Assembly: GCA_038245905.1 (NCBI GenBank)
Contig: JBBRRY010000007.1
Coordinates: 32,001 to 96,000 of the forward strand
Length of the DNA: 64,000 bases
Source of the DNA: Thermoanaerobaculia bacterium
Lineage (GTDB): Bacteria > Acidobacteriota > Thermoanaerobaculia > UBA5066
Direction: 5' to 3'
Shown piece by piece: positions 1-64,000 of this stretch. The translations under genes and the position numbers were made by a program. Below the pieces are notes generated by a model. The model saw only the letters and a list, made by a program, of their open reading frames with translations. It had not been told where the DNA came from and made no database searches. The first letter of the stretch is position 1, and each line of letters starts with the position of its first letter.

Positions 1-756
1 GTTCTCTCCCTCCGTGCCGAGCCCTGCGAGTCGCATGAGCTCGTCCGCGCCGACGTATCGACCCTTCTCGTCGTAAAGGCTCTTCGCGGGCACGAGGCGC
101 GCGCCGGGGATGTGGCCACCGCGCTTCTGTCCGGACATCGTCTCGCCCGCGAATTCCGCCGGCGTGCGCGCGTCCAGAAGCCGCGTGCCTTTCACGTCGA
201 GAGCCGCCTTCATCTCGGCCCTTTCGATCCGTCGCTCCGGGCGGACGCGCAGGACGAAATCGCCAGGCGCCGAGCGTACCGCCGCGGTCTCGACCGGGCG
301 CGCGGCATCGGCCCGCCAGGCCGGAAAGCCGCCGTCCAGCAGCCAGACTTCTCCGGCGCCCCAGTAAAGGAGGTTCCAGGCGATGCGCCCTTCCTCGCCC
401 CATCCGCCGGGCGCGCCGACGACGAGGACGGGCCGTTCGTTCGAGAGGCCGAGCGCGCGCAGACGGCGCTCGAGGTTTGCGTCCGGCGGCGGGACGCGAC
501 CCCAGCGTGCCGGGTCTCCGAAGAGCGAGCCGAGGAGCCCCGGCTTCTCGAGCGTCCACTCGCGCCAGTCGACGCGCGTTGAGCCCGGCACGTGACCCGC
601 CGCGAATTCCTTCGCGCTCCGTGCGTCGAGGACGGAGACGGCAGGGAGGCGACGGGCCGCTTCGGCAGCATCGACGACGCGGACGATGCCGGAGGGGGCC
701 GGTGACGCCGCACCCGCGACGAGGAGCAACGTGACCGAAAAAAGCGCGGCGCTCAC
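1..756 (-). CDS. Exported sulfurtransferase (tandem rhodanese), 3' end runs off the window
   Basis: Not in the ORF track (no stop in window). Manual translation from GTG 756: MSAALFSVTLLLVAGA (signal-like), VLDARSAKEFAAGHVPG, WLLDGGFPAW, LLDARTPAEFAG..KRGGHIPGA, which are the two rhodanese-domain signatures. Confidence 0.85.
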   Translation of the reverse strand, partial: MSAALFSVTLLLVAGAASPAPSGIVRVVDAAEAARRLPAVSVLDARSAKEFAAGHVPGSTRVDWREWTLEKPGLLGSLFGDPARWGRVPPPDANLERRLRALGLSNERPVLVVGAPGGWGEEGRIAWNLLYWGAGEVWLLDGGFPAWRADAARPVETAAVRSAPGDFVLRVRPERRIERAEMKAALDVKGTRLLDARTPAEFAGETMSGQKRGGHIPGARLVPAKSLYDEKGRYVGADELMRLAGLGTEGEN

Positions 757-775
757 CCTGGCACGTCGAAGCGTT

Positions 776-1363
776 CTAGAACCGGTATGGCACGAGTGCC
801 GGGTTGACGGGATGGGCCGTGAGGGAGATCTTGGGCGCCCCCTGGTACATGACTCCGACGTCGAACGCGAAACGCAGCGCGCTTCCGGACCGGACGGCGT
901 TCCCCCAGCCCAGACCGACGTAGGGGCACACGTCGTTGGCCGTGGCCTCTCCGTCGATCGTGCCTACGTTCGCGACGGAGTACGTCACGCCGTTGACCGA
1001 AATCGTGCCCGAAGCCGGAGATGTTCCTGTGACTTTGTTCCGGCTGTACACGCCGCCGATCGACAGTCGTGTGGCCTTTCCGCCCGGATGGACGTCGAGG
1101 AGCAGCCATGCGCTCCGGAGCGAGGCCTTCCCGTCGTACGTGAGGTCCTGCTCCGTGAAGGATCTCGAGAGGGAAAACCCCTGGACTCCCGCACGGAGGT
1201 TGAAGCTCGGCGCGAGGCCGATCGTGAGATCGAGGCCGGCGCCGAGGGTACCGGCCTTGAGGCCGAGGGCGACGCCCTGGGCCTGCGACCGGCCCGAGGG
1301 GCTCACCAAAGCGAAGGCGATCGCGAGAAGAGTCGAAACGTTCGACCTCGAGAAGAGACGCAT
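776..1363 (-). CDS. Outer-membrane beta-barrel protein, possibly with a C-terminal internal deletion
   Basis: ATG 1363 after an AAAGGAGG SD. Signal peptide, KAGTLGAGLDL, PYVGLGWGN, amphipathic strands, C-terminal YRF. Confidence 0.7.
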   Translation of the reverse strand: MRLFSRSNVSTLLAIAFALVSPSGRSQAQGVALGLKAGTLGAGLDLTIGLAPSFNLRAGVQGFSLSRSFTEQDLTYDGKASLRSAWLLLDVHPGGKATRLSIGGVYSRNKVTGTSPASGTISVNGVTYSVANVGTIDGEATANDVCPYVGLGWGNAVRSGSALRFAFDVGVMYQGAPKISLTAHPVNPALVPYRF

Positions 1364-1477
1364 GGGGCGGCCTCCTTTTCGCCGAAGGACTCCTACCGAC
1401 GAGTCCAGTATGGCGCTTCCACGCGCCCTCCTCCGCCGAATCACCGTAGAATCTGAGAGTCGTTCAAGGAGGACTTC

Positions 1478-2047
1478 ATGAACCGTCGTACATCACTCAT
1501 CGTCGCCGCCGGTGCTCTCGCGCTCGGATTCGTGGCCGCGCTCCCGCTCGCGGCGCGCGAGCTGGCCGGCGCCAACCTGCCGGACACGATGCCGGCCGGC
1601 GAGAAGGCGCTCAAGCTGAATGGTCTCGGCCTCCGCAAGAAGGCCATTTTCAAGGTCTACGTTGGAGGCCTCTATCTCGAGGCTTCGTCGAAGGATGCCG
1701 CGGCCATCGTCGCCGCCGATGCTCCGAAGGCCGTCCGCATGCATTTCCTGCGCGACCTCAAGAAGACGCAGCTCACCGACGGGTTCTCTGAGGGCTTCGA
1801 GGCGAACGCGAAAGAGAAAGCCGCGTCGCAGAAGGCTTCCATCGACAAGATGCTCGCCCTCGTTCCGGACGTGAAGGAAGGCGAGACGATGTCATTCGTT
1901 TACGTGCCCGGAAAGGGGACCACGCTTTACGCCGGTGACAAGGCGCTCGGAACGTTCGAGGGCAAGGATTTCGCCGACGCGGTTTTCTTGATCTGGTTGG
2001 GCCCGAAGCCGCCCTCCGAGGACCTGAAGAAGGGAATGTTGGGTTGA
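1478..2047 (+). CDS. Chalcone isomerase-like periplasmic protein
   Basis: AGGAGG SD, signal peptide, LKLNGLGLRKKAIFKVYVGGLYL and IWLGPKPPSEDLKKGMLG motifs. Confidence 0.85.
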   Translation: MNRRTSLIVAAGALALGFVAALPLAARELAGANLPDTMPAGEKALKLNGLGLRKKAIFKVYVGGLYLEASSKDAAAIVAADAPKAVRMHFLRDLKKTQLTDGFSEGFEANAKEKAASQKASIDKMLALVPDVKEGETMSFVYVPGKGTTLYAGDKALGTFEGKDFADAVFLIWLGPKPPSEDLKKGMLG

Positions 2048-4134
2048 CGAACGGCGCCCCTCTTCAGAGCCTCCTTTCCGAAAAACGCTTCGATCTCGTC
2101 GAATCCGCCTTTCAGGACGCGCTCTCGGACCCTGTCGGGAAGGCGGAGACGTTGCTTGCCGCCGTACGCGGTCTCGCGCGCGCGGGCCAGAAAGCCCGCG
2201 TCCAGTCCGTCGCCGCGGCCGCCGAGGCCGCGCTGAAGAAGAAGTCCTCCGACCCCGAAGTGGCGCGCCTGCGCTGGACGATTCTCAAGGAGGCGGTGCG
2301 CGCGGGCGCTACACCCTCCACGCCGGACGGATTCCACAAGCTGTTCGAGGAGGCCCTCGCGGCGGCGTGGCCGAATCGTCCGTCTCTCGTCGCCCTCCTC
2401 GGACGTTTCAGATTCCGGGAGGCGAAAGACCCGACGGACGGCCTCGCGCGCGCCGAGAAGGCCGAGAAGTGGCTTCCGTTCGAGGTCGGCCACGTGTTCT
2501 CGATGGCGGGACGCGGAGCCGGCAAGGTCGTCGAGACGAATTTCGCCCTCGATTCGGTCCGGGTGGACTTCGAAGCCGCGAAGGGCATCGCCATCCCGAT
2601 CGGTGTCGCGTCGAAGAGCCTCGTCGCGCTCGCCGAAGGCCACTTTCTGTTCGAGAAATTTACCGCTCCCGAGGCGCTGAAGGCCCGCGTGATCGACGAT
2701 CCCGGCGGCTCCATGAAGCAACTCATCGAGTCCTTCGGGCGCACGATGACGATGACCGAAGTGAAGGAGGCCGTGAAAGGCCTGATCTCCGAGGATGCGT
2801 GGACGTCGTGGTGGGCAGCCGCCCGGAAAAATCCGCAAGTCGTCGTTCATGGCAGCGGCAGGACCGCGACAGTCGAGTGGTCCGGCTCGGCGGATGCCGC
2901 GGACGCGACGCTGCTCGCGCGGTTCGAGAAGGCAACCCTGAAGGACCGTCTCGATCTGTTTCGCAAGAATCAGAAGCGTTCGATGACGCTTGCGACCGCG
3001 ATGGCGAAGGCGCTCGCGAAGGACGCGGAGGCGCTCGAGGACCGCGACCCCGCGCTGGCATTCGAGATCGCCGTCCTCGTCGAGAAATTCCCGGGCGTCG
3101 CGCTCGCGGGCGCCATCGAGAGGCACGTTCTCGCGCGCCCCCTTGCGCTTCTCTCGCGGCTCTCGGACCGCGTGACCCGTGAGCGTGCCCTGGAAGTCAT
3201 CGTGAAGGAGAAGCGAGCGGAGGCGCCGGCGATCCTCGCCGAGTGGTTCTTCAAGGAGGAAGACTCGCGCACGATCGAGGCGATCGACCGGAACCTCGCC
3301 GAGATCGACCCCGACACGCGCGAGCGCACGCTCGAGAAGCTCACGAAGTCGCCCCGCTCCGGCCCGCGCGCGTTCGTCTGGTTCGCCCAGCGCTCGGCCC
3401 AGGACGAGGCCTTTCGCGCCCGCCTCAATCCGCCGGTCCTGACGCGCCTCCTCGACGCCCTCACGTGGGACGAGCTCGGCGCGGCCCGCTCGAAAGTCCG
3501 GGAGATGTTCGACCGTACCGGACTCGTGGCGGGTTGGCTCGTGAAGCAGGCGACAGTCGAGGAGGCGCGCGTCTTTCTCGAGGCGCTCACGCGCCACCAG
3601 GAGCTCGAGCCCCACCGGCGCGACGGCCTCCTCGCCGCGGCCGAGATGCGGTTCCCGGATCTCCGGAAGACGGACGACGACACGTTCTTCGTCACCGCGG
3701 GAGCCATCGAGGGCAAGCGCAAGGAGCTGGAGAACATCCTGAAAGTGGAGATTCCCGAGAACACGAAGGGCATCGCGCTCGCGGCCGCCGAGGGTGACCT
3801 TTCGGAAAACTTCGAATACAAGGCGCGGCGCGACAAGCAGCAGCTCCTGTCCGCGCGCGCGGGAAAGATCCAGGCGGAGCTCGGGAAGGCGCGTGCCCTC
3901 GACCCCGCGACGGTCGACACGACCGAGGTGCGGCCGGGCGCGCGCGTCACGATCAAGGGGAAGGCGGGCGCGCGCACCGTCACGCTCCTCGGCCCCTGGG
4001 ACAGCAAGCCCGAGCAGGGGGTCTATTCGTACCTCTCGGACCTCGGCCGCGCCCTGCTCGGAAAGACGGTCGGAGAGAAGGCGGCGGTGCTGGGCGAGGA
4101 CGTCGAGATCGTCGAGATCGGCGTCTTCGCGTAG
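2044..4134 (+). CDS. greA: Long-form GreA/GreB transcription elongation factor with a large N-terminal helical extension
   Basis: C-terminal EIPENTKGIALAAAEGDLSENFEYKA and LGPWDSKPEQGVYSYLSDLGRALLGK Gre domains. TTG start overlaps the upstream stop. Confidence 0.8.
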   Translation: MTNGAPLQSLLSEKRFDLVESAFQDALSDPVGKAETLLAAVRGLARAGQKARVQSVAAAAEAALKKKSSDPEVARLRWTILKEAVRAGATPSTPDGFHKLFEEALAAAWPNRPSLVALLGRFRFREAKDPTDGLARAEKAEKWLPFEVGHVFSMAGRGAGKVVETNFALDSVRVDFEAAKGIAIPIGVASKSLVALAEGHFLFEKFTAPEALKARVIDDPGGSMKQLIESFGRTMTMTEVKEAVKGLISEDAWTSWWAAARKNPQVVVHGSGRTATVEWSGSADAADATLLARFEKATLKDRLDLFRKNQKRSMTLATAMAKALAKDAEALEDRDPALAFEIAVLVEKFPGVALAGAIERHVLARPLALLSRLSDRVTRERALEVIVKEKRAEAPAILAEWFFKEEDSRTIEAIDRNLAEIDPDTRERTLEKLTKSPRSGPRAFVWFAQRSAQDEAFRARLNPPVLTRLLDALTWDELGAARSKVREMFDRTGLVAGWLVKQATVEEARVFLEALTRHQELEPHRRDGLLAAAEMRFPDLRKTDDDTFFVTAGAIEGKRKELENILKVEIPENTKGIALAAAEGDLSENFEYKARRDKQQLLSARAGKIQAELGKARALDPATVDTTEVRPGARVTIKGKAGARTVTLLGPWDSKPEQGVYSYLSDLGRALLGKTVGEKAAVLGEDVEIVEIGVFA

Positions 4135-4147
4135 GAGAGGATCGGAA

Positions 4148-4279
4148 AGAATATTTTGCTTCGGATTCGGATAGGGATTTCTTAGAGAGGGGAATTTGGA
4201 ATGCCCATTGAGAACAGCTCGAACGGCGGGGGAGCGGCGATCCCCCGTGCCCTCTTTCCCTTTCTAAGCAAAATATTCC
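4148..4279. repeat. Dispersed motif cluster 1 (convergent pair)
   Basis: + AGAATATTTTGCTTCGGA (4148-4165) and + GGGATTTCTTAGAGAGGGG (4174-4192). The - copy at 4258-4279 reads GGAATATTTTGCTTAGAAAGGG. Purine-rich left flank, pyrimidine-rich right flank. Confidence 0.75.
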
Positions 4280-6204
4280 TTTTCCTCTTCCTCTTCATTT
4301 CCCTGTCTCTGCGCGGGGCCGACGACGTCGTCCTCCCGAACGAGAACCTCGTCGCGGACGGACTGCCCGCGATCCCGAAGTCGCTTGCCGAGAGAGTCGC
4401 GGGCTACACCGATTCGCGTGGCGCGATGTTCGAAGCGTGGCACCCCGTGCGCCGCGAGATGCTCATCGGCACGCGTTTCTCGGACGTCGCCGAAGTCCAC
4501 CGCGTGAAGGTTCCGGGCGGGGCGCGCACGCAGCTGACGTTCTATCCCGAGCGCACGGGCGGGGCGCGGTTCCGGCCGAACACGGGCGACGGGTTCGTCT
4601 TCAACAAGGATGTCGGCGGCGGCGAGTGGTACCAGCTCTTCTGGCGAGACGAGAAGACCGGCAAGGTCACGATGTTCACGGACGGAAAGTCCCGGAACAC
4701 GGGCGGCGACTTCTCGCACTCCGGCAAGTGGCTCGCGTACCAGTCCACGAAGCGGAACGGGAAAGACAACGATATCTACGTCGTGGACCCCGCGGACGCG
4801 AGGACCGAGCGGAAGGTCCTCGAGGTCTCGGGCGGCGGATGGGGCGTCTCCGACTGGTCGCCCGACGACAAGATTCTCCTCGTTGGCGAATACCTCTCCG
4901 TGAACGAGAGCCGCTACTGGCTGGTCGACGCGGCGACGGGCGCGAAGAGCCTCGCGACGCCGGAATCGAAGGAGAAGGTCGCCTGGGGCCGCGCCCTCTT
5001 CGCGAAGGACGGGAAGTCGGTCTACGCGACGACGGACTCCGGAGCCGAGTTCCACCGTCTCGTCTCGCTCGACCTCGCGACGAAGAAGATGACCGTCCTG
5101 ACGCCGGGCGTCGAGTGGGACGTGTCCTCGCTGAGTCTGTCCGAGGACGGGACCCGGCTCGCCTACGTCGTCAACGAAGGCGGCGCCGAGACCCTGCACG
5201 TCCTCGACACGGCCACGAAGAAGGAGATCGCGCTCCCGAAGGTCCCGCTCGGGACCATCGGCGCCGTGCGCTTCCACGAGAACGGGAAGGACCTGGCGTA
5301 CACGTTGTCCTCGGCGCAGTCGACCTCGGACGTCTACTCGATCGACGTGACGGCCGGGCCTACCGGAAAGATCGAACGCTGGACGGAAAGCGAGCTGGGC
5401 GGTCTCGACCCCGCGGCGCTCTCCCAGCCCGAGAAGATCTCGTGGAAGAGCTTCGACAGCCGCCCGATCACCGGATTCCTCTATCGCCCGCCTGCGTCCT
5501 TCAACGGCCCGCGCCCGGTGATCATCAACATCCACGGCGGACCCGAGGCTCAGTACCAGCCTGGATTCATCGGCCGAAACAACTTCTACGTGAACGAGCT
5601 CGGCGTCGCGATGATCTTCCCGAACGTGCGCGGCTCGTCGGGCTTCGGCAAGACGTTCGTCGCCCTCGACAACGCCGAGAAGCGCGAGGATTCGGTGAAG
5701 GACATCGGCGCCCTCCTCGACTGGATCGTCGCCCAGCCTTCGCTCGACAAGAGCCGCGTCATGGTGACGGGCGGGTCTTACGGCGGGTACATGACGCTCG
5801 CGTCGATGACGAATTACAACGACCGCTTCCGCTGCGCCGTCGACGTCGTGGGGATCTCGAACTGGGTCACGTTCCTCGAGCACACCGAGTCCTACCGGCG
5901 CGACCTGCGCCGCGCGGAATACGGCGACGAGCGCGACCCGAAGATGCGCGAGATCCTGCTGAAGATCTCGCCGCTCACGAACGCCGGGAAGATCACGAAG
6001 CCCATGTTGATCGTCCAGGGCCGCAACGATCCGCGCGTGCCCTACACCGAGGCCGAGCAGATGGTTGCCGCCATCAAGAAAAACGGCGGGCCCGTCTGGT
6101 ACCTCCTCGCGAAGGACGAAGGCCACGGGTTCAGCAAGAAGAAGAACCAGGACTTCCAGTTTCTCGCGACGCTGAAGTTCGTCGAGGACAACTTGCTCAA
6201 GTAG
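4201..6204 (+). CDS. S9 family (prolyl oligopeptidase/acylaminoacyl peptidase) serine peptidase
   Basis: Beta-propeller repeats, IHGGPE, catalytic GGSYGG, QGRNDPRVP, DEGHGF. Exact start uncertain. Confidence 0.92.
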   Translation: MPIENSSNGGGAAIPRALFPFLSKIFLFLFLFISLSLRGADDVVLPNENLVADGLPAIPKSLAERVAGYTDSRGAMFEAWHPVRREMLIGTRFSDVAEVHRVKVPGGARTQLTFYPERTGGARFRPNTGDGFVFNKDVGGGEWYQLFWRDEKTGKVTMFTDGKSRNTGGDFSHSGKWLAYQSTKRNGKDNDIYVVDPADARTERKVLEVSGGGWGVSDWSPDDKILLVGEYLSVNESRYWLVDAATGAKSLATPESKEKVAWGRALFAKDGKSVYATTDSGAEFHRLVSLDLATKKMTVLTPGVEWDVSSLSLSEDGTRLAYVVNEGGAETLHVLDTATKKEIALPKVPLGTIGAVRFHENGKDLAYTLSSAQSTSDVYSIDVTAGPTGKIERWTESELGGLDPAALSQPEKISWKSFDSRPITGFLYRPPASFNGPRPVIINIHGGPEAQYQPGFIGRNNFYVNELGVAMIFPNVRGSSGFGKTFVALDNAEKREDSVKDIGALLDWIVAQPSLDKSRVMVTGGSYGGYMTLASMTNYNDRFRCAVDVVGISNWVTFLEHTESYRRDLRRAEYGDERDPKMREILLKISPLTNAGKITKPMLIVQGRNDPRVPYTEAEQMVAAIKKNGGPVWYLLAKDEGHGFSKKKNQDFQFLATLKFVEDNLLK

Positions 6205-6260
6205 AGGAGAGGATGTGTTCTTGGAGGGGAGGCACCCTTCCGGGAAACTCGAGACGCGAC

Positions 6261-7472
6261 TCAGCGGTTGATTTCGAGGAAGTTTATGACTTCGTCGAGT
6301 GGAATCGCGAAGCTCAGACCCTGGCTGTCCTTGATCTTCAGGGTGTTGATCCCGACGACGCGACCCTCCTGATCGAGGAGGGGGCCGCCGCTGTTGCCCG
6401 GGTTGATCGAGGCGTCGTGCTGGATCATCGAGATCTCTCCGAACTGGCGGGGCCGGTCCGAGCTCACGATGCCCCGCGTCAGGCTCATCTCGAGGAGCGG
6501 ACCCGCGGGCGACCCCAGCGCGAAGACCGGGTCGCCCATCCTCAGCCGGACATTCTTCACGAAGGAGACGAACGGGACCGGCGGATCGACGTATGCCTGC
6601 AGAAGGGCGAGGTCGTGCAGCTCGTCCGTGGCGACGATGCGCGCGTCGATGGGCTTCTTCGATCCGGTGAGGAGGATCTGCTGATAGTCGGTGTGCTTGA
6701 CGACGTGAAAGTTCGTGATGAGCCGGCCGGTACCCGTCACGAAGAAACCGGTTCCGCTCGCGAACCCCTTCTCGAACGACAGCCGGGCGATGACGGTGAC
6801 GACAGCTCTCTTCGCGGCCGTAAAGGGCTCGCTCAAGCCCGGGGTTGGCTGCGACGTTGGCTGCACCACCACCGCCGGCGGCACGGATTCTGGCGCGATC
6901 GACGCGACCGATCTTGGCTCGAGCGGGGGCGTGGGCTTCGCCGCGTTGGCGGGGGCCCGGCGGTCCATCCGGGCGATGAACCAGCCGCCGAATCCGGCGA
7001 GCGCGAGGCCGAGGATGCCCATGAGAAGGAAGAGGGCGAGACGCACGCCTGCGGGTGGCGCGCCCGGGTCCGAGGGAAAACGTCCCGATTGCCTTGGGGG
7101 TGTCGAAGGATCTACAGGCCGCCACGCCGCGAGATTCGCCGTCTTGTAGGAACCTGTCACGGGTGCGGCGCTCGTCACCGCGAAGTCGACTGGACCGATG
7201 GAAAACGTATCGCCTGCGTCGAGAGGTGCTCGAGACGCGAGGGTCTGGTTGACGAGAATCGAAGGCACGCCGAGAGCGACCAGCTCCCAGCGGCCTCCCA
7301 CGTCGGAGAGGATCTCGGCGTGGAGGAGTTGGACCCCTTCGTACGAGAGGCACACGTCGTTCTGCCGGGAGTCCGCACCGATCCGGATCGCACGCTCGAC
7401 GAGGACGCGGCGCGGTGTGCCGCTCTTGGGCTCGGTCCACGTCAGCGTCAGGGGAACCGCGGGGCGCGTCAC
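6261..7472 (-). CDS. FHA-like domain + TM helix + trypsin-like (S1C) serine protease without PDZ
   Basis: N-terminal FHA-like strand pattern, one TM helix, then GTGFFV, ITNFHVV, DLALL, INPGNSGGPL. Confidence 0.85.
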   Translation of the reverse strand: MTRPAVPLTLTWTEPKSGTPRRVLVERAIRIGADSRQNDVCLSYEGVQLLHAEILSDVGGRWELVALGVPSILVNQTLASRAPLDAGDTFSIGPVDFAVTSAAPVTGSYKTANLAAWRPVDPSTPPRQSGRFPSDPGAPPAGVRLALFLLMGILGLALAGFGGWFIARMDRRAPANAAKPTPPLEPRSVASIAPESVPPAVVVQPTSQPTPGLSEPFTAAKRAVVTVIARLSFEKGFASGTGFFVTGTGRLITNFHVVKHTDYQQILLTGSKKPIDARIVATDELHDLALLQAYVDPPVPFVSFVKNVRLRMGDPVFALGSPAGPLLEMSLTRGIVSSDRPRQFGEISMIQHDASINPGNSGGPLLDQEGRVVGINTLKIKDSQGLSFAIPLDEVINFLEINR

Positions 7473-7475
7473 GAC

Positions 7476-8327
7476 TCAGCGCGGCCTGGCCGTCTGGGCC
7501 GTCGGAGCGGGGGGTGACGATCGAACGTTCGGGCCCGGCGCCGCATCGAACGGAAGCGTGCCGGAGGGCTTCTCGAGATCCTCCGCCCGTCCGGAGACGT
7601 CGGCGAGGAGCACGACGATCGAGTTGTCGCCACGTGACGAGTAGCTGCCCCGGGCGGCGAAGTCGCAGGAGAGGTAAAGGAAGATCTTCGCCTCCTCGCC
7701 GGGCATCAGGTTAGACGGATCCATCGTCTGGATCTGGCCATTGTGCTGTCCCGTGCGCAGGCTGCCGATAACGACATATGCCTTGAGGTCGCGCAACTTC
7801 ACACGCGAGATGTTCTTGACGACGCCATAGGTGACCGCCCGGCTCGCAGGGCACGTGCTCGTGTCGGCGAGGAAGGTCCCAAGCTCGAGGTATTCCGCCA
7901 CGGACTCCTTGCCGAAGAACTTGCGCCCTTCGAAATCGATCTCCTTGCCGCTCGCCGTCTTCAGCTTCCCGCTGCCTTCGTTCCGCTTCACGAGCCCTTC
8001 GGCGTCACGGATCTGCATCTTGTTCGCGATGCCCGACAGGACTTGCGGCGTGGCCGTCGGCGCGAGCATCGGCGTGGGAACGGCCGTCGGCGCGCCGTTG
8101 GCCTTCTCGGTCGCTTCCCAGTCGACATCCGAGGCGGCGTACATCGCGAGGACGCCGTTCGGACAAACGCGGAGCTTGACGTTCTTACCCCCGCGTCTGG
8201 GAAGGTCGAGCGTGCCGAGGCGCTCCCCGGCGCTCGTTACGAGAACGTAGGGGCACGCGCCGCTTCTTTGCCGCAGATCCTGGACCTGGAATAGAACGCC
8301 CGAGAGAATCAGCGCCGTCGCGATCAT
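7476..8327 (-). CDS. Secreted hypothetical protein with FxLYD/DUF3426-like C-terminal Ig-fold
   Basis: Hydrophobic N-terminus, Pro/Thr linker, GVVKNISRVKL..SNLMPGEEAKI. Confidence 0.55.
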   Translation of the reverse strand: MIATALILSGVLFQVQDLRQRSGACPYVLVTSAGERLGTLDLPRRGGKNVKLRVCPNGVLAMYAASDVDWEATEKANGAPTAVPTPMLAPTATPQVLSGIANKMQIRDAEGLVKRNEGSGKLKTASGKEIDFEGRKFFGKESVAEYLELGTFLADTSTCPASRAVTYGVVKNISRVKLRDLKAYVVIGSLRTGQHNGQIQTMDPSNLMPGEEAKIFLYLSCDFAARGSYSSRGDNSIVVLLADVSGRAEDLEKPSGTLPFDAAPGPNVRSSPPAPTAQTARPR

Positions 8328-8385
8328 TTTTTGCCTGTCTTCCGGTCAGTATAGACGCGTGCTCGTGTCCCGGCATACGAGCGCC

Positions 8386-9252
8386 CTATCCCCGGATGCG
8401 TCCGGGATGCGTGTAGACGTTGAAACGCTCGTCGCGCAGAAACCCGACGAGCGTGAGACCGGTCTCTTCGGCGAGATCCACCGCGAGGCTCGTCGGCGCC
8501 GACACGGCGGCCACGATGAGCACCCCGGCGAGCGCGGCCTTCTGGGCGATTTCGAAGCCGAGCCGGCCCGACACGAGAAGGACGGGCGGGCAGGGCCGGC
8601 GGTCTCGGAGGACGGCGCCGAGGACCTTGTCCGTCGCGTTGTGCCGTCCGACGTCCTCGCGCGCGAGAACGAGAGACCCGTCCGCCTCGAAGAGCCCGGC
8701 CGCGTGCAGGCCGCCGGTCGCGGAGAAAACCGATTGCCGCGCGTGCAACGCGCCGGGCAGCGTCGTGAGGAGGGCCGCGGAGACCACCACGTCGGGAGCG
8801 GAGCCGGGCCGCGGGGCGGACTTTCCCCGGCGCGCGGCCGCGGCCAGGGCAGCGACATCGTCGACCGACGTGCGGCCGCAGACGCCGCAGGCCGAGCCCA
8901 TGACGGTCGCCCGTCGCGCGCGCGGACGGTCCGCCCGGGGGGCGAGCGTGACGACGCGGACGTTCCGCGCGAGCTCCGGCCCGACGCGGGGATCCTCGGG
9001 CGGCCCGAGGGCGAGGATTTCGTCGAAGTTCTCGATGACGCCTTCGCCGAAGAGAAGCCCGACGACGAGGTCGTCGTCGTCGCCCGGAGTCCGCATCGTC
9101 ACGACGAACCGTTCCGGTTCGGCCCCGCCTTCCTTGAGCCGGATTTCGAGCGGCTCCTCCGCGACCAGCGAATCCTTCTCCCAGCGTGCCCCGCCGGCGT
9201 CGCGCCTCAGCACGAGCGTGGCCACCGAAGCGCCTTCGCGCGCGTCCGTCAC
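8386..9252 (-). CDS. fdhD: Formate dehydrogenase accessory sulfurtransferase FdhD
   Basis: EEPLEI, MRTPGDD, SACGVCG, TGGLHAA, REDVGRHNA, AVSAPTSLAV. Confidence 0.95.
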   Translation of the reverse strand: MTDAREGASVATLVLRRDAGGARWEKDSLVAEEPLEIRLKEGGAEPERFVVTMRTPGDDDDLVVGLLFGEGVIENFDEILALGPPEDPRVGPELARNVRVVTLAPRADRPRARRATVMGSACGVCGRTSVDDVAALAAAARRGKSAPRPGSAPDVVVSAALLTTLPGALHARQSVFSATGGLHAAGLFEADGSLVLAREDVGRHNATDKVLGAVLRDRRPCPPVLLVSGRLGFEIAQKAALAGVLIVAAVSAPTSLAVDLAEETGLTLVGFLRDERFNVYTHPGRIRG

Positions 9253-9258
9253 ACGGCT

Positions 9259-9268
9259 AGCCTACACT
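9259..9268. promoter_or_regulatory. Overlapping divergent -10 boxes for leaderless fdhD and YeiH-family genes
   Basis: TAGGCT (minus, 9259-9264) is 6 nt before the fdhD GTG. TACACT (plus, 9263-9268) is 7 nt before TTG 9276. Only 23 bp lie between the two starts. Confidence 0.55.
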
Positions 9269-9275
9269 CCGCGCC

Positions 9276-10217
9276 TTGACGCCCGGACACGTTCTCGTCC
9301 CGCTTCTCGCGGTGGCCGCCCTCCTGCCGTTCGCACCTCCCGCCGCGGCGCTCGTGACGGGCGTGGCCGTAGCGCTGAGTTTCGGAAATCCGTGGCTCCC
9401 CTGGACGCGGAAGCTCGCGCCCCTCCTTCTCGGCGCCTCCGTCATGGGACTCGGGGCGGCCGCCGACCTCGGCGTCGTGGCTCGCGTCGGACTCCGGGGA
9501 GTCGGCTACACGGCCGTGGGAATCTCGCTGACATTCCTCGCCGGATTTCTCCTCGCGCGCGCTTTCGGCGTCGAGGAGGACACGGCCCTTCTCGTGACGG
9601 CCGGCACCGCGATCTGCGGCGGCAGTGCGATTGCCGCGGTCGCCCCGGCCATCCGGGCGAAGTCGGAGTCGGTCTCCGTGGCGCTCGGGACGGTGTTCCT
9701 TCTCAACGCCGTGGCGCTCGTCGTCTTCCCGCCCCTCGGCCACCTCGCGGGACTAGACGAATCGCAGTTCGGTCTCTTCGCGGCGCTCGCGATTCACGAC
9801 ACGAGCTCGGTTGTCGGCGCGGCGACCGCTTACGGGCCGAAGGCCGTCGAGGTCGCTACGACGGTGAAGCTCGCCCGCGCCCTCTGGATCGTGCCGGTGG
9901 CGCTCGTCATCGGATGGGCGCGAGCGCGCCGTTCGGGGGAGCGCGGCGCCTCGGCCGCGAAACTGCCCTGGTTCCTCGCCGGGTTCGTGCTCATGGCCGC
10001 GATCGTGACGTGGTTTCCCATGCTTCGGCCCGCCGGCCTTGTCGTCGCCGACGGCGCGAAGCGCGTCCTCGTCGTCACGCTCTTCCTGATCGGCGCCTCC
10101 ATGACGCGCGACGCTCTCAAGCGCGTAGGGCTCAAGCCCATTGCCCTCGGCGTGGCGCTCTGGGTTCTCGCGGGCGGTGTCACGCTGGCGGCGTTGAAGG
10201 CCGGCTGGATCGACTGA
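9276..10217 (+). CDS. YeiH/UPF0324 putative sulfate exporter family membrane protein
   Basis: GTAICGGSAIAAVAP, AIHDTSSVVGA, ATTVKLARALWI, about 10 TM helices. Confidence 0.9.
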   Translation: MTPGHVLVPLLAVAALLPFAPPAAALVTGVAVALSFGNPWLPWTRKLAPLLLGASVMGLGAAADLGVVARVGLRGVGYTAVGISLTFLAGFLLARAFGVEEDTALLVTAGTAICGGSAIAAVAPAIRAKSESVSVALGTVFLLNAVALVVFPPLGHLAGLDESQFGLFAALAIHDTSSVVGAATAYGPKAVEVATTVKLARALWIVPVALVIGWARARRSGERGASAAKLPWFLAGFVLMAAIVTWFPMLRPAGLVVADGAKRVLVVTLFLIGASMTRDALKRVGLKPIALGVALWVLAGGVTLAALKAGWID

Positions 10218-10294
10218 GGGTCAGATCCCTCCGCCGTCGACGAGAGAGTTCTCGTACACGGGTTCCTGGGCGGGCGCTTCGCTAGACTCCGGAC

Positions 10295-12724
10295 GTGGAC
10301 ATTTCGAGCGCCCTTCGCGCCGCGCGAGACCGCGTGGCGCCCACCGTGAGCGCGATCCGGGACCGGCTCTTTCTCCTCGCGCGTGGGGGCTGGGACCGCA
10401 TGCGCCGTATCTCGCGCCCGCTGCTCTTCTTCGTCGCGGCGACCTCGGCGCTCTTGCTCGTCGCGTCGGTCGTCGTCGTCCTCTACTTTTCCCGCGTCGT
10501 CTCCCGCACGATGGACGGGAGGCGGTGGTCCCTTCCGACGCGCCTCTACTCCGACGTGTGGGCGGTGCGCGCCGGGGACACGCTCTCGGTGGACGACGTC
10601 GTGCGGCGCCTCGGGCGCCTCCGCTACGCCGAGGTCCCGAAGCCTCCGGTCGCCGCGGGGCAATACACGCTCCTGAAGGGGCGGATTCTCGTCAACCTGA
10701 ACGCGCGCGAGACCGCGTGGGGGCGGTCGCCCGGGGTCGCGGTCGAGATCGAGTTCTCGGGCCGCCGCGTCGCCGCGCTCAAGCGCGCCGACGATGGAAC
10801 GCCTTTGCCCTACGTCGTTTTCGAGCCGGAGCTCGTCGGGTCTGTCTACGACGAGAAGATGCAGGACCGCACGCTCGTCACGCTCGATCAGGTTGACCCC
10901 GTCGTGCTCGATGCGATCCTGACGACAGAGGACCGCGACTTCTTCACGCATGGCGGCATCTCGTTCCGCCGCCTCGTAGGAGCCGTCCTCCAGGGCGCGA
11001 CGCGCGGCTCCGCGGTCCGCGGAACGTCCACGCTCACCCAGCAGCTCGTGAAGAACATGTTCCTCACGCCGGAGCGGAAGTTGAAGCGCAAGGTCGTCGA
11101 GGCGCTGATGGCCGTGATCCTCGAGGCCAAGTACAGCAAGAAAGAGATCCTCGAGGCCTACCTGAACGAGATCTACCTCGGCCAGCGCGGCTCGATCTCC
11201 GTGACGGGCGTCGAGGAGGCCGCGCGGTTCTACTTCGGCAAGAGCGTTTCGAGGCTCGGCCTTCCGGAGGCCGCAATGCTTGCGGGTCTCATCTCGTCGC
11301 CCGGAAAGTACTCACCCTACCGAAATCCCGAGAACGCCCGGGTGCGGCGCGCCGTCGTCCTCAGGGGGATGCTGGAGCAAAAGAAGATCGACAAATCGGC
11401 ATACGAGGCGGCGCTCGCCGCTCCTCTCACGAAGTCGAAGGGGCCGCCGTCGGGCATCGTCGCGCCGCACTTCGTCGACTTCGTGCTCAATCAGGTGAAG
11501 GAGGCTCCCGGATTCGTGAAGGAGGACGGTCTCTCCGTGTACACGACGCTGGACCCCGACATGCAGCAGGCGGCGCAGGCGGCGGTCCTGAAGGGTCTCG
11601 AGGAGCTCGAGAAGCGCTTCAAAAGGCTGCGGCCACGGGGAGAGGAGGATGCGCTCCAGGCTGCGGTCATCGCGCTCGACCCGGCGACGGGATCGGTGCG
11701 CGCGCTCGTGGGCGGGCGCGACTATCAGGTCAGCCAGTTCAATCGCGTCGTGCAAGCCCGGCGCCAGCCCGGTTCGCTGTTCAAGCCGTTCGTGTACCTG
11801 ACGGCGTTCGGAAAGCGCGATCTCGCGAAACCCATCACCCCCGCGTCGATCTTCATCGACTCGCCGATCGCGCTCGTCTGGGGGAAGGGCGAGGACGAGA
11901 CGTGGTCTCCGAAGAACTACGACGGCGAGTTCCGCGGACCCATGACGGCGCGCCAGGCGCTCGAGCAGTCCATCAATATCCCGACGGTGCGTATCGCCGT
12001 CACCGAGACCAAGCCCGGGCGCACGCTGCTTCCGGACATCGTGGACACGGCGCGGCGCGCGGGCATCTCGTCTCCGCTCAGGCCCTATCCGTCGCTCGCG
12101 CTCGGTTCCTTCGAAACGAGCCCCATGGAGATCGCGGCGGCGTATTGCACGTTTGCGAACGGGGGGTTCCGCGTGCGCCCGAATGCGCTCCTCGGGATCG
12201 TGGGCGCTAATGCCCGGCGCATCGAGACGCAGAACGAGCCCGTTGTCCGGGGCGTCGACGCGGATGCGATCTCGATTCTCGATTCGGTCCTTCAGGGGGT
12301 CGTGGATCGCGGGACCGGCGGCTCGGCGCGCCGTCTCGGGGCGCAGGGCATCTTCGCGGGCAAGACCGGCACGACGAACGACGGACGTGACGCGTGGTTC
12401 GTCGGTTTCTCGCCGCGCCTTCTGGTCGCGGTCTGGGTCGGATTCGACGACAACCGCGGCCTGAACCTGTCCGGATCCTCGGCGGCGCTTCCGATCTTTG
12501 CTGATTTCGTGCGCCGCCTGCCGTCGCAGTATTTCGAGGTTCCGTTCCCCTCGACGCCGGGCGTCGTCACGGTGTCGATCGACCCGACGACCGGCCTGCT
12601 CGTGACCGAGGAGTGTCCGAAGTCGTTCGACGAAGTCTTTCTCGAGGGCACTCAGCCGACGGAGCGCTGCAATGCCCACGGCGGGGGAGCGCCCGGCCCC
12701 GGCGTCGCCACCGGAGCGCCGTGA
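10295..12724 (+). CDS. mrcB: Penicillin-binding protein 1B (UB2H + transglycosylase + transpeptidase)
   Basis: N-terminal TM, EDRDFFTHGG, STLTQQLVKN, RQPGSLFKP (SxxK), SIN, KTGTTND. Confidence 0.9.
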   Translation: MDISSALRAARDRVAPTVSAIRDRLFLLARGGWDRMRRISRPLLFFVAATSALLLVASVVVVLYFSRVVSRTMDGRRWSLPTRLYSDVWAVRAGDTLSVDDVVRRLGRLRYAEVPKPPVAAGQYTLLKGRILVNLNARETAWGRSPGVAVEIEFSGRRVAALKRADDGTPLPYVVFEPELVGSVYDEKMQDRTLVTLDQVDPVVLDAILTTEDRDFFTHGGISFRRLVGAVLQGATRGSAVRGTSTLTQQLVKNMFLTPERKLKRKVVEALMAVILEAKYSKKEILEAYLNEIYLGQRGSISVTGVEEAARFYFGKSVSRLGLPEAAMLAGLISSPGKYSPYRNPENARVRRAVVLRGMLEQKKIDKSAYEAALAAPLTKSKGPPSGIVAPHFVDFVLNQVKEAPGFVKEDGLSVYTTLDPDMQQAAQAAVLKGLEELEKRFKRLRPRGEEDALQAAVIALDPATGSVRALVGGRDYQVSQFNRVVQARRQPGSLFKPFVYLTAFGKRDLAKPITPASIFIDSPIALVWGKGEDETWSPKNYDGEFRGPMTARQALEQSINIPTVRIAVTETKPGRTLLPDIVDTARRAGISSPLRPYPSLALGSFETSPMEIAAAYCTFANGGFRVRPNALLGIVGANARRIETQNEPVVRGVDADAISILDSVLQGVVDRGTGGSARRLGAQGIFAGKTGTTNDGRDAWFVGFSPRLLVAVWVGFDDNRGLNLSGSSAALPIFADFVRRLPSQYFEVPFPSTPGVVTVSIDPTTGLLVTEECPKSFDEVFLEGTQPTERCNAHGGGAPGPGVATGAP

Positions 12725-13629
12725 AGCTCACGCTGCCCCCGATGGACCTCGGGCTCGTCGTCCGAAGCCACGGGTGGTACGACCTCGCCCCGTTCGAATG
12801 GGATGCGGAGAAGAAGACACTGAGAGTGATCTTCTTAGAAGGAGAAAGAGGTCGCCCCGTTCAGGTTGCGGTGCAGGAGCGCGCGAACGGGCTCGTCGCA
12901 ACGGCAACGGCGGCGGGCAAGCCCTCTTTGTCATTCAAAGAAAATCTCTCTTCGGACATTTTCCGTCGCGCCGTAGGCCGCGTTCTGGAGAGGGTCCTCG
13001 ATCTGAAAGCAAATCTTTCTTTCTTCCATTCGTCCTGCGCCGGCGATCCCCGCTTCGCGTGGATCGCCCGGCGCGGCGCGGGGCGCATCCTCCGCGCGCC
13101 GACGCTCTTCGAGGACGCGGTCAAGGTGCTCGCGACGACGAACTGCACATGGGGCTTGACGAGGCTCATGGTCCGGAACCTCGTCGAGCGCTTCGATCGG
13201 GGCGGGGCATTCCCGGACGCGACATTCGTCGCGGGACTTCCGGCGCGCGCGCTCGTCGGGGCCAAGTTCGGATACCGGGCGCCCTATCTCGCGGCTTTCG
13301 CCGGGCGCGTCGCGTCGGGGAAGCTGGACCTCGCGCGTTGGGAGGACGCCTCCCGCTCGAACGAAGACGTCGAAGGAGACATCCGCGCCGAAAAGGGCTT
13401 CGGTCCCTACGCGGCCGACACGCTAGGGCGGCTGCTCGGCCGGCATCGGAAGCTGGGGCTCGATTCGTGGTCCCGGAAGAAAGTCGCCTCCCTGAGGTTC
13501 CGCGGCCGCGCCGTGAAGGACGCGCGGGTGGAGCGCCTCTACGCGCCGTTCGGCCGGCACGCGGGGCTGGCGTTCTGGCTCGATGTGACCCGCGACTGGC
13601 ACGAGGGAAAGGAGAGCCTGTGGTCCTGA
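12721..13629 (+). CDS. HhH-type DNA glycosylase (AlkA/OGG1-like)
   Basis: SHGWYDLAPF, GAGRILRAPTLFEDAVKVLATTN, HhH-like KGFGPYAA. GTG 12721 overlaps the PBP stop. Confidence 0.75.
   Translation: MKLTLPPMDLGLVVRSHGWYDLAPFEWDAEKKTLRVIFLEGERGRPVQVAVQERANGLVATATAAGKPSLSFKENLSSDIFRRAVGRVLERVLDLKANLSFFHSSCAGDPRFAWIARRGAGRILRAPTLFEDAVKVLATTNCTWGLTRLMVRNLVERFDRGGAFPDATFVAGLPARALVGAKFGYRAPYLAAFAGRVASGKLDLARWEDASRSNEDVEGDIRAEKGFGPYAADTLGRLLGRHRKLGLDSWSRKKVASLRFRGRAVKDARVERLYAPFGRHAGLAFWLDVTRDWHEGKESLWS
12822..13020. repeat. Dispersed motif cluster 2 (convergent pair inside the glycosylase gene)
   Basis: + core TTCTTAGAA 12832-12840 followed by GGAGAAAGAGG. - core at 12934-12942 reads GAGAGATTTTCTTTGAATGACAAAGAGGG. 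Centres are 102 bp apart. A weaker - copy lies near 13003. Confidence 0.8.
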
Positions 13630-13669
13630 CGGCCGCGTCTGCGAAGATTCAAGCCTTGGGAGGCGCGGC

Positions 13670-14413
13670 GTGAAGCGGGTGATCCTCGTCGGAGCGACGG
13701 ACGGCCTCGGGAAGGCCCTCGCCGAGGTTTATGCCTCGCGCGGTTTCTGGGTGACGATTCTCGGGCGCTCGCGGCCGAAACTCGACGCCCTCGTGGCCGA
13801 CCTCCGGGGCCGGTTCCCGGTCGCGACCGTGAATGGAGTCCTGTGCGACCTCCGGGACGCCGCGCGGCTCGAGCCCGCGTTCCAGGAGGCGCTCGCCGTG
13901 ACCGGTCATTGTGACCTCTTCCTTTACAACGCCGGTGTCATGCATCACGGCGACGGCGTGACCAGCGTGCCCGAACGCGACGCCGAGATGATGGACGTGA
14001 ACGCCGTGGCGGCCGTGCGACTGCTCGGGCTCGCCGCGAACTGGTTTCGCGTTGCGGGCCGAGGTCAGATCGCGGGCATCTCTTCCATCGCGGGCGACCG
14101 CGGCCGCAAGGGAAACCCCGCGTACAACGCCTCGAAGGCGGCGCTCACGACGTATCTCGAGGGGCTTCGCAACCGCCTCGCGCCGTTCGGCGTGACCGTC
14201 TCGACCGTCAAGCCCGGCTACGTCGGAACCCGTTTGACGGCGGGGAAGCCGGGACTGTTCTGGGTCGTCTCGGCCGAGGATGCCGCCCGCATCATCGCGG
14301 ACCGGCTCGAGAAGGGGCACGAGGTCTTTTACGTTTTTCGCCGCTGGGCGCTCTTCGGCCTCGCGATGCGGCATGTCCCCCGCTTCGTTTTCAAGAGGAT
14401 CGGACCGCCGTGA
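13670..14413 (+). CDS. Short-chain dehydrogenase, DprE2-like
   Basis: GATDGLG, SSIAGDRGRKGNPAYNASKAA (YxxxK), VKPGYVGT. Confidence 0.85.
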   Translation: MKRVILVGATDGLGKALAEVYASRGFWVTILGRSRPKLDALVADLRGRFPVATVNGVLCDLRDAARLEPAFQEALAVTGHCDLFLYNAGVMHHGDGVTSVPERDAEMMDVNAVAAVRLLGLAANWFRVAGRGQIAGISSIAGDRGRKGNPAYNASKAALTTYLEGLRNRLAPFGVTVSTVKPGYVGTRLTAGKPGLFWVVSAEDAARIIADRLEKGHEVFYVFRRWALFGLAMRHVPRFVFKRIGPP

Positions 14414-15720
14414 GCGCCCTTCCCGTTCCCGAACGCGTGGAAGGCTTCGGCCTCTACAACGTCTCCGTGTCGAAGGTTTTGCGGCCATCCTCGCTCGAGG
14501 CGCTGAGGGACGCCCTCGCCGCCTGTGCGGCCCGCGGAGAGGCACCCGTGTTTCGCGGTGCGGGCCGCTCGTACGGCGACGCGTCCCTCAACCCCGCGGG
14601 GCCGGTGATCGAGATGACGGGGCTGAACGCGATCACGAGCTTCGACGAGTCGTCCGGCATCCTCCGCGCGGGCGCGGGCCTCACGCTCGGCGCGCTCTGG
14701 CAGTTCGCGATCCCTTTCGGATTCTGGCCCCCCGTCGTGACCGGCACGATGCACGTCACGCTCGGCGGCGCCGTCGCGATGAACGTGCACGGAAAGAACG
14801 GATGGAAGAAAGGCACGATCGGCGACCATGTCGAGAGCGTGTCGGTCCTTCGGAGCGACGGCCGCGTCGAGGAGATCCCGCGCGGGACGCCGGCCTTCGA
14901 CGACGCCCTCGGCAACTGGCGCCGCCCCGACCCGATCGTGGAAGTCGCCCTCAGGCTGAAGAAAGTCGGGAGCGGCTATCTCGATGTCGAAGCGTTCGCG
15001 ACCCCGCACCTTGCCGCGACGCTCGATGCGCTCGATCGCGCGAAGGACGACTGGGACTACGTCGTTGGGTGGATGGACTGCTGGGCGGCGGGGAAGGACC
15101 TCGGCCGGAGCGTCGTTCACGTCGCGAACGAGCACGCCGTGAAGCAGGGCGAATCGGGTGGATTGAGCGTGGCGGAGCAGATCGCGGATATCCACATGGG
15201 TCCGCTGCCCGCGCCCGTCCTTCTCCTCGGACTCCGGCTCACGGCGAGTAGCCCTCAGATGAGGCTCGTGAATATGGCGAAGTACGCATCGGCGCGGTTC
15301 CACGGACGTCGTCGTTATCGGCAGTCGCTCGTCGCCTACTCGTTTCTCCTCGACTACCTGCCCGGATGGAACGAAGCCTATCGACCCGGTGGCTTCATCC
15401 AGTACCAGCTTTTCGTGCCGAAAGAAGCGGCGGAGGCGACGCTGGGAAGGGCGCTGCACCTGCAGCAGGAGATGGGCGTCGTCTCGTCGCTCGCCGTGAT
15501 CAAACGCCACCGTGCCGATCCGTCTCCGCGCGGTTACGTCCTGGACGGTTTCTCGCTCGCCCTGGACTTCCCGGTCACCCGCCGGAACGCGAGCAGGCTC
15601 GTCGGGTTGTGCCGCGCGTTCGACGCGCTACTTCTCGAATGCGGGGGGCGCGCCTACAAGGCGAAGGACTGCGTCGGCAGCGTCGAGCGTCTCGCCGGAG
15701 CACGGAGAGGCCGGCCGTGA
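14410..15720 (+). CDS. FAD-binding oxidoreductase, DprE1-like
   Basis: RGAGRSYGDASLN, TLGGAVAMNVHGKN, GFIQYQLFVP, GFSLALDFP, GGRAYKAKD. Confidence 0.85.
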   Translation: MSALPVPERVEGFGLYNVSVSKVLRPSSLEALRDALAACAARGEAPVFRGAGRSYGDASLNPAGPVIEMTGLNAITSFDESSGILRAGAGLTLGALWQFAIPFGFWPPVVTGTMHVTLGGAVAMNVHGKNGWKKGTIGDHVESVSVLRSDGRVEEIPRGTPAFDDALGNWRRPDPIVEVALRLKKVGSGYLDVEAFATPHLAATLDALDRAKDDWDYVVGWMDCWAAGKDLGRSVVHVANEHAVKQGESGGLSVAEQIADIHMGPLPAPVLLLGLRLTASSPQMRLVNMAKYASARFHGRRRYRQSLVAYSFLLDYLPGWNEAYRPGGFIQYQLFVPKEAAEATLGRALHLQQEMGVVSSLAVIKRHRADPSPRGYVLDGFSLALDFPVTRRNASRLVGLCRAFDALLLECGGRAYKAKDCVGSVERLAGARRGRP

Positions 15721-16133
15721 GGGCGCTGAAACGATGGCTTTCCGTTGCCGGCCTGCTCGTGCTCGGGAGCTGCACGCAAGACAAGTCCCCCACGTCGCCG
15801 TTCTCCTGCGTCCCGCTGACGGGTCAATACGCGGGCATCTTCACGGACTCGTGCGGGCTCTCGAAAACGGCGGACGTCACGCTCTTCCAGACGGGCTGCA
15901 CGGTGGTTGCGGAGTTCCCGGGCGTGGGCACGCTGCAGGGCAACGTCGAGGGCCAGACCCTGATTTTCGCGATCGGTTTTGCCGGTTCCTCGCCGTGCGG
16001 CGGGTCGGCCAGCGGGAGCGCCGCCGTCACGTCTTCGGGCGGCCTCCTCGGAGCCTACAAGGGTCAGGCAACAGGCGCCGGCACGAGCTGCTGCGGAAGC
16101 GTCTCGGGCAGTTTCACGCTCACCCGGCGCTGA
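15717..16133 (+). CDS. Small Cys/Gly-rich lipoprotein
   Basis: GTG 15717 gives MRALKRWLSVAGLLVLGSC (lipobox), beta-rich, ends SFTLTRR. Confidence 0.7.
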   Translation: MRALKRWLSVAGLLVLGSCTQDKSPTSPFSCVPLTGQYAGIFTDSCGLSKTADVTLFQTGCTVVAEFPGVGTLQGNVEGQTLIFAIGFAGSSPCGGSASGSAAVTSSGGLLGAYKGQATGAGTSCCGSVSGSFTLTRR

Positions 16134-16713
16134 ATCCCGCGGGCCGGACCGGGTAGTCCTCCCCTCCGACGAACTGGTCGGCATCGGACGACACGATGAT
16201 CGCGACGCCGCCCTCCGCGCTGAACGTCTTGGTCTCCGTCGTCCCCGCTTCCGAGCGGCAATAGTCCCCCTCGCGGAGCGTGACTCCGTTGAGGACGACG
16301 GAGCCGGAGACGATGAAGACCTCTTCCGTGCCTCCGTGCCGATGGGAGGGATACGTGGACCCGGGCGCGAAGCGGAGAAGACGCGTCGTGTACCCGCGAG
16401 CGTCGTCCCGGTGCAGGACCTTGAAGTCGAGGCCGGGCATCGCCGCGGGCATCCACGGGACGTCGGCGACGAGGACGGCGGACACGCCCGGCAGGATGCC
16501 TCGGCCTCCCGGGGGAAGCGATGCGGAGCGCGCGAGACCCTCCGGGTCCTGGGCGATGCGGGCGAGGATGCGGTCCTTGAGATGCGGCGGGGGCGCGGCC
16601 GCCGCCGAAAGTGCGAGCGCGTCGACGACTGCGTCGCCGAACTCCCTTCGGAGCTCGGCCCACTCGCGATCGTTCGTGTCTTCGTCCAGGTGCAGGTCGT
16701 TCACGTCGTCCAT
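16120..16713 (-). CDS. ChrR-like cupin anti-sigma factor
   Basis: PPPHLKDRILARI anti-sigma segment, then cupin LLRFAPGSTYPSHRHGGTEEVFIVSG. Overlaps the end of the ECF gene. Confidence 0.8.
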   Translation of the reverse strand: MDDVNDLHLDEDTNDREWAELRREFGDAVVDALALSAAAAPPPHLKDRILARIAQDPEGLARSASLPPGGRGILPGVSAVLVADVPWMPAAMPGLDFKVLHRDDARGYTTRLLRFAPGSTYPSHRHGGTEEVFIVSGSVVLNGVTLREGDYCRSEAGTTETKTFSAEGGVAIIVSSDADQFVGGEDYPVRPAGFSAG

Positions 16714-17303
16714 CCTTCGGCCTGAGACCCGAGGGCTTGACGCAGGTGCGCGAGACCGAGCCGGATCCTCGACTTGGCGGTGCCAAGCGGCTGCGCGAGT
16801 TTCTCGGCGATCTCGGTGTGCGTGAGGCCCTCGAAATAAGCGAGCTCGATGACCTCGCGCTGTTCGGCGGGGAGGCCGAGAAGCGCGGCGCGCACCGTGG
16901 AAGCGCGCTGGGCGAGCGACGAAGACGTCTCCGGATCGGCGCCCGGCGACGCGAGGCCGCGCGCCTGCTCCAGGTCTTCTTCGTGCCGCCGGGCCCCTCC
17001 GCGGGAGCGGAGCCGGTCGATCGCGCGCGAGCGCGCGAGCATGAGAAGCCAGGCGAGGGGCTCGCCGCGGTCTGAATCGAATCGGGCCGCCTGGCGCCAC
17101 GCCTGGGTGTAGACGTCGAGGGTGACCTCCTCGGCGTCCGCGTGATTGCGCAGAACCTTGAAGCAGATGCCGAATACGAATCGGCTCGACTGGTCGTAAA
17201 GCTCCGACAGCGCCGCCGGATCCCCCGAGGAGATCCGGCGCATGAGGCCCGAATGGTCGGGCCGCTCCGCGCGAATCTCGCGCGCCCGGGGCACCAGGGT
17301 CAT
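16701..17303 (-). CDS. ECF sigma factor (RpoE/SigK-like)
   Basis: DAEEVTLDVYTQAWRQAARFD, ARSRAIDRLR, LAYFEGLTHTEIA..GTAKSRIRLGL. Confidence 0.92.
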   Translation of the reverse strand: MTLVPRAREIRAERPDHSGLMRRISSGDPAALSELYDQSSRFVFGICFKVLRNHADAEEVTLDVYTQAWRQAARFDSDRGEPLAWLLMLARSRAIDRLRSRGGARRHEEDLEQARGLASPGADPETSSSLAQRASTVRAALLGLPAEQREVIELAYFEGLTHTEIAEKLAQPLGTAKSRIRLGLAHLRQALGSQAEGWTT

Positions 17304-17383
17304 GACCGGCCTCGCATTGTGGGCGGGATTATGCCCGCCCAGGCGCTCGAGGGTGCCTGGAAGAACGCCGGCCATACGGGGTG

Positions 17384-17409
17384 TACGGGATTCGGCCGCC
17401 TTTGGATCA
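17384..17409 (-). promoter_or_regulatory. Putative autoregulatory ECF promoter TGATCC-N16-CGTA
   Basis: Minus strand reads TGATCC AAAGGCGGCCGAATCC CGTA, about 80 nt before the ECF start. It has a twin at 24286-24311. Confidence 0.65.
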
Positions 17410-17425
17410 GCTTGTCGGCCCGGGG

Positions 17426-17737
17426 CTATTCGAGATCCTTGGCCTTGATGCGGGCGGACGAGTCGTGCCCGCCGCCGACCAGGACCGTGATCGTGAGCTC
17501 GGTCTTCGCGGGCGGGGCGAAGTCGAAGACCCCCTTCGCGTTCGTGTGGCCGGTCAGGAGAACCTTGCCTTCGGCGTTCGTCACCTGGACGGGCGAATCG
17601 CCCACGGGAGCGCCGTCGCTGAAATAGGCCTCCACGTGGACCTTGCCCTTGACGACCTCCGCCCACACCGCGACGTCGTGGGCAAAGGCGGTCCCGGAGA
17701 GAGCGAGAAGAACCGCGAGGGCGACGAAGCGTCTCAT
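17426..17737 (-). CDS. Small periplasmic metal-transport accessory protein (FpvJ/CbiL-like)
   Basis: Signal peptide ending AFA-H (His at mature position 1), EAYFSDG motif, C-terminal GGGH. Confidence 0.65.
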   Translation of the reverse strand: MRRFVALAVLLALSGTAFAHDVAVWAEVVKGKVHVEAYFSDGAPVGDSPVQVTNAEGKVLLTGHTNAKGVFDFAPPAKTELTITVLVGGGHDSSARIKAKDLE

Positions 17738-18612
17738 CGTGAAGCCTCCCGGCGCCTCGGTGAGAGCGCCAGCGTGAGATAGAAGAGGGCCGTCGAGACG
17801 AGCGCGATGGCGCCGCCGGTCGGGACGGGAAGATACCCCGAGACGAGGAGGCCGCCGACGGCGGCGATCGTCGAAAGTGCGATGCTGAGGAAGAAGAACT
17901 GCCGGAGGTTCCGCGCCGCGTTCTGCGCGGCGGCGGCGGGGACGACGATCATCACGAGGACGAGAAGCGCGCCCACGAGCTTGAGCCCCGCCACGACCAC
18001 GGCCGTCGCCAGCGTGACGAATACGTATTCGAGAATGACGGGCCGCTTGCCGCGCGCCGAGGCCAGCTCGGGGCTCAGGCTCGCGAGGAGAAAGTCGTTG
18101 TAGAGGAAGGCGGCGACGGCGGCCGCGGCGAGCGCTGTGACGAGGAGGATCGCGAGGTCCGCGTCGCGGAGCGTAAGGAGGCTGCCGAAGAGCGCGCCTT
18201 CAACCTGGTGGATGTCGAAGCGCTTCGACACGAGAGCGACCATGAGGACGCCGAGTCCGAGCGTCTGCGCGAGGAAGATTCCCGTGACCGTGTCGGAAGG
18301 GATCCCGCCCCGGTGCTTCACGAACGTGACGAGAAGCGCGGACACGAGGCAGAACCCGTAGATGCCGGCCCACGTGGAGCCGGGCGGTTCGCCGAGGAGG
18401 AGACCGAGCGCCGTCCCCGTCATCGCCGCGTTGCCGATGGCCTGCACGAAGAACGACAGGCGTCGTGCGACGACGACGGTCCCGATCCCGCCGAAGAGCG
18501 GTCCGAGGAGGAGTGCGCCGAGGAGGCCGCGCACCATGAACGGATGGACGAAGACCGCCGGCAGGATTCCAGCGCGCGCCCAGCCGGCGAAGGCTTCATA
18601 GAGCGCGTCCAT
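17734..18612 (-). CDS. Metal ABC transporter permease (ZnuB/FpvE-like)
   Basis: VVARRLSFF..IGNAAMTG, LFGSLLT, VGALLV..VPAAAA. Confidence 0.9.
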   Translation of the reverse strand: MDALYEAFAGWARAGILPAVFVHPFMVRGLLGALLLGPLFGGIGTVVVARRLSFFVQAIGNAAMTGTALGLLLGEPPGSTWAGIYGFCLVSALLVTFVKHRGGIPSDTVTGIFLAQTLGLGVLMVALVSKRFDIHQVEGALFGSLLTLRDADLAILLVTALAAAAVAAFLYNDFLLASLSPELASARGKRPVILEYVFVTLATAVVVAGLKLVGALLVLVMIVVPAAAAQNAARNLRQFFFLSIALSTIAAVGGLLVSGYLPVPTGGAIALVSTALFYLTLALSPRRREASR

Positions 18613-19280
18613 CAGGGAACCGCCTTCTCCAGGGGAACGCCTTCTCCTGTCGCGACGCGTCTGTTCAGGACCGTGACGCGCATCGCGACGCGCGCGAGGA
18701 GAGCCAGGTCATGCTCGACGAGGAGAACGGTTACGCCCCGTTCGCGGGAAAGCCGAAGGAGAAGGGCCTCGATCGCGCGTGAGCCTTCCTCGTCCACGTG
18801 GCTCGCAGGCTCGTCGAGGACGAGGAGCCGGGGTTCGAGAACGAGCGCCTGCGCGAGAAGCACGCGGCGCAGCTCGCCGCCCGACAGCTCGGAGAGCCGC
18901 CGGCCGAGAAGAGACGACGCGTCAGTCTCCGCAAGCGCGGTTTCGATTCGCTCCGAGAGCGCCTGGGTCCGCCGCATAAAGACGGGCTTCCGCGTCAGAG
19001 AAAGCGCGAAGAAATCCGCGACCGAGATCGGAAGCGAGGCGTCGAATGCGAGGGCCTGCGGCACGTAGCCGATCGCGTCCTTCAGCCCGAGGCCGAGGCG
19101 GATCGTGCCCGTGAACGGCAGTGTGCCGAGGAGGCAGCGCAAGAGCGTCGTCTTCCCGGCGCCGTTCGGGCCCGAAAGGCCGTGGATCTCGCCTTCGAAG
19201 ACGTCGAGGTCCACGTTCTCGAGCGCGACCTCGCCGCCGCGCCACGCGGTCAGGCCGCGAATCGAAATGATTGCGGTCAC
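18612..19280 (-). CDS. Metal ABC transporter ATPase (ZnuC/FpvD-like)
   Basis: GPNGAGKTT, GYVPQ, LSGGELRR, LDEP, VEHDL. GTG 19280. Confidence 0.92.
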   Translation of the reverse strand: MTAIISIRGLTAWRGGEVALENVDLDVFEGEIHGLSGPNGAGKTTLLRCLLGTLPFTGTIRLGLGLKDAIGYVPQALAFDASLPISVADFFALSLTRKPVFMRRTQALSERIETALAETDASSLLGRRLSELSGGELRRVLLAQALVLEPRLLVLDEPASHVDEEGSRAIEALLLRLSRERGVTVLLVEHDLALLARVAMRVTVLNRRVATGEGVPLEKAVP

Positions 19281-20122
19281 GGTCCCGCCTCCGCGGCGGA
19301 CACGCCATCCACGATCGCGTCGAGATTCGCCTTCATGTCCTTCTCGAAGCGCTCGGGCGTGTACGGCCCGCCGGCGATGTGGGTCAGCCTCCGGAGCCGG
19401 CACCCGGATTCCTTTTCGATCGTGTCGACGTACGAGCGTTCGAGCCCGAGCTCCGTGAAGAGAAGATTCACGCGGGCCGCCTTGATGCGCTCGATCGTGT
19501 CCGCGAGCTGCCGCGCGGACGGCTCGACGCCGTGACGCGCCTGCACGACCGCGTCGACGCGGAGTCCGAGCTCCGAGAAGAGGTACCCGTACCCGTCGTG
19601 AACGGTGGCGATGCGGACGCGCGAAAGGTCCTTACCCTCGAGGCGTCGGAGCGCGTCGGCGAGGAGACTGCGCAGCCGCTTCACGTAGGCACGCGCGTTG
19701 TCGGCGTAGAGATCCGCATGCACGGGGTCGAGGCGGCCCAGCTCTTTCGCGAGGCTCTGGATCTGCTGCGAGGCGGCGGTGATCGAGAGAAACGAGTGGC
19801 TGTTCGCCCCGCCCGATGCGCCCGGAAGCAGCGGGACGTTCTTGTTCGGGGTGAGGCGCGGGAGGCGTTCCCTGCCGGCCGCCTTGAGCATCGGCTCGAG
19901 AAACGTGTCGTGGCCGAGGCCGTTCTCGACGACGGCGTCGAGCGATTCGACCGTCGCGAGATCTTCCGGCCGCGGCTGAAAGGAGTGCGGATCGGCGCCC
20001 GGGGGCACGATCGGAATCGCGATGGCGGCGTTGCCGCCGACGTTCGAGACCCATGAATAATAGGGATGGAGTGTGACGCCGACGCGGAGGACTGCGGCGA
20101 GAAGGACCGGAAGGGCGCTCAC
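19277..20122 (-). CDS. Metal ABC substrate-binding protein (cluster A-I, FpvC-like)
   Basis: RVGVTLHPYYSWVSN, DPHSFQPRPED, NSHSFLSI, ATVHDGYGY, HGVEPS, LTHI. These match my recollection of P. aeruginosa FpvC. Confidence 0.88.
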   Translation of the reverse strand: MSALPVLLAAVLRVGVTLHPYYSWVSNVGGNAAIAIPIVPPGADPHSFQPRPEDLATVESLDAVVENGLGHDTFLEPMLKAAGRERLPRLTPNKNVPLLPGASGGANSHSFLSITAASQQIQSLAKELGRLDPVHADLYADNARAYVKRLRSLLADALRRLEGKDLSRVRIATVHDGYGYLFSELGLRVDAVVQARHGVEPSARQLADTIERIKAARVNLLFTELGLERSYVDTIEKESGCRLRRLTHIAGGPYTPERFEKDMKANLDAIVDGVSAAEAGP

Positions 20123-20670
20123 GGCCTGGGCCCCGTGTCGCCGTCGAGCGCGACGAGCTCGAACCAGCCCTCGCGCACGGGGTACGCGCCCGCGACGCTC
20201 GCGGTTCCACCCTTTCGGAACCAGACCTCCGCGCTCGCGCCCTTCTCGCGCTCCTTCACGCGGAGAAGAAACGCGGTCCTCCGTCCCGCCGGATCGACGC
20301 CCGCGTAGTCCGCGGCGGTTCCGTTCGCGGTGGCGGTCCAGACGAGTCCGCGCGCCGCCGCCGGCAGGAGGGCCGGCGCGAAGGGAGGGACCTCTTCGCC
20401 GGCCAGGGCCGGCACGTCCGGCCAGGCGCCGGTCCTCTTTCGCTGGGACATGACGGAATCGACCGCGACGAGGAGCGATTGATAGACGACCTGATCGCTC
20501 GCGGTCAGCACGAGAGGCGCTGCCCCCTGCGGGGCTCCGTCCGAGCCCGCGCGGGGCAGCGTCGCGACGCGCACGGCACCGAGAAGGAGTACGGCGGCGA
20601 TGGCGGCCCCGACGCCGAGGGCCTCTCTCGAGGCACTGGGCGGACGCACGCGGCGACCGGCGGATTTCAT
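20119..20670 (-). CDS. Membrane-anchored FpvK/DUF6162-like protein
   Basis: VRPPSASREAL + TM, LTASDQVVYQSL, WPDVPALAGEEVPPF, EVWF..GW. Lies directly before the FpvC-like SBP. Confidence 0.6.
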   Translation of the reverse strand: MKSAGRRVRPPSASREALGVGAAIAAVLLLGAVRVATLPRAGSDGAPQGAAPLVLTASDQVVYQSLLVAVDSVMSQRKRTGAWPDVPALAGEEVPPFAPALLPAAARGLVWTATANGTAADYAGVDPAGRRTAFLLRVKEREKGASAEVWFRKGGTASVAGAYPVREGWFELVALDGDTGPRP

Positions 20671-21302
20671 CAGCGCCCGAACCGGACGCGCAGAGCCGCG
20701 GTCGTGACTTCGGAGGGAGGCTCGGCGGGATCGGACGGATAGAACGTCAGCCGCTTCGTCCGGTCCGCCTCCGGCACGTCCGAAGAGAGGACCGAGGCGC
20801 CCTTCGTGGCCGCCGCGATGATCTCCTTCCAGCCAGCCCGGCCTTCGAAGTTCGTGTCGGAGAACGCAATCGTCACTTCGCCGGCCTTTGGGAGATCGGC
20901 CGCAAGCTCGATCGTGAGGCGGGCGGTGGGGAGATCCGCGACGCCCGGCGAGAATTCCAGCGAGCTCTTCACGACACGGAGCGGCACCCGCGTGCCGTCG
21001 ATCGCGAGGACGAGGCCGGGTGCAAAGAGGGCGGCGAACGCGTCCCGGAGTCTCGCGAGCGCGTCGCCCCGGGGCGCGCTTGTCAGTCCGGACTCCGAGA
21101 GCGCCTTCTGCGTCGGGATCTCGGCGAGGTCGATGACGTGCGTGACGTCGATTCCTCCGGTGCGCGGCGATAGCCGCGTCCATCGATTCACGGAAAAATT
21201 ACCCATGGGATGGGAGAAAGATTCCGCTGAAGAGAGGAGAAGAGAGAGAAAGAAGAGAGATTTTCTTAGAAGGGAGGAGGGGAGGGTTTCTCTCCTACTC
21301 AT
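20670..21302 (-). CDS. Periplasmic HPMGNF-domain protein (stand-alone N-terminal domain of NiCoT/RcnA-type fusions)
   Basis: Signal peptide then HPMGNFSVNR, DLAEIPT, FSDTNFEGRAGWKEI, LTFYPSD. No downstream TM domain. Confidence 0.6.
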   Translation of the reverse strand: MSRRETLPSSLLRKSLFFLSLLLSSAESFSHPMGNFSVNRWTRLSPRTGGIDVTHVIDLAEIPTQKALSESGLTSAPRGDALARLRDAFAALFAPGLVLAIDGTRVPLRVVKSSLEFSPGVADLPTARLTIELAADLPKAGEVTIAFSDTNFEGRAGWKEIIAAATKGASVLSSDVPEADRTKRLTFYPSDPAEPPSEVTTAALRVRFGR

Positions 21303-21320
21303 TCGCAGAACTCTTCATCT
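21212..21320. repeat. Dispersed motif cluster 3
   Basis: Long purine run, then + GAGAGATTTTCTTAGAAGGGAGG (core 21263-21271). A weaker - copy has core TTCGCAGAA at 21302-21310. Confidence 0.65.
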
Positions 21321-22515
21321 CCGTCAGCATGCGCTTTGCCTCATCCGCATGGAGGACGTGAAATCTGGGATCGATCTCCAGAGCTCGCTTCAGGTGCCGG
21401 GTGGCGGCCTGGCGATCGCCCGCGGCGCGGGCGATCGCTCCCGCGTGGAATTCGAAGAGAGGGTCGATCGTTCCCATCGCGAGCGCTTTCGCCATCGGCT
21501 CGGCGGCCTCTGTTGCTCTTCCCGCCGCGTAGAGGCTCCACGCGTAGGCGTCGTAACCGCCGACGTCCTTGCGGGTCTCGAGTTCCCGGGAGGTCATCTC
21601 GACGGCGCGTTTCGGGTCGCCGTTCTCGGCGAGACTTAGGGCGAGTAGGCGATGGACCCTTCTCTCGGGCTCGGGAAGAAGAGCTTCGAGCGTTTGGACG
21701 GTCGCCCGGGCGCGCGCCTCTCCGTCGCGGTCGCCCGTGGCCTTCCGGTAGTCGACGAGAGCCGAGGCGACGGAGAACTCCGGCACGAGCGCGAACGACT
21801 TCTCGGCGAGGCGCGTGGCAGGCTCCCAGAGGCCCTTGCGCGCCGCGATCTCCGCTGCCACGGCGAGTGCGGGAGCGTGATTCGGGACTCGGAGGAGGGC
21901 CTCGACGAGACGCCCCTCCGCTTCTTCGTAACGGTTCATCTTCAGGAGGATCCGGGCCGAGCGCGCGCGGCACCACGCATAGCCTTCGAGGTCGTCGGGG
22001 AGCGCCGCGCTCGCGGCGAAGTCCATCGCGGAGAGAGCGCCCGTCAGATCGCCGCCAACGTCCTTCGCGAGTGCGAGGCGGCTGTACGAGGCGGTCGAGC
22101 GGCTGGCGGCCGCGAACCGGTCGTAGGCTGCGAAGGCCTCGGGATAGCGCCCGACTTCGAGGAAGGCGTCGCCGAGGGCCCCATCCAGCTCCGCGTCGCC
22201 GGGACGTTCCACCTTCAGTGCGGCTGCCTCGCGTGCGAGTTCCTCGAAACGGTGGTGGGGGAGGAGAAGCCTCAGCCTGAACTTGCGAAGCGCGAAGTCC
22301 CCGGGCGAGGCGGTCAGCCCCCTGGTGACCGCGGATTCGGAGGCCGCGAGATCGGCAGGATCGAGCGTGCGGCGATAGTGCGCGTATCGCTCTTCGGCTG
22401 TCTTCAGGCACGGCTGCGACTCGGCGGCCGCGAGGAAGGAGAGGACGAAAGGAAGGGCGGCGGCCGCCACTCTCACTAGAGGAGAGAGCAGAGACCGCCG
22501 CCGCCGCGAATTCAC
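21295..22515 (-). CDS. Exported tetratricopeptide-repeat protein
   Basis: Signal peptide, helical repeats (LGDAFLEVGRYPEA, DAYAWSLYAAG, LKRALEIDPRF). Typical DUF4331 partner. Confidence 0.85.
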   Translation of the reverse strand: MNSRRRRSLLSPLVRVAAAALPFVLSFLAAAESQPCLKTAEERYAHYRRTLDPADLAASESAVTRGLTASPGDFALRKFRLRLLLPHHRFEELAREAAALKVERPGDAELDGALGDAFLEVGRYPEAFAAYDRFAAASRSTASYSRLALAKDVGGDLTGALSAMDFAASAALPDDLEGYAWCRARSARILLKMNRYEEAEGRLVEALLRVPNHAPALAVAAEIAARKGLWEPATRLAEKSFALVPEFSVASALVDYRKATGDRDGEARARATVQTLEALLPEPERRVHRLLALSLAENGDPKRAVEMTSRELETRKDVGGYDAYAWSLYAAGRATEAAEPMAKALAMGTIDPLFEFHAGAIARAAGDRQAATRHLKRALEIDPRFHVLHADEAKRMLTEMKSSANE

Positions 22516-22524
22516 GAGCGAAGA

Positions 22525-24201
22525 CTACTTGACCGTGGGCTGGATCCGGGCGAGGTCGTCCCGGTCGCGGGCGACCCGCACGCGCTCCTGGAACTCCTCG
22601 TCCGAGACGCCCTCGGGGAAGCCCTTGACGGATGCGTCGCGAATCGCGCGGACCGAGGGTGTCGCGGGCTTCAAAGGAGCGGGAGCGCCCGCGTGGAAGG
22701 CCGCGAAGCCGCTCGTCGGCGACCACATGAACGGGAAGAAGTAGCGGCAGCCGCGCTGCGGGAAGTCGACGCCGTCGCCGAGATCCTTGTTGGGTGAGGC
22801 GGCGTAGATCGGGTTTCCGCCGGCGGACGGCGGAAGGAGTCCGACGATGACGCCCGCGACTGCCCGGAGCTCGATGTCCACGACGTCGTCGCAGGGCCGG
22901 CGGCCATTCGGGAAGCCGGCACCGTCACCGCCGAGGTAGCCGAGGCGGCTCGCCGCAGCGAAGGGCGTCGGGGCCACGGCCGTGTTCAGGCGGAGCTGGT
23001 CGGAATAAACCTCGCCGGGGCGCTGGGTGGGCGCGACGCCGAGGAGATCCGCGACGGACTTCGGGAGCCCCTGGAAGAGCGCGAGCTGGAGGTCGCCGCG
23101 CGGGCCGGGAGGCACCGGGATGCCGAAGAGCACGTTCATATAGGTGGCGAGGATCGGGTACAGCTCGCCTGGCGTCGTCGCGTCGCCCTGGAAGAACGAT
23201 TCCTTGTCCGGGCCGACGGAGTTCCATCTGTCCTTGCGGCCGACTCCGACGAGGACCTCGTTCACGAGAGGGTTCCCGAGGCGCGAGACCTGCTGATACG
23301 TCGCACCGTTCGTCACGGTCCCGTCCGCATTGAGCGTGCGCGTGGACGGAATGCTCACGGACGCCCAGCCGCCGATGATCGAGACCGAGTTATTCGGGTC
23401 ACCGACCTGGAAGCCCACGGACGTGAGCATCGCAATCGGCACCTGGAGGGCCGTTGCAAGGACGGTGTAACCGTAGAGGGTGTCGCGGCCGCCGCCCGTG
23501 TTTCCGACGCCCACGCCGGGACGGCCGTTGCCCGCGCCGACCTCGAGGTTGATGGCGTCGAAGGTCATGCCGAGGTCGACGAAGAAGGGGTCCTGCCGGG
23601 GGCCGACGAAGACCGAGATCTTCCCGTTCGCCGCCGTCTGGATTCCGTTCGGAAGGCCCGCGTAGTTCGGGAACGTTTTGGGTCCGATGTTCGGGGGGAA
23701 GACCGGCTGGTCCACGAGGAGGTGCGTGATCTGCCCGGCCGAGGGGTTTCCCGCGGGGCCCGTGATCTTGTCGAGGCTGTACGTCTGCTTCACGTAGAGG
23801 TTGGCATCCGTGATCGACGTGAGGCCCGGGAGCGCGTAAAGGAACGAGTTCGGCTGGCTGTACGTCGTCTTGAACGAGAAGCGGAACGTCACGTCCTCGA
23901 TGCCGTCGCCGTTGTTGTCGATCTTGATGTCGTACCAGGCGCCGTCCTGGAAGCCGGCGTAGTTCGGGCCGCCCTGCGGCTCGATCAGGCCGTAACGGCA
24001 CGCGATGATGTTCACCATCGAGGTGTCGTTCGGGTCACGGAACATGTAGAAGTCCGTGTCGTCGATGGCGGGATTCTTCGACGTGAAGGGCGCCTCGTTG
24101 TGGCTGGAGGCCTGAGCGGGTGTCGGGGTGAGAAGCGCGGCGGCCGCGAGGATCCCGGCGGTGACGAGGCCGCAGAGGCGCAATTCTCTCGTTCTTGACA
24201 T
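22525..24201 (-). CDS. DUF4331 family exported protein
   Basis: AAGGAG SD, signal peptide then SSHNEAP, DDTDFYMF, GPRQDPFFVDL, QVSRLGNPLVNE, GFPNGRRPCDDVVDIEL. Confidence 0.88.
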   Translation of the reverse strand: MSRTRELRLCGLVTAGILAAAALLTPTPAQASSHNEAPFTSKNPAIDDTDFYMFRDPNDTSMVNIIACRYGLIEPQGGPNYAGFQDGAWYDIKIDNNGDGIEDVTFRFSFKTTYSQPNSFLYALPGLTSITDANLYVKQTYSLDKITGPAGNPSAGQITHLLVDQPVFPPNIGPKTFPNYAGLPNGIQTAANGKISVFVGPRQDPFFVDLGMTFDAINLEVGAGNGRPGVGVGNTGGGRDTLYGYTVLATALQVPIAMLTSVGFQVGDPNNSVSIIGGWASVSIPSTRTLNADGTVTNGATYQQVSRLGNPLVNEVLVGVGRKDRWNSVGPDKESFFQGDATTPGELYPILATYMNVLFGIPVPPGPRGDLQLALFQGLPKSVADLLGVAPTQRPGEVYSDQLRLNTAVAPTPFAAASRLGYLGGDGAGFPNGRRPCDDVVDIELRAVAGVIVGLLPPSAGGNPIYAASPNKDLGDGVDFPQRGCRYFFPFMWSPTSGFAAFHAGAPAPLKPATPSVRAIRDASVKGFPEGVSDEEFQERVRVARDRDDLARIQPTVK

Positions 24202-24285
24202 GAAAACTCCTTGAGGAATGTGAAGCGGTGGATCGGTCCGGGTTACGTGCGTTTGTTCGTGCGCGTGCGGGGCATCTGGGGTTAC

Positions 24286-24311
24286 TACGAAAGGACTGGA
24301 TTTACGGATTA
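24286..24311 (-). promoter_or_regulatory. Putative ECF promoter TAATCC-N16-CGTA for the DUF4331 operon
   Basis: Minus strand reads TAATCC GTAAATCCAGTCCTTT CGTA, about 85 nt before the DUF4331 ATG. Same geometry as 17384-17409. Confidence 0.6.
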
Positions 24312-24361
24312 CCCGGATTCTTCAAGGCGCTTGCATGAGACGTGCCGCTACAATTCGCCGC

Positions 24362-24460
24362 GGAAGCGCAAGGGGCCCGGCGGCCCTCCTGGTCTTCAAA
24401 ACCAGCGTGCTCGCTCCGAGAGGGGCGGCGGGTGGGTTCGACTCCCACACGCTTCCGCCA
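24362..24460 (+). tRNA. selC: tRNA-Sec (UCA)
   Basis: GGAAGCG/CGCTTCC acceptor stem + G + CCA. 6-bp D stem with 4-nt loop, CTGGT-CTTCAAA-ACCAG anticodon arm, long variable arm, GTGGG-TTCGACT-CCCAC T arm. Confidence 0.95.
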
Positions 24461-24513
24461 ACTGGACTCGCGGCTCCTCCGCGAGAGAGCGTGGTCCAGC
24501 TGGAGGATGGCGG

Positions 24514-26487
24514 TCAGATTTGCAGCGGAGACAAATTTGGGCTGGGTATCTTTACGTCGCGTTGCCGTCCTTCGAAAAGCGCCGCCAGAAGGTGCTCGAC
24601 CTCACGCGGGCGCCCCGGCTTTACGACGTGGTGATCGAAGCCCGCCTCCTGGGTCCGCTGACGGTCGCTCGCCTGCCCATAGCCGGTCAAGGCGATGAGC
24701 GCGACGTGTCGTTGGTCGGGATCGCGCCGCAAGCGCCGCGCGACCTCGTATCCGTCCATGTTGGGCAAACCGAGATCGAGGATCACGGCCGCGGGCTTGA
24801 AATGAGCGGCTTCCTCAAGGGCGTCCGGCCCCGTATAGACGGCCCGGGTGTCATAGCCGGCGTACTCGAGGAGCAGCGTGACGCCGTCGGCCGCGTCCAC
24901 GTTGTCGTCGACGACGAGGACGCGATGCCTCGATTTCGCGCTCTCTCTCTGGTTTTCTGGAGCATCCGGCCGAACCTCGCCCGGAGGGGCCACGGCCGGG
25001 AGCCGCACGGTGAACTCGCTTCCCTCGTGTGGACCGGCGCTTTCTGCCGCGATCGTGCCTCCATGGAGCTCGACGATTTTCGACGCGAGATTCAGTCCGA
25101 TCCCGAGGCCCCCCTCGGACCGGTCCAGGGATCGGGGCCCCTGCGAAAAGAGCTCGAAAACGTGCGGGAGAACGTCTGCCGCGATTCCGATCCCGCTGTC
25201 TCTCACGCTGAGCACGACGTCGTCTCCCTCTCGCGTCGCCCCGAGCCAGACGTGGCCCCCCGCTTCCATGTACTTCGCCGAGTTGTTCAGGAGGTTCACC
25301 GCGACCTGTTCCATGCGGCTCGCGTCGGCCAGGACCCAGAGCGACTCCGGGGCGAGTTCGACGAAAAGCTCGTGGCCCGAGCGCTCGATGAGAGCGCGCG
25401 CCGAAGCCGCCGCCCCTCGAACGACGCCCCGGAGGTCGATGACCTCCCGCGAGAGCTGAATCCGCCCGAGCGTGACGCGGGAGACTTCGAGCAGGTCGTC
25501 GACGAGGCGGGTCAGCTGTACCACCTGACGCTCGATCACCTCGCGGGCATGGCGCTGGACCGAGTCTTCCTTTCCGTGCGCCTGAAGAACGGCGGCGGAG
25601 GTGACGATCGGGGAGAGAGGATTCCGCAGCTCGTGCGCGAGCATCGCGAGGAACTCGTCCTTGCGACGGTGGAGGTCGGCGAGATCCGCACTTTGGGACG
25701 CGACCCGCGTCTCCAGGTGGACGCGCTCGCTGATGTCGCGGATGTTGCACTGGATGACCTTCGTCTGATCCACCGCATAGACGTTGCTGACGAACTCCAC
25801 CTGTGCCGAGCGGCCCTCCTTGGTCCGGAGGGGCAGGTGGTCGTAACGGACGTAGGAGTTCCTCTGAAGCTCCTCGAACATCGCCTTGTTCGCGTCGATG
25901 TCGGCGAACAGCCCGATCTCCCAGAGCTGTTTGCCGAGAAGCTCTTCTTTCGAATAGCCCAGAAGCTTTTGGATGAAAGGATTTGCGTCGTCGATCGTCC
26001 CCAAGGGCTCGTTGAGGATCAGGATTCCGTCCTCCGCCGCTTCGAAGAGGCGGCGATAACGGATCTCCGAAGCCTCGAGGAGCTTGAGGGAGCCGGTTCG
26101 TGCCGTCACGTCCTCGATGCCGACGAGGATCAGGTCGGAAGCGTGGCCCCCGATACGAACGCGCCGGGCGTTCAAGAGCTTCGACCGCCGGCCGACTCCC
26201 GGAAAATCGCTCTCGAGCGCGTAGTCTTCGAAGGGACGGTCCTCCGTGAGGACCTCCTTCAGGAGCTCCATGAGGATCGGAGTGTTCCACTGTCCGTCCC
26301 CGAGCTCGTTGATGCGCCGACCCTCGATGTCCTTCGGATTCGCGCCGAAGCTCGTGTAGAATGCCCGGTTCGCCGACCGCACGACGAGGTCGCCGTCGAG
26401 GACGAGAAACGGCTCGCGAAGAGTCGAGACCACATCCTTGCAATAGTCGTGGGCCTGCAATGGCTTGTGATCCGGGACGATCGTCAC
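24514..26487 (-). CDS. PAS-PAS hybrid sensor histidine kinase/response regulator
   Basis: STLREPFLVLD..SANRAFY PAS, second PAS, FLAMLAHELRNPL, NLLNNSAKY, GGLGIGL, REC VVDDNVD..LDLGLP..KP. Start approximate (GTG 26487). Confidence 0.9.
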   Translation of the reverse strand: MTIVPDHKPLQAHDYCKDVVSTLREPFLVLDGDLVVRSANRAFYTSFGANPKDIEGRRINELGDGQWNTPILMELLKEVLTEDRPFEDYALESDFPGVGRRSKLLNARRVRIGGHASDLILVGIEDVTARTGSLKLLEASEIRYRRLFEAAEDGILILNEPLGTIDDANPFIQKLLGYSKEELLGKQLWEIGLFADIDANKAMFEELQRNSYVRYDHLPLRTKEGRSAQVEFVSNVYAVDQTKVIQCNIRDISERVHLETRVASQSADLADLHRRKDEFLAMLAHELRNPLSPIVTSAAVLQAHGKEDSVQRHAREVIERQVVQLTRLVDDLLEVSRVTLGRIQLSREVIDLRGVVRGAAASARALIERSGHELFVELAPESLWVLADASRMEQVAVNLLNNSAKYMEAGGHVWLGATREGDDVVLSVRDSGIGIAADVLPHVFELFSQGPRSLDRSEGGLGIGLNLASKIVELHGGTIAAESAGPHEGSEFTVRLPAVAPPGEVRPDAPENQRESAKSRHRVLVVDDNVDAADGVTLLLEYAGYDTRAVYTGPDALEEAAHFKPAAVILDLGLPNMDGYEVARRLRRDPDQRHVALIALTGYGQASDRQRTQEAGFDHHVVKPGRPREVEHLLAALFEGRQRDVKIPSPNLSPLQI

Positions 26488-26498
26488 CGGGTCGTCGC

Positions 26499-27311
26499 TC
26501 AGAACGGCGTCGCGAGCTGGAACGTGCCGTCGTTGGACGTGTTGTCGACCTCGACGGCGTAGCACACGGCATTGCCCGTCGTCGTGATCTGGATTCCGCC
26601 GTTCGACACGAAGAAATTCGCTCCGAACTGGTCCCAGCCGAAGCCCTTCAGGGTGAAAGTCAGGGGGCTCCCGACGGCGAAGTTGTTCGCGTCGAAACCC
26701 TGGAACTGGATCGTCTGGGAGACCGAGGTGTTGCTCGCGCAACCGACGTTCGTCCTTCTGAGGGAGTTGACCGAGATGCCCACCGCGAACCCGGGGCGCG
26801 AGGGAGTGATCGCCCCGAGGTCGTCGGCAAACTGAACCGCCGTGGTGTACCGCCCGCTGGCGGAGTCCACATAGACCTGCGCGTTCACGATGAACAGGAA
26901 ACCGGTATTCCGGCTGTCTAGGTCGATCGCGCCTCCGCCGGTGTAGCCGAAGAGGTCGGCGAGAATGTTGTTGAACGTGACCGTCTGGCCGGGGGAGAGA
27001 GGGACGAAGGTGTGCGCGATCTCACCACTCCGGTCGCTCAGGCCCACCCGAACGTCGTAGGAGGCGTTCACGGCGTTGAAAATACTGACCTTCGTCTTGT
27101 AAACCGAGCCGAACAGGCCGTTCGCGTTGGCCGAGGTCGGGAGCAGCAGATGGGAAACGGCGCCCACGGCCAGAGGAGCGCGCCCTTCGGCGGTTCGTAA
27201 CGGGCTCGTCGATTCGCTTCCGAGGGCCCGGCGCCCGGGGTCGACGGGTTCGGTGCCGAACAAAGGGGCGCAGCAACAGAACAGGAGAGGGTAAATCGCA
27301 CGTTTGAGCAT
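26499..27311 (-). CDS. Secreted beta-rich hypothetical protein (lineage-type repeat domain)
   Basis: GAGGAGG SD, signal peptide, LLLPTSANANGLFGSVYKTKVSIFN, RRTNVG, AVEVDNTSNDG. Confidence 0.75.
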   Translation of the reverse strand: MLKRAIYPLLFCCCAPLFGTEPVDPGRRALGSESTSPLRTAEGRAPLAVGAVSHLLLPTSANANGLFGSVYKTKVSIFNAVNASYDVRVGLSDRSGEIAHTFVPLSPGQTVTFNNILADLFGYTGGGAIDLDSRNTGFLFIVNAQVYVDSASGRYTTAVQFADDLGAITPSRPGFAVGISVNSLRRTNVGCASNTSVSQTIQFQGFDANNFAVGSPLTFTLKGFGWDQFGANFFVSNGGIQITTTGNAVCYAVEVDNTSNDGTFQLATPF

Positions 27312-27340
27312 GGGGAGCCTCCTCGTAACGCGGCGAGCGA

Positions 27341-27356
27341 TGCAAGGATGGAGCCA
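27341..27356 (-). promoter_or_regulatory. Putative sigma-54 promoter
   Basis: TGGCTC-CATCC-TTGCA (GG-N10-GC) 29 nt before the ATG at 27311. Confidence 0.5.
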
Positions 27357-27370
27357 CCGGACGTGACGTG

Positions 27371-28935
27371 TCAGCGGGCCGCCTCGTCCATCGCCGCGCG
27401 CACGCGGCGCGCGAGAGTATCCGGAGAGAAGGGCTTCAGGAGGAGTGGCGCTCCTTCCGGCAGGAGGGCGCCCGAGTCGGACGCCGCGTAGCCCGACATA
27501 TAGAGCACGGGGAATTCGAGGCCGCGGGCGGCGATCTGGAGGGCCATCTCGGGTCCGCTCATTCCGGGCATCACGACGTCCGTCACGACGAGGCAGATCG
27601 ACTCCGCGTTCGCCTCAGCGAGCGCGAGCGCGTCCGGGCCCGACGCCGCCGCGAGCACCGTGTATCCGCGTCCCCGGAGGACGTCCGATGCGAGCTTGCG
27701 GACGAGGTCTTCGTCCTCGACGAGAAGGATCGTCTCGGTTCCGCGCGAGAGCCCGCGGCGGTGCGCGCCGGACGCCTTGCGGGTTTCCCGGAAACCGTCC
27801 TCGTTCCTCGGGAGGAAGACGCGGAAGGTCGTGCCCTCCCCCGGGTCGCTCGCGACCTCCGTGAATCCGCCGGCCTGGTGAACGATCGCGTAGACCGTCG
27901 AGAGCCCGAGGCCGGTCCCTTTGCCTTTCGGCTTCGTCGTGAAGAACGGCTCGAACATCTTCCCGAGCGTCTCCTCGCTCATCCCGACGCCGTCGTCCGC
28001 CACCGTGAGGACGACCCGCGAGCCGCCGCGGTCCGCACCGGTCCGGGTCACGTTGGCGGCCTCGATCCGGAGCGTCCCGCCCTTCGGCATCGCGTCGCGG
28101 GCGTTCACGGCGAGGTTGAGGAGCACCTGCTCGATCTGGGAGCGGTCTCCGCGGACGCGCCCGAGGTCGGCCGGGACGGCGCAGGTGAAGACGATGTCCT
28201 CGCCGATGACGCGCCGGAGCATCTGCTCCATCGCGTGGATCACGGCCGCGACGTCCACGACTTCGATCTGCTCGACCTGGGGAAGGGGCTTGCCGACTGC
28301 CGAGAGGGTCCGCCAGGTGCCGTCCGCGTGCCGCATCCGGAATTCGACCTGCTCGAAGCGGGTTCCGTGCGCCATGACGCCGGCGATGCGCTCCCGGACG
28401 CGGGGGGCATCCTCGCGGTGGACGAGCTCGGAGACGTTTTAGCCCTTCGCGTCGTCGGGACGGACTCCGAGCAGCCGTTCGACGGACGGGCTCACGAAGA
28501 GGACCGTGCCGTCGGGCGCGAGAACCGCCGTCAGGTCGAGCGCGTGCTCGATCAACGAGCGGTAGTACAGCTCGCTCTTCGCGACCTCGGCCTCGGCGCG
28601 CCTGGACTCGGAGGTGTCGTGGACGAACCCCTCCAGCTCGAACGATCCCGGGGCGGCTCCCGGGACGAGGCGCATGTCGAATCGCACCCAGAGAGGCGCG
28701 CCATCCTTGCGGCGCAGCCGGACCTCGAAGCCATGGAGCTCGCCGCGGCGCCGATACTCCTCGAGGGCGCGCTCGCGGTCCGCGGGCTCGTAGTAGACCT
28801 CGGTCGGGATGTCGAGGGGCAGGATCTCCGCGACGCTCGCATACCCCAGCATCCGCGCGAAGGCGAGGTTCGCATACCGGAACTTTCCCTCGCGCGTCGT
28901 CCGGTAGATTCCGATCGGGGCGCGTACGATGCGGC
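27371..28935 (-). pseudogene. Decayed PAS-PAS-(HisKA lost)-HATPase-REC hybrid kinase
   Basis: In-frame TAA at 28439-28441 inside PAS2 (DAKG*NVSELVH). PAS joins directly to QVEQIEVVD with no H-box. No plausible start before RAPIGIY. Confidence 0.8.
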
Positions 28936-28936
28936 C

Positions 28937-29608
28937 GTGTCGCTCCCCGACGCGCCCGCGCTCGTGGCAGGCTTCCGCACCCTCTTCGGGGAAGACCCGC
29001 GCGCCGCGTTTCGCGACTGGGTCGTCCTGCAGGAGCACCTGCGGGACGCCGGCGGCGGGGAAGAGGACGCACGGAAAGCACGCGCGCTCGCGAATGATCT
29101 GCTCGAAATTCGAGGCGCACTGGCGTTTTCTTCGAAAGGGGAAGAGGCGACTTTCCTGCACAACGTCGCCGTCTTCTTCGGGTCGCGCGGCCCGGCGGAG
29201 AGCCTCCCTTTCTCTCTCTACCTATTTGAAGAATCTCTCGACGCCGGTTACGGAAGCGAAGACCCTGAGGCGATGGCGCGTCTTCAACACAACCGCGGCA
29301 ACGCGCTCCAGAACCTCGCGCGGTCGACCGGCGACCTGCTGGAGGCGCTCGGGTGCTACGAGCGCGCCCTCACGGTGCGCGACGACTCGCGCCGCATCGC
29401 CCGCGGCGTGACCTTGCATGCCCGGGGGTTGCTCTTCCGAAAACTGGCGGAGGCCGAGCCCGGGGTGAGACTCGAGCGCCTCGCAGCGGCCATTTCCTCC
29501 TTCGAAGAATCTCTCTCCCTTCGTTCCGATGAAAAGCTGGAACGCGGCATGGCCGAGACGGCTGCCGCTCTCGCCGAGGCGCGACAGGCGCTTTCTTCGG
29601 GCTGCTAG
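28937..29608 (+). CDS. TPR-like helical protein
   Basis: ARLQHNRGNALQNL, EALGCYERALTVR. GTG preceded by TACGAT at 6 nt. Confidence 0.7.
   Translation: MSLPDAPALVAGFRTLFGEDPRAAFRDWVVLQEHLRDAGGGEEDARKARALANDLLEIRGALAFSSKGEEATFLHNVAVFFGSRGPAESLPFSLYLFEESLDAGYGSEDPEAMARLQHNRGNALQNLARSTGDLLEALGCYERALTVRDDSRRIARGVTLHARGLLFRKLAEAEPGVRLERLAAAISSFEESLSLRSDEKLERGMAETAAALAEARQALSSGC
29124..29520. repeat. Dispersed motif cluster 4
   Basis: + GTTTTCTTCGAAAGGGGAAGAGG (core 29128-29136). - cores at 29225-29233 (97 bp away) and 29501-29509 (GAGAGATTCTTCGAAGGAGG). Confidence 0.75.
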
Positions 29609-29618
29609 GATTCCTCGA

Positions 29619-31073
29619 ATGGCGCGGCGCATCCTCGTCTGTGACGACGAACCGGACATCCGTGAGTCGCTTCGAACGCTTCTCTCCGAGGAAGGGTACG
29701 AGGTCACGGCGGTCTCCTCCGGGGTGAACGCTGTTTCCGAGGCGCCGGACCACGACGCCGTGCTCCTCGACATCAAGATGCCCGGTCAGGACGGGCTGGA
29801 GACGCTCGCGAAGATGCGCGGGCGGGGAATTGCCACGCCTGTCATCGTCATCTCGGGCCATGGCGACGTGAAGACAGCCATGGAGGCCGTTCACGCGGGC
29901 GCCGACGACTTTCTCGAGAAACCGCTGTCGTCCGAGCACGTCCTGAATGCGCTCCGGCGCGTCCTGGATTCGACGCGCCTCGTGCGCGAGAACCTCGAGC
30001 TGAAATCGCGCCTCGGCATCACGCGCATCGTGGGGAACAGCGACGCGATCCGCCGGCTTCTCTCCGACGTCGCGAAGGCGGCGCCGACGCCCGCGACGGT
30101 CCTCATCGTGGGGCCGAGCGGCACGGGGAAGGAGCTCGTTGCCCGCGCGATTCACGAAGGCTCCCTCGTGAAGGCCGGTCCGTTCGTGCAGGTGAATTGT
30201 GCGGCGATTCCGGACACCCTCATTGAATCGGAGCTTTTCGGACACGAGCGCGGCTCGTTCACCGGAGCAGACCGCAAGCAGACCGGGAAATTCGTCGAGG
30301 CGGACGGCGGCACGATTTTTCTGGACGAGGTGGGCGACATGTCGGCCTCCGCGCAGGCGAAGGTTCTGCGCGTCCTGCAGGAGGGCGAGGTCGAGCCGGT
30401 CGGAAGCCCGCGCGTCGTGAAGGTGAAGGTTCGCGTCGTCGCCGCGACGAACCGCGACCTCACGGGTCTCATCGCGCAGGGGAAGTTCCGGGAGGATCTC
30501 TACTACCGTCTCAACGTCCTCGTCCTCCGGACGCCCTCGCTCACCGAAAGGCCCGAGGACGTGCCCGTGCTCGTCGCGCACTTCGCCGAGCACTTCGCCC
30601 GCACGAACAACTATCGTCCGAAACGCTTCACCGATGCCGCGCTCGAGACGCTCGCGGCTCGCGCGTGGCCGGGAAACGTGCGCGAGCTGAAGAACTACGT
30701 CGAGCGGCTCATGATCATGTCCGACGGGGACGTGCTCGACACTCCGGACGTCGAGCCCGGAGCGGCCCCGCGCGAGGGCGACGTGCCGCTCGCCGTCGTC
30801 GTGCGCGGGGGCCGGGTGGTCGACCCGGCGGCGGCTTCGGGCGCGGCGGGCGTGTGGGAGCGACTTCTCTCGATCGGGACGCTGCAGGAATTCCAGGACG
30901 AAACGGAGAGGCTCTTTCTCGTGGCGAAGCTCACCGAAAACGCCGGGAACGTGACGCGCACGGCCGAGGCCATCGACACGCCGCGTTCGAACCTCTACAA
31001 GAAGATCGACCGCTATGGACTGCGCCGGGACCGCGAGAACCCGGAAGGACGGGAGCCCCGTGACGCCGGATGA
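29619..31073 (+). CDS. Sigma-54-dependent response regulator (NtrC/NtrX family)
   Basis: REC, GPSGTGKE, ESELFGHERGSFTGA, FLDEVGD, WPGNVRELKN, Fis HTH. Confidence 0.95.
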   Translation: MARRILVCDDEPDIRESLRTLLSEEGYEVTAVSSGVNAVSEAPDHDAVLLDIKMPGQDGLETLAKMRGRGIATPVIVISGHGDVKTAMEAVHAGADDFLEKPLSSEHVLNALRRVLDSTRLVRENLELKSRLGITRIVGNSDAIRRLLSDVAKAAPTPATVLIVGPSGTGKELVARAIHEGSLVKAGPFVQVNCAAIPDTLIESELFGHERGSFTGADRKQTGKFVEADGGTIFLDEVGDMSASAQAKVLRVLQEGEVEPVGSPRVVKVKVRVVAATNRDLTGLIAQGKFREDLYYRLNVLVLRTPSLTERPEDVPVLVAHFAEHFARTNNYRPKRFTDAALETLAARAWPGNVRELKNYVERLMIMSDGDVLDTPDVEPGAAPREGDVPLAVVVRGGRVVDPAAASGAAGVWERLLSIGTLQEFQDETERLFLVAKLTENAGNVTRTAEAIDTPRSNLYKKIDRYGLRRDRENPEGREPRDAG

Positions 31074-31653
31074 CGTCCGCCGCCACTTCACGGAGGCGGG
31101 GGCGCTCCTGTCCGGCCACTTCCGGCTTTCGTCGGGCCTCCACTCCGAGGCGTATCTCCAGTGCGCGAAGGTGCTCCAGTGGCCCGGGCGCGCCGAGGCG
31201 CTCGGCGGGGCGCTCGCGGCTCTGCTCGCCCCGTTTCAGGCCTCGGTCGTCGTCTCGCCCGCGATGGGCGGAATCATCATCGGCCACGAAGTGGGGCGCG
31301 GTCTCTCCGTGCGGGCGATCTTCACGGAGCGCGTCGACACCGCGTTCACGCTTCGGCGAGGCTTCGCGCTCGAGCCGGGAGAACGCGTTGCGGTGGTCGA
31401 AGACGTGGTGACGACCGGAAGGTCCACACGCGAGGTTCTCGGCATCCTGCATGCAGCGGGCGCCGTGCCCGTCGTGTGCGCGTCGATCGTCGACCGGCGG
31501 GCGGCTGGAGCACTCCCGGAGGTGGACGGCGTGCCCTATCGCGCGCTCCTGGCTCTGGACGTGCCGGCGTTCGAGGCGACGGCGTGCCCGCGGTGCGCGG
31601 CCGGCGATCCGATCGTCGCGCCGGGCTCGCGCCACCTGGCGGCGAAGATTTGA
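31060..31653 (+). CDS. pyrE: Orotate phosphoribosyltransferase
   Basis: GHFRLSSGLHS..YLQCA, VVEDVVTTGRS, PGSR. Confidence 0.93.
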   Translation: MTPDDVRRHFTEAGALLSGHFRLSSGLHSEAYLQCAKVLQWPGRAEALGGALAALLAPFQASVVVSPAMGGIIIGHEVGRGLSVRAIFTERVDTAFTLRRGFALEPGERVAVVEDVVTTGRSTREVLGILHAAGAVPVVCASIVDRRAAGALPEVDGVPYRALLALDVPAFEATACPRCAAGDPIVAPGSRHLAAKI

Positions 31654-32531
31654 CCGACGCCGACCTCGTCCGGGCGTTGAAGGAGCGCGCCGGCGCGAAC
31701 GACTCCCTCGTCTACGCGCACCGCGTGTATGCCGAAACGGCCGCACTCGCGCGTCGACATGGTCTCGTTGCGCCGCGTGCCGCCCTGGAGATCGGGCCTG
31801 GCGTGAACCTCGGGTCGCTCTTCTGCTTCGCGGCGTCGGGTGTCCCTGCGCTCTGTGCAGCCGACGTCGTGCCGCTGCCCGAGGCGCCACCCCTCTTCTA
31901 CGAGACGCTCCACGACTACCTTCTCGCGACCGAAGGCTTCTCCTGGTGGAGGGCCTGGGCGGACCCCGCCTCGACGGTCGCGTCGTTCCCGTCGCTCGAG
32001 GCGTTCCCTTCCGCCGCGGCGCTCCTCGGGCGGATCGACCACCGGAGCGGTGTCTCGTCCGAGGCGCTTCCCTTCGAAGACGAGGCTTTCGATCTCGTCT
32101 ACTCGGTTGCCGCCCTCGAGCACGTGCCCGATCCCGCTGGGACCGCGGCCGAGATGCGGCGCGTCCTGGCGCCAGGCGGCCTCGCGATCCACGAGATCGA
32201 CCTCAAGCACCACGGCGCGGCCGACCCGCTGAAGTTTCTCGAGTGGGACGACGCCGAGTGGAAACGGCGCGCGACGCTCTACGGCGGCGACCTTTCTCTC
32301 TCGCAGATCCTCGCCGGTTCGTTCGGCGGCGAGGTCTTCTGTAACCGGCTCCGCCGGGACGACTGGCTCGCTGTCTTCCAGGCGGCGGGCTTCTTCGTCG
32401 AGGTGGCCGAGCCAGTCGTCCTGCTGGAAGTGGAGGGCGTCCGGCCGGGCCGCTTCGCGGAGCCTTTCTGCGGACGGCCCGTCGACGAGCTGCGCGTCCT
32501 CTCGCTGCGCGTCGTCGCCCGCCGCGTATGA
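31650..32531 (+). CDS. Class I SAM-dependent methyltransferase
   Basis: LEIGPG, LPFEDEAFDLVYSVAALEHV, RVLAPGG, HEIDL..H, NRLR. Confidence 0.85.
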   Translation: MTDADLVRALKERAGANDSLVYAHRVYAETAALARRHGLVAPRAALEIGPGVNLGSLFCFAASGVPALCAADVVPLPEAPPLFYETLHDYLLATEGFSWWRAWADPASTVASFPSLEAFPSAAALLGRIDHRSGVSSEALPFEDEAFDLVYSVAALEHVPDPAGTAAEMRRVLAPGGLAIHEIDLKHHGAADPLKFLEWDDAEWKRRATLYGGDLSLSQILAGSFGGEVFCNRLRRDDWLAVFQAAGFFVEVAEPVVLLEVEGVRPGRFAEPFCGRPVDELRVLSLRVVARRV

Positions 32532-32552
32532 GCGCCTCATAATCGGGTTTCC

Positions 32553-33704
32553 GTGAAGCTCCTGCGAACGCTTGCCGCAAACGTCCTCGTATCCGCCGCG
32601 CTCGCCGCGGGGTTCTTCCTCCTTCTCGAGGGAGGCTGCCGCGCTGCCCGCCGCGTGACGTCCGGCGTGTGGCCGGCGACGCGCGCCGAGGAGCGCGCGG
32701 CGTTCTCGCGCCACGTGCGGGGAGCCCTCGCGCGGCATCCGTACCTCGTGATCGCGGGCTTGCCGGGAGGAGGCCTCGACCTCCCCGGGATTTCGGTGCG
32801 GATGAACGCGCATGGGTATCGGGGGTCCGACGTGCCGACACCGAAGCCGGCAGGCCGGTACCGTGTCGTCTGCACCGGGGGATCGACGACACTCGACGTG
32901 CGCGCTCGAGACGACGCTCACACCTGGCCGGCGCGGCTCGGGGCACGCCTCGCGGCGGAGGACGTGGATGTCGTGAATGCCGGAATCTCCGGCTGGACGA
33001 CGGTCGAGAGCCTGATCTCGCTCGCGATTCGCGACATCGACCTCGCACCGGACCTCGTAGTCGTGTACGCGGGCGTCAACGACGCGCAGCCGGCTGGTTT
33101 CTCGCCGTTCGCGCGGGACTACTCGCGCGGGCACGCCGAGATCCTCGCACGGACCGTCGGAGTCGAACCGCCTCCCTTCTCGATCTCCTCTCGTTCGTTC
33201 CTGATCCAGACGCTCGGCGACGCGCTTCGCGGCGGGCCTCGCCGCGAGGTGGTCCACGAGGCCGCGTGGAAGGGAACCGGGGCCCGCGCCTCCGACGTGC
33301 CGGACGAAGCGGTCGCGGTATTCGAGAGAAATCTGCGCACAACGATCGCGATCGCGCGTTCCGGGGGTGCGCGAACGCTGCTGGTCGCGCAGTCGGTGCG
33401 GCTTCGGCGCGGCTTCGAGGCAGCCGACCGGGAGTACTACGAGTCGTGGACGCCGGGCCTTACGTTCGCGGGCGCGGAGCGTGCGCTGGCGCGTTACAAC
33501 ACGGTGAGTCGCGGCCTCGCGGACGGGGACGGCGTGTTCTTCCTCGATCCGTTCGCTTCGGGAGCGTTCGTCGACGCGGATTTCGCCGACCCGGTCCACT
33601 TCTCGGAAGCCGGAGGGGACCGGTTCGCCGGCGTGCTCGCGGCGTTCCTCGCGAAACCGGGCGGGCTTCTGGCCGGGGCACGTAAGGTACGAACCGGCCG
33701 CTGA
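32553..33704 (+). CDS. Membrane-anchored SGNH/GDSL hydrolase
   Basis: TM, GGSTT, VNAGISG, YAGVND, DPVHFS. Confidence 0.85.
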   Translation: MKLLRTLAANVLVSAALAAGFFLLLEGGCRAARRVTSGVWPATRAEERAAFSRHVRGALARHPYLVIAGLPGGGLDLPGISVRMNAHGYRGSDVPTPKPAGRYRVVCTGGSTTLDVRARDDAHTWPARLGARLAAEDVDVVNAGISGWTTVESLISLAIRDIDLAPDLVVVYAGVNDAQPAGFSPFARDYSRGHAEILARTVGVEPPPFSISSRSFLIQTLGDALRGGPRREVVHEAAWKGTGARASDVPDEAVAVFERNLRTTIAIARSGGARTLLVAQSVRLRRGFEAADREYYESWTPGLTFAGAERALARYNTVSRGLADGDGVFFLDPFASGAFVDADFADPVHFSEAGGDRFAGVLAAFLAKPGGLLAGARKVRTGR

Positions 33705-33746
33705 GGGCGACGCTCCCGGTAGAATCCGCGCCGGGAGTACCCGCCC

Positions 33747-35672
33747 ATGAGCCCCTCGCCCCGTCCCACGCTCCTCCTCGACAAGGTGAACTGGCCGCGC
33801 GACCTGCGCACGCTGACGCCGGAGCAGCTGCCGCTCCTGGCGGACGAGCTCCGCACGTTCGTCATCGACACAGTCGCCAAGACGGGTGGGCACTTCGCGT
33901 CGGGCCTCGGAGCGGTGGAATTGACGATCGCGCTCCACTACGTGTTCGACACGCCCAAAGACCTTCTCGTCTGGGACGTGGGCCACCAGACGTATCCGCA
34001 CAAGGTCCTCACCGGCCGGCGCGACCGGCTCAAGACGATTCGTCAGGCGGGAGGGCTTTCGGGTTTCACGAACCGTGCGGAATCAGAGTACGACGTGTTT
34101 GGCGCCGCGCACGCCTCGACGGCGATCTCCGCGGCCCTCGGAATGGCAATCGCCCGGGATCTCCGGGGAGAGAAGAACGAAGTCGTCGCGATCGTGGGCG
34201 ACGGCGGTCTCACGGGCGGCGTGGCGATGGAGGGTCTGAACCAGGCCGGTTACCTCAAGAGCAAGCTTCTCGTGATCCTGAACGACAACGACATGTCGAT
34301 CTCGCCGAACGTCGGCGCCATGTCGGGTTACCTCCTCCGGATCGCGCGCGGGCAGATTTACCAGCGCGTGCGCGAGGACGTCGCGCACATCCTCAAGAAG
34401 CTCCCGGCGGGCCAGAAGCTCGCGGGCCTGGCCGAGGCGCTGGAAGACGGCATCAAGAAGGTGCTCGTCCCCGGCACGCTCTTCGAGGAGCTGGGCTTTC
34501 GCTACATCGGCCCGATCGACGGACACAACCTGCCCGTTCTCCTCCGGACGCTCCGGGAGACGAGGCAGATGGAGGGGCCCGTCCTCCTCCACGTCCGCAC
34601 GACGAAGGGAAAAGGCTACCAGTGGGCCGAGGAGGATCCCGTCTACTGGCACGGCCCCGCTCCCTTCCAGGTGGACACGGGCGAGATCGCGAAGAAGTCG
34701 GCGCCCCCGAGCTATACGGCCGTCTTCGCGGACGCGCTCTCGGAGATCGCCGCCAAGGACCCGCGCGTCGTCGCCGTCACGGCCGCGATGTCGGAGGGGA
34801 CGGGGGTCGACCGTTTCGCGAAGAAATTCCCGGAGCGGGCCTTCGACGTGGGAATCTGCGAGCAGCACGGCGTCCTGTTCGCCGCGGGCCTCGCGACGCA
34901 GGGCTTCCGGCCCGTCTGCGCGATCTACTCGACGTTCCTCCAACGGGCGTACGACCAGATCATGCACGACGTCTGCCTCATGGATCTGCCGGTCGTCTTC
35001 GCGCTGGACCGCGCGGGCGTCGTGGGCGCGGACGGCCCGACCCACCACGGCGTCTTCGACCTGACGTATCTTCGCGTCTTCCCGAACATGCAGGTCTGCG
35101 CGCCGAAGGACGAGAACGAGCTCCGGCACCTCGTCGCGACGGCTCTCGCATCCGACCATCCGACGGCTATCCGATATCCGCGCGGCGCGGGGTACGGCGT
35201 GGCGATGGACCCGGAGCTCAAGCTGCTGCCCGTGGGGAAGGGCGAAGTGCTGCGCGTCGGAAAAGACGGCGTCGTGTTCGCCATCGGCGATCCCGTCCTG
35301 CCCGCGCTGAAGGCCGCCGAACGCCTCGCGAAGGAAGGCGGTCCGTCGCTCACCGTCGTGAACGCGCGTTGGGTCAAGCCTTTCGACAAGGAGCTGCTCG
35401 CGCAATTCGTGAAGTCGGGGACGAAGGTCCTGACGGCCGAGGAGAACCAGCTGGCGGGCGGCTTCGGCTCGGCGGTCGTCGAGGCGCTCGAGGAGCTCGG
35501 CGTCGTCGCCGACGTGAAGAGGATCGGCATTCCAGACAGGTTCATCGCGCACGCGACACAGACCGAGCAGCGCCACGACCTCGGCCTCGACGAGGACGGC
35601 CTCGTCGCGTCCTTCCGGGAGCATCTCGCCTCGAAGGGAGCCCTCGTCCCTCTCGCGGCGCGGTCCGCCTAG
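33747..35672 (+). CDS. dxs: 1-deoxy-D-xylulose-5-phosphate synthase
   Basis: WDVGHQTYPHK, GDGGLTGG..EGLN, GPIDGH, STFLQRAYDQ, DGPTHHG. Confidence 0.98.
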   Translation: MSPSPRPTLLLDKVNWPRDLRTLTPEQLPLLADELRTFVIDTVAKTGGHFASGLGAVELTIALHYVFDTPKDLLVWDVGHQTYPHKVLTGRRDRLKTIRQAGGLSGFTNRAESEYDVFGAAHASTAISAALGMAIARDLRGEKNEVVAIVGDGGLTGGVAMEGLNQAGYLKSKLLVILNDNDMSISPNVGAMSGYLLRIARGQIYQRVREDVAHILKKLPAGQKLAGLAEALEDGIKKVLVPGTLFEELGFRYIGPIDGHNLPVLLRTLRETRQMEGPVLLHVRTTKGKGYQWAEEDPVYWHGPAPFQVDTGEIAKKSAPPSYTAVFADALSEIAAKDPRVVAVTAAMSEGTGVDRFAKKFPERAFDVGICEQHGVLFAAGLATQGFRPVCAIYSTFLQRAYDQIMHDVCLMDLPVVFALDRAGVVGADGPTHHGVFDLTYLRVFPNMQVCAPKDENELRHLVATALASDHPTAIRYPRGAGYGVAMDPELKLLPVGKGEVLRVGKDGVVFAIGDPVLPALKAAERLAKEGGPSLTVVNARWVKPFDKELLAQFVKSGTKVLTAEENQLAGGFGSAVVEALEELGVVADVKRIGIPDRFIAHATQTEQRHDLGLDEDGLVASFREHLASKGALVPLAARSA

Positions 35673-35950
35673 CCTTCGACCTGACCTCCGGTCTAGCTAC
35701 TTCGTGAGCGGTGGGCCGAAGCTAGCTGCGGGGGTTGAGCTGATCGGAGGCGGCGTTTTGGCTCGACCGCATACCTCCCTCGGGGTAGTACCGGTGCATC
35801 TCGAAAGGAATCGTCGGAGAGAGTCACTACCTTGTGAAGGGATGCACAAGCTGTCCGGAGAGCCCGAGTAACGCTGAAAACGATGCCTTTGAGCGTAGTT
35901 TGCCTTCCGCCATCAGCTTGTGCCGTCCTAAACAATTTTGGAGGTATTCT

Positions 35951-38396
35951 ATGAGAGGATCTGCTAGTTGCTGGGTTGATCATTCTTCTTGGGCTCACGC
36001 AGGCGGCAGCCGGTGAGCAAATACTTCACATCCGTAAGCCTCTAGCAACGACCTATACGAAGGTGACCGCAAGCCAGCTTAAGGCGCTTACCGCGCACGG
36101 CATCCGGGTGCTGGAGGATTATGGTCCCTTCCTGATCGCGTCCGCGCCCGACAATGTCGGCTTGACGGCCGTCAATTCCGAGACAGGCTTGAGTGCGGCC
36201 GTCGACCCGGACGCCTTCGTCCTCGACCTCGGCGGCGTCATCCTTGATACTCGTGATCCCGGCAAGATCCTGCAGTCTCTGCCCAGCGATCTGGCATTTA
36301 CCGATTACAGCGGTCCGACGGGCCTATACGCCGTTCAGTTTCACAGCCCTGCTCGGCCCGAGTGGCTGAACGCGCTCAAGGCCGCAGGTGTACGGGTCAT
36401 CCAATACGTCTATCGGAACAGCTACATCGTCGCCGCGCCAGCCGGCATCGAGAAGCTGCGCGGCGCGCTTGGCCCAGAAGTTCGCTTCGCGGGTGTGGTT
36501 CAGCCATTTTTCAAACTCGCGCCGGCGCTTCGAGACGCGACCGTGCTTGCGGGCACTGCTCGGCAGGCAGTATCTGTCTTGTTAGACTCCGCTCAGGATC
36601 TAAAAAGCACGATTGCCGCGCTGCAGTCCATCGACTCCGAGTTGAAGACCTACCCTAAAGCGATGGACGAGATGATCGTCACCTTGGCTGCCGCCCCGGC
36701 CGACTGGAAAGAGATCGCTTCCTTTTCCACGACGCGCTGGATCGAACCGATTTATGAAGCCCATGTTTCGGACGAAAGAGCGAGCCAGGTGAGCGCCGGG
36801 CACTATTCGGCGTGGGATGCGACGGGGCCCGGTCAATACAAGTCGTGGCTCACGAACCTTGGCCTCTCGTTTTCGAACGAGATTGTCGACATCGTGGATA
36901 CGGGTCTTCAGAATTCCTTGGAAGACCAGAGTGGTTGCCTAACGGGAGCTTCGATTCCGGGTGGACATCAAGATCTCAATAACTCTAGCTTCATGAGCCG
37001 CCTCGCATATGCCTGCGCCTATAACGGGCTCACGACGACGAACGACGGCTTCTATCATGGCACCTTCATCGCCGGGCTGATCGCAGGAGATCCGACGCAG
37101 ACCGGCGGAACTGGGAGCGCAGATTCGAGCGGGTATTACTGGGGCATGGGCGTCGCGCCGGGCGTGAGGATCGGTGTCTCCCGGGTAATGACGAACAATG
37201 GAACGCTCCCCCCTCTTTCATCGATGCCCGGGATCCTCGACTCGATTGGGCAACGGACCGTCGACTATCACGCCTACTTTCAGAACAATAGCTGGAATTT
37301 CTCGGATACGACGTACTCGCTTACGTCCAGGGAGATGGATCGCCTGGTGCGTGACGCGACCGGGAATTTTTCAAGCTATCTCAACGCCCTTACGATCGCG
37401 GCCGCCGCAGGCAATCGAAACCCCAACGATGACCGTAAGGTCTGGGCGCCGGGCACCGCAAAGAACGTCATCACAGTGGGCGCGACGGGCCTGCCCAGAA
37501 GCGGCCTGCCGGGGGCCTGCAACACATCAGTCGTGATCTCTGACATCCCGTCCATCAGCAGGATGGGGCTCGCATACGATCTCAACCGGTTCAAGCCAGA
37601 CATCATGGCGCCGGGTCGAAGCATCACGTCGGCGCGCACATTTGATGCCACCGCTCCCAACCAGGGCGCTAGCGACTGCGCGACCTACACCGGGTTGACA
37701 CCCTATCAGGCGGCCCTCCCGTCGCAGGGCGGGCCCTATGGAGCCGGTCACGGCACCAGCTTCTCGACGGCTCTCGTTACGGGTGCCGCGGTCCTCGCTA
37801 AAGCGAAGATCGGTGGAACGCCATCGCCGGCGATGATCAAGGCGACTTTGATCGGGGCGGCGTCATCCATGCAGGGCGGATACGACTACGTCTTGGATTC
37901 AACAGTGGGGTGGGAACCGTCCTCAGTGCAAGGGTGGGGTCGGTTGGACCTGGCGAAACTCCTGGAGGACAGCACGCCAAAGGTCTACAAGGACTCGGTG
38001 TCTCTTCGATTCACCCAAGCAGGGGCCTACCAGAACTTCTCCTTCACAGTTGCAGATCCAACAAAACCCATAATCGCAGTGCTTGTTTTCACCGACGCTG
38101 CTGCGAACGCGGGACAAAGCTTCACGTCCGTCAACGAGGTCGACATGTATCTTCTTCAGGCCGGCGCCGTGTATTGCGACGGTCAATACGGCACGCCCTA
38201 TTCGTACCGAAGTTCCTCATGCTGGCTCCCTGACTTCTATAACAACGTCAAGCGCGCGTTCATTGCCCCGAACAGCTTCTCAGGCGCATTCACAATCCAA
38301 ATGGTCGCGAGCTCGGTCAACCAGGTGGCAGTACCGGGGTTGGACAGCGGTAATCCCAACCAGGATTGGGCGCTGTTCATTTACAATGCTTACTGA
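35951..38396 (+). CDS. Secreted S8 (subtilase) serine protease, apparent 1-nt frameshift just after the start codon
   Basis: Catalytic DTG, HGT, AAGN, GTSFS. The GGAGG SD and ATG 35951 are out of frame with the long ORF 35976-38396, whose frame encodes the signal peptide LLVAGLIILLGLTQAAAG. Confidence 0.85.
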
Positions 38397-39291
38397 TCGA
38401 CTCCTTCGCGCGGCCTGTCGAGTTTCAGCGGCGCTGCTGGCTTGCCTGGCGACGGGTTCTCAAGGCGCCGAAATCGTGCTGCCCGCTCTCGCCGCTCATG
38501 TGGAAGGAGCGAACGGGTCGGTCTGGGCGAGTGAGGTTCGCGTGACGAACTTCTCTTCGGTCCCCAGAACCATCCGGATCGTCGACTGGATCGGAGCGCC
38601 AGGATGGATTCCGAGCACGTATTCTCTTCCGCCGGGAGCCACGACGTCGATCTCGGCGTGGTCCATTTATGCGGGCAGCCGCGCGAACGAAGGTTCTCTC
38701 AGGTCTCCGAACCCCTTCGGGGCAGCCGTCGCGGACGTGGAGGACGGTTTGTTCGTCCAGACCGCCATCCTTACGGGTAGCCCACGCGGGGAGTTTGGAA
38801 CAGCGGGCGACTTCGCCCGCTGCTCAGAATGGACTGGTGGATGGCTCTATCCCGTCGGCGGCATTTTTCTCCCGGACGGGACGGAGTTAAACACGGACGG
38901 ATGCAATGAAGGCGCAGGACCCGTCATCGACAACGCTTCCACCTTTTTCCCAGCTGGTACTCAGATCCTCCTCTCTTGGCTCCACACGGACTCGAAGCGG
39001 CGCGTGAACCTCTCGTTCGTCAACCCGGACGCGGTGGCGGCGGACGTCACGATATCCGTGTATCCCGCCGACGGCGCGTCTCCGCTCATCGCCCACGTAA
39101 CGGTGCCCGCGCGCACGGTCTCTCAAATCAACGATATCTTCTCGACGTACTTCAGCAGCGTTCGCGCGCGGAATGAAGCGCTGAAGGCCGTCGCTGCTCG
39201 CGCCACGATCGTGGCGACGACTCGGCTCTACCCTCTCGCGTACGTCATCAGTAACCAGAACAATACCGTCTCGCTCTCGCTTCCGCGCTGA
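38386..39291 (+). CDS. Secreted beta-rich hypothetical protein (lineage-type repeat domain)
   Basis: Signal peptide, VLPALAAHVEGANGSVWASEVRVTN, RRVNLSFVN, AYVISNQNN. Similar pattern to 26499-27311. Confidence 0.7.
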   Translation: MLTDRLLRAACRVSAALLACLATGSQGAEIVLPALAAHVEGANGSVWASEVRVTNFSSVPRTIRIVDWIGAPGWIPSTYSLPPGATTSISAWSIYAGSRANEGSLRSPNPFGAAVADVEDGLFVQTAILTGSPRGEFGTAGDFARCSEWTGGWLYPVGGIFLPDGTELNTDGCNEGAGPVIDNASTFFPAGTQILLSWLHTDSKRRVNLSFVNPDAVAADVTISVYPADGASPLIAHVTVPARTVSQINDIFSTYFSSVRARNEALKAVAARATIVATTRLYPLAYVISNQNNTVSLSLPR

Positions 39292-39335
39292 GTGTGCACG
39301 CCCCTAGGAGCCCGGCTGGTCCCCCAGACGGACTC

Positions 39336-40244
39336 CTAGTTGTTTCGCCGGTCGAGACCCCGGTCGTCCCACGACGCGGGATCCTCGAGCGGTTCGAGGT
39401 GGGTCAGAACACTGCTGCCGGGAAGGGCTTCGGCCACGCCGCGCTCGATTTCTTCGCAGACGTCGTGGCCGCGTTTGACGGGCCAGGCACCCGGCACGAG
39501 GACGTGCATCTGGATGAATCGGCGCGGGCCGGCGGCGCGCGTTCGAAGGCCGTGGATGACGACGCCGCGGGCGTGAAAGCGCTCGAGCAGGCCCGCGAGG
39601 GCGGCCTGATCGTCGTCCGCGATCGCCCGGTCGAGGAGGCCGTGACTCGTTTGCTGAAGCAGGCGGACGCCCGTCCAGACGATGTTCGCGGCGACCAGGA
39701 GGGCGACGATGGGATCGAGGACCAGCCAGCCCGTCGCCCTCACGAGGAGGACGCCCACGAGTACGCCGGCGGACGTCCAGACGTCCGTCAACAGGTGTTG
39801 GGCGTCGGCGGCGAGAGTGATGGAGCGCAGGCGCTTCCCGGCCCGTAGGAGGGCGACCGCGACGCCGCCGTTGATCGCGGATGCGAGCACCGAGATCCCG
39901 AGACCCAGCCCCACGTTCTCGATCGGCTGGAGGTTCCGGAGGCGGTCGATGGCCGCGACCGCGATCGCGGCTGCCGCGGCGAGAATCATCATTCCCTCGA
40001 ATCCGCTCGAGAGATATTCGGCCTTCGTATGGCCGAACTCATACGTAGCGTCGGCGGGCTTGCTCGCGCGCCAAAGGGCCCAGAGGGCGACGAGCGCCGC
40101 GAGAAGATTCACGCCGGACTCGGCCGCATCGGACAGGAGGCCGACGGAGCCGGTGAGCTTCCACGCGTAGACCTTCAGACCGATCGTCGAGACCGCGGCC
40201 GCGATCGAGATTCCTGCATAGAACGTCGCGGGACGATCCGCCAT
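39336..40244 (-). CDS. Cation diffusion facilitator (FieF-like)
   Basis: GSVGLLSDAAES, FGHTKAEY, ADAQHLLTDVWTS, HGLRTR, THLEP. Confidence 0.92.
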   Translation of the reverse strand: MADRPATFYAGISIAAAVSTIGLKVYAWKLTGSVGLLSDAAESGVNLLAALVALWALWRASKPADATYEFGHTKAEYLSSGFEGMMILAAAAAIAVAAIDRLRNLQPIENVGLGLGISVLASAINGGVAVALLRAGKRLRSITLAADAQHLLTDVWTSAGVLVGVLLVRATGWLVLDPIVALLVAANIVWTGVRLLQQTSHGLLDRAIADDDQAALAGLLERFHARGVVIHGLRTRAAGPRRFIQMHVLVPGAWPVKRGHDVCEEIERGVAEALPGSSVLTHLEPLEDPASWDDRGLDRRNN

Positions 40245-40317
40245 CGTCGGGAGGTTGAGATGCGGTGCGCACCTCGTCAAGCGGGAGGATGCATCAGCGT
40301 CCTGCTAGGCTCGGGGC

Positions 40318-41382
40318 ATGCGGGCACTCGTCTGCGACGGGCCGGGGCGGGTGGCCCTCCGTGAGGTCGCGACCCCGGAGCCGGGGCCGGGCGAGGTCCT
40401 CGTGCGCGTGGCCGTCGCGCTCACGTGCGCGACCGATTTCAAGATTCTGAAGCGGGGCCATCCGAAGATCCCGTTCCCTCTCACGCTCGGCCACGAGTTC
40501 GCGGGCCGGATCGAAAGAGCGGGCGCGGGGACGCCCTTCGACGTGGGGGATCGCGTGACGTCGGCGGTGTCGGGCCCGTGCGGAGACTGCGAGACCTGCC
40601 GTGCCGGCCGGCAGAACCTCTGCGCGTCGGCTTTCGACCAGCCGCTCTTCGGGGCCTTCGCGGACTTCATTCTCGTCCCGAAGCGCATCGTGAGGAACGG
40701 GCTGAGGCGGATTTCTGAAGGACTCTCAGACGAAGCGGCTGCCCTCCTCGATCCGCTGGCGAGTGTCGTGCACGCGATCGGCCGGGTGGAGAGGTCCATG
40801 GGCGGCGACGTTCTGATCGTTGGCACCGGCCCGATCGCGGCGATGCTGTTTTTTCTCTTGAGCGGGAAAAAGAAGGAGACGGAGAGGACGGGCGCGGAAC
40901 GCCGGATTGTCGTCGCGGGACGGCGGGAGGAGAGACTCGTTTTCTTTGAAAGGAACAGAGCGGAGATTGTGCGCATCGCCGACCCTTTGCGCGAGCCGGC
41001 CGCCGGAGCCTCCGGTCTCCTCTTCACCTTCAAAGAAAATCCCCGGTCTTTCTCTCTCGTCATCGACACGACCGGCGCTGCCGGCGTGATCGAAGCGCTG
41101 CCCGGACTCGCCGCGGACGGCGGGACAGTGCTCCTCTTCGCCGGGCTGCCCGCCGGGGCTCGTGTCTCCCTCGACGCGCACGCGATCCACTACCGCGAGG
41201 TGTCGATCGTCGGCTCGTTCCACTACACGCCGCAGGAAGTTGATGAAGCCCTCACGCTCCTTTCGAAGGGAGCGGTCCCGGCCTCGGAGGTCGTCTCAGC
41301 GGCTCGCCCTCTCGCCGACTGGCGGGTCGCGTTCGATCTCGTGAAGGGCGGCGCCACGATGAAGGTTGGTCTCGTCCCGTGA
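40318..41382 (+). CDS. Zn-dependent alcohol/polyol dehydrogenase
   Basis: CATD, GHEFAG, CGDCETC..C, GTGPIA. Atypical segment in the Rossmann region. Confidence 0.85.
   Translation: MRALVCDGPGRVALREVATPEPGPGEVLVRVAVALTCATDFKILKRGHPKIPFPLTLGHEFAGRIERAGAGTPFDVGDRVTSAVSGPCGDCETCRAGRQNLCASAFDQPLFGAFADFILVPKRIVRNGLRRISEGLSDEAAALLDPLASVVHAIGRVERSMGGDVLIVGTGPIAAMLFFLLSGKKKETERTGAERRIVVAGRREERLVFFERNRAEIVRIADPLREPAAGASGLLFTFKENPRSFSLVIDTTGAAGVIEALPGLAADGGTVLLFAGLPAGARVSLDAHAIHYREVSIVGSFHYTPQEVDEALTLLSKGAVPASEVVSAARPLADWRVAFDLVKGGATMKVGLVP
40928..41060. repeat. Dispersed motif cluster 5 (convergent pair inside the ADH gene)
   Basis: + core TTCTTTGAA 40942-40950 (GTTTTCTTTGAAAGGAACAGAG). - core at 41029-41037 reads AGACCGGGGATTTTCTTTGAAGGTGAAGAGG. 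Centres are 87 bp apart. Confidence 0.8.
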
Positions 41383-42395
41383 AGGCGGTTCTCGTGCGGT
41401 CCCTCGACGACATCGCAATCGTGGAGATGGAGGCGCCCCGGCCGGGCCCCGGAGAGATCGTCGTCGCGATGAAGGTCGTGGGCATCTGCGGCAGCGATAC
41501 GACTCCGTGGTACGTGGCGACGAAGGCCCCGGTCGTCCTCGGACACGAACCGTCGGGCGTCGTCGCGGAGACGGGGGCGGGCGTCACGTCGTTTCACACG
41601 GGAGATCGCGTCGTCGTCCACCATCACGCCGCGTGCGGCATCTGCCGTTACTGCCGCGCGGGCGAGGACGTCATGTGCGCGGAGTGGAAGAGGACGCGGC
41701 TTCACCCGGGCGGTCTCGCCGAGCGCGTTCGGGTCGAGGCGGCCGCGGTCGCCACGGACACGCTGCGTTTCCAGGACAGCCTTTCCTTCGAGGACGGCGC
41801 TCTCGTCGAGCCGCTCGCTTGCGCCGTGAAAGCGGTGCGCCGCGCACGCGTCGGCGCGGGGGACGCGGTCCTCGTGATCGGGCTCGGGGCGAATGGCATC
41901 ATGCTCGGCCTCGCCGCACGGGACGCGGGCGCGGCGTCTCTCGTCGGGTGCGACCCGGATGCTCAAAGGAGGGCTCACGCTCTTCGGCTGGGCTTCGATC
42001 AGGTGCTGGCGCCCGAAGAGGACCTCTCTGGGAAAATGAAGAGCTGCGATGGTGCGGGCGCGGACGTCGTCTTCGTGCTGCCGACGGGCGAGGACGCGGT
42101 TCATTCGGCGCTCGCTTCGGCGGGGCCCGCCGGCCGCGTCGTCTTCTACTCGCCCGTGCAGCCTGGCAAGACGTGGATGATCGAAGCGCATCGGCCTTAT
42201 CTAAAGGACCTTTCGCTGCACTTCTCCTATTCCTGCGGCGCGGCCGACATGCGAGAGGCGCTTGCGCTCCTGGCGCGCGGCGCGGTCCGGTCCGCCGACC
42301 TCGTGACGCATCGCGTGCCTTTCGAGAGGGCCGCCGAGGCCTTCGCGCTCGCGCGCCGGGGAGGCGACGTCCTCAAGGTCGTCGTGACGTTCTGA
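41379..42395 (+). CDS. Zn-dependent alcohol/polyol dehydrogenase (sorbitol/threonine DH-like)
   Basis: GICGSD, LGHEPSG, CGICRYC..C, VEPLAC, GLGANG. Confidence 0.9.
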   Translation: MKAVLVRSLDDIAIVEMEAPRPGPGEIVVAMKVVGICGSDTTPWYVATKAPVVLGHEPSGVVAETGAGVTSFHTGDRVVVHHHAACGICRYCRAGEDVMCAEWKRTRLHPGGLAERVRVEAAAVATDTLRFQDSLSFEDGALVEPLACAVKAVRRARVGAGDAVLVIGLGANGIMLGLAARDAGAASLVGCDPDAQRRAHALRLGFDQVLAPEEDLSGKMKSCDGAGADVVFVLPTGEDAVHSALASAGPAGRVVFYSPVQPGKTWMIEAHRPYLKDLSLHFSYSCGAADMREALALLARGAVRSADLVTHRVPFERAAEAFALARRGGDVLKVVVTF

Positions 42396-43141
42396 AGAAA
42401 CGTCTGGACGTCGTTCTCGTGGAGCGCGGGCTCGCCGAGTCGCGAACGCGGGCCGAAGCGCTCATCCTCGCGGGCCGAGTCTCTGTCGCGGGGCGAGAGC
42501 GGGTCAAACCGGGCACGCCGGTCGCGGAGGATGCCGAAATCCAGGTGGGGGAGCCCGAACATCCGTGGGTTTCGCGTGGGGGCGTGAAGCTGGACTTCGG
42601 ACTCACACATTTCGGAATCGAGGCGAAGGGGCGGGTGTGTCTCGACGTCGGCGCCTCGACGGGCGGATTCACGGACGTGCTTCTCGCCCGAGGCGCGTCG
42701 CGGGTTTACGCCCTCGATGTTGGCTACGGCCAGCTCCACGCCCGGCTCCGGAGCGATCCGCGCGTCGTGGTGCGCGAGAGGTTGAATGCGCGGTTCCTGT
42801 CGCGCCGCGACGTACCGGAAGAGCCGTCGCTTCTCGTGGCGGACGTGTCGTTCATCTCGCTCACCCTGATTCTTCCGTCGGTCGTGCCGCTTCTCGCGGA
42901 AGGAGCCGACGCTCTATTCCTCGTGAAGCCGCAGTTCGAAGCGGAGCGGCGCGAGGTGGGACGCGGGGGAATCGTGCGCGACGAGGGTGTGCGCGCGCGC
43001 GCGGCGGCCCGCGTGAGTGCGGCAGCCGCGTCGCTCGGCCTTGCGAGCCGCGGGGTGATTCCCTCTCCGATCACGGGGGCGGAGGGAAACGTGGAGCTCC
43101 TCGCCGCGTTCCGCCGGAATCCCGCTACACTTCGGGGGTGA
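42392..43141 (+). CDS. tlyA: TlyA rRNA 2'-O-methyltransferase
   Basis: KKRLDVVLVERGL (S4 domain), VSRGGVKL, DVGASTGGFTD, DVSFISL, VKPQFE, SPITGAEGNVE. Probable CTG start. Confidence 0.93.
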   Translation: MKKRLDVVLVERGLAESRTRAEALILAGRVSVAGRERVKPGTPVAEDAEIQVGEPEHPWVSRGGVKLDFGLTHFGIEAKGRVCLDVGASTGGFTDVLLARGASRVYALDVGYGQLHARLRSDPRVVVRERLNARFLSRRDVPEEPSLLVADVSFISLTLILPSVVPLLAEGADALFLVKPQFEAERREVGRGGIVRDEGVRARAAARVSAAAASLGLASRGVIPSPITGAEGNVELLAAFRRNPATLRG

Positions 43142-44046
43142 AAGCCGCGAAGCCCGGGGGCCGCCGTGTCCGGCGCGTGGGTCTCGTGACCCGCCACCGG
43201 AGCACCGCCGCGATCGCCCTCGCGCGCAAGCTCGAGCGCCTCCTCGTGCGGCGGGGAATCACGGTCCTCCACGATCTCGAATCGTCGCGCGCCCGCGGCG
43301 TTTCCGGCGGGGCTCCGCGCGCGCAGATTGCGCGGCTCGTCGATCTCGTCGTGACCCTCGGAGGCGACGGAACGCTTCTCTCGGTGGCCCGCCATCCGGC
43401 CCCCGGCGTTGCGGTGCTTGGGATCGACATCGGCAGACTGGGGTTTCTTACGACCTGCCGGCCGGACGAGGCGGGCCCGGTGCTCGAGGCTGCGCTCGCG
43501 GGGACGGCGCACGTGGAGAAACGCCGTCTGCTGTCGGTCCGTGTGACGGAGGGCGCGCGCGCCCCGCGCGCCTCGCGCCTCTACCGGATCGTGAACGACG
43601 CTGTCCTCTCCAAGTCGGCGCTCGCGCGCATCGCCACGATCCGCGTCGACGTGAATGACCGTCTCGTGTCGCGGTACCGGGGAGACGGGCTGATCGTGTC
43701 CACGCCGACGGGTTCCACCGCCTATAACCTCTCGGCGGGTGGCCCCATCCTCGAGCCCACGCTGGCGGCGCTCGTCCTCACGCCGATCTGTCCGCACACG
43801 CTGACGCTGAGGCCTCTCGTGCTTCCCGATTCGGTCCGGCTCGATCTTTCGGTGGAGGACGATCCGGCGGACGTGTTCCTGACCCTGGACGGACAGGAAG
43901 GGTTTCCAGTGAGCTCCACGACGCGCATCTCGATCGCGCGCTCCTCCGAGACCGTGTCGTTGGTGCGGGCTTCGGAGGCCTCGTTCTTCGAGGTTCTCGC
44001 CGGAAAGCTCTCGTTCGGCGGTGAGCGGGATAGCGCGGCGCGGTAA
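43138..44046 (+). CDS. nadK: NAD+ kinase
   Basis: LGGDGT, GRLGFL, VND, GDGLIVSTPTGSTAYNLSAGGP. Confidence 0.95.
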   Translation: MKAAKPGGRRVRRVGLVTRHRSTAAIALARKLERLLVRRGITVLHDLESSRARGVSGGAPRAQIARLVDLVVTLGGDGTLLSVARHPAPGVAVLGIDIGRLGFLTTCRPDEAGPVLEAALAGTAHVEKRRLLSVRVTEGARAPRASRLYRIVNDAVLSKSALARIATIRVDVNDRLVSRYRGDGLIVSTPTGSTAYNLSAGGPILEPTLAALVLTPICPHTLTLRPLVLPDSVRLDLSVEDDPADVFLTLDGQEGFPVSSTTRISIARSSETVSLVRASEASFFEVLAGKLSFGGERDSAAR

Positions 44047-44053
44047 CGGAGAG

Positions 44054-47000
44054 ATGCACCGCCTTCCGCAGCTCTCCCTCACTCAGGTCCGGCTCTTCCG
44101 TCTCTTCACGCTTCTTCTCGTCTTCTCCCTCCTCGTCCTTTACGGCGTCTTCCGCTCGACGCGCTTCCAGGAGCTTCTACGCCGGAGAACGGAGAGGTTC
44201 CTGACCGCGAAGATCGGGAGAACCGTCACGCTCGGCGGCTTCGACCTCGTGCTCCTCCCGTTTTCCGTGCTCGTCCGCGAGGTTTCCGTGGCCAACGACC
44301 CGCGCGGCCTCGCGGGCGCCATGTTTTCGGCGTCCGAGATCGAGGTGCGCGGCCTGCCGACGCTTTCGAAGAGCCGCATCGACCTTCGGAAGCTCCGCGT
44401 GGTTTCGCCGCGCGTGGTCATCGAGGCTTTTCCGGACGGCACCACGAACCTGACGGGGCCCCTCAAGGCCGTCGCGGGAGACGCCGGCGGGGGCCTGGAC
44501 ATCAGGCTTCAGGAAGCGATCGTCCAGAGGGCCTCGCTCCGGTTCCGGGACTGGGAAGCCGAAATCGATGCCCACCTCCAGGACGCCGCGGTTACCGCCA
44601 CGTCCGGGCGCAGCCGGACGGTGACGTACCTCGCTCTCGCGTGCCGCAAGGGCCGCTTCAAGCTGGAGAACAACGAAACTCTGGAATTCGCCCTCGGCGC
44701 GGAGGTGACGCTCGCGCCGGGGCGCGTCCACCTGACGGGACTCAGGCTTCGCGGCGAGCGTCTGAAGGTCGAGGCCTCCGGAGGAATCGACGACCTCCGG
44801 AAGCCGGTGTTCGCTCTCGTCGCACGGGCCGAGACGACCGGGGAATCGCTGTCGAGAGTCTTCGGCCTCGGCCTTCCGCTGTCGGGCCGCGTCCGCATGC
44901 ACGGCACGATGCGGTTCGGCGAGCCGGGCGGATTCCGTATTTTCGGTGCGTTCGATCTGCCCGCCGCCGCGTTCGGGCCCTTTCCGATGAACGGCGAGGG
45001 TCTGCTTCGCGTCGATTCGAAGGGGATTCTCGTGAACGTGACGCGCGCAAACTATGCGGGCGGAACGCTGGAGGCCCTGATTCAGCTGGAGCGGATCAAC
45101 AATCCTCCGCTTCCCGTGCGCATCGCCCTGCGCGGCCGCGGGATGGACTTCGAGCAGTTCTTCGCCGATCTCGGACTCAAAGGTACGGGACTCGTCGGAA
45201 GGGCGGACCTCGACACGTCCCTCACGTTCGGGCGGGGAGGGATCGAGCACGCGGACGGCATCGGACGAATCCGTGTCACGGCCGACGACGGCAGGCATTC
45301 GGCGGTACGCGGACGCTTCGCATTGCCGGTTTCCGGTGGCGGCCCTCTCAGGATTCGAGACGGACAGCTTCTCTTTTCCGGTGTCCCGTTCTCGACGGCC
45401 GGGGGTGCACGGATCCGCCTCGACGGCGGCCTCCGGCTCGGGACGTGGGAGCCCGATCTTCAGCTCGACATCGCGGCGGACGATCTCGCCGAGGTCGAGC
45501 GTCTCGCGGACAACTTCTATCCCGCGATCCAGAACGAGCCTCTGACGCCTCCGTTGAAGCTGGGAGGAGCCGGCCGCTTCGTTGCGCATCTGACCCGCAG
45601 CTTCAGCGATCCGCGGGTCGAGGGCCGCCTCACGGCCTCCCAGTTCGTGCTGCGCGGCGTGCGGTTCGGGACGACGTCGGTGGAGTTTCTCGTGGACCAC
45701 AACGTGGCCACGTTCTCCCCGTTCACGGCGAAAGACGGCGACGCCGGGCTCTCACTCACGGGAAAGATCGGCTGGGGCGGGCCCCTCAAGGGAGCGTATC
45801 GCCTGGACGGCCTCACGGCGGATTTTTCGCGGTGGCCAATCGAGCGCGTGATGGCGTTCCTCGACCTCGACGTTCCGATCACCGGCGCGGTCACGGGGCG
45901 GCTGCCGCTCGATGGGGTGACTCCCGCCGTGTCCGGGCGAGTCCCGCTCGTCCTGACGGACGCGAGCGTCTGGGGACAGAAGCTCGACCGTCTCGAAGGC
46001 GTCGTCGCCTTCGAAAAGGACCGGATCGTGATCGAAGACGCCACGACGCGACTGGCGGCCGGGACGGCGAAAGGGAGCGGATTCTTCCGCTACGCCGACC
46101 GCGCGTACGCCCTCGATCTCGACGGGAAGGCCTTGCCGGTCGACCGTCTCGACGCGGCGACGGGGCTTGCGCTGACGGGCTCACTCTCGGGGCACATCAA
46201 GGGCTCAGGAACCGTCGACAAGCCGAACCTCGACGTGGCGGTGCGTATTGCCGATGCGGCGTGGAGCGGCAGTCCGCTTGGGCGCGCCGGGACCGAAGTC
46301 GAATTGAGTGCCAAAGGCGATCATGGCGCCTTTACGTTCTTCGTCCGTGCGCCGGAGGCGGCCGAAATCACACTGGCGCCCGACGGGGCGGAAGGCCGCT
46401 GGCGGGCCCGGCTCGACGTCGCGTCGCTGGCTCCCTTCGCCTCGCTGATCGGCGCTCCCGAGGACGCGGGGCTCGACGGGCGGCTCGTTGCCGAGGCGTC
46501 GCTGACAGCGGGCAAGGATCTCGCGACGTGGCGGGGCGAAGGCGCGGTGTCGATCGCGCGGGTCACGGCGTATGGGCGAACCCTCGACCTCCGGGGAGCC
46601 GCGCCGCTGCGCGTCACGGACGGAAAGCTGTTCCTCGAGCGGCTCACGCTCGCCGAAGCGCTTCGTCCGGAGCTCCCCGCGGGCACGGCGACGGCCTTCA
46701 CAATCGCAGGAAGCGGCGGCCTCACGTCTCCCTACGCGCTCGACCTGTCGGTGAGCGGCTCTTTCGACGCGACCCTCCTCAGACCCGCCCTCTCCGGAAT
46801 GAATGCGGCCGGGCGCGTCAGCGTCGACCTGAAGATCGGCGGCACGTCCGCGGCGCCCGCATTGACGGGGCGCGCCGCGCTGGATGGGGTCGACCTGTCG
46901 AATCCGGGCGGCATTGCGTTCGAAGCGATCACGGGAACGCTTCTATTTTCGGAGGGCCGGGTCACGTTCGGGGATCTCACTCTTCGCTACAGCGGCGGCA

Positions 47001-48025
47001 CGGTGGACGTGGGCGGATTCGTGGCGCTCTCGGGCCTCCGGCCCACGTCTTTCAGGCTGAGCGCGCACGTCGGGCACGTTCGCTATTCGCCGTTCGACGG
47101 CTTTCGAGGGACGTTCTCGGGAGATCTCGTCTTTCTCGGAGAAACGACCCTGCGCGCCGTTCGAGGCGACCTCGTCTTCGACAGGGCGCTCTACAACCGG
47201 GACTTCTCTCTGGACATCGCATCGCTTCTCGCGCGCAAGCGAGATGCATCCACGAGCCCGACGTCGTTCGACGCCGTGGCCCTCGACATCCGGCTCGAGG
47301 CGCCGCCGTCCTCGATCGAGGTACGCGCCAACGTGGCCCGCCTCAGGCTCTCGGGTGAGCTCTTCCTCAGGGGCACGGTCGGCCGTCCCCTTTTGTTCGG
47401 AGAGGTCACCGCGGAGGAGGGCGGCCGCCTCACGCTGCAGGGGCAGCGTTACGAGCTCGTTTACGGCAAGATTCTCTTCTCAAATCCGCTCCGAATCGAG
47501 CCGTTCTTCGACATCGAGGCGCGGGGCACGATCAGTCGTTATCAGGTCACGTTCGGCCTGACGGGGACGCCCTCGCGTCTCGCGCCCCGGTTCTCGTCGG
47601 ACCCCCAGCTTTCGGAGGCGCAAATTGTCTCTCTCATGGCCACAGGCGACATTCCGCAGAGCGCGGGAGTGGCCGTCGGACCGGCCCCCAGCTCGTCCGA
47701 CGAGTCGGTCTCCAAGGCCGCGCGCGAGCTCCTCGCGAGTCTCGCGACGGAAGCCGTCACGAGCCGGACGAAGAACTTCTTCCGGCTGGACCGGTTCCAG
47801 ATCGATCCGACGATCACGGGCACGTCGTTCGACGCGCCTCGCGTCACGGTGGGCAAGAGTCTCGGCAACAATTTCACAGCCACCGTCTCCTTCGTTCTGT
47901 CGAGCAACCAGCAGCAGATCATCACGCTCGACTATCAGCTGTCTCCCGCCGCCGTCATCCAGGCCAAGCTCGACGAGACCGGCGTCTACTCTCTCGAACT
48001 CCGGATCCGGCAGCGGTTGCGATGA
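44054..48025 (+). CDS. tamB: TamB/AsmA-like translocation and assembly module protein
   Basis: N-terminal TM, long beta-taco repeats, C-terminal DUF490-like FSSDPQLSEAQIVSLM..VTVGKSL. Adjacent to an Omp85 gene. Confidence 0.85.
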   Translation: MHRLPQLSLTQVRLFRLFTLLLVFSLLVLYGVFRSTRFQELLRRRTERFLTAKIGRTVTLGGFDLVLLPFSVLVREVSVANDPRGLAGAMFSASEIEVRGLPTLSKSRIDLRKLRVVSPRVVIEAFPDGTTNLTGPLKAVAGDAGGGLDIRLQEAIVQRASLRFRDWEAEIDAHLQDAAVTATSGRSRTVTYLALACRKGRFKLENNETLEFALGAEVTLAPGRVHLTGLRLRGERLKVEASGGIDDLRKPVFALVARAETTGESLSRVFGLGLPLSGRVRMHGTMRFGEPGGFRIFGAFDLPAAAFGPFPMNGEGLLRVDSKGILVNVTRANYAGGTLEALIQLERINNPPLPVRIALRGRGMDFEQFFADLGLKGTGLVGRADLDTSLTFGRGGIEHADGIGRIRVTADDGRHSAVRGRFALPVSGGGPLRIRDGQLLFSGVPFSTAGGARIRLDGGLRLGTWEPDLQLDIAADDLAEVERLADNFYPAIQNEPLTPPLKLGGAGRFVAHLTRSFSDPRVEGRLTASQFVLRGVRFGTTSVEFLVDHNVATFSPFTAKDGDAGLSLTGKIGWGGPLKGAYRLDGLTADFSRWPIERVMAFLDLDVPITGAVTGRLPLDGVTPAVSGRVPLVLTDASVWGQKLDRLEGVVAFEKDRIVIEDATTRLAAGTAKGSGFFRYADRAYALDLDGKALPVDRLDAATGLALTGSLSGHIKGSGTVDKPNLDVAVRIADAAWSGSPLGRAGTEVELSAKGDHGAFTFFVRAPEAAEITLAPDGAEGRWRARLDVASLAPFASLIGAPEDAGLDGRLVAEASLTAGKDLATWRGEGAVSIARVTAYGRTLDLRGAAPLRVTDGKLFLERLTLAEALRPELPAGTATAFTIAGSGGLTSPYALDLSVSGSFDATLLRPALSGMNAAGRVSVDLKIGGTSAAPALTGRAALDGVDLSNPGGIAFEAITGTLLFSEGRVTFGDLTLRYSGGTVDVGGFVALSGLRPTSFRLSAHVGHVRYSPFDGFRGTFSGDLVFLGETTLRAVRGDLVFDRALYNRDFSLDIASLLARKRDASTSPTSFDAVALDIRLEAPPSSIEVRANVARLRLSGELFLRGTVGRPLLFGEVTAEEGGRLTLQGQRYELVYGKILFSNPLRIEPFFDIEARGTISRYQVTFGLTGTPSRLAPRFSSDPQLSEAQIVSLMATGDIPQSAGVAVGPAPSSSDESVSKAARELLASLATEAVTSRTKNFFRLDRFQIDPTITGTSFDAPRVTVGKSLGNNFTATVSFVLSSNQQQIITLDYQLSPAAVIQAKLDETGVYSLELRIRQRLR

Positions 48026-50820
48026 GAATCCTCCCTGCCGCCCTCTTTACCGCCGGCGCGGTGTTGTTCGCGGCGCCCGCGCCGGCGGCGACGTTCTACG
48101 GGACCGGGATCGCGTCCCTGTCGTTCCGCGGCGACGCGTCTTTGGACACGCACCGGCTCGAGGCGCTCACCGTGCTCAAGCCGGGACGCACCCTCACGGA
48201 CGAGGCCGTGAGGACGAGCCTCCGCAACCTTTTCGCGACGCGGCTTTTCTCCGACCTCGCCGTCGAGGCATCCCCTTCCCCGGCCGGCGCGATCGTCGTC
48301 GTCGTTTTCGCGGCGGCACCCCGGATCGAGCGTCTCGAGATCTCGCCGGGTGTACCGGCCTCCGGCCGCGTTCTCGACGCCGTGGGGCTCGGGGCGGGTG
48401 ATCCCTGGCAGAACGACCTCAAACCCCGTTACGAAGATGCGATCCGACGCGTTCTCCGCGACCAGGGATACTTCGATCCGAAGGTCGCGATGGTCGTCGA
48501 GGCAGGGGTCGACGAGACGAGCGTGCGCGTCCGCCTCGATGTGCGGAAGGGCCCGCGCGCGACGGCCGGCCCCCCCCGGTTTTCGTCCGCGCTCACGCCT
48601 CTCGACGAGACGGTCCTTCTCGCAAAGGCGAAGTCGAAGTCCGGGAAGCCGTATCGCGGCGCCGCGGCACGGGAAGACGCCGAGCGCTACGCGGCGGCCT
48701 ACCGGCACCTCGGATATTCGCGGGCGGAGGTTCGGCTCGAGGACGAGCGCTACGACGCCGCGTCGACGACGGTCACGCCTTATTACGCGCTCTTTGTCGG
48801 ACCGCGGGTCGTCCTCCGGGTCACCGGAGAGAGCGAGAGCGTGGTGCGGAGGCACCCCGATTCGCCGTGGTCGCGCGGAGAGCCTTCCGACGAGGACTCG
48901 CTTCAGGTTCTGAAGGACGGGCTCCGCCGCACGTATCAGGAAAGTGGCTATGCGCGTGCGAAGGTGGACGTCACGTTCGAGACGACGGCGCACGAAGAGG
49001 TCGTGGCGTTCGCAATCGAAAAAGGGGAACGCTGGACGATCGCCCGGGTGACGGTGGTCGGCGTTCCCAGCCTTCCGAAGAGCGCCGTGTTGGCCGTGCT
49101 TCAGACGCGTGCCCGCGGCCTCCTCGAGAGCGGCCGCTACGTGGACGGAGAGGCCGCCGCGGACCGGGACGCCCTGGAGTCGTTCTACCGTGCGAACGGA
49201 TTCCGCAAGGCCCGCGTCCTGCCGCCCGAGGTAATCGAGGGTGCGTCGCGGGACACTCTGGTCGTCACGTTCCGCGTCGAGGAGGGAATCCGTACGATCG
49301 TGGGCACGCGGACCGTGGTCGGCGTGAAGAGCGTGCCGGAGGACGTCCTCCTTCCCCGGCTCGCCGTCCGCGCGGGACTTCCGTACTCCGAGTCGAACGT
49401 GAGCGACGACGCGGCGCTCCTGCAGTCGCTGTACGTGGACCTCGGATACGTGGACGCGAAGGTGGAAGCCACGGCGCGTTTCCAGGACCCCGTGCCGCCT
49501 GAGGGAGAACGGGCCGAGGTGCTCTACACGGTGACGGAAGGGAAGCCCGTCGTCTTCGGCAAGACGATCCTGCGCGGGAATCGGCGCACGCAGCCCTTCA
49601 TCGTCGAAGACCGCCTCGCGAATAAGGAGGGCTCGCCGTTCTCGCTCACGAAGCTCCTCGAGACGCAGCAGAGCCTCGCGCGCCTCGGAATCTTCCAGAA
49701 GATCGAGCTCTCGACGCTCCCGACGGATCCCGAGACGCTGTCGCGGGCGGTCCTCGTCACCGTTTCCGAGGCGCGGCCGTGGAGCCTCACGTATGGGGTC
49801 GGTGCCGAGTACGCACCGCAGGCGCCCAGCACCCAGCTTTCCGCACGCCTTTCCCTCGGTGTCTCCTACAACAACCTCTTCGGACGCGCCCTCGAAGTGA
49901 GCGGGGAAGGACGCGTCTCGAACCGGGATCCGCGCATCATCCTGTCGGCGCGCGATCGCTCGCTCTTCGGCGGGAAGATTCCGATCTCCCTGGCCGCCTA
50001 CCAGACGAACGATTACTTCTCGGACATCCAGGTCAGGAGGACGGGCGGCTTCCTCCAGGCGGAATATCGGCCTTCGGCCTCGCTCCGGACGGGCCTTCGC
50101 TATCAGTACGAGCTCGTCAGTCCCAGCTCCGATCCCGGGCTCGGAGCGGATCAAAGGCTCAATCAGCCGAGCCGCATCAGCTCGTTTGCCGGAGGCGTGA
50201 CCTGGGACCGCCGCAACGACCCCTTGAACCCGAGCGCGGGCACGTTTCTCGCCGCCGACGTCAAGTACGCGTTTCCATTTCTCGCGGCCGATGCGGACTT
50301 CGTGAAGGTTCTTCTTCAGGCTGCCCTGTATCGTCCCTACGGCGCGACGCGCCTTGTCTTCTCGGTCCGCGGCGGCGTGATCCGGAACACACAGGCGTGT
50401 ACCGTCGTGCCATACGACCCCGCTCTCTGCACCCCCAACCTGATCGTCCCCGTGCCGGAACGCCTGTTCGCGGGTGGCTCGTCCACGCACCGCGCCTTCG
50501 CGCGCGACAATCTCGGCATCAAGGGCGAGACGCTGAACGCGGACGGAGTGGGAGTGGGCGGCACGGTGCAGCTCATCGCGAACGCCGAATGGCGCATTCC
50601 CGTCGCGAGCAGCTTCGAGGTGGCGCTCTTCTTCGACATCGGGAACGTATGGGCCGATCCGAAGAGTGTGGACCTCGGGCTGCTCCGGTCCGGCGCCGGG
50701 GTCGGCCTCCACTATCAAACCCCTGTCGGCCCGATCCGGCTCGAGTACGGCCTGAAGCTGGACCGCTTGCCAGGCGAGGATGCGGGCGCCTTCGCGTTTT
50801 CGGTCGGATATCCCTTCTGA
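48022..50820 (+). CDS. Omp85 family outer-membrane protein (BamA/TamA-like)
   Basis: Several POTRA domains, FAGGSSTHRAF loop, TPVGPIRLEYG, C-terminal FSVGYPF. Confidence 0.9.
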   Translation: MRILPAALFTAGAVLFAAPAPAATFYGTGIASLSFRGDASLDTHRLEALTVLKPGRTLTDEAVRTSLRNLFATRLFSDLAVEASPSPAGAIVVVVFAAAPRIERLEISPGVPASGRVLDAVGLGAGDPWQNDLKPRYEDAIRRVLRDQGYFDPKVAMVVEAGVDETSVRVRLDVRKGPRATAGPPRFSSALTPLDETVLLAKAKSKSGKPYRGAAAREDAERYAAAYRHLGYSRAEVRLEDERYDAASTTVTPYYALFVGPRVVLRVTGESESVVRRHPDSPWSRGEPSDEDSLQVLKDGLRRTYQESGYARAKVDVTFETTAHEEVVAFAIEKGERWTIARVTVVGVPSLPKSAVLAVLQTRARGLLESGRYVDGEAAADRDALESFYRANGFRKARVLPPEVIEGASRDTLVVTFRVEEGIRTIVGTRTVVGVKSVPEDVLLPRLAVRAGLPYSESNVSDDAALLQSLYVDLGYVDAKVEATARFQDPVPPEGERAEVLYTVTEGKPVVFGKTILRGNRRTQPFIVEDRLANKEGSPFSLTKLLETQQSLARLGIFQKIELSTLPTDPETLSRAVLVTVSEARPWSLTYGVGAEYAPQAPSTQLSARLSLGVSYNNLFGRALEVSGEGRVSNRDPRIILSARDRSLFGGKIPISLAAYQTNDYFSDIQVRRTGGFLQAEYRPSASLRTGLRYQYELVSPSSDPGLGADQRLNQPSRISSFAGGVTWDRRNDPLNPSAGTFLAADVKYAFPFLAADADFVKVLLQAALYRPYGATRLVFSVRGGVIRNTQACTVVPYDPALCTPNLIVPVPERLFAGGSSTHRAFARDNLGIKGETLNADGVGVGGTVQLIANAEWRIPVASSFEVALFFDIGNVWADPKSVDLGLLRSGAGVGLHYQTPVGPIRLEYGLKLDRLPGEDAGAFAFSVGYPF

Positions 50821-50825
50821 GAGCG

Positions 50826-50858
50826 GCTGGCCGCGGCTTCGGAGGCGCTGGCCGCGGC
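50826..50858 (+). repeat. 12-bp direct repeat GCTGGCCGCGGC with 21-bp period, upstream of a -10 box
   Basis: Copies at 50826-50837 and 50847-50858. TACAAT at 50871-50876. Confidence 0.5.
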
Positions 50859-50881
50859 CCCTGGCGGGCTTACAATGGTTC

Positions 50882-52258
50882 ATGCCCCGCTTCACCGTGC
50901 TCGAGACGTCCGCTCTGTTCTCGAACCGGATCAAGTACGACTACCTGTTCGAGATGGAGATGTGGCTGAAGGGCCTCGAGCGCTTCTTCCAGATCGATTG
51001 CCTGCCTCTTTCTGCATTCGAACGGTCGCATGCTTCCCTCAAGAATTACGTCGAAGAGGTGGGAGCCGTGCGCGCCGGGCTGGCACACATGGCGATGCTC
51101 GCCACGCAGCTCCTCGGGGAAGGCAAGGAAGATCTCGCGTCATTTCTGCTCTATCTCGACAGCCAGGTCACACGGCCGGGCAGCGGCGAGACGCCGGCCA
51201 GGCGGCGCGGAGGGAATGCCGAGACGGAACTTGCCCTCGTCGTCGAAAAGCTCGACGATTTCGCGAAGATTCTCGACGAGCTTTCGCGGGCTTCCTTCGT
51301 CCCGCTCCAGACGTATCTCTCCTTGGGGCGGATCGTGGTGGGCACGCTTCGGCAGGACCTCAACCTCGGCGTCCTGTTTCGCGAGAACCTGCGCCCCGTG
51401 CTCGACAAGGAGTCGAAGCAGTCGCTCGGCCGCGTGCTCGGAAGCCTGCCAGAGCCCGCACACCGCGGTGCCCTCGCCGCCTTGTTCGTCGCGCTCTTCA
51501 AGGGCCTGCGCTACGCTGAGCAGGCGCGGACGGCGGCCGAGTCGCCCGCGACGCGCAAGCGCGCGCTCTTGATCTTCAGTCTCCTCAAGGGCGAGAGCGA
51601 TTCAATCGCCTCCTTCATCTCGAAGCGGCTCGCGCCGCGATTCTCCGAAGGCTCCGTTCAGGCCGAGAGGCTGCGCCGCATCGTGACCGCGCTCGACGCC
51701 GAGGTCCGGAAAGTCATGGACGTCGAGCTCGTGGACGTCGTCCTCATGAAGGATCCCGCTCTCGTCCTCACCCGTCTCGAGGACGCCGCCGCGCTCCTCA
51801 GGGATCTTCATCAGCAAAGCGTGATTTCGCTCGCGGAGACCTTCTCGTCAGGGCTCGACGAACGCACGCTTTTCCCCGAGTACCGCACGCGGCTCGATCA
51901 AAGCCTCGTTCTCAGGGACGAGCTGGCGAAGCTCGTGAAGGCGACCCACGAATTCGTCAAGTTGCCTGACAAGAAGGCGCTCCGAAGCCTGGTGGTCGAG
52001 CTCGAGTCCTTCCGGCGCAGCGGCATGCGCCATCTCATGTTCAAGGACTGGTCGCTCTTCGAGCGCTTTCTCGCCGGGTTCTCCCGCGAAAGGCCCCCGC
52101 GCTCGTTCCTGCCGGCCGCTCACCAGTTCGAGGGATTCCTGAAGACGCTCGTGAAAGAGATCGGCAAGAGATCGGTCCTCGCGAATCATCCCTTCAAGGG
52201 CTTCCGCCTCGAGGGCGGAGCACCGGCCGCTGGCCCGGGCGCGTCCCGCTACAATTGA
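50882..52258 (+). CDS. Hypothetical all-helical cytoplasmic protein
   Basis: Host-like codon usage over 458 aa, [23 protein letters not shown]. No family recognised. Confidence 0.75.
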
Positions 52259-52305
52259 GTCAGCGGGCGCGTCGCGCCGCGCTCGATCGCGAAAGGACCA
52301 GCAAC

Positions 52306-53508
52306 GTGGGATTCGTCTCCGTCACCGAGGCCGCAGCCGCGTACAAGGAAGGCCGCTTCGTCATCATCGTCGACGACGAGGACCGCGAGAACGAAGGCGA
52401 CCTTTGCCTCGCCGCCGAGCACGTCACCTCTGCCGGAATCAACTTCATGGCGCGCGAGGGACGCGGGCTCGTCTGCGTCTCGCTCACGGAGGAGCGCTGC
52501 GATGAGCTGGACCTCCACCCGATGGTCGAGCAGAACACGTCTAACTACGGAACGGCTTTCACGGTCTCCGTCGAGGCCCGCGGCAAGACGACGACGGGAA
52601 TCTCGGCGGCAGACCGGGCGGCGACGGTGAGAACCCTCGTCGACCCGAAGACGAGGCCGCAAGATCTCCTGCGTCCCGGTCATACGTTTCCCCTGCGCGC
52701 CCGCAAGGGCGGCGTCTTGAAGCGGGCGGGGCAGACCGAGGCCTCGGTCGACCTCGCGCGCATCGCGGGCCTCGCGCCGGCCGCCGTCATCTGCGAGATC
52801 ATGAACGAGGACGGCACGATGGCTCGCGTGCCCGACCTTCTCACGTTCGCGGGAAAGCACGACATCCCGATCGTCTCGGTGGCCGACATCATTCGCCACC
52901 GAATGCGTACCGAACGCCTCGTGCACCGGATCGCCTCCCCGATGCTGCCGACCGCCCACGGCATGTTCCGCGTCGTCGCGTATCGGTCCGAGGTCACGCA
53001 CGAGGAGCATGTGGCCCTCGTCGCGGGCACATGGACGGAGGACGAGCCCGTCCTCGTGCGCGTGCACTCGTCCTGCCTCACGGGAGACGTCTTCGGCTCG
53101 GAGCGTTGCGACTGCGGCGCGCAGCTCCACCGCGCGATGGATCTCGTCGGGAAGGAAGGCAAGGGTGTCGTCCTTTATCTGCTCCAGGAGGGCCGAGGGA
53201 TCGGTCTCGTGAACAAGCTGCGCGCCTACGAGCTGCAGGAGCAGGGTCTCGACACGGTGGCCGCGAACGAGAAGCTCGGCTTTGCGCCGGACGTACGGGA
53301 CTATGGCATCGGCTGCCAGATCCTGCGGGATCTCGGCGTGCGGAAGATCCGCCTCCTCACGAACAACCCGTCGAAGTACGTCGCCATCGACGGGTACGGC
53401 CTCGAGATCGTCGAACGCGTCCCGCTCGAGATCCCGCCCACGGACGGCACGCGCGACTATCTGGCCACGAAGAAGGCCAAGATGGGGCACCTGCTGAAGC
53501 TCGTCTGA
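52306..53508 (+). CDS. ribBA: Bifunctional DHBP synthase/GTP cyclohydrolase II
   Basis: [54 protein letters not shown]. Confidence 0.97.
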
Positions 53509-53583
53509 GCTCGTTCCACCGTTCGCGCGGGCGGATTGGCGTTTCCAGACGGTCGATTGGCGCGGAGTGGCCAGACTACGCCC

Positions 53584-53612
53584 TTGAACCGTTGGGAAAG
53601 CGCTCCTACATT
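53584..53612 (+). promoter_or_regulatory. Putative sigma-70 promoter
   Basis: TTGAAC-N17-TACATT upstream of the CARDB gene. Confidence 0.45.
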
Positions 53613-53670
53613 GGTCGCCATCGCGCCAGTCACCAATCAGAAACGTGAACGTCATCGAAAGGACGAACCA

Positions 53671-54630
53671 ATGCGCCACAGCCGCTTGTTCCTTGACGCC
53701 TTCCTCCTCGGGGCGCTCGCCGCGCCACTCGCCGCTCGGGCCCAGCTTCCCGACCTCGTCGTGACGTCGTTCACGGTCACGCCGAGGAGCGTCGCGCCCG
53801 GCGGATCCATCGAGATCGTCTCGGAGATCCGCAACGCCGGCACGGCGCCGGTGCCCGCCCGCGGACCGGCGGCGGCCTCGACGGCCGTCGAGATCCGCCT
53901 CATGAGGGCCGAGACCGACGCCGGCGGCGACCTTCTTGGCGGCTGGGGACCGATTCGCGCCATTCCGGTCGGGGTGAGCGAGCGGTACACGAACCACGGG
54001 ACCATCCCCGCGGGGAAGGCGCCCGGACACTACTTCGCCTGCGCGACCGTCGACGCCGGGCACATCGTTCCCGAGAGCAACGAGTCGAACAACCGCGTCT
54101 GCCTGCCGTTGACGGTGACGGGCGGCGGCCCCGTCCCGGCGATCCCGGGCGGGGATGCCGGTACCATCAGACCCGCCGGGCCCTCGGTCGTCCCGGCCGG
54201 TACGGTCCGCCTCCCGGACCTCGTCGTCACCGGTGTCTCGGTCGGTGCGGTCAGCGGCCTCAGCCGTGCCGCGCAGGTCACGGTGAGAAACATCGGCGCG
54301 GCTCCCGCCACGAACTTCCGTATGGACGCGTACCAGCTCCAGCCGAAGCGCTGGCAGCTCCTCTTCACGGTATGCGCGCAGACGACTCGCGGTGGCTCGG
54401 CGTCGTGCGGAGCCGTCTGGGAGACGGGGAGCCTCGCAGCCGGCGCGACCCGTACGTACCCGGGATGGGTGACGTTCCCGTTGGATCACAAACCCGGGAC
54501 CACCGAGAAGGTGGAGTTCATGGCGGACGGCTGCTTCCCGGCGCTCGAGCCGGCGCTCCCCGCCGCGTGCCGCGTCGCCGAATCGAACGAGGCGAACAAC
54601 ACAGCGGGCGCGGCCATGGGCGTGCCCTGA
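53671..54630 (+). CDS. Secreted protein with two CARDB domains
   Basis: Signal peptide, two LPDLVVT...V.ESNE.NN repeats joined by a Pro/Gly linker. Confidence 0.85.
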   Translation: MRHSRLFLDAFLLGALAAPLAARAQLPDLVVTSFTVTPRSVAPGGSIEIVSEIRNAGTAPVPARGPAAASTAVEIRLMRAETDAGGDLLGGWGPIRAIPVGVSERYTNHGTIPAGKAPGHYFACATVDAGHIVPESNESNNRVCLPLTVTGGGPVPAIPGGDAGTIRPAGPSVVPAGTVRLPDLVVTGVSVGAVSGLSRAAQVTVRNIGAAPATNFRMDAYQLQPKRWQLLFTVCAQTTRGGSASCGAVWETGSLAAGATRTYPGWVTFPLDHKPGTTEKVEFMADGCFPALEPALPAACRVAESNEANNTAGAAMGVP

Positions 54631-54650
54631 ACGCGTGGACGAGGGACCGG

Positions 54651-55330
54651 AGACCGGGGGATTTCTTAGAAGGTAATTGGGCGGGTGCCCGCGGTCGTCA
54701 GTCGCGGTAGCGCTTGGCCAGCTGGTCCGGCGCCTCGCCCCTCTTGACCCTTCTCAGAATCTCCCAGTTCTTCAGAACAGTTTTCATGACGCCCCTTTCG
54801 AGGTAGCGCCGCGGCGAGGTCTCGACCGGGAGGGGAAGGAGCGCGATGCGCCCTTCGGCGCGGAGTCGCCGCGCAAGGTCCCAGTCCTCGAGAAGCGGCC
54901 ACGGGCGGTGGCCGCCGAGGCACTCGTAGACGTCGCGCCGAACGAAAGGGGCCTGGTCGCCATAGGGCATGCGCGTGAACCGGTTGCGGAGGTTCGCCCA
55001 GCCCGCGACCCACGACATCCGCCAGCCCCCGCCGGAGAAACCGAGCCGGAATGCGCCGCCGGCGGCGCCGGCGGCAATCGCCGTGCGAACCGCCGAGTCC
55101 CAGCCAGGCGGGAGGACCGTGTCCGAATGCAGGAAAAGAAGAACGGAAGATTCTTCGAAGGGTAAGAGGGCGGCCGCCTCGCCGAGGCGCTGGCCGCGCG
55201 TTACCGGTGACAGGTGAAGACGAGCGCCTGCCTGCACGAAGGCCTCTTTCACATTCGAAGAAATCCCCAAATCCCCTGCCACGACCAGCGAAACGGGTGA
55301 CTCGGCGCCCGTGACCCTTTCGAAGAAGAT
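54651..55330. repeat. Dispersed motif cluster 6 (two convergent pairs)
   Basis: + core 54663-54671 (AGACCGGGGGATTTCTTAGAAGGT) with - core 54751-54759 (88 bp). + core 55151-55159 (GAAGATTCTTCGAAGGGTAAGAGG) with - core 55254-55262 (103 bp). An extra - core lies at 55319-55327. Confidence 0.8.
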
Positions 55331-55393
55331 CTTCGACGGGGCGGCTTCGGCGACCCCTACAGGCACGATGACGCCGATCGAGAGGGAGCCCAA
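54698..55393 (-). CDS. GT2 glycosyltransferase, TIGR04283-like
   Basis: LLFLHSDTVLP, GAFRLGF, MPYGDQAPFVRR, PLLEDWDL, TSPRRY. Confidence 0.85.
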   Translation of the reverse strand: MGSLSIGVIVPVGVAEAAPSKIFFERVTGAESPVSLVVAGDLGISSNVKEAFVQAGARLHLSPVTRGQRLGEAAALLPFEESSVLLFLHSDTVLPPGWDSAVRTAIAAGAAGGAFRLGFSGGGWRMSWVAGWANLRNRFTRMPYGDQAPFVRRDVYECLGGHRPWPLLEDWDLARRLRAEGRIALLPLPVETSPRRYLERGVMKTVLKNWEILRRVKRGEAPDQLAKRYRD

Positions 55394-55410
55394 GAATCTA
55401 TGATGTCACG

Positions 55411-56043
55411 GTGGCGTACGGTTTCGTCCTGGTCGGCGGTCGGTCTTTGCGTATGGGCCGCGACAAGACCTGCCTCCCGTACAGAGGAAGACCGATGGCG
55501 CTTCACCAGGCTGAAAAGCTCACCGTCGTCTGCGGGAGGGTCGCCCTCGTCGGGAAGGATCCGGCGGCGTTCGCCGGCGCGTCCGTTCCGTACGTAATCG
55601 ACGGGTCCTCCGAGCCCGCGGCCGCGTTTGGCGTCGCCGCGGCGCTCGCCTTCTCGCCCGAGGAGACGAATCTCATCCTGGCGGCGGACGTGCCGCGCTG
55701 CCCCGAGGCTTTTCTGGCGGCCCTCCTCGAGGTGGCCGAGGCGATCCACGCGCCTGCCGTCGTCCCGGTCTCGGGTGGGCGGCCGCAGCCCTTGTGCGCG
55801 GTTTGGCGGCGCTCCGCGCTCGCGCTCCTCCGCACGCGGCTCGACGCGGGTGATTATTCTCTCGTGGCGACCCTTCACGCGCTCCACGCCGTGCTCATCC
55901 CCGAAGAGGCGACGGCCGCAATGCCGGGCGGCGCCCCCCCGAATTTTTTCAACGTCAACACTCCGGAGGAATATGAAGCGCTCGAACGTGAAAACAGGCC
56001 GGACGACCGCGCCAGCGCGGCGCCTCAGCCATCTCGACGCTGA
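55411..56043 (+). CDS. mobA: Molybdenum cofactor guanylyltransferase
   Basis: LVGGRSLRMGRDK, AADVP, QPLCAVW, FFNVNTPEE. Confidence 0.9.
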   Translation: MAYGFVLVGGRSLRMGRDKTCLPYRGRPMALHQAEKLTVVCGRVALVGKDPAAFAGASVPYVIDGSSEPAAAFGVAAALAFSPEETNLILAADVPRCPEAFLAALLEVAEAIHAPAVVPVSGGRPQPLCAVWRRSALALLRTRLDAGDYSLVATLHALHAVLIPEEATAAMPGGAPPNFFNVNTPEEYEALERENRPDDRASAAPQPSRR

Positions 56044-56500
56044 GGGCCGGGCCCGCATGGTGGACGTCTCCGGGAAGCGGGCCACGCTTCGTACGGCGCG
56101 AGCCCGCGCCATCGTCGTGCTGGGAAGGGTCGCCTTTGGCACTCTCGACGCCGCGACGAACCGGAAAGGCGACGCGCTGGCCGTGGCGCGGCTCGCCGGG
56201 ATCCAGGCGGCGAAGCGGACGGCCGAGTGGATTCCGCTCTGCCATCCGCTGACGTTCGACTCGGTGGCCGTTCACCTCACGCCGCGTGTCGCCCGGCTGG
56301 CCGTCGAAATCACGGCGGAGGTCAAGGGGACGGGAAAGACCGGGTACGAAATGGAGGCTCTCGTTGCCGCCACGGCGGCGGCGCTCGCCCTGTATGACAT
56401 GTGCAAGGCGGCGGACAAGGGCATCGAGATCCGGGAGATCACGCTTCTCGAAAAAACCGGTGGCAAGAGCGGGAGCTGGCGCCGGAACAAGGCCCGTTGA
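55988..56500 (+). CDS. moaC: Cyclic pyranopterin monophosphate synthase MoaC
   Basis: LSHLDAEGRARMVDVSGK, IPLCHP, KTGYEMEAL, YDMCKA, KTGGKSG. Confidence 0.96.
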   Translation: MKTGRTTAPARRLSHLDAEGRARMVDVSGKRATLRTARARAIVVLGRVAFGTLDAATNRKGDALAVARLAGIQAAKRTAEWIPLCHPLTFDSVAVHLTPRVARLAVEITAEVKGTGKTGYEMEALVAATAAALALYDMCKAADKGIEIREITLLEKTGGKSGSWRRNKAR

Positions 56501-56526
56501 GCTAGACTCGATCGCAAGGAAACGGT

Positions 56527-57540
56527 ATGGGACAGGCACTCATCGACGGGCACGGACGCCGGATCACCTACGTGCGGATTTCGGTGACGGACCGCTGCAA
56601 TCTCCGCTGCATCTACTGCATGCCCGAGGACCAGAAGTTCCGCCCGATGCCCCACCTCCTGTCGCGCGAAGAGATCCGGCGCTCCGCGCGCCTCCTCGCT
56701 GATTTTGGGGTCGAGAAGATCCGCATCACGGGCGGAGAGCCGACGACGCGTCCGGACCTCGTCGGGATCGTGAGCGACCTTGCCGCGATCGGCTTTCCGG
56801 GCGGCATCGCGCTCTCGACGAACGGCGTCCTCTTTCCCAGGATGGCGCACGACCTCCTCGCCGCGGGTCTCACGAAGGTCAACGTCTCTCTGGACGCCGC
56901 GGAAGCCGAGCACTTTCGGAAGATGACCCGGCGAGACCACTTCCAGCCGGTGCTCGACTCGATCGCTCTCGCGCTTTCACTTCCGTTTGACTCCGTGAAG
57001 ATCAACGCCGTCGTCATCCGTGGACTCAACGACGACCAGATCCTTCCGCTCGCGGCGATGACGAAAGACAAAAAGCTCGGCGTGCGGTTCATCGAGTTCA
57101 TGCCGTTCGGCGACAACGACTGGAAGGACTCCGACTGGGTGGGCTGGGCGGAGGTCTGGGATCGCCTGGTCGCCGCCGGCTACGAGCTGACTCCGATCGA
57201 GAAGACTCTCGTGGCGGGACCCGCCGACGAGTATTCCGTCACGTCGCCCGCCGGTGTACACACGGGAACGCTCGGTTTCATCACGCCGGTCTCGGATCGG
57301 TTTTGCGATACGTGCAACCGCATGCGGCTCACGCAGGACGGTTTCCTCAAAGGCTGCCTCTTCGGCCACGCGGACGTCGACCTTTTGAAGCCAATGCGCG
57401 CCGGAGCGTCCGACGAGGACCTGCGCGCCCTCGTGGCGCGCGCGGCGGCGATCAAGGAAGAGCGGCATCCCATGTTCGTCGGGATGAACAAGTCGACCCT
57501 GCCGCTGCATGCGCGCAACATGAGCGAGATCGGCGGCTGA
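56527..57540 (+). CDS. moaA: GTP 3',8-cyclase MoaA
   Basis: CNLRCIYC, TGGEP, RFIEFMP, FCDTCNRMRL..GCL, C-terminal IGG. Confidence 0.97.
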   Translation: MGQALIDGHGRRITYVRISVTDRCNLRCIYCMPEDQKFRPMPHLLSREEIRRSARLLADFGVEKIRITGGEPTTRPDLVGIVSDLAAIGFPGGIALSTNGVLFPRMAHDLLAAGLTKVNVSLDAAEAEHFRKMTRRDHFQPVLDSIALALSLPFDSVKINAVVIRGLNDDQILPLAAMTKDKKLGVRFIEFMPFGDNDWKDSDWVGWAEVWDRLVAAGYELTPIEKTLVAGPADEYSVTSPAGVHTGTLGFITPVSDRFCDTCNRMRLTQDGFLKGCLFGHADVDLLKPMRAGASDEDLRALVARAAAIKEERHPMFVGMNKSTLPLHARNMSEIGG

Positions 57541-57546
57541 TTTCCG

Positions 57547-58059
57547 GTGCGCGTCGCGATCCTGACGATCTCGGATCGCTCGTATCATGGCGAGCGCGCC
57601 GACAAGGGAGGACCGGCCGTCGCGGACGCCGTGTCCCGGCTCCTGGCCGGCGCCGTCGTCGTGGAACAGACGATTCTCCCCGACGAACGTGACGACATCG
57701 CCTGGAACCTCAAACGGCTCGCGGACACGGGGGCGGCAGATCTCGTCCTCACGACGGGGGGGACGGGACTCTCCCCGCGAGACGTCACGCCGCAGGCGAC
57801 TCTCGACGTTCTCGACTACCAGGTACCGGGCCTGGCGGAAATCATGCGGGAGACGACGCGTACATCCGTCCCCACCGCAATTCTGTCGCGCCAGGTCGCG
57901 GCCGTGTGCGGTCGCACCCTCATCGTGAACCTCCCGGGCTCGCCCCGTGGCGCCGTGGAGTGTCTCGAGGCGGTGGCCTCCGTCCTCGGCCACGCAGTCG
58001 CCACTCTTCGCGGTGAGTCGGGCGACGATCATCCCGGTCTACGCGGGGAGCGCCGTTGA
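57547..58059 (+). CDS. mogA: Molybdopterin adenylyltransferase (MogA/MoaB)
   Basis: ILTISDR, TTGGTGLSPRDVTP, NLPGSP. Confidence 0.9.
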   Translation: MRVAILTISDRSYHGERADKGGPAVADAVSRLLAGAVVVEQTILPDERDDIAWNLKRLADTGAADLVLTTGGTGLSPRDVTPQATLDVLDYQVPGLAEIMRETTRTSVPTAILSRQVAAVCGRTLIVNLPGSPRGAVECLEAVASVLGHAVATLRGESGDDHPGLRGERR

Positions 58060-58078
58060 ACCCTACAATCCGTCTCGC

Positions 58079-58972
58079 GTGAACCGGCGGCTCTTTCTCG
58101 CTGTTCTTGTCGGGCTCTCCGCGCCGTTTCGGGCAGCGGCAGCGGCACGCACGCGCCGGATCCTGCGGCTGAAGAACGGCACGGTCGAAGAGGTTCCGCT
58201 CGAGGACTACGTGGCGGCCGTCCTGCCGCCGGAGATCGGCCGGGCGCCCGCGGCGGCGCTCGAGGCGCAGGCGGTCGCGGCGCGCTCGTACGCGCTCGCG
58301 CGCGCCGAGCGCCATCTGGAGGACGGAGCGGACTTGTGCGACGGGACCCATTGCCAGGTCTTTCGCGGACTCGCCGCGGCCACTCAGGATTCGCGGCGCG
58401 CGGCGGCCGCCACCAAAGGCCTCGTTCTCACGCAGAATGGCAGGGTCATCGCGGCCCCGTTCCATGCGGTCTGCGGCGGACGAACGACACGTCCCCGCGA
58501 CGTCTGGGACGACGAGGAGATTCCCGAGCTCGCCTCGGTCGAGGACGACGCGTGTCTCGGGGTGCCTGGCTCCACCTGGTCTTTCACGATTCCTCGAGCC
58601 GCTCTCCCGTCGCTTACGAGCTCGCTCGGTTTCCCGGAGGCACGCCTTCTGGAAGTGTACGGTCACGACGCGAGCGGGCGCGTGTCGATGGTGCGCTTCG
58701 TGGCGCCCGGCGGCCAATCGCACGTGGCGCGCGGCTTCGAATTTCGCAAGGCCGCCTCGGAGATCTGGGGATGGGCCTCGGTGCGCTCGACGGATTTCAC
58801 GGTCGAGGAAACGAGGCCCGCCTACGTGCTGTCCGGACGAGGTACGGGGCACGGCGCCGGGATGTGCCAGGCCGGGGCGATCGTACGGGCGAGAAGGGGT
58901 GAGAGCCGGGACGCGATACTCGGCCTTTACTATCGAGGCGCTGTCGTGACCCTCGTCGGCCCCCGTGAGTAG
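58079..58972 (+). CDS. SpoIID/LytB domain protein (lytic transglycosylase-like)
   Basis: PLEDYVAAV, ALEAQAVAARSY, CDGTHCQVF, GTGHGAGMCQ. Confidence 0.88.
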   Translation: MNRRLFLAVLVGLSAPFRAAAAARTRRILRLKNGTVEEVPLEDYVAAVLPPEIGRAPAAALEAQAVAARSYALARAERHLEDGADLCDGTHCQVFRGLAAATQDSRRAAAATKGLVLTQNGRVIAAPFHAVCGGRTTRPRDVWDDEEIPELASVEDDACLGVPGSTWSFTIPRAALPSLTSSLGFPEARLLEVYGHDASGRVSMVRFVAPGGQSHVARGFEFRKAASEIWGWASVRSTDFTVEETRPAYVLSGRGTGHGAGMCQAGAIVRARRGESRDAILGLYYRGAVVTLVGPRE

Positions 58973-59015
58973 AGGTTCCACCCCTGCAGCGGTGGCTGCC
59001 GCTAGACTCCGGCGG

Positions 59016-60800
59016 GTGAGCGTTTCCCCTACGGCCGCCGGCCTCGACGTGCTTCTGTCGGAGGGCGGGAGGACGGCAGAGGTTCTTCGCGGGAAGAAGC
59101 TCGGCCTCCTCGCGAATGCGGCCTCGGCGACCGCCGGCTTTGATTCCGCCGCCCGCGCGCTTCTCTGCGCGGGATACGACGTGCGCGTTCTCTTCGGCCC
59201 CGAGCACGGGTTCTGGGGGGCGGCCCAGGACATGGAGGCCGTCGCGTCCGGAGAGCCTTCGCGCATTCCGGTCGTGTCTCTCTACGGCTCCACGCTCGAG
59301 GATCTCTCCCCGAGGCCCGAGCACCTCGCCGGTCTCGAAGCCGTCGTCTCGGACCTGCCCGACGTCGGCAGCCGCTATTACACCTTCGTCTGGACGACGG
59401 CGTTGATGATGAAGGCCTGTGCGGCGCGCGGAATCCCCGTCTTCGTCCTCGACCGGCCGAACCCGCTCGGCGGGGAGATCGTCGAGGGGAACCTGCCCGA
59501 GGAAGAGCTCCTTTCCTTCGTCGGCCTCTACCCGGTGCCGGCTCGCCATGGGATGACACCGGGGGAGGTCGCGTGGTTCGTGAATGCCGAGTACGGGCTG
59601 GGTTGCGACCTCACGGTCGTGCCGATGAAACGCGACGGGCGGGCCGCGTCGCGGACGGAGCTCGCGGACACGGGTGCCTGGGTGCTGCCCTCCCCGAACA
59701 TGCCGACGCCGGAAACCGCGGCGGTCTATCCCGGAGGCTGCCTCGTCGAGGGGACGAATCTCTCCGAAGGCCGGGGCACGACGCGGCCCTTCGAACTCCT
59801 CGGCGCGCCATGGCTCGACGCCGACGAGGCGGCCGACGCCGGGAACGGCCTCAGCTTGCCCGGCGTCAACTTTCGCCCTCACGTTTTCAGGCCCACGTTT
59901 CAGAAGCACGCGGGGAAAACCTGCGGCGGCGTGCAGGTACACGTAACGGAGAGAGCGACGTTCCGTCCGTACGAGACGTATCTCCGGCTCCTGAAGGCGC
60001 TCCGCGACCTGGACCCGGAACGCTTCCGCTGGCGGACGGAGAAATACGAGTACCGCGACGACGTTCCGGCGATCGACCTCCTTGCGGGCACGGCGACGTA
60101 CCGCAAGCTCGTGGACGAGGGCGCGAGTCTGGACTCCTGGATCGCGTCGTTCCGCGAAGACCAGAAGCACTTCGAAGCGCGACGCGGCCCTCACCTGCTC
60201 TATCCCACTCGAAGAAATTCTCCTTCGGTTCTTCTCGTCACGGGTGCGCACGAGTCGGGCAAGACGACGGTCGCGGTGCAGCTCATCGAGGCGCTCGCGA
60301 AGGAAGGCCTGAGAGTCGGATCGCTCAAGCACACGGACCACGAATACGAGACGGACATGGAGGGCAAGGACTCGCAGCGCCACAAGGCGGCGGGCGCGGA
60401 GCCGTCGGTGCTGGTGGCGGGACGGCGCAGTGCGGTGCACAGAGGACCGCGAGAGATTCTTGCTTCGGACCCGATCGCGGGCGCGGCCGGAGCAAACGCC
60501 CGGCCTGCTCTATCCGTTTTCTTAGAAGGGGAATATGGCCTTGGAGAGTGCGACGTCGTCCTGGTCGAAGGGTTCCGGAGCGAGCCATATCCGAAGATCG
60601 AGGTGTGCCGCGCGGCCACGGGCCGCGCGCCTCTCTGCGAAAACGACCCGAACGTCCTCGCCGTCGTCACGGACCGGTCCACGCAGCACGCCTCATCCGT
60701 TCCCCGATTCACCTTCAAAGAAATCCCTTCCCTCGTTCTCTTTCTAAAGAAGTCCCCCGTCTTCTCTTCTCTCTTTTCTTCTCTCTTCGGAGCACCATGA
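59016..60800 (+). CDS. Fusion of NamZ/DUF1343 exo-beta-N-acetylmuramidase and MobB
   Basis: LFGPEHG, DVGSRYYTF, LDRPNPLGG, RHGMTPGE, PSPNMP, SEGRGTTRPFE, ..LLY. The frame continues into GAHESGKTT, LKHTDH, GKDSQRH..AGA, VLVEGF. Confidence 0.88.
   Translation: MSVSPTAAGLDVLLSEGGRTAEVLRGKKLGLLANAASATAGFDSAARALLCAGYDVRVLFGPEHGFWGAAQDMEAVASGEPSRIPVVSLYGSTLEDLSPRPEHLAGLEAVVSDLPDVGSRYYTFVWTTALMMKACAARGIPVFVLDRPNPLGGEIVEGNLPEEELLSFVGLYPVPARHGMTPGEVAWFVNAEYGLGCDLTVVPMKRDGRAASRTELADTGAWVLPSPNMPTPETAAVYPGGCLVEGTNLSEGRGTTRPFELLGAPWLDADEAADAGNGLSLPGVNFRPHVFRPTFQKHAGKTCGGVQVHVTERATFRPYETYLRLLKALRDLDPERFRWRTEKYEYRDDVPAIDLLAGTATYRKLVDEGASLDSWIASFREDQKHFEARRGPHLLYPTRRNSPSVLLVTGAHESGKTTVAVQLIEALAKEGLRVGSLKHTDHEYETDMEGKDSQRHKAAGAEPSVLVAGRRSAVHRGPREILASDPIAGAAGANARPALSVFLEGEYGLGECDVVLVEGFRSEPYPKIEVCRAATGRAPLCENDPNVLAVVTDRSTQHASSVPRFTFKEIPSLVLFLKKSPVFSSLFSSLFGAP
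60198..60790. repeat. Dispersed motif cluster 7 (inside namZ-mobB)
   Basis: - core 60208-60216. + cores 60461-60469 (TGCTTCGGA variant as at 4157) and 60519-60527 (GTTTTCTTAGAAGGGGAA). - cores 60714-60722 and 60742-60750. Pyrimidine run to 60788. Confidence 0.78.
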
Positions 60801-61750
60801 AAGCCATCCTCGTTCCGAAACCCGGAGGACCCGAAGCGCTCGTGTGGGGGGATGCGCCCGATCCGGTGCCGGGTCCCGGCGAGGTCGTCGTCCGCGTGCG
60901 CGCGACGGCGGTGAACCGCGCCGACCTTCTGCAGTCGCAGGGGAAGTATCCGCCGCCCCCCGGCGCCTCCGAAATCCTCGGACTCGAGGCGGCGGGCGAA
61001 GTCGAGGGCTCCGGCAATCGCGTCTTCTTCCTCCTCGCCGGTGGTGGCTACGCCCAGAGGGTGGCCGTTCCGCGTTCCATGCTCATGCCGATTCCGGGCG
61101 CCCTCTCGTTCGCGGACGCGGCCGCGATCCCCGAGGCCTGGTTCACCGCATACCTGAACCTGTTTCAGGAGGGCGGCCTGAAGGCGGGAGAGCGCGTGCT
61201 CGTACACGCGGCCGGGTCGGGGGTCGGGACGGCCGCAATTCAGCTCGCGAAGCGGGCGGGAGCCTCCGTCGTCGCGACGGCGCGCAGCGCGACGAAATGC
61301 CGGGCGCTGGCGGCGCTCGGCGCGGATCTCGCGGTGGACACGTCGCGCGAGGAGTTCCTGAGCCGCATCGAGCAGACCTTCGGAAAGGAATCGATCGACC
61401 TCGTCCTTGACCCCGTAGGCGGCGCCCTCTTCGCACCGAACCTCAAGTGCCTCCGCCGAGGAGGTCGCATCGTCCTCATCGCGAGCATGGCAGGCCCGTC
61501 CGCCGAGATCGACCTCCGGATGGTTCTTGCCAAGCGTCTCCGGATCATCGGGTCGACGCTGCGAAGCCGGCCGCTCGAGGAGAAGGTGGCCCTGACGGAG
61601 GCCTTCGTGAAGGACGTCCTGCCCGGCTTCTCGGACGGATCGCTCGTTCCGGTCGTGGACCGGACGTTTCCGCTTGCCGAGGCCGCGGACGCCCACCGCC
61701 GCATGGCCGCAAACGAGAACGTCGGGAAGATCGTGCTGGTCGCGGACTGA
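60797..61750 (+). CDS. NAD(P)H-quinone oxidoreductase, PIG3 family
   Basis: VNRADLLQ..GKYPPPPGASEILGLE, HAAGSGVG, GSTLRSR, GKIVL. Confidence 0.93.
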   Translation: MKAILVPKPGGPEALVWGDAPDPVPGPGEVVVRVRATAVNRADLLQSQGKYPPPPGASEILGLEAAGEVEGSGNRVFFLLAGGGYAQRVAVPRSMLMPIPGALSFADAAAIPEAWFTAYLNLFQEGGLKAGERVLVHAAGSGVGTAAIQLAKRAGASVVATARSATKCRALAALGADLAVDTSREEFLSRIEQTFGKESIDLVLDPVGGALFAPNLKCLRRGGRIVLIASMAGPSAEIDLRMVLAKRLRIIGSTLRSRPLEEKVALTEAFVKDVLPGFSDGSLVPVVDRTFPLAEAADAHRRMAANENVGKIVLVAD

Positions 61751-61754
61751 CCGC

Positions 61755-62414
61755 GTGGCGTCCATCCCGTTCCCTCCGCGCGCGGTGGTCTTCGATCTCG
61801 ACGGCACGCTCGTGGACGCCTACGCGGCGATCCACGAGTCGCTCGGCGTCGTTCTCGCGGCGTTCGGCCGGCCGCCCGTCACGCGCGACGAGACGCGCCG
61901 GATGGTGGGCCACGGCCTCGAGGTCCTCATCGCGGATGCCGTGGGCAGCGAGAACGTCGCCGAGGGCGTGCGCCTGTTCCGCGAGCGCTACGAGAGAGTC
62001 GGGCTCGAGTCGACGCGCCTCCTCCCGGGCGCCGAGAGCGTCACGCGGATCCTCTTCGAGAGCGGGATCCTTCTCGCGATCGCGTCCAACAAGCCCGCGC
62101 GCTTCACGCGGCCCCTCCTCGAGGGGCTCGGCATCGCGGGGCGCTTCGACTTCGTCGCGGGACCGGACGACGGCTTTCCGCCCAAGCCCGCGCCGCACAT
62201 GGTCTTCATGGCGCTCAGCACGATGGGAGTCCCGGGAAAGGACGCGGTCTTCGTCGGGGACATGCCCGTGGACGTCGCGACGGCCCGCGCGGCCGAACTT
62301 CCGATCATCGCACTTCCGACGGGCAGTGCGACACGAAATGAGCTCGAAGCGTGTTCTCCGGACGCGATCGTCGAAAATCTCGAAGCGCTGTTGCCGCTGC
62401 TACTGGCCTCGTAG
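61755..62414 (+). CDS. HAD-family phosphatase (Gph-like)
   Basis: FDLDGTLVD, ASNK, KPAP, VGDMPVDV. Confidence 0.9.
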   Translation: MASIPFPPRAVVFDLDGTLVDAYAAIHESLGVVLAAFGRPPVTRDETRRMVGHGLEVLIADAVGSENVAEGVRLFRERYERVGLESTRLLPGAESVTRILFESGILLAIASNKPARFTRPLLEGLGIAGRFDFVAGPDDGFPPKPAPHMVFMALSTMGVPGKDAVFVGDMPVDVATARAAELPIIALPTGSATRNELEACSPDAIVENLEALLPLLLAS

Positions 62415-62425
62415 AATCCGGGGCT

Positions 62426-63553
62426 ATGACGCACTTCGACTCGACCGCCGGCTCTCCCGGTCAGATCCGCTTCTTCAACCCCGGCCCCGTGTGGGTACGG
62501 CCGCAGGTGATGCAGGCGCTGACCGGTCCCATGCTCTCTCATCGCTCACAGGCATTCATGGACCTCTACGGGCGCATCCAGGCGAAGCTCCCGAAGGTCT
62601 TCCGGACGGCTCGCATGGCCCACACCCTTGCGACCTCCGCGACCGGCGTCTGGGAGTCGGCGCTGGTTTCCTGCGTCGAGGGCCCGGTCCTCTCGCTCGG
62701 CAACGGCGCGTTCTCCGAGAAGTGGGGCGAGATGGCCCAGCGGCTCGGCCTCGAGACCGACATCCTCAAGGCCGAGTGGGGCAAGCCGATCTCTCCCGAC
62801 GACGTGAAGAAGAAGCTCGCGAACAAAAAGTACGTTGCCGTCACGGTCGTTCACAGCGAGACGTCGACGGGCGTCCTGAACGACCTCGCGGGGATCGCAA
62901 GAGTCGTCCGCGAGAACTCCGACGCCCTCGTCTTCGCCGATGCCGTGACCTCGGTCGCCGGAACGAAGGTCGAGACGGACGAATGGGGTCTCGACGTCGT
63001 GCTCACGGGCTCGCAGAAGGCGTTCGCGCTTCCGCCGGGCCTCGCGCTCTTCGCGATGTCCGAGCGCACGCTCGCCGCCGCCAAGAAGAAGAAATTCCGC
63101 GGTCTCTACCTCGACCTCGTCGACATCGACGCCTTTGCCCAGAAGAAGCAGACACCCACGACGCCCTGCCTGCCGCTGCTCTACGCGCTCGACGTCCAGC
63201 TCGACCACATCCTCGCGGAGGGGATCGAGAACCGTTGGGCACGGCATGCCGCCATGCGCAAGACGGTCGAGGACTGGTCGGAGAAGCACGGGTTCCGCGT
63301 CTTTGCCGAGGCCGGTGCGCACTCGCCCACGGTCTCGTCCCTCATTCCTCCGGAAGGCGTCAACGCCGAGGAGCTGAACAAGTCGCTCAAGGCCATGAAG
63401 TGGACGACGGGCTCCGGCTACGGAAAGCTCAAGGCCACGAACGTGCGGATCGGCCATATGGGTGACGTCGACGTTGCCTCCGTGGAGAACTACCTCAAGG
63501 CCCACGAGGAGGCCATCGCCGCGATGGGAAAGAAGGCCGGGAGCGCCGCGTGA
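62426..63553 (+). CDS. Class V PLP aminotransferase (serine-glyoxylate/alternative SerC type)
   Basis: FNPGP, SHRS, HSETSTG, DAVTS, GSQKAFALPPG, RIGHMG. Confidence 0.92.
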   Translation: MTHFDSTAGSPGQIRFFNPGPVWVRPQVMQALTGPMLSHRSQAFMDLYGRIQAKLPKVFRTARMAHTLATSATGVWESALVSCVEGPVLSLGNGAFSEKWGEMAQRLGLETDILKAEWGKPISPDDVKKKLANKKYVAVTVVHSETSTGVLNDLAGIARVVRENSDALVFADAVTSVAGTKVETDEWGLDVVLTGSQKAFALPPGLALFAMSERTLAAAKKKKFRGLYLDLVDIDAFAQKKQTPTTPCLPLLYALDVQLDHILAEGIENRWARHAAMRKTVEDWSEKHGFRVFAEAGAHSPTVSSLIPPEGVNAEELNKSLKAMKWTTGSGYGKLKATNVRIGHMGDVDVASVENYLKAHEEAIAAMGKKAGSAA

Positions 63554-64000
63554 CGGCGGATCGCGTCCTCATCGCCGAACCGCTCTCCGAGACCGGACTC
63601 GCCGTGCTCGCGAAAGCGGGCCTCGCGGCGGACGTACGGACCGACCTGTCCCGCGAGGCTCTTCTCCAGGCGATCGGCGACTACGACGCCCTCGTCGTGA
63701 GATCCGCGACCCAGGTGGACCGCGAGCTCCTCACCGCCGGGAAGAAGCTCCGGGTCGTCGGGCGCGCGGGCGTCGGCCTCGACAACGTGGACGTCAAGGC
63801 CGCCACCGAACGCGGGGTTCTCATCGTCAACGCTCCGTCCGGGAACGTCGTCTCCGCGGCGGAGCATGCAATCGCGATCCTGCTCGCGTTCCTGCGCAAG
63901 ATCCCCGAGGCACAGACTTCGCTGAAGGCCGGGGAATGGAAGCGTACGAAGTTCGTGGGAACGGAGCTTCAGGGAAAGACCGTGGGGCTGGTCGGCCTCG
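63550..64000 (+). CDS. serA: D-3-phosphoglycerate dehydrogenase, partial (runs off the window)
   Basis: Manual translation from GTG 63550: RVLIAEPL, YDALVVRSATQV, VGRAGVGLDNVDV, NAPSGNVVSAAEH, GTELQGKTVGLVGL. Confidence 0.95.
   Translation, partial: MTADRVLIAEPLSETGLAVLAKAGLAADVRTDLSREALLQAIGDYDALVVRSATQVDRELLTAGKKLRVVGRAGVGLDNVDVKAATERGVLIVNAPSGNVVSAAEHAIAILLAFLRKIPEAQTSLKAGEWKRTKFVGTELQGKTVGLVGL

Follow-up and report, generated by a model that had tools for sequence, protein, structure and literature searches.

Chi, KOPS and Ter are single sites of 5 to 23 bp that are polarised relative to replication. MITEs and the Rickettsia RPE insert as a complete, conserved element, and some copies lie in frame within genes. 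The uptake sequences of Haemophilus and Neisseria occur roughly once per kb. The REP/REPIN-RAYT system consists of two short inverted repeats with a spacer, reaches hundreds of copies per genome and is inherited vertically (PMC3337134, PMC3116915, bioRxiv 10.1101/2022.05.22.493013). Cyanobacterial HIP1 (GCGATCGC) is described as clade-wide, hyperabundant and present in and between genes; its conservation across genomes has been ascribed to selection, and proposed roles include nucleoid structure and gene transfer (PMC5861425, PMC4390886, PMC13756078, bioRxiv 10.1101/2024.09.10.611283).

The signal described here is new and unexplained. It was found in a 64-kb window (the whole stretch of DNA that was analysed). 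It belongs to one genus of uncultured Thermoanaerobaculia (Acidobacteriota) and is weaker in the sister genus. Each copy, or arm, is asymmetric and 25 to 45 bases long. From 5' to 3' it contains a purine-rich flank, GATTTTCTTNGAA and GG(T/G)GAAGAGG(GG), with a TTC-N3-GAA dyad inside the near-invariant part of GATTTTCTTNGAA. In an alignment of 40 arms, each of the columns TTCTT.GAA.G was either invariant or conserved at 90% or more. Copies nearly always come in facing twos, separated by a few dozen to ~150 bases, and often overlie ordinary coding sequence. The unit is two facing arms with their AT-rich cores outward and their purine-rich ends inward. It encloses 0 to ~250 bp of arbitrary host sequence, and its outer flanks are purine-rich and pyrimidine-rich. 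Among eight elements the arms alone could be aligned, which agrees with the original prediction that the spacers are mutually unrelated. Its statement that the motif matches nothing recognised is also supported. The motif is clade specific, a literature search on the TTCTTAGAA core or on Thermoanaerobaculia with repeats retrieved nothing relevant, no Rfam family reached gathering score within the window, and the eight element loci gave a single chance-level match (E 0.68).

The signal shares features with each known system. Like the uptake sequences of Pasteurellaceae (USS) and Neisseriaceae (DUS), it has hundreds of copies in one clade, is weaker in a sister genus and is strand-equal. Both occur inside genes via substitutions, and also as intergenic inverted repeats (PMC2346458 for USS/DUS). 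Here, however, the unit is a convergent pair that encloses arbitrary DNA, within genes too, and the motif is longer (25 to 45 bp) and sparser. Like HIP1, it is an abundant clade-wide motif that is genic and intergenic and conserved between genomes. HIP1, in contrast, is a single perfect 8-bp palindrome that is much denser and is tied to orphan methyltransferases, whereas the motif of this genus is long and asymmetric and comes in pairs. It resembles REPINs in its short inverted repeats, its spacer of tens of bases, its hundreds of copies per genome and its vertical inheritance in one lineage. REPINs are extragenic, replicate as entire units including a conserved spacer, and require RAYT (a Y1 transposase), whereas the present units have unrelated host-gene interiors and arms that arise in place, and no Y1_Tnp was found in their own genome. 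MITEs and RPE likewise have terminal inverted repeats ~100 bp apart, some in frame in permissive protein regions, but here the arms alone are common to the copies and the enclosed sequence is mostly ancestral gene. Chi, KOPS and Ter are also asymmetric, overrepresented motifs within genes, and their orientation matters to a tracking enzyme; here, the two orientations are instead coupled locally, head to head.

The core TTCTTNGAA matched 13 times in the window, compared with 1.21 +/- 1.16 (maximum 5) in 100 dinucleotide shuffles. A loose paired pattern was observed 4 times versus 0.08, and when up to 3 mismatches were allowed the 16-mer TTTCTTNGAAGGNNAA was found 23 times versus 6.18 +/- 2.46. 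A 45-nt, sequence-only arm model was trained on 40 arms, 15 of them from the window, whose matches are by construction. At E <= 0.011 it retrieved 18 arms at 8 loci, and a marginal one scored E 0.7. The matches outside the training set were 29483-29521(-), 60189-60226(-), 60725-60763(-) and the marginal 21287-21317(-). The dispersed asymmetric motif first noted from the sequence is real. In line with the orientation proposed for most clusters, each of the 7 loci that have at least two arms (E <= 0.011) has its + arms to the left of its - arms. The core distances of 102, 87, 88, 103 and 195 bp are correct. The list of copies missed the arms at 55303-55335(-), 60189-60226(-) and 60725-60763(-).

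The genome that contains the window has 448 exact copies of the 9-mer core, about one per 8.5 kb, versus 76 for the reversed control. TTTCTTNGAAGGNNAA with up to one mismatch occurs 201 times versus 6 for its reversed control (104 versus 97 by strand). All 29 genomes of the genus contain the motif (111 to 451 copies), as do all 8 of the sister genus (8 to 73). Eight other genera of the family contain 0 to 2 copies (26 genomes), and two other families of the order contain 0 to 6 (12 genomes, including the unpublished G019 and G024). Copy number varies about fourfold between congeners, and positions are scattered patchily along a 347-kb contig, leaving gaps of up to 49 kb. This spread and patchiness are easier to reconcile with a drive or a mobile process than with a fixed set of structural sites.

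Exact-core pairs within 10 to 300 bp in this genome comprise 90 convergent, 3 divergent and 24 tandem pairs. Convergent pairs, including those inside genes, are thus 30 times more frequent than divergent ones, and ~40% of exact cores lie within exact-core convergent pairs. Summed by hand over the 29 genomes of the genus, there are 3191 convergent and 180 divergent pairs. The sister genus has 1 to 38 pairs per genome, and no pairs were found in the 26 genomes of the eight other genera of the family. Reversed-pattern controls and same-family outgroups are at background and the orientation bias is extreme, results that do not refute the original prediction. Partner arms are independent of each other. 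The base after the core is identical in both partners in 11 of 28 pairs, versus ~38% expected (hand count on the first 28 of 50 listed). The T-run lengths of partners are not correlated (14 pairs, by eye), and central mismatches in the pair 54651..54691 and 54731..54771 show no compensation between partners in 10 species. Pair lengths are continuous from 43 bp (abutting arms) upward, most are 76 to 156 bp, and there is no 10.5-bp periodicity (50 of 90 pairs). These lengths and the patchy positions leave the suggested loop-anchoring or DNA-wrapping role without backing, while the genuine oriented nucleic-acid signal in the same interpretation is retained. Interiors of 0 to 60 bp are poorly suited to protein-mediated looping of duplex DNA; hairpins tolerate them.

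The interiors are often conserved enzyme domains (ADH, TIGR04283 glycosyltransferase, MobB and protein kinase), and arms occur in spacers as well as in coding sequence. The zinc alcohol dehydrogenase (ADH) gene (40318-41382) contains a + arm at 40930..40965 (17.5 bits; training set), which encodes ..LVFFERNRAE.. in the Rossmann domain, and a - arm at 41010..41048 (24.1 bits; training set), which encodes ..LLFTFKENPRS... The left arm was kept in 5 of 5 orthologues and the right arm in 4 of 5. In two orthologues the motif is one codon shifted (FFLERG versus FFERNR). Compared with PDB 4ej6, the sole difference in length over the arms and interior is a 6-residue extra (FTFKEN, 18 nt). The motif is genuine and oriented, a signal in the nucleic acid and not in the protein: its reading frame differs from gene to gene, and in ADH it is kept across species while the peptide shifts by one codon.

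The TIGR04283-family glycosyltransferase gene (54698-55393, minus strand) matches profile positions 2-221 of 221 with residues 7-229. The + arm at 54651..54691 (23.4 bits; training set) lies in the spacer of two convergent genes, between the CARDB gene end at 54630 and the glycosyltransferase end at 54698. It is present in 10 of 14 species and missing in 3 outgroup orthologues. The - arm at 54731..54771 (18.5 bits; training set) encodes ..ILRRVKRGE.. at the glycosyltransferase 3' end and is present in 12 of 14 species, with GC-rich codons in the outgroups instead. The same gene contains a + arm at 55139..55178 (20.4 bits; training set; coding ..AALLPFEESS.. on the minus strand) and - arms at 55239..55272 (23.1 bits; training set; coding ..GISSNVKEA..) and 55303..55335 (16 bits; training set; coding ..KIFFERV..). 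The 55239..55272 arm is present in 10 of 14 species, and the remaining 4 have an opposite-oriented arm ~50 nt downstream. The core columns of 55303..55335 are invariant in all 14 species, 13 of which use GAA and not GAG. Insertions of 9 nt and ~35 nt relative to the outgroups coincide with arms at this locus. The three outgroup orthologues have ordinary GC-rich codons at the arm positions of the genus, and many arms can be aligned base by base with outgroup codons.

The DNA glycosylase-like gene (frame 12613-13629, called protein of 302 aa) has homologues with the JGI name 3-methyladenine/8-oxoguanine DNA glycosylase. It contains a + arm at 12823..12856 (21.9 bits; training set; coding ..RVIFLEGERG..) and a - arm at 12914..12953 (24.1 bits; training set; coding ..PSLSFKENL..). 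The stretch that holds the - arm varies from 0 to ~50 residues between homologues, and the interior varies by up to ~150 nt between species. Among 15 species, 8 have the reverse arm (one of them, G046, has both arm types), 5 have a forward-type arm at that same place with no intact reverse arm and 2 have none. Several arms are situated in indel-prone stretches. The arms arose on existing genes and spacers through substitutions and small indels; they are retained at orthologous sites between species and sometimes relocate. Arms as the ends of an inserted repeat were considered and rejected; the enclosed DNA is unrelated host sequence and the outgroups have ordinary codons.

The data demonstrate nonrandom abundance, clade restriction, an orientation rule, in-place origin, conservation with turnover, independent partner arms and a lack of helical phasing. 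Our tentative best explanation is that the arms are paired, separately recognised duplex-DNA sites for one clade-specific putative factor. Each arm would be recognised separately on duplex DNA by this sequence-specific candidate. A dimer may sit on the dyad core with its orientation set by the inner purine tract, and two inward-facing bound arms would act together. We infer that the reader is a protein, with duplex DNA as its target and two cooperating arms; no candidate reader protein was found. Candidate downstream roles are a chromosomal or topological mark, a recombination-related site and a self-tag for DNA uptake. Alternatively, the arms may pair within a single strand (mRNA, or ssDNA in replication or transfer), with a sequence-specific factor or nuclease reading the stem. 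This reading, unlikely but deserving weight, predicts a long purine:pyrimidine stem with an AU-rich open end and a loop at the GAGG end. The inverted layout and the loop-like length distribution that starts at zero suit it. The arms pair mutually in the minimum-free-energy RNA fold of all 7 elements tested (z -0.05 to -5.65; z <= -2.7 in 4). The convergent-only rule would fix the loop-bearing end, the outer flanks would lengthen the stem, and a symmetric element would give the same structure in any transcript. Against these points, hand counts gave no compensatory changes and no partner-specific similarity, central positions mismatch freely, and the differing T-run lengths of partners would give bulges. 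The near-invariant dyad lies within each arm, which suits duplex recognition, the Rfam searches stayed below gathering score or at chance level, and no Y1/HUH transposase was found in this genome.

The motif could also be what a DNA uptake or recombination step prefers as its substrate; it would then spread by biased transmission of motif-improving mutations and, as proposed for USS/DUS, accumulate without benefit at each site. We consider this unlikely. Clade specificity with lower counts in the sister genus, strand equality, fourfold variation between congeners and coding-sequence sites made from proto-sites by substitution, with orthologous conservation plus turnover, all fit. A single-site bias, though, does not predict convergent pairs in such excess, and the density is below that of Haemophilus and Neisseria. 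Genes for ComEC and DprA were found, but control genomes show both to be near-universal, and in the ComP_DUS search the control itself matched nowhere. Known uptake sequences do lie in genes and also form intergenic inverted repeats (PMC2346458). Quite improbably, the arms are very short mobile modules, either REP-like singlets or ends for a domesticated transposase or recombinase, that can insert, invert or convert close to arms already present and that hosts tolerate in permissive protein loops. The layout recalls the two inverted REPs and spacer of REPINs (PMC3337134, PMC3116915). Several arms coincide with short insertions (9 and ~35 nt at the glycosyltransferase locus, 18 nt in ADH, 0 to ~150 nt at the glycosylase), their orientation differs between species at the glycosylase site, and in one orthologue an arm lies in an 84-nt tandem duplication. 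The interiors, however, are native conserved protein segments unrelated between copies, and the base-by-base alignment of many arms with outgroup codons also speaks against mobility. Y1_Tnp is absent from this genome and Cas12f1-like_TNB (TnpB) from all 29 genus genomes, no transposase was seen in the multi-arm clusters inspected, nothing related turned up among plasmid and viral collections, and target-site duplication was not evident in 40 aligned arms by eye. It is scarcely credible that protein motifs (F-[FL]-E, F-x-E-E), codon usage or chance produced the motif as a by-product. Some cores do fall on conserved peptide motifs, for example in a kinase region (..FLEGEE..RF.REA..LNHP..IY.FEE..) that has 102-bp pairs in many paralogues. 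The outgroup and control counts already contradict this reading: 26 genomes from outgroup genera with a similar type of genome show 0 pairs and 0 to 2 copies, and shuffles and reversed controls are at background. Arms also lie in spacers and are read in different frames.

The other loci of the window add further arrangements. The + arm at 21251..21286 (23.9 bits; training set), the eighth locus, lies in the spacer between two minus-strand genes that encode a TPR protein (21295-22515) and a DUF6162 protein (20119-21183). Its sole partner is the marginal, degenerate - arm at 21287..21317 (6.6 bits, E 0.7), which overlaps the TPR gene stop. The long ORF 27368-29608, putatively coding and with no family match, contains a + arm at 29119..29150 (20.7 bits; training set) and a - arm at 29483..29521 (19.7 bits, E 3.7e-5), 373 bp apart. 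The original prediction had paired 29132 with 29229 at 97 bp, but the copy at 29229 scores very low (3.1 bits, E 9.7), and the partner that the model finds for 29128(+) is the 29483-29521(-) arm. ORF 58965-60800 contains a + arm at 60516..60544 (18.8 bits; training set; coding ..FLEGEYG.. in the MobB part) and a - arm at 60698..60724 (16.2 bits; training set; coding ..RFTFKEIP.. near the MobB C terminus). A second, weaker right arm at 60725..60763 (-; 12.1 bits, E 0.011) lies in the pyrimidine-rich tail ahead of the next gene (ATG 60797). An extra - arm at 60189..60226 (17.2 bits, E 2.5e-4), near the NamZ/MobB junction, lies upstream of the + arm; it is 1.3 kb from any weak + match and has no convergent partner within that distance. 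The S9 prolyl-oligopeptidase gene (4201-6204; Pfam Peptidase_S9) has a + arm at 4172..4202 (12.8 bits, E 0.0068; training set) and a - arm at 4243..4281 (20.1 bits; training set) in its N-terminal hydrophobic coding part. The core distance here had been given as 105 bp; the + core lies at 4179-4187, which makes it 83 bp, and the copy at 4161 is a weaker half-copy, absent from the arms of the model. The 4172..4202 arm covers the ribosome-binding region and the ATG (4201) of this gene.

The motif occurs in the window as arms of 25 to 45 bp, each with a purine-rich flank, an AT-rich core and an inner purine tract. The G+C content of the window is 61 to 71%. The core TTCTTNGAA was found 13 times in the window, compared with 1.21 ± 1.16 times in shuffles. 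We aligned 40 arms, 15 from the window and 25 from other contigs. The consensus is a purine-rich flank followed by G(A)GATTTTCTTNGAAGG(T/G)GAAGAGG. The columns T.CT..GA are invariant, and those conserved at 90% or more read TTCTT.GAA.G. A sequence-only model of this alignment retrieved 18 window arms at E ≤ 0.011 and one marginal arm. Fifteen of the 18 are the model's own training sequences, and plain pattern searches support them independently. The 18 arms fall into eight loci (A to H), with + arms to the left of − arms at every locus that has both orientations. The original prediction had listed the arms mostly correctly, but the model scan found two of its centers to be wrong and three arms to have been overlooked. 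The center that it placed at 4161 should read 4183. Its copy at 29229 is very weak, and the model places the partner at 29505, in locus C (29119 to 29521). The 25 longest pairs listed by a generic inverted-repeat search were all GC-rich chance matches.

The genome that carries the window (GCA_038245905.1) was assembled as 3.8 Mb in 113 contigs and is 96% complete. It contains TTTCTTNGAAGGNNAA, with at most one mismatch, 104 times on the forward strand and 97 times on the reverse strand; the backward-read pattern occurs four and two times. The exact 9-mer core occurs 448 times, against 76 for the control. All 29 genomes of the genus contain 111 to 451 copies. The sister genus has 8 to 73 copies per genome (8 of 8 genomes), 26 outgroup genomes from eight other genera of the family have 0 to 2, and 12 genomes from two other families of the order, including the unpublished G019 and G024, have 0 to 6. 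The motif is far above chance and is confined to one clade.

The unit of this signal is a convergent pair, in which a + arm on the left faces a − arm on the right across host DNA. Among exact-core pairs at 10 to 300 bp, the genome contains 90 convergent (control, 0), 3 divergent (control, 2) and 24 tandem pairs. The 90 pairs hold 180 arm positions, with a few arms belonging to more than one pair; of the 448 exact cores this would be about 40%. Summed by hand, the 29 genomes of the genus contain 3191 convergent and 180 divergent pairs. There are 1 to 38 convergent pairs per genome in the sister genus and none in the 26 outgroup genomes. At least 16 of the 18 window arms belong to a convergent group when degenerate partners are counted. 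The arms outside such groups are 60189 (−) and 21251 (+), the latter (locus H, 21251 to 21317) with a marginal partner alone. Pair lengths range from 43 to 314 bp among the 50 pairs listed of the 90; 17 of these 50 are 83 to 104 bp and 39 are 156 bp or less. In the shortest listed pairs (43 and 46 bp), the two arms abut. Only 15 of the 50 lengths are divisible by three, and no 10.5-bp phase was found among them.

Paralogous Ser/Thr protein kinases repeatedly carry an arm pair of exactly 102 bp, at about residues 115 to 148 of the kinase domain. One is L061:601-702, which is positions 59932 to 60033 of contig C11 in this genome, and many others are sister-genus loci. A large part of the sister-genus pairs are of this kinase type.

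The arms are written over genes and did not arrive as insertions together with their interior. In an alignment of eight window elements (each a pair plus its interior), which has a mean column identity of 35%, only the arms align and the interiors are unrelated. Locus A (4172 to 4281) covers the ribosome-binding site and signal-peptide region of an S9 peptidase. Locus B (12823 to 12953) is within a DNA-glycosylase homologue. Locus D (40930 to 41048) is within the Rossmann domain of a zinc alcohol dehydrogenase (ADH), and this element aligns with PDB 4ej6, the only extra being six residues (FTFKEN). The right arm of locus E (54651 to 54771) and locus F (55139 to 55335) are within a glycosyltransferase. 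Its residues 7 to 229 match TIGR04283 positions 2 to 221 of 221, an end-to-end match of 223 residues on 220 positions. Locus G (60516 to 60763) is within MobB. Outside the window, arms were found in HemD, HemC, a ketoacyl synthase, a protein kinase and an unannotated open reading frame (ORF) of 649 residues. Many interiors are conserved protein segments.

The motif translates as FLEGE or FFERN in some genes and as GISSNVKEA, ILRRVKRGE or FSSKGEE in others. On the opposite strand it reads FKEN, FEES or PFEESS. It is not a peptide motif, because the same DNA encodes different peptides across genes. Three outgroup orthologues of the glycosyltransferase, from the sister genus and two other genera, can be aligned across the element and have ordinary G+C-rich codons. 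For example, the outgroup carries ..TGGAGGATCCTGTGGCGGTTCCGGAAGGGG.. where the genus carries ..TGGGAGATTCTGAGAAGGGTCAAGAGGGGC... Since the outgroups carry G+C-rich codons there, the arms were made in place, by substitutions and short indels. Short indels were seen at individual arms of the glycosyltransferase and the glycosylase; two glycosyltransferase arms have insertions of 9 nt and about 35 nt relative to the outgroup orthologues.

The ADH left arm is present in five of five orthologues and the right arm in four of five. In two ADH orthologues the motif is displaced by one codon, so the DNA is preserved and the peptide is altered. In one ADH orthologue, from a related MAG (L003:1550-1920), 84 nt are duplicated in tandem and in frame, so that the right (reverse) arm is present twice and ..PFTFEEN.. 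is encoded twice. Across 14 species, one glycosyltransferase arm has an invariant core (14 of 14), with GAA and not GAG in 13. Ten of the 14 species have a second arm, and in the other four an arm of opposite orientation lies about 50 nt beyond that position. Of the two locus E arms, one was found in 12 of 14 species and the other in 10, and a single species lacks both. The glycosylase left arm was found in all 15 species. On the right side of this gene, eight species have a reverse arm (one of them, G046, has a forward-type arm too), five have a forward-type arm in that place but lack an intact reverse one, and two have neither. The length of the glycosylase interior differs by up to about 150 nt among the 15 species. 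The signal is old and maintained at the DNA level, yet dynamic and linked to indels.

The glycosylase stretch between the arms (window 12860 to 12915; homologous loci L043 and L053 to L055) is hypervariable, with 0 to about 50 added residues among homologues. In several species the interior contains a CGCGCC-TTCG-GCGCG stem-loop and then a forward-type arm.

No inversion or excision joint between arms was found in the contigs of four DNA runs. In contigs of a related strain (runs X2 and X3), window position 53509 is joined to 54664, and the CARDB-domain gene (53536 to 54630) is missing. The junction contains 22 other purine-rich letters and falls at the core of the left arm of locus E. The join thus places the next arm immediately after the stop of the upstream gene. 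We do not read this join as arm-to-arm recombination, since the other junction has no arm.

Partner arms behave like independent draws from one consensus. In a hand count over the first 28 of the 50 listed pairs, 11 have the same first post-core base in both partners, where about 38% would be expected to. The T-run lengths of partners are unmatched and vary freely. Compensatory core changes at locus E were found in none of 10 species (hand count). The best-conserved positions are the TTC-N3-GAA dyad inside each arm. Together, the independence of the partners and this within-arm dyad point to a reader that recognizes each arm alone. We give a little less than an even chance to a trans-acting, sequence-specific reader that takes each arm separately. 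The simplest form would be a protein that binds duplex DNA at each arm by itself, and the inner purine tract would give the bound arm its direction. Interiors of 0 to 60 bp and the missing helical phase argue against a rigid protein bridge. It is also conceivable, though rather unlikely, that the arms pair in one strand as a hairpin and the stem sequence itself is read. The arms pair with each other in the minimum-free-energy fold of all seven elements folded, but the hand counts of the post-core base, locus E and the T-runs found no stem-keeping compensatory changes. A hairpin with a sequence-read stem would be expected to lack covariation too. Rfam 15 returned one chance-level miRNA match (E 0.68) for the eight element loci at E ≤ 5, and at gathering score it found tRNA-Sec alone in the window.

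The motif resembles uptake sequences in its restriction to one clade, its strand symmetry, its origin from proto-sites, its turnover and its variable copy number, and the genome encodes ComEC (PF03772) and DprA (PF02481) above cut-off. This competence-gene evidence is weak because both were found in 10 of 14 control genomes too. A one-site uptake bias also fails to predict obligatory convergent pairs, and we consider an uptake-sequence-like drive unlikely. The indel-linked arms keep alive a mobile or conversion-borne origin, which is improbable given what the searches returned. The Y1 transposase (PF01797) has no match in this 96% complete genome (control positive in 6 of 14 known genomes). 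The TnpB/Cas12f-like family (PF07282) is found in 0 of 29 genus and 0 of 8 sister-genus genomes (control positive in 8 of 14). No transposase is present in the arm clusters inspected, which contain ordinary genes for a ketoacyl synthase, HemB/C/D and the 649-residue ORF, whose repeats we read as FG-GAP/VCBS-like. By eye, the outer ends of the 40 aligned arms show no clear direct repeat. A plasmid collection gave two 24-nt chance matches only, and viral contigs gave a single exact 19-mer on one AT-rich contig and no further convincing arm. That the motif is a by-product of protein motifs or codons is scarcely credible; the outgroup genomes exclude it.

To our knowledge, clade-wide iterated DNA signals are few (uptake sequences, HIP1, REP and Chi). 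Each known one has revealed genome biology, and some are unexplained after decades. By analogy, the element would work most like this small set. The motif is an iterated genomic signal, yet it departs from each family compared in some defining features. A MITE or in-frame palindromic element is expected to have a conserved interior and to be inserted as a whole unit, whereas here the interiors differ and orthologues and homologues align through the element. REP/REPIN elements have two inverted short repeats and a short spacer, as here. They are extragenic, however, and the present arms lie inside ADH, glycosyltransferase, MobB, kinase, HemD/HemC and ketoacyl-synthase genes. The REPIN-RAYT system has a conserved spacer and a RAYT, and neither was found here (RAYT was searched for in this genome). 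USS/DUS (PMC2346458) are likewise abundant, restricted to a clade and evolving within genes. Equal use of both strands, in-gene copies and conserved orthologous sites are further likenesses to USS/DUS. HIP1 (PMC5861425) is alike in abundance, clade restriction and in-gene evolution. HIP1-like signals are short perfect palindromes, whereas the present motif is asymmetric, spans 25 to 45 bp and is dyadic in TTC-N3-GAA alone.

No published description of a motif with the core TTCTTAGAA, or of a Thermoanaerobaculia repeat, was among the full-text literature matches listed. We tentatively suggest, as a possibility that we still hold to be doubtful, an undescribed genome-wide signal. The genus would write long, asymmetric head-to-head pairs over its own genes, overriding codons and even protein sequence. 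A clade-specific machine would read them, either for two-site uptake or self-recognition or as a paired-site chromosome-handling protein. It would have no counterpart in USS/DUS, HIP1, REP/REPIN, Chi or KOPS.

Several other candidates were set aside. Integron attC has its core sites in the opposite order and occurs in arrays. The likeness to the CodY box and the Hin hix half-site is superficial. An intrinsic terminator has its U-rich run after the stem, and here the run precedes it. Local pairing is unexpected for Chi. The forward arm AGAAGGTGA resembles a Shine-Dalgarno sequence, given what we take to be the 16S tail; the assembly contains no 16S rRNA. A general role in translation initiation was dropped, as a start codon is present at just one of the eight window loci.

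The orientation rule is strong and clean, with 3191 convergent pairs and 180 divergent ones over the 29 genomes of the genus. The phylogenetic boundary is a sharp on/off one inside a single family, the counts of the sister genus being graded, and there is direct evidence of coding sequence reshaped by the motif. With these three features, phyletic profiling and DNA affinity methods should be able to identify the responsible factor. Should the signal serve uptake or self-recognition, it would be the first of its kind known from Acidobacteriota and the first known whose dyad architecture is obligatory. Should it be architectural, it would provide a sequence handle for the nucleoid organization of an uncultured lineage. 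In practice, the arms can serve to recognize the genus in metagenomes, and both gene callers and repeat finders can be misled by them.

The window contains other features. The stretch from 29.5 to 40.9 kb (29522 to 40929) is free of arms, and the G+C content dips to 0.61 to 0.64 at 36 to 40 kb (36001 to 40000). This arm-free segment of lower G+C content may be a more recent acquisition. A selenocysteine tRNA gene with anticodon TCA is present at 24362 to 24460 on the + strand (Rfam tRNA-Sec, 62 bits; ARAGORN concurs). A 696-residue ORF (2044 to 4134, +) contains GreA/GreB domains at residues 550 to 686 only. It has either a long N-terminal extension or a start that was mis-set. The ORF at 58965 to 60800 (+) encodes NamZ_N/NamZ_C at residues 47 to 413 and MobB from residue 422 to about 596. 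This could be an unusual fusion, or else two genes that no stop separates. In the X2/X3 strain, 15 other letters replace 60 nt at 60440 to 60501, near the NamZ/MobB junction (MobB from about 60228).
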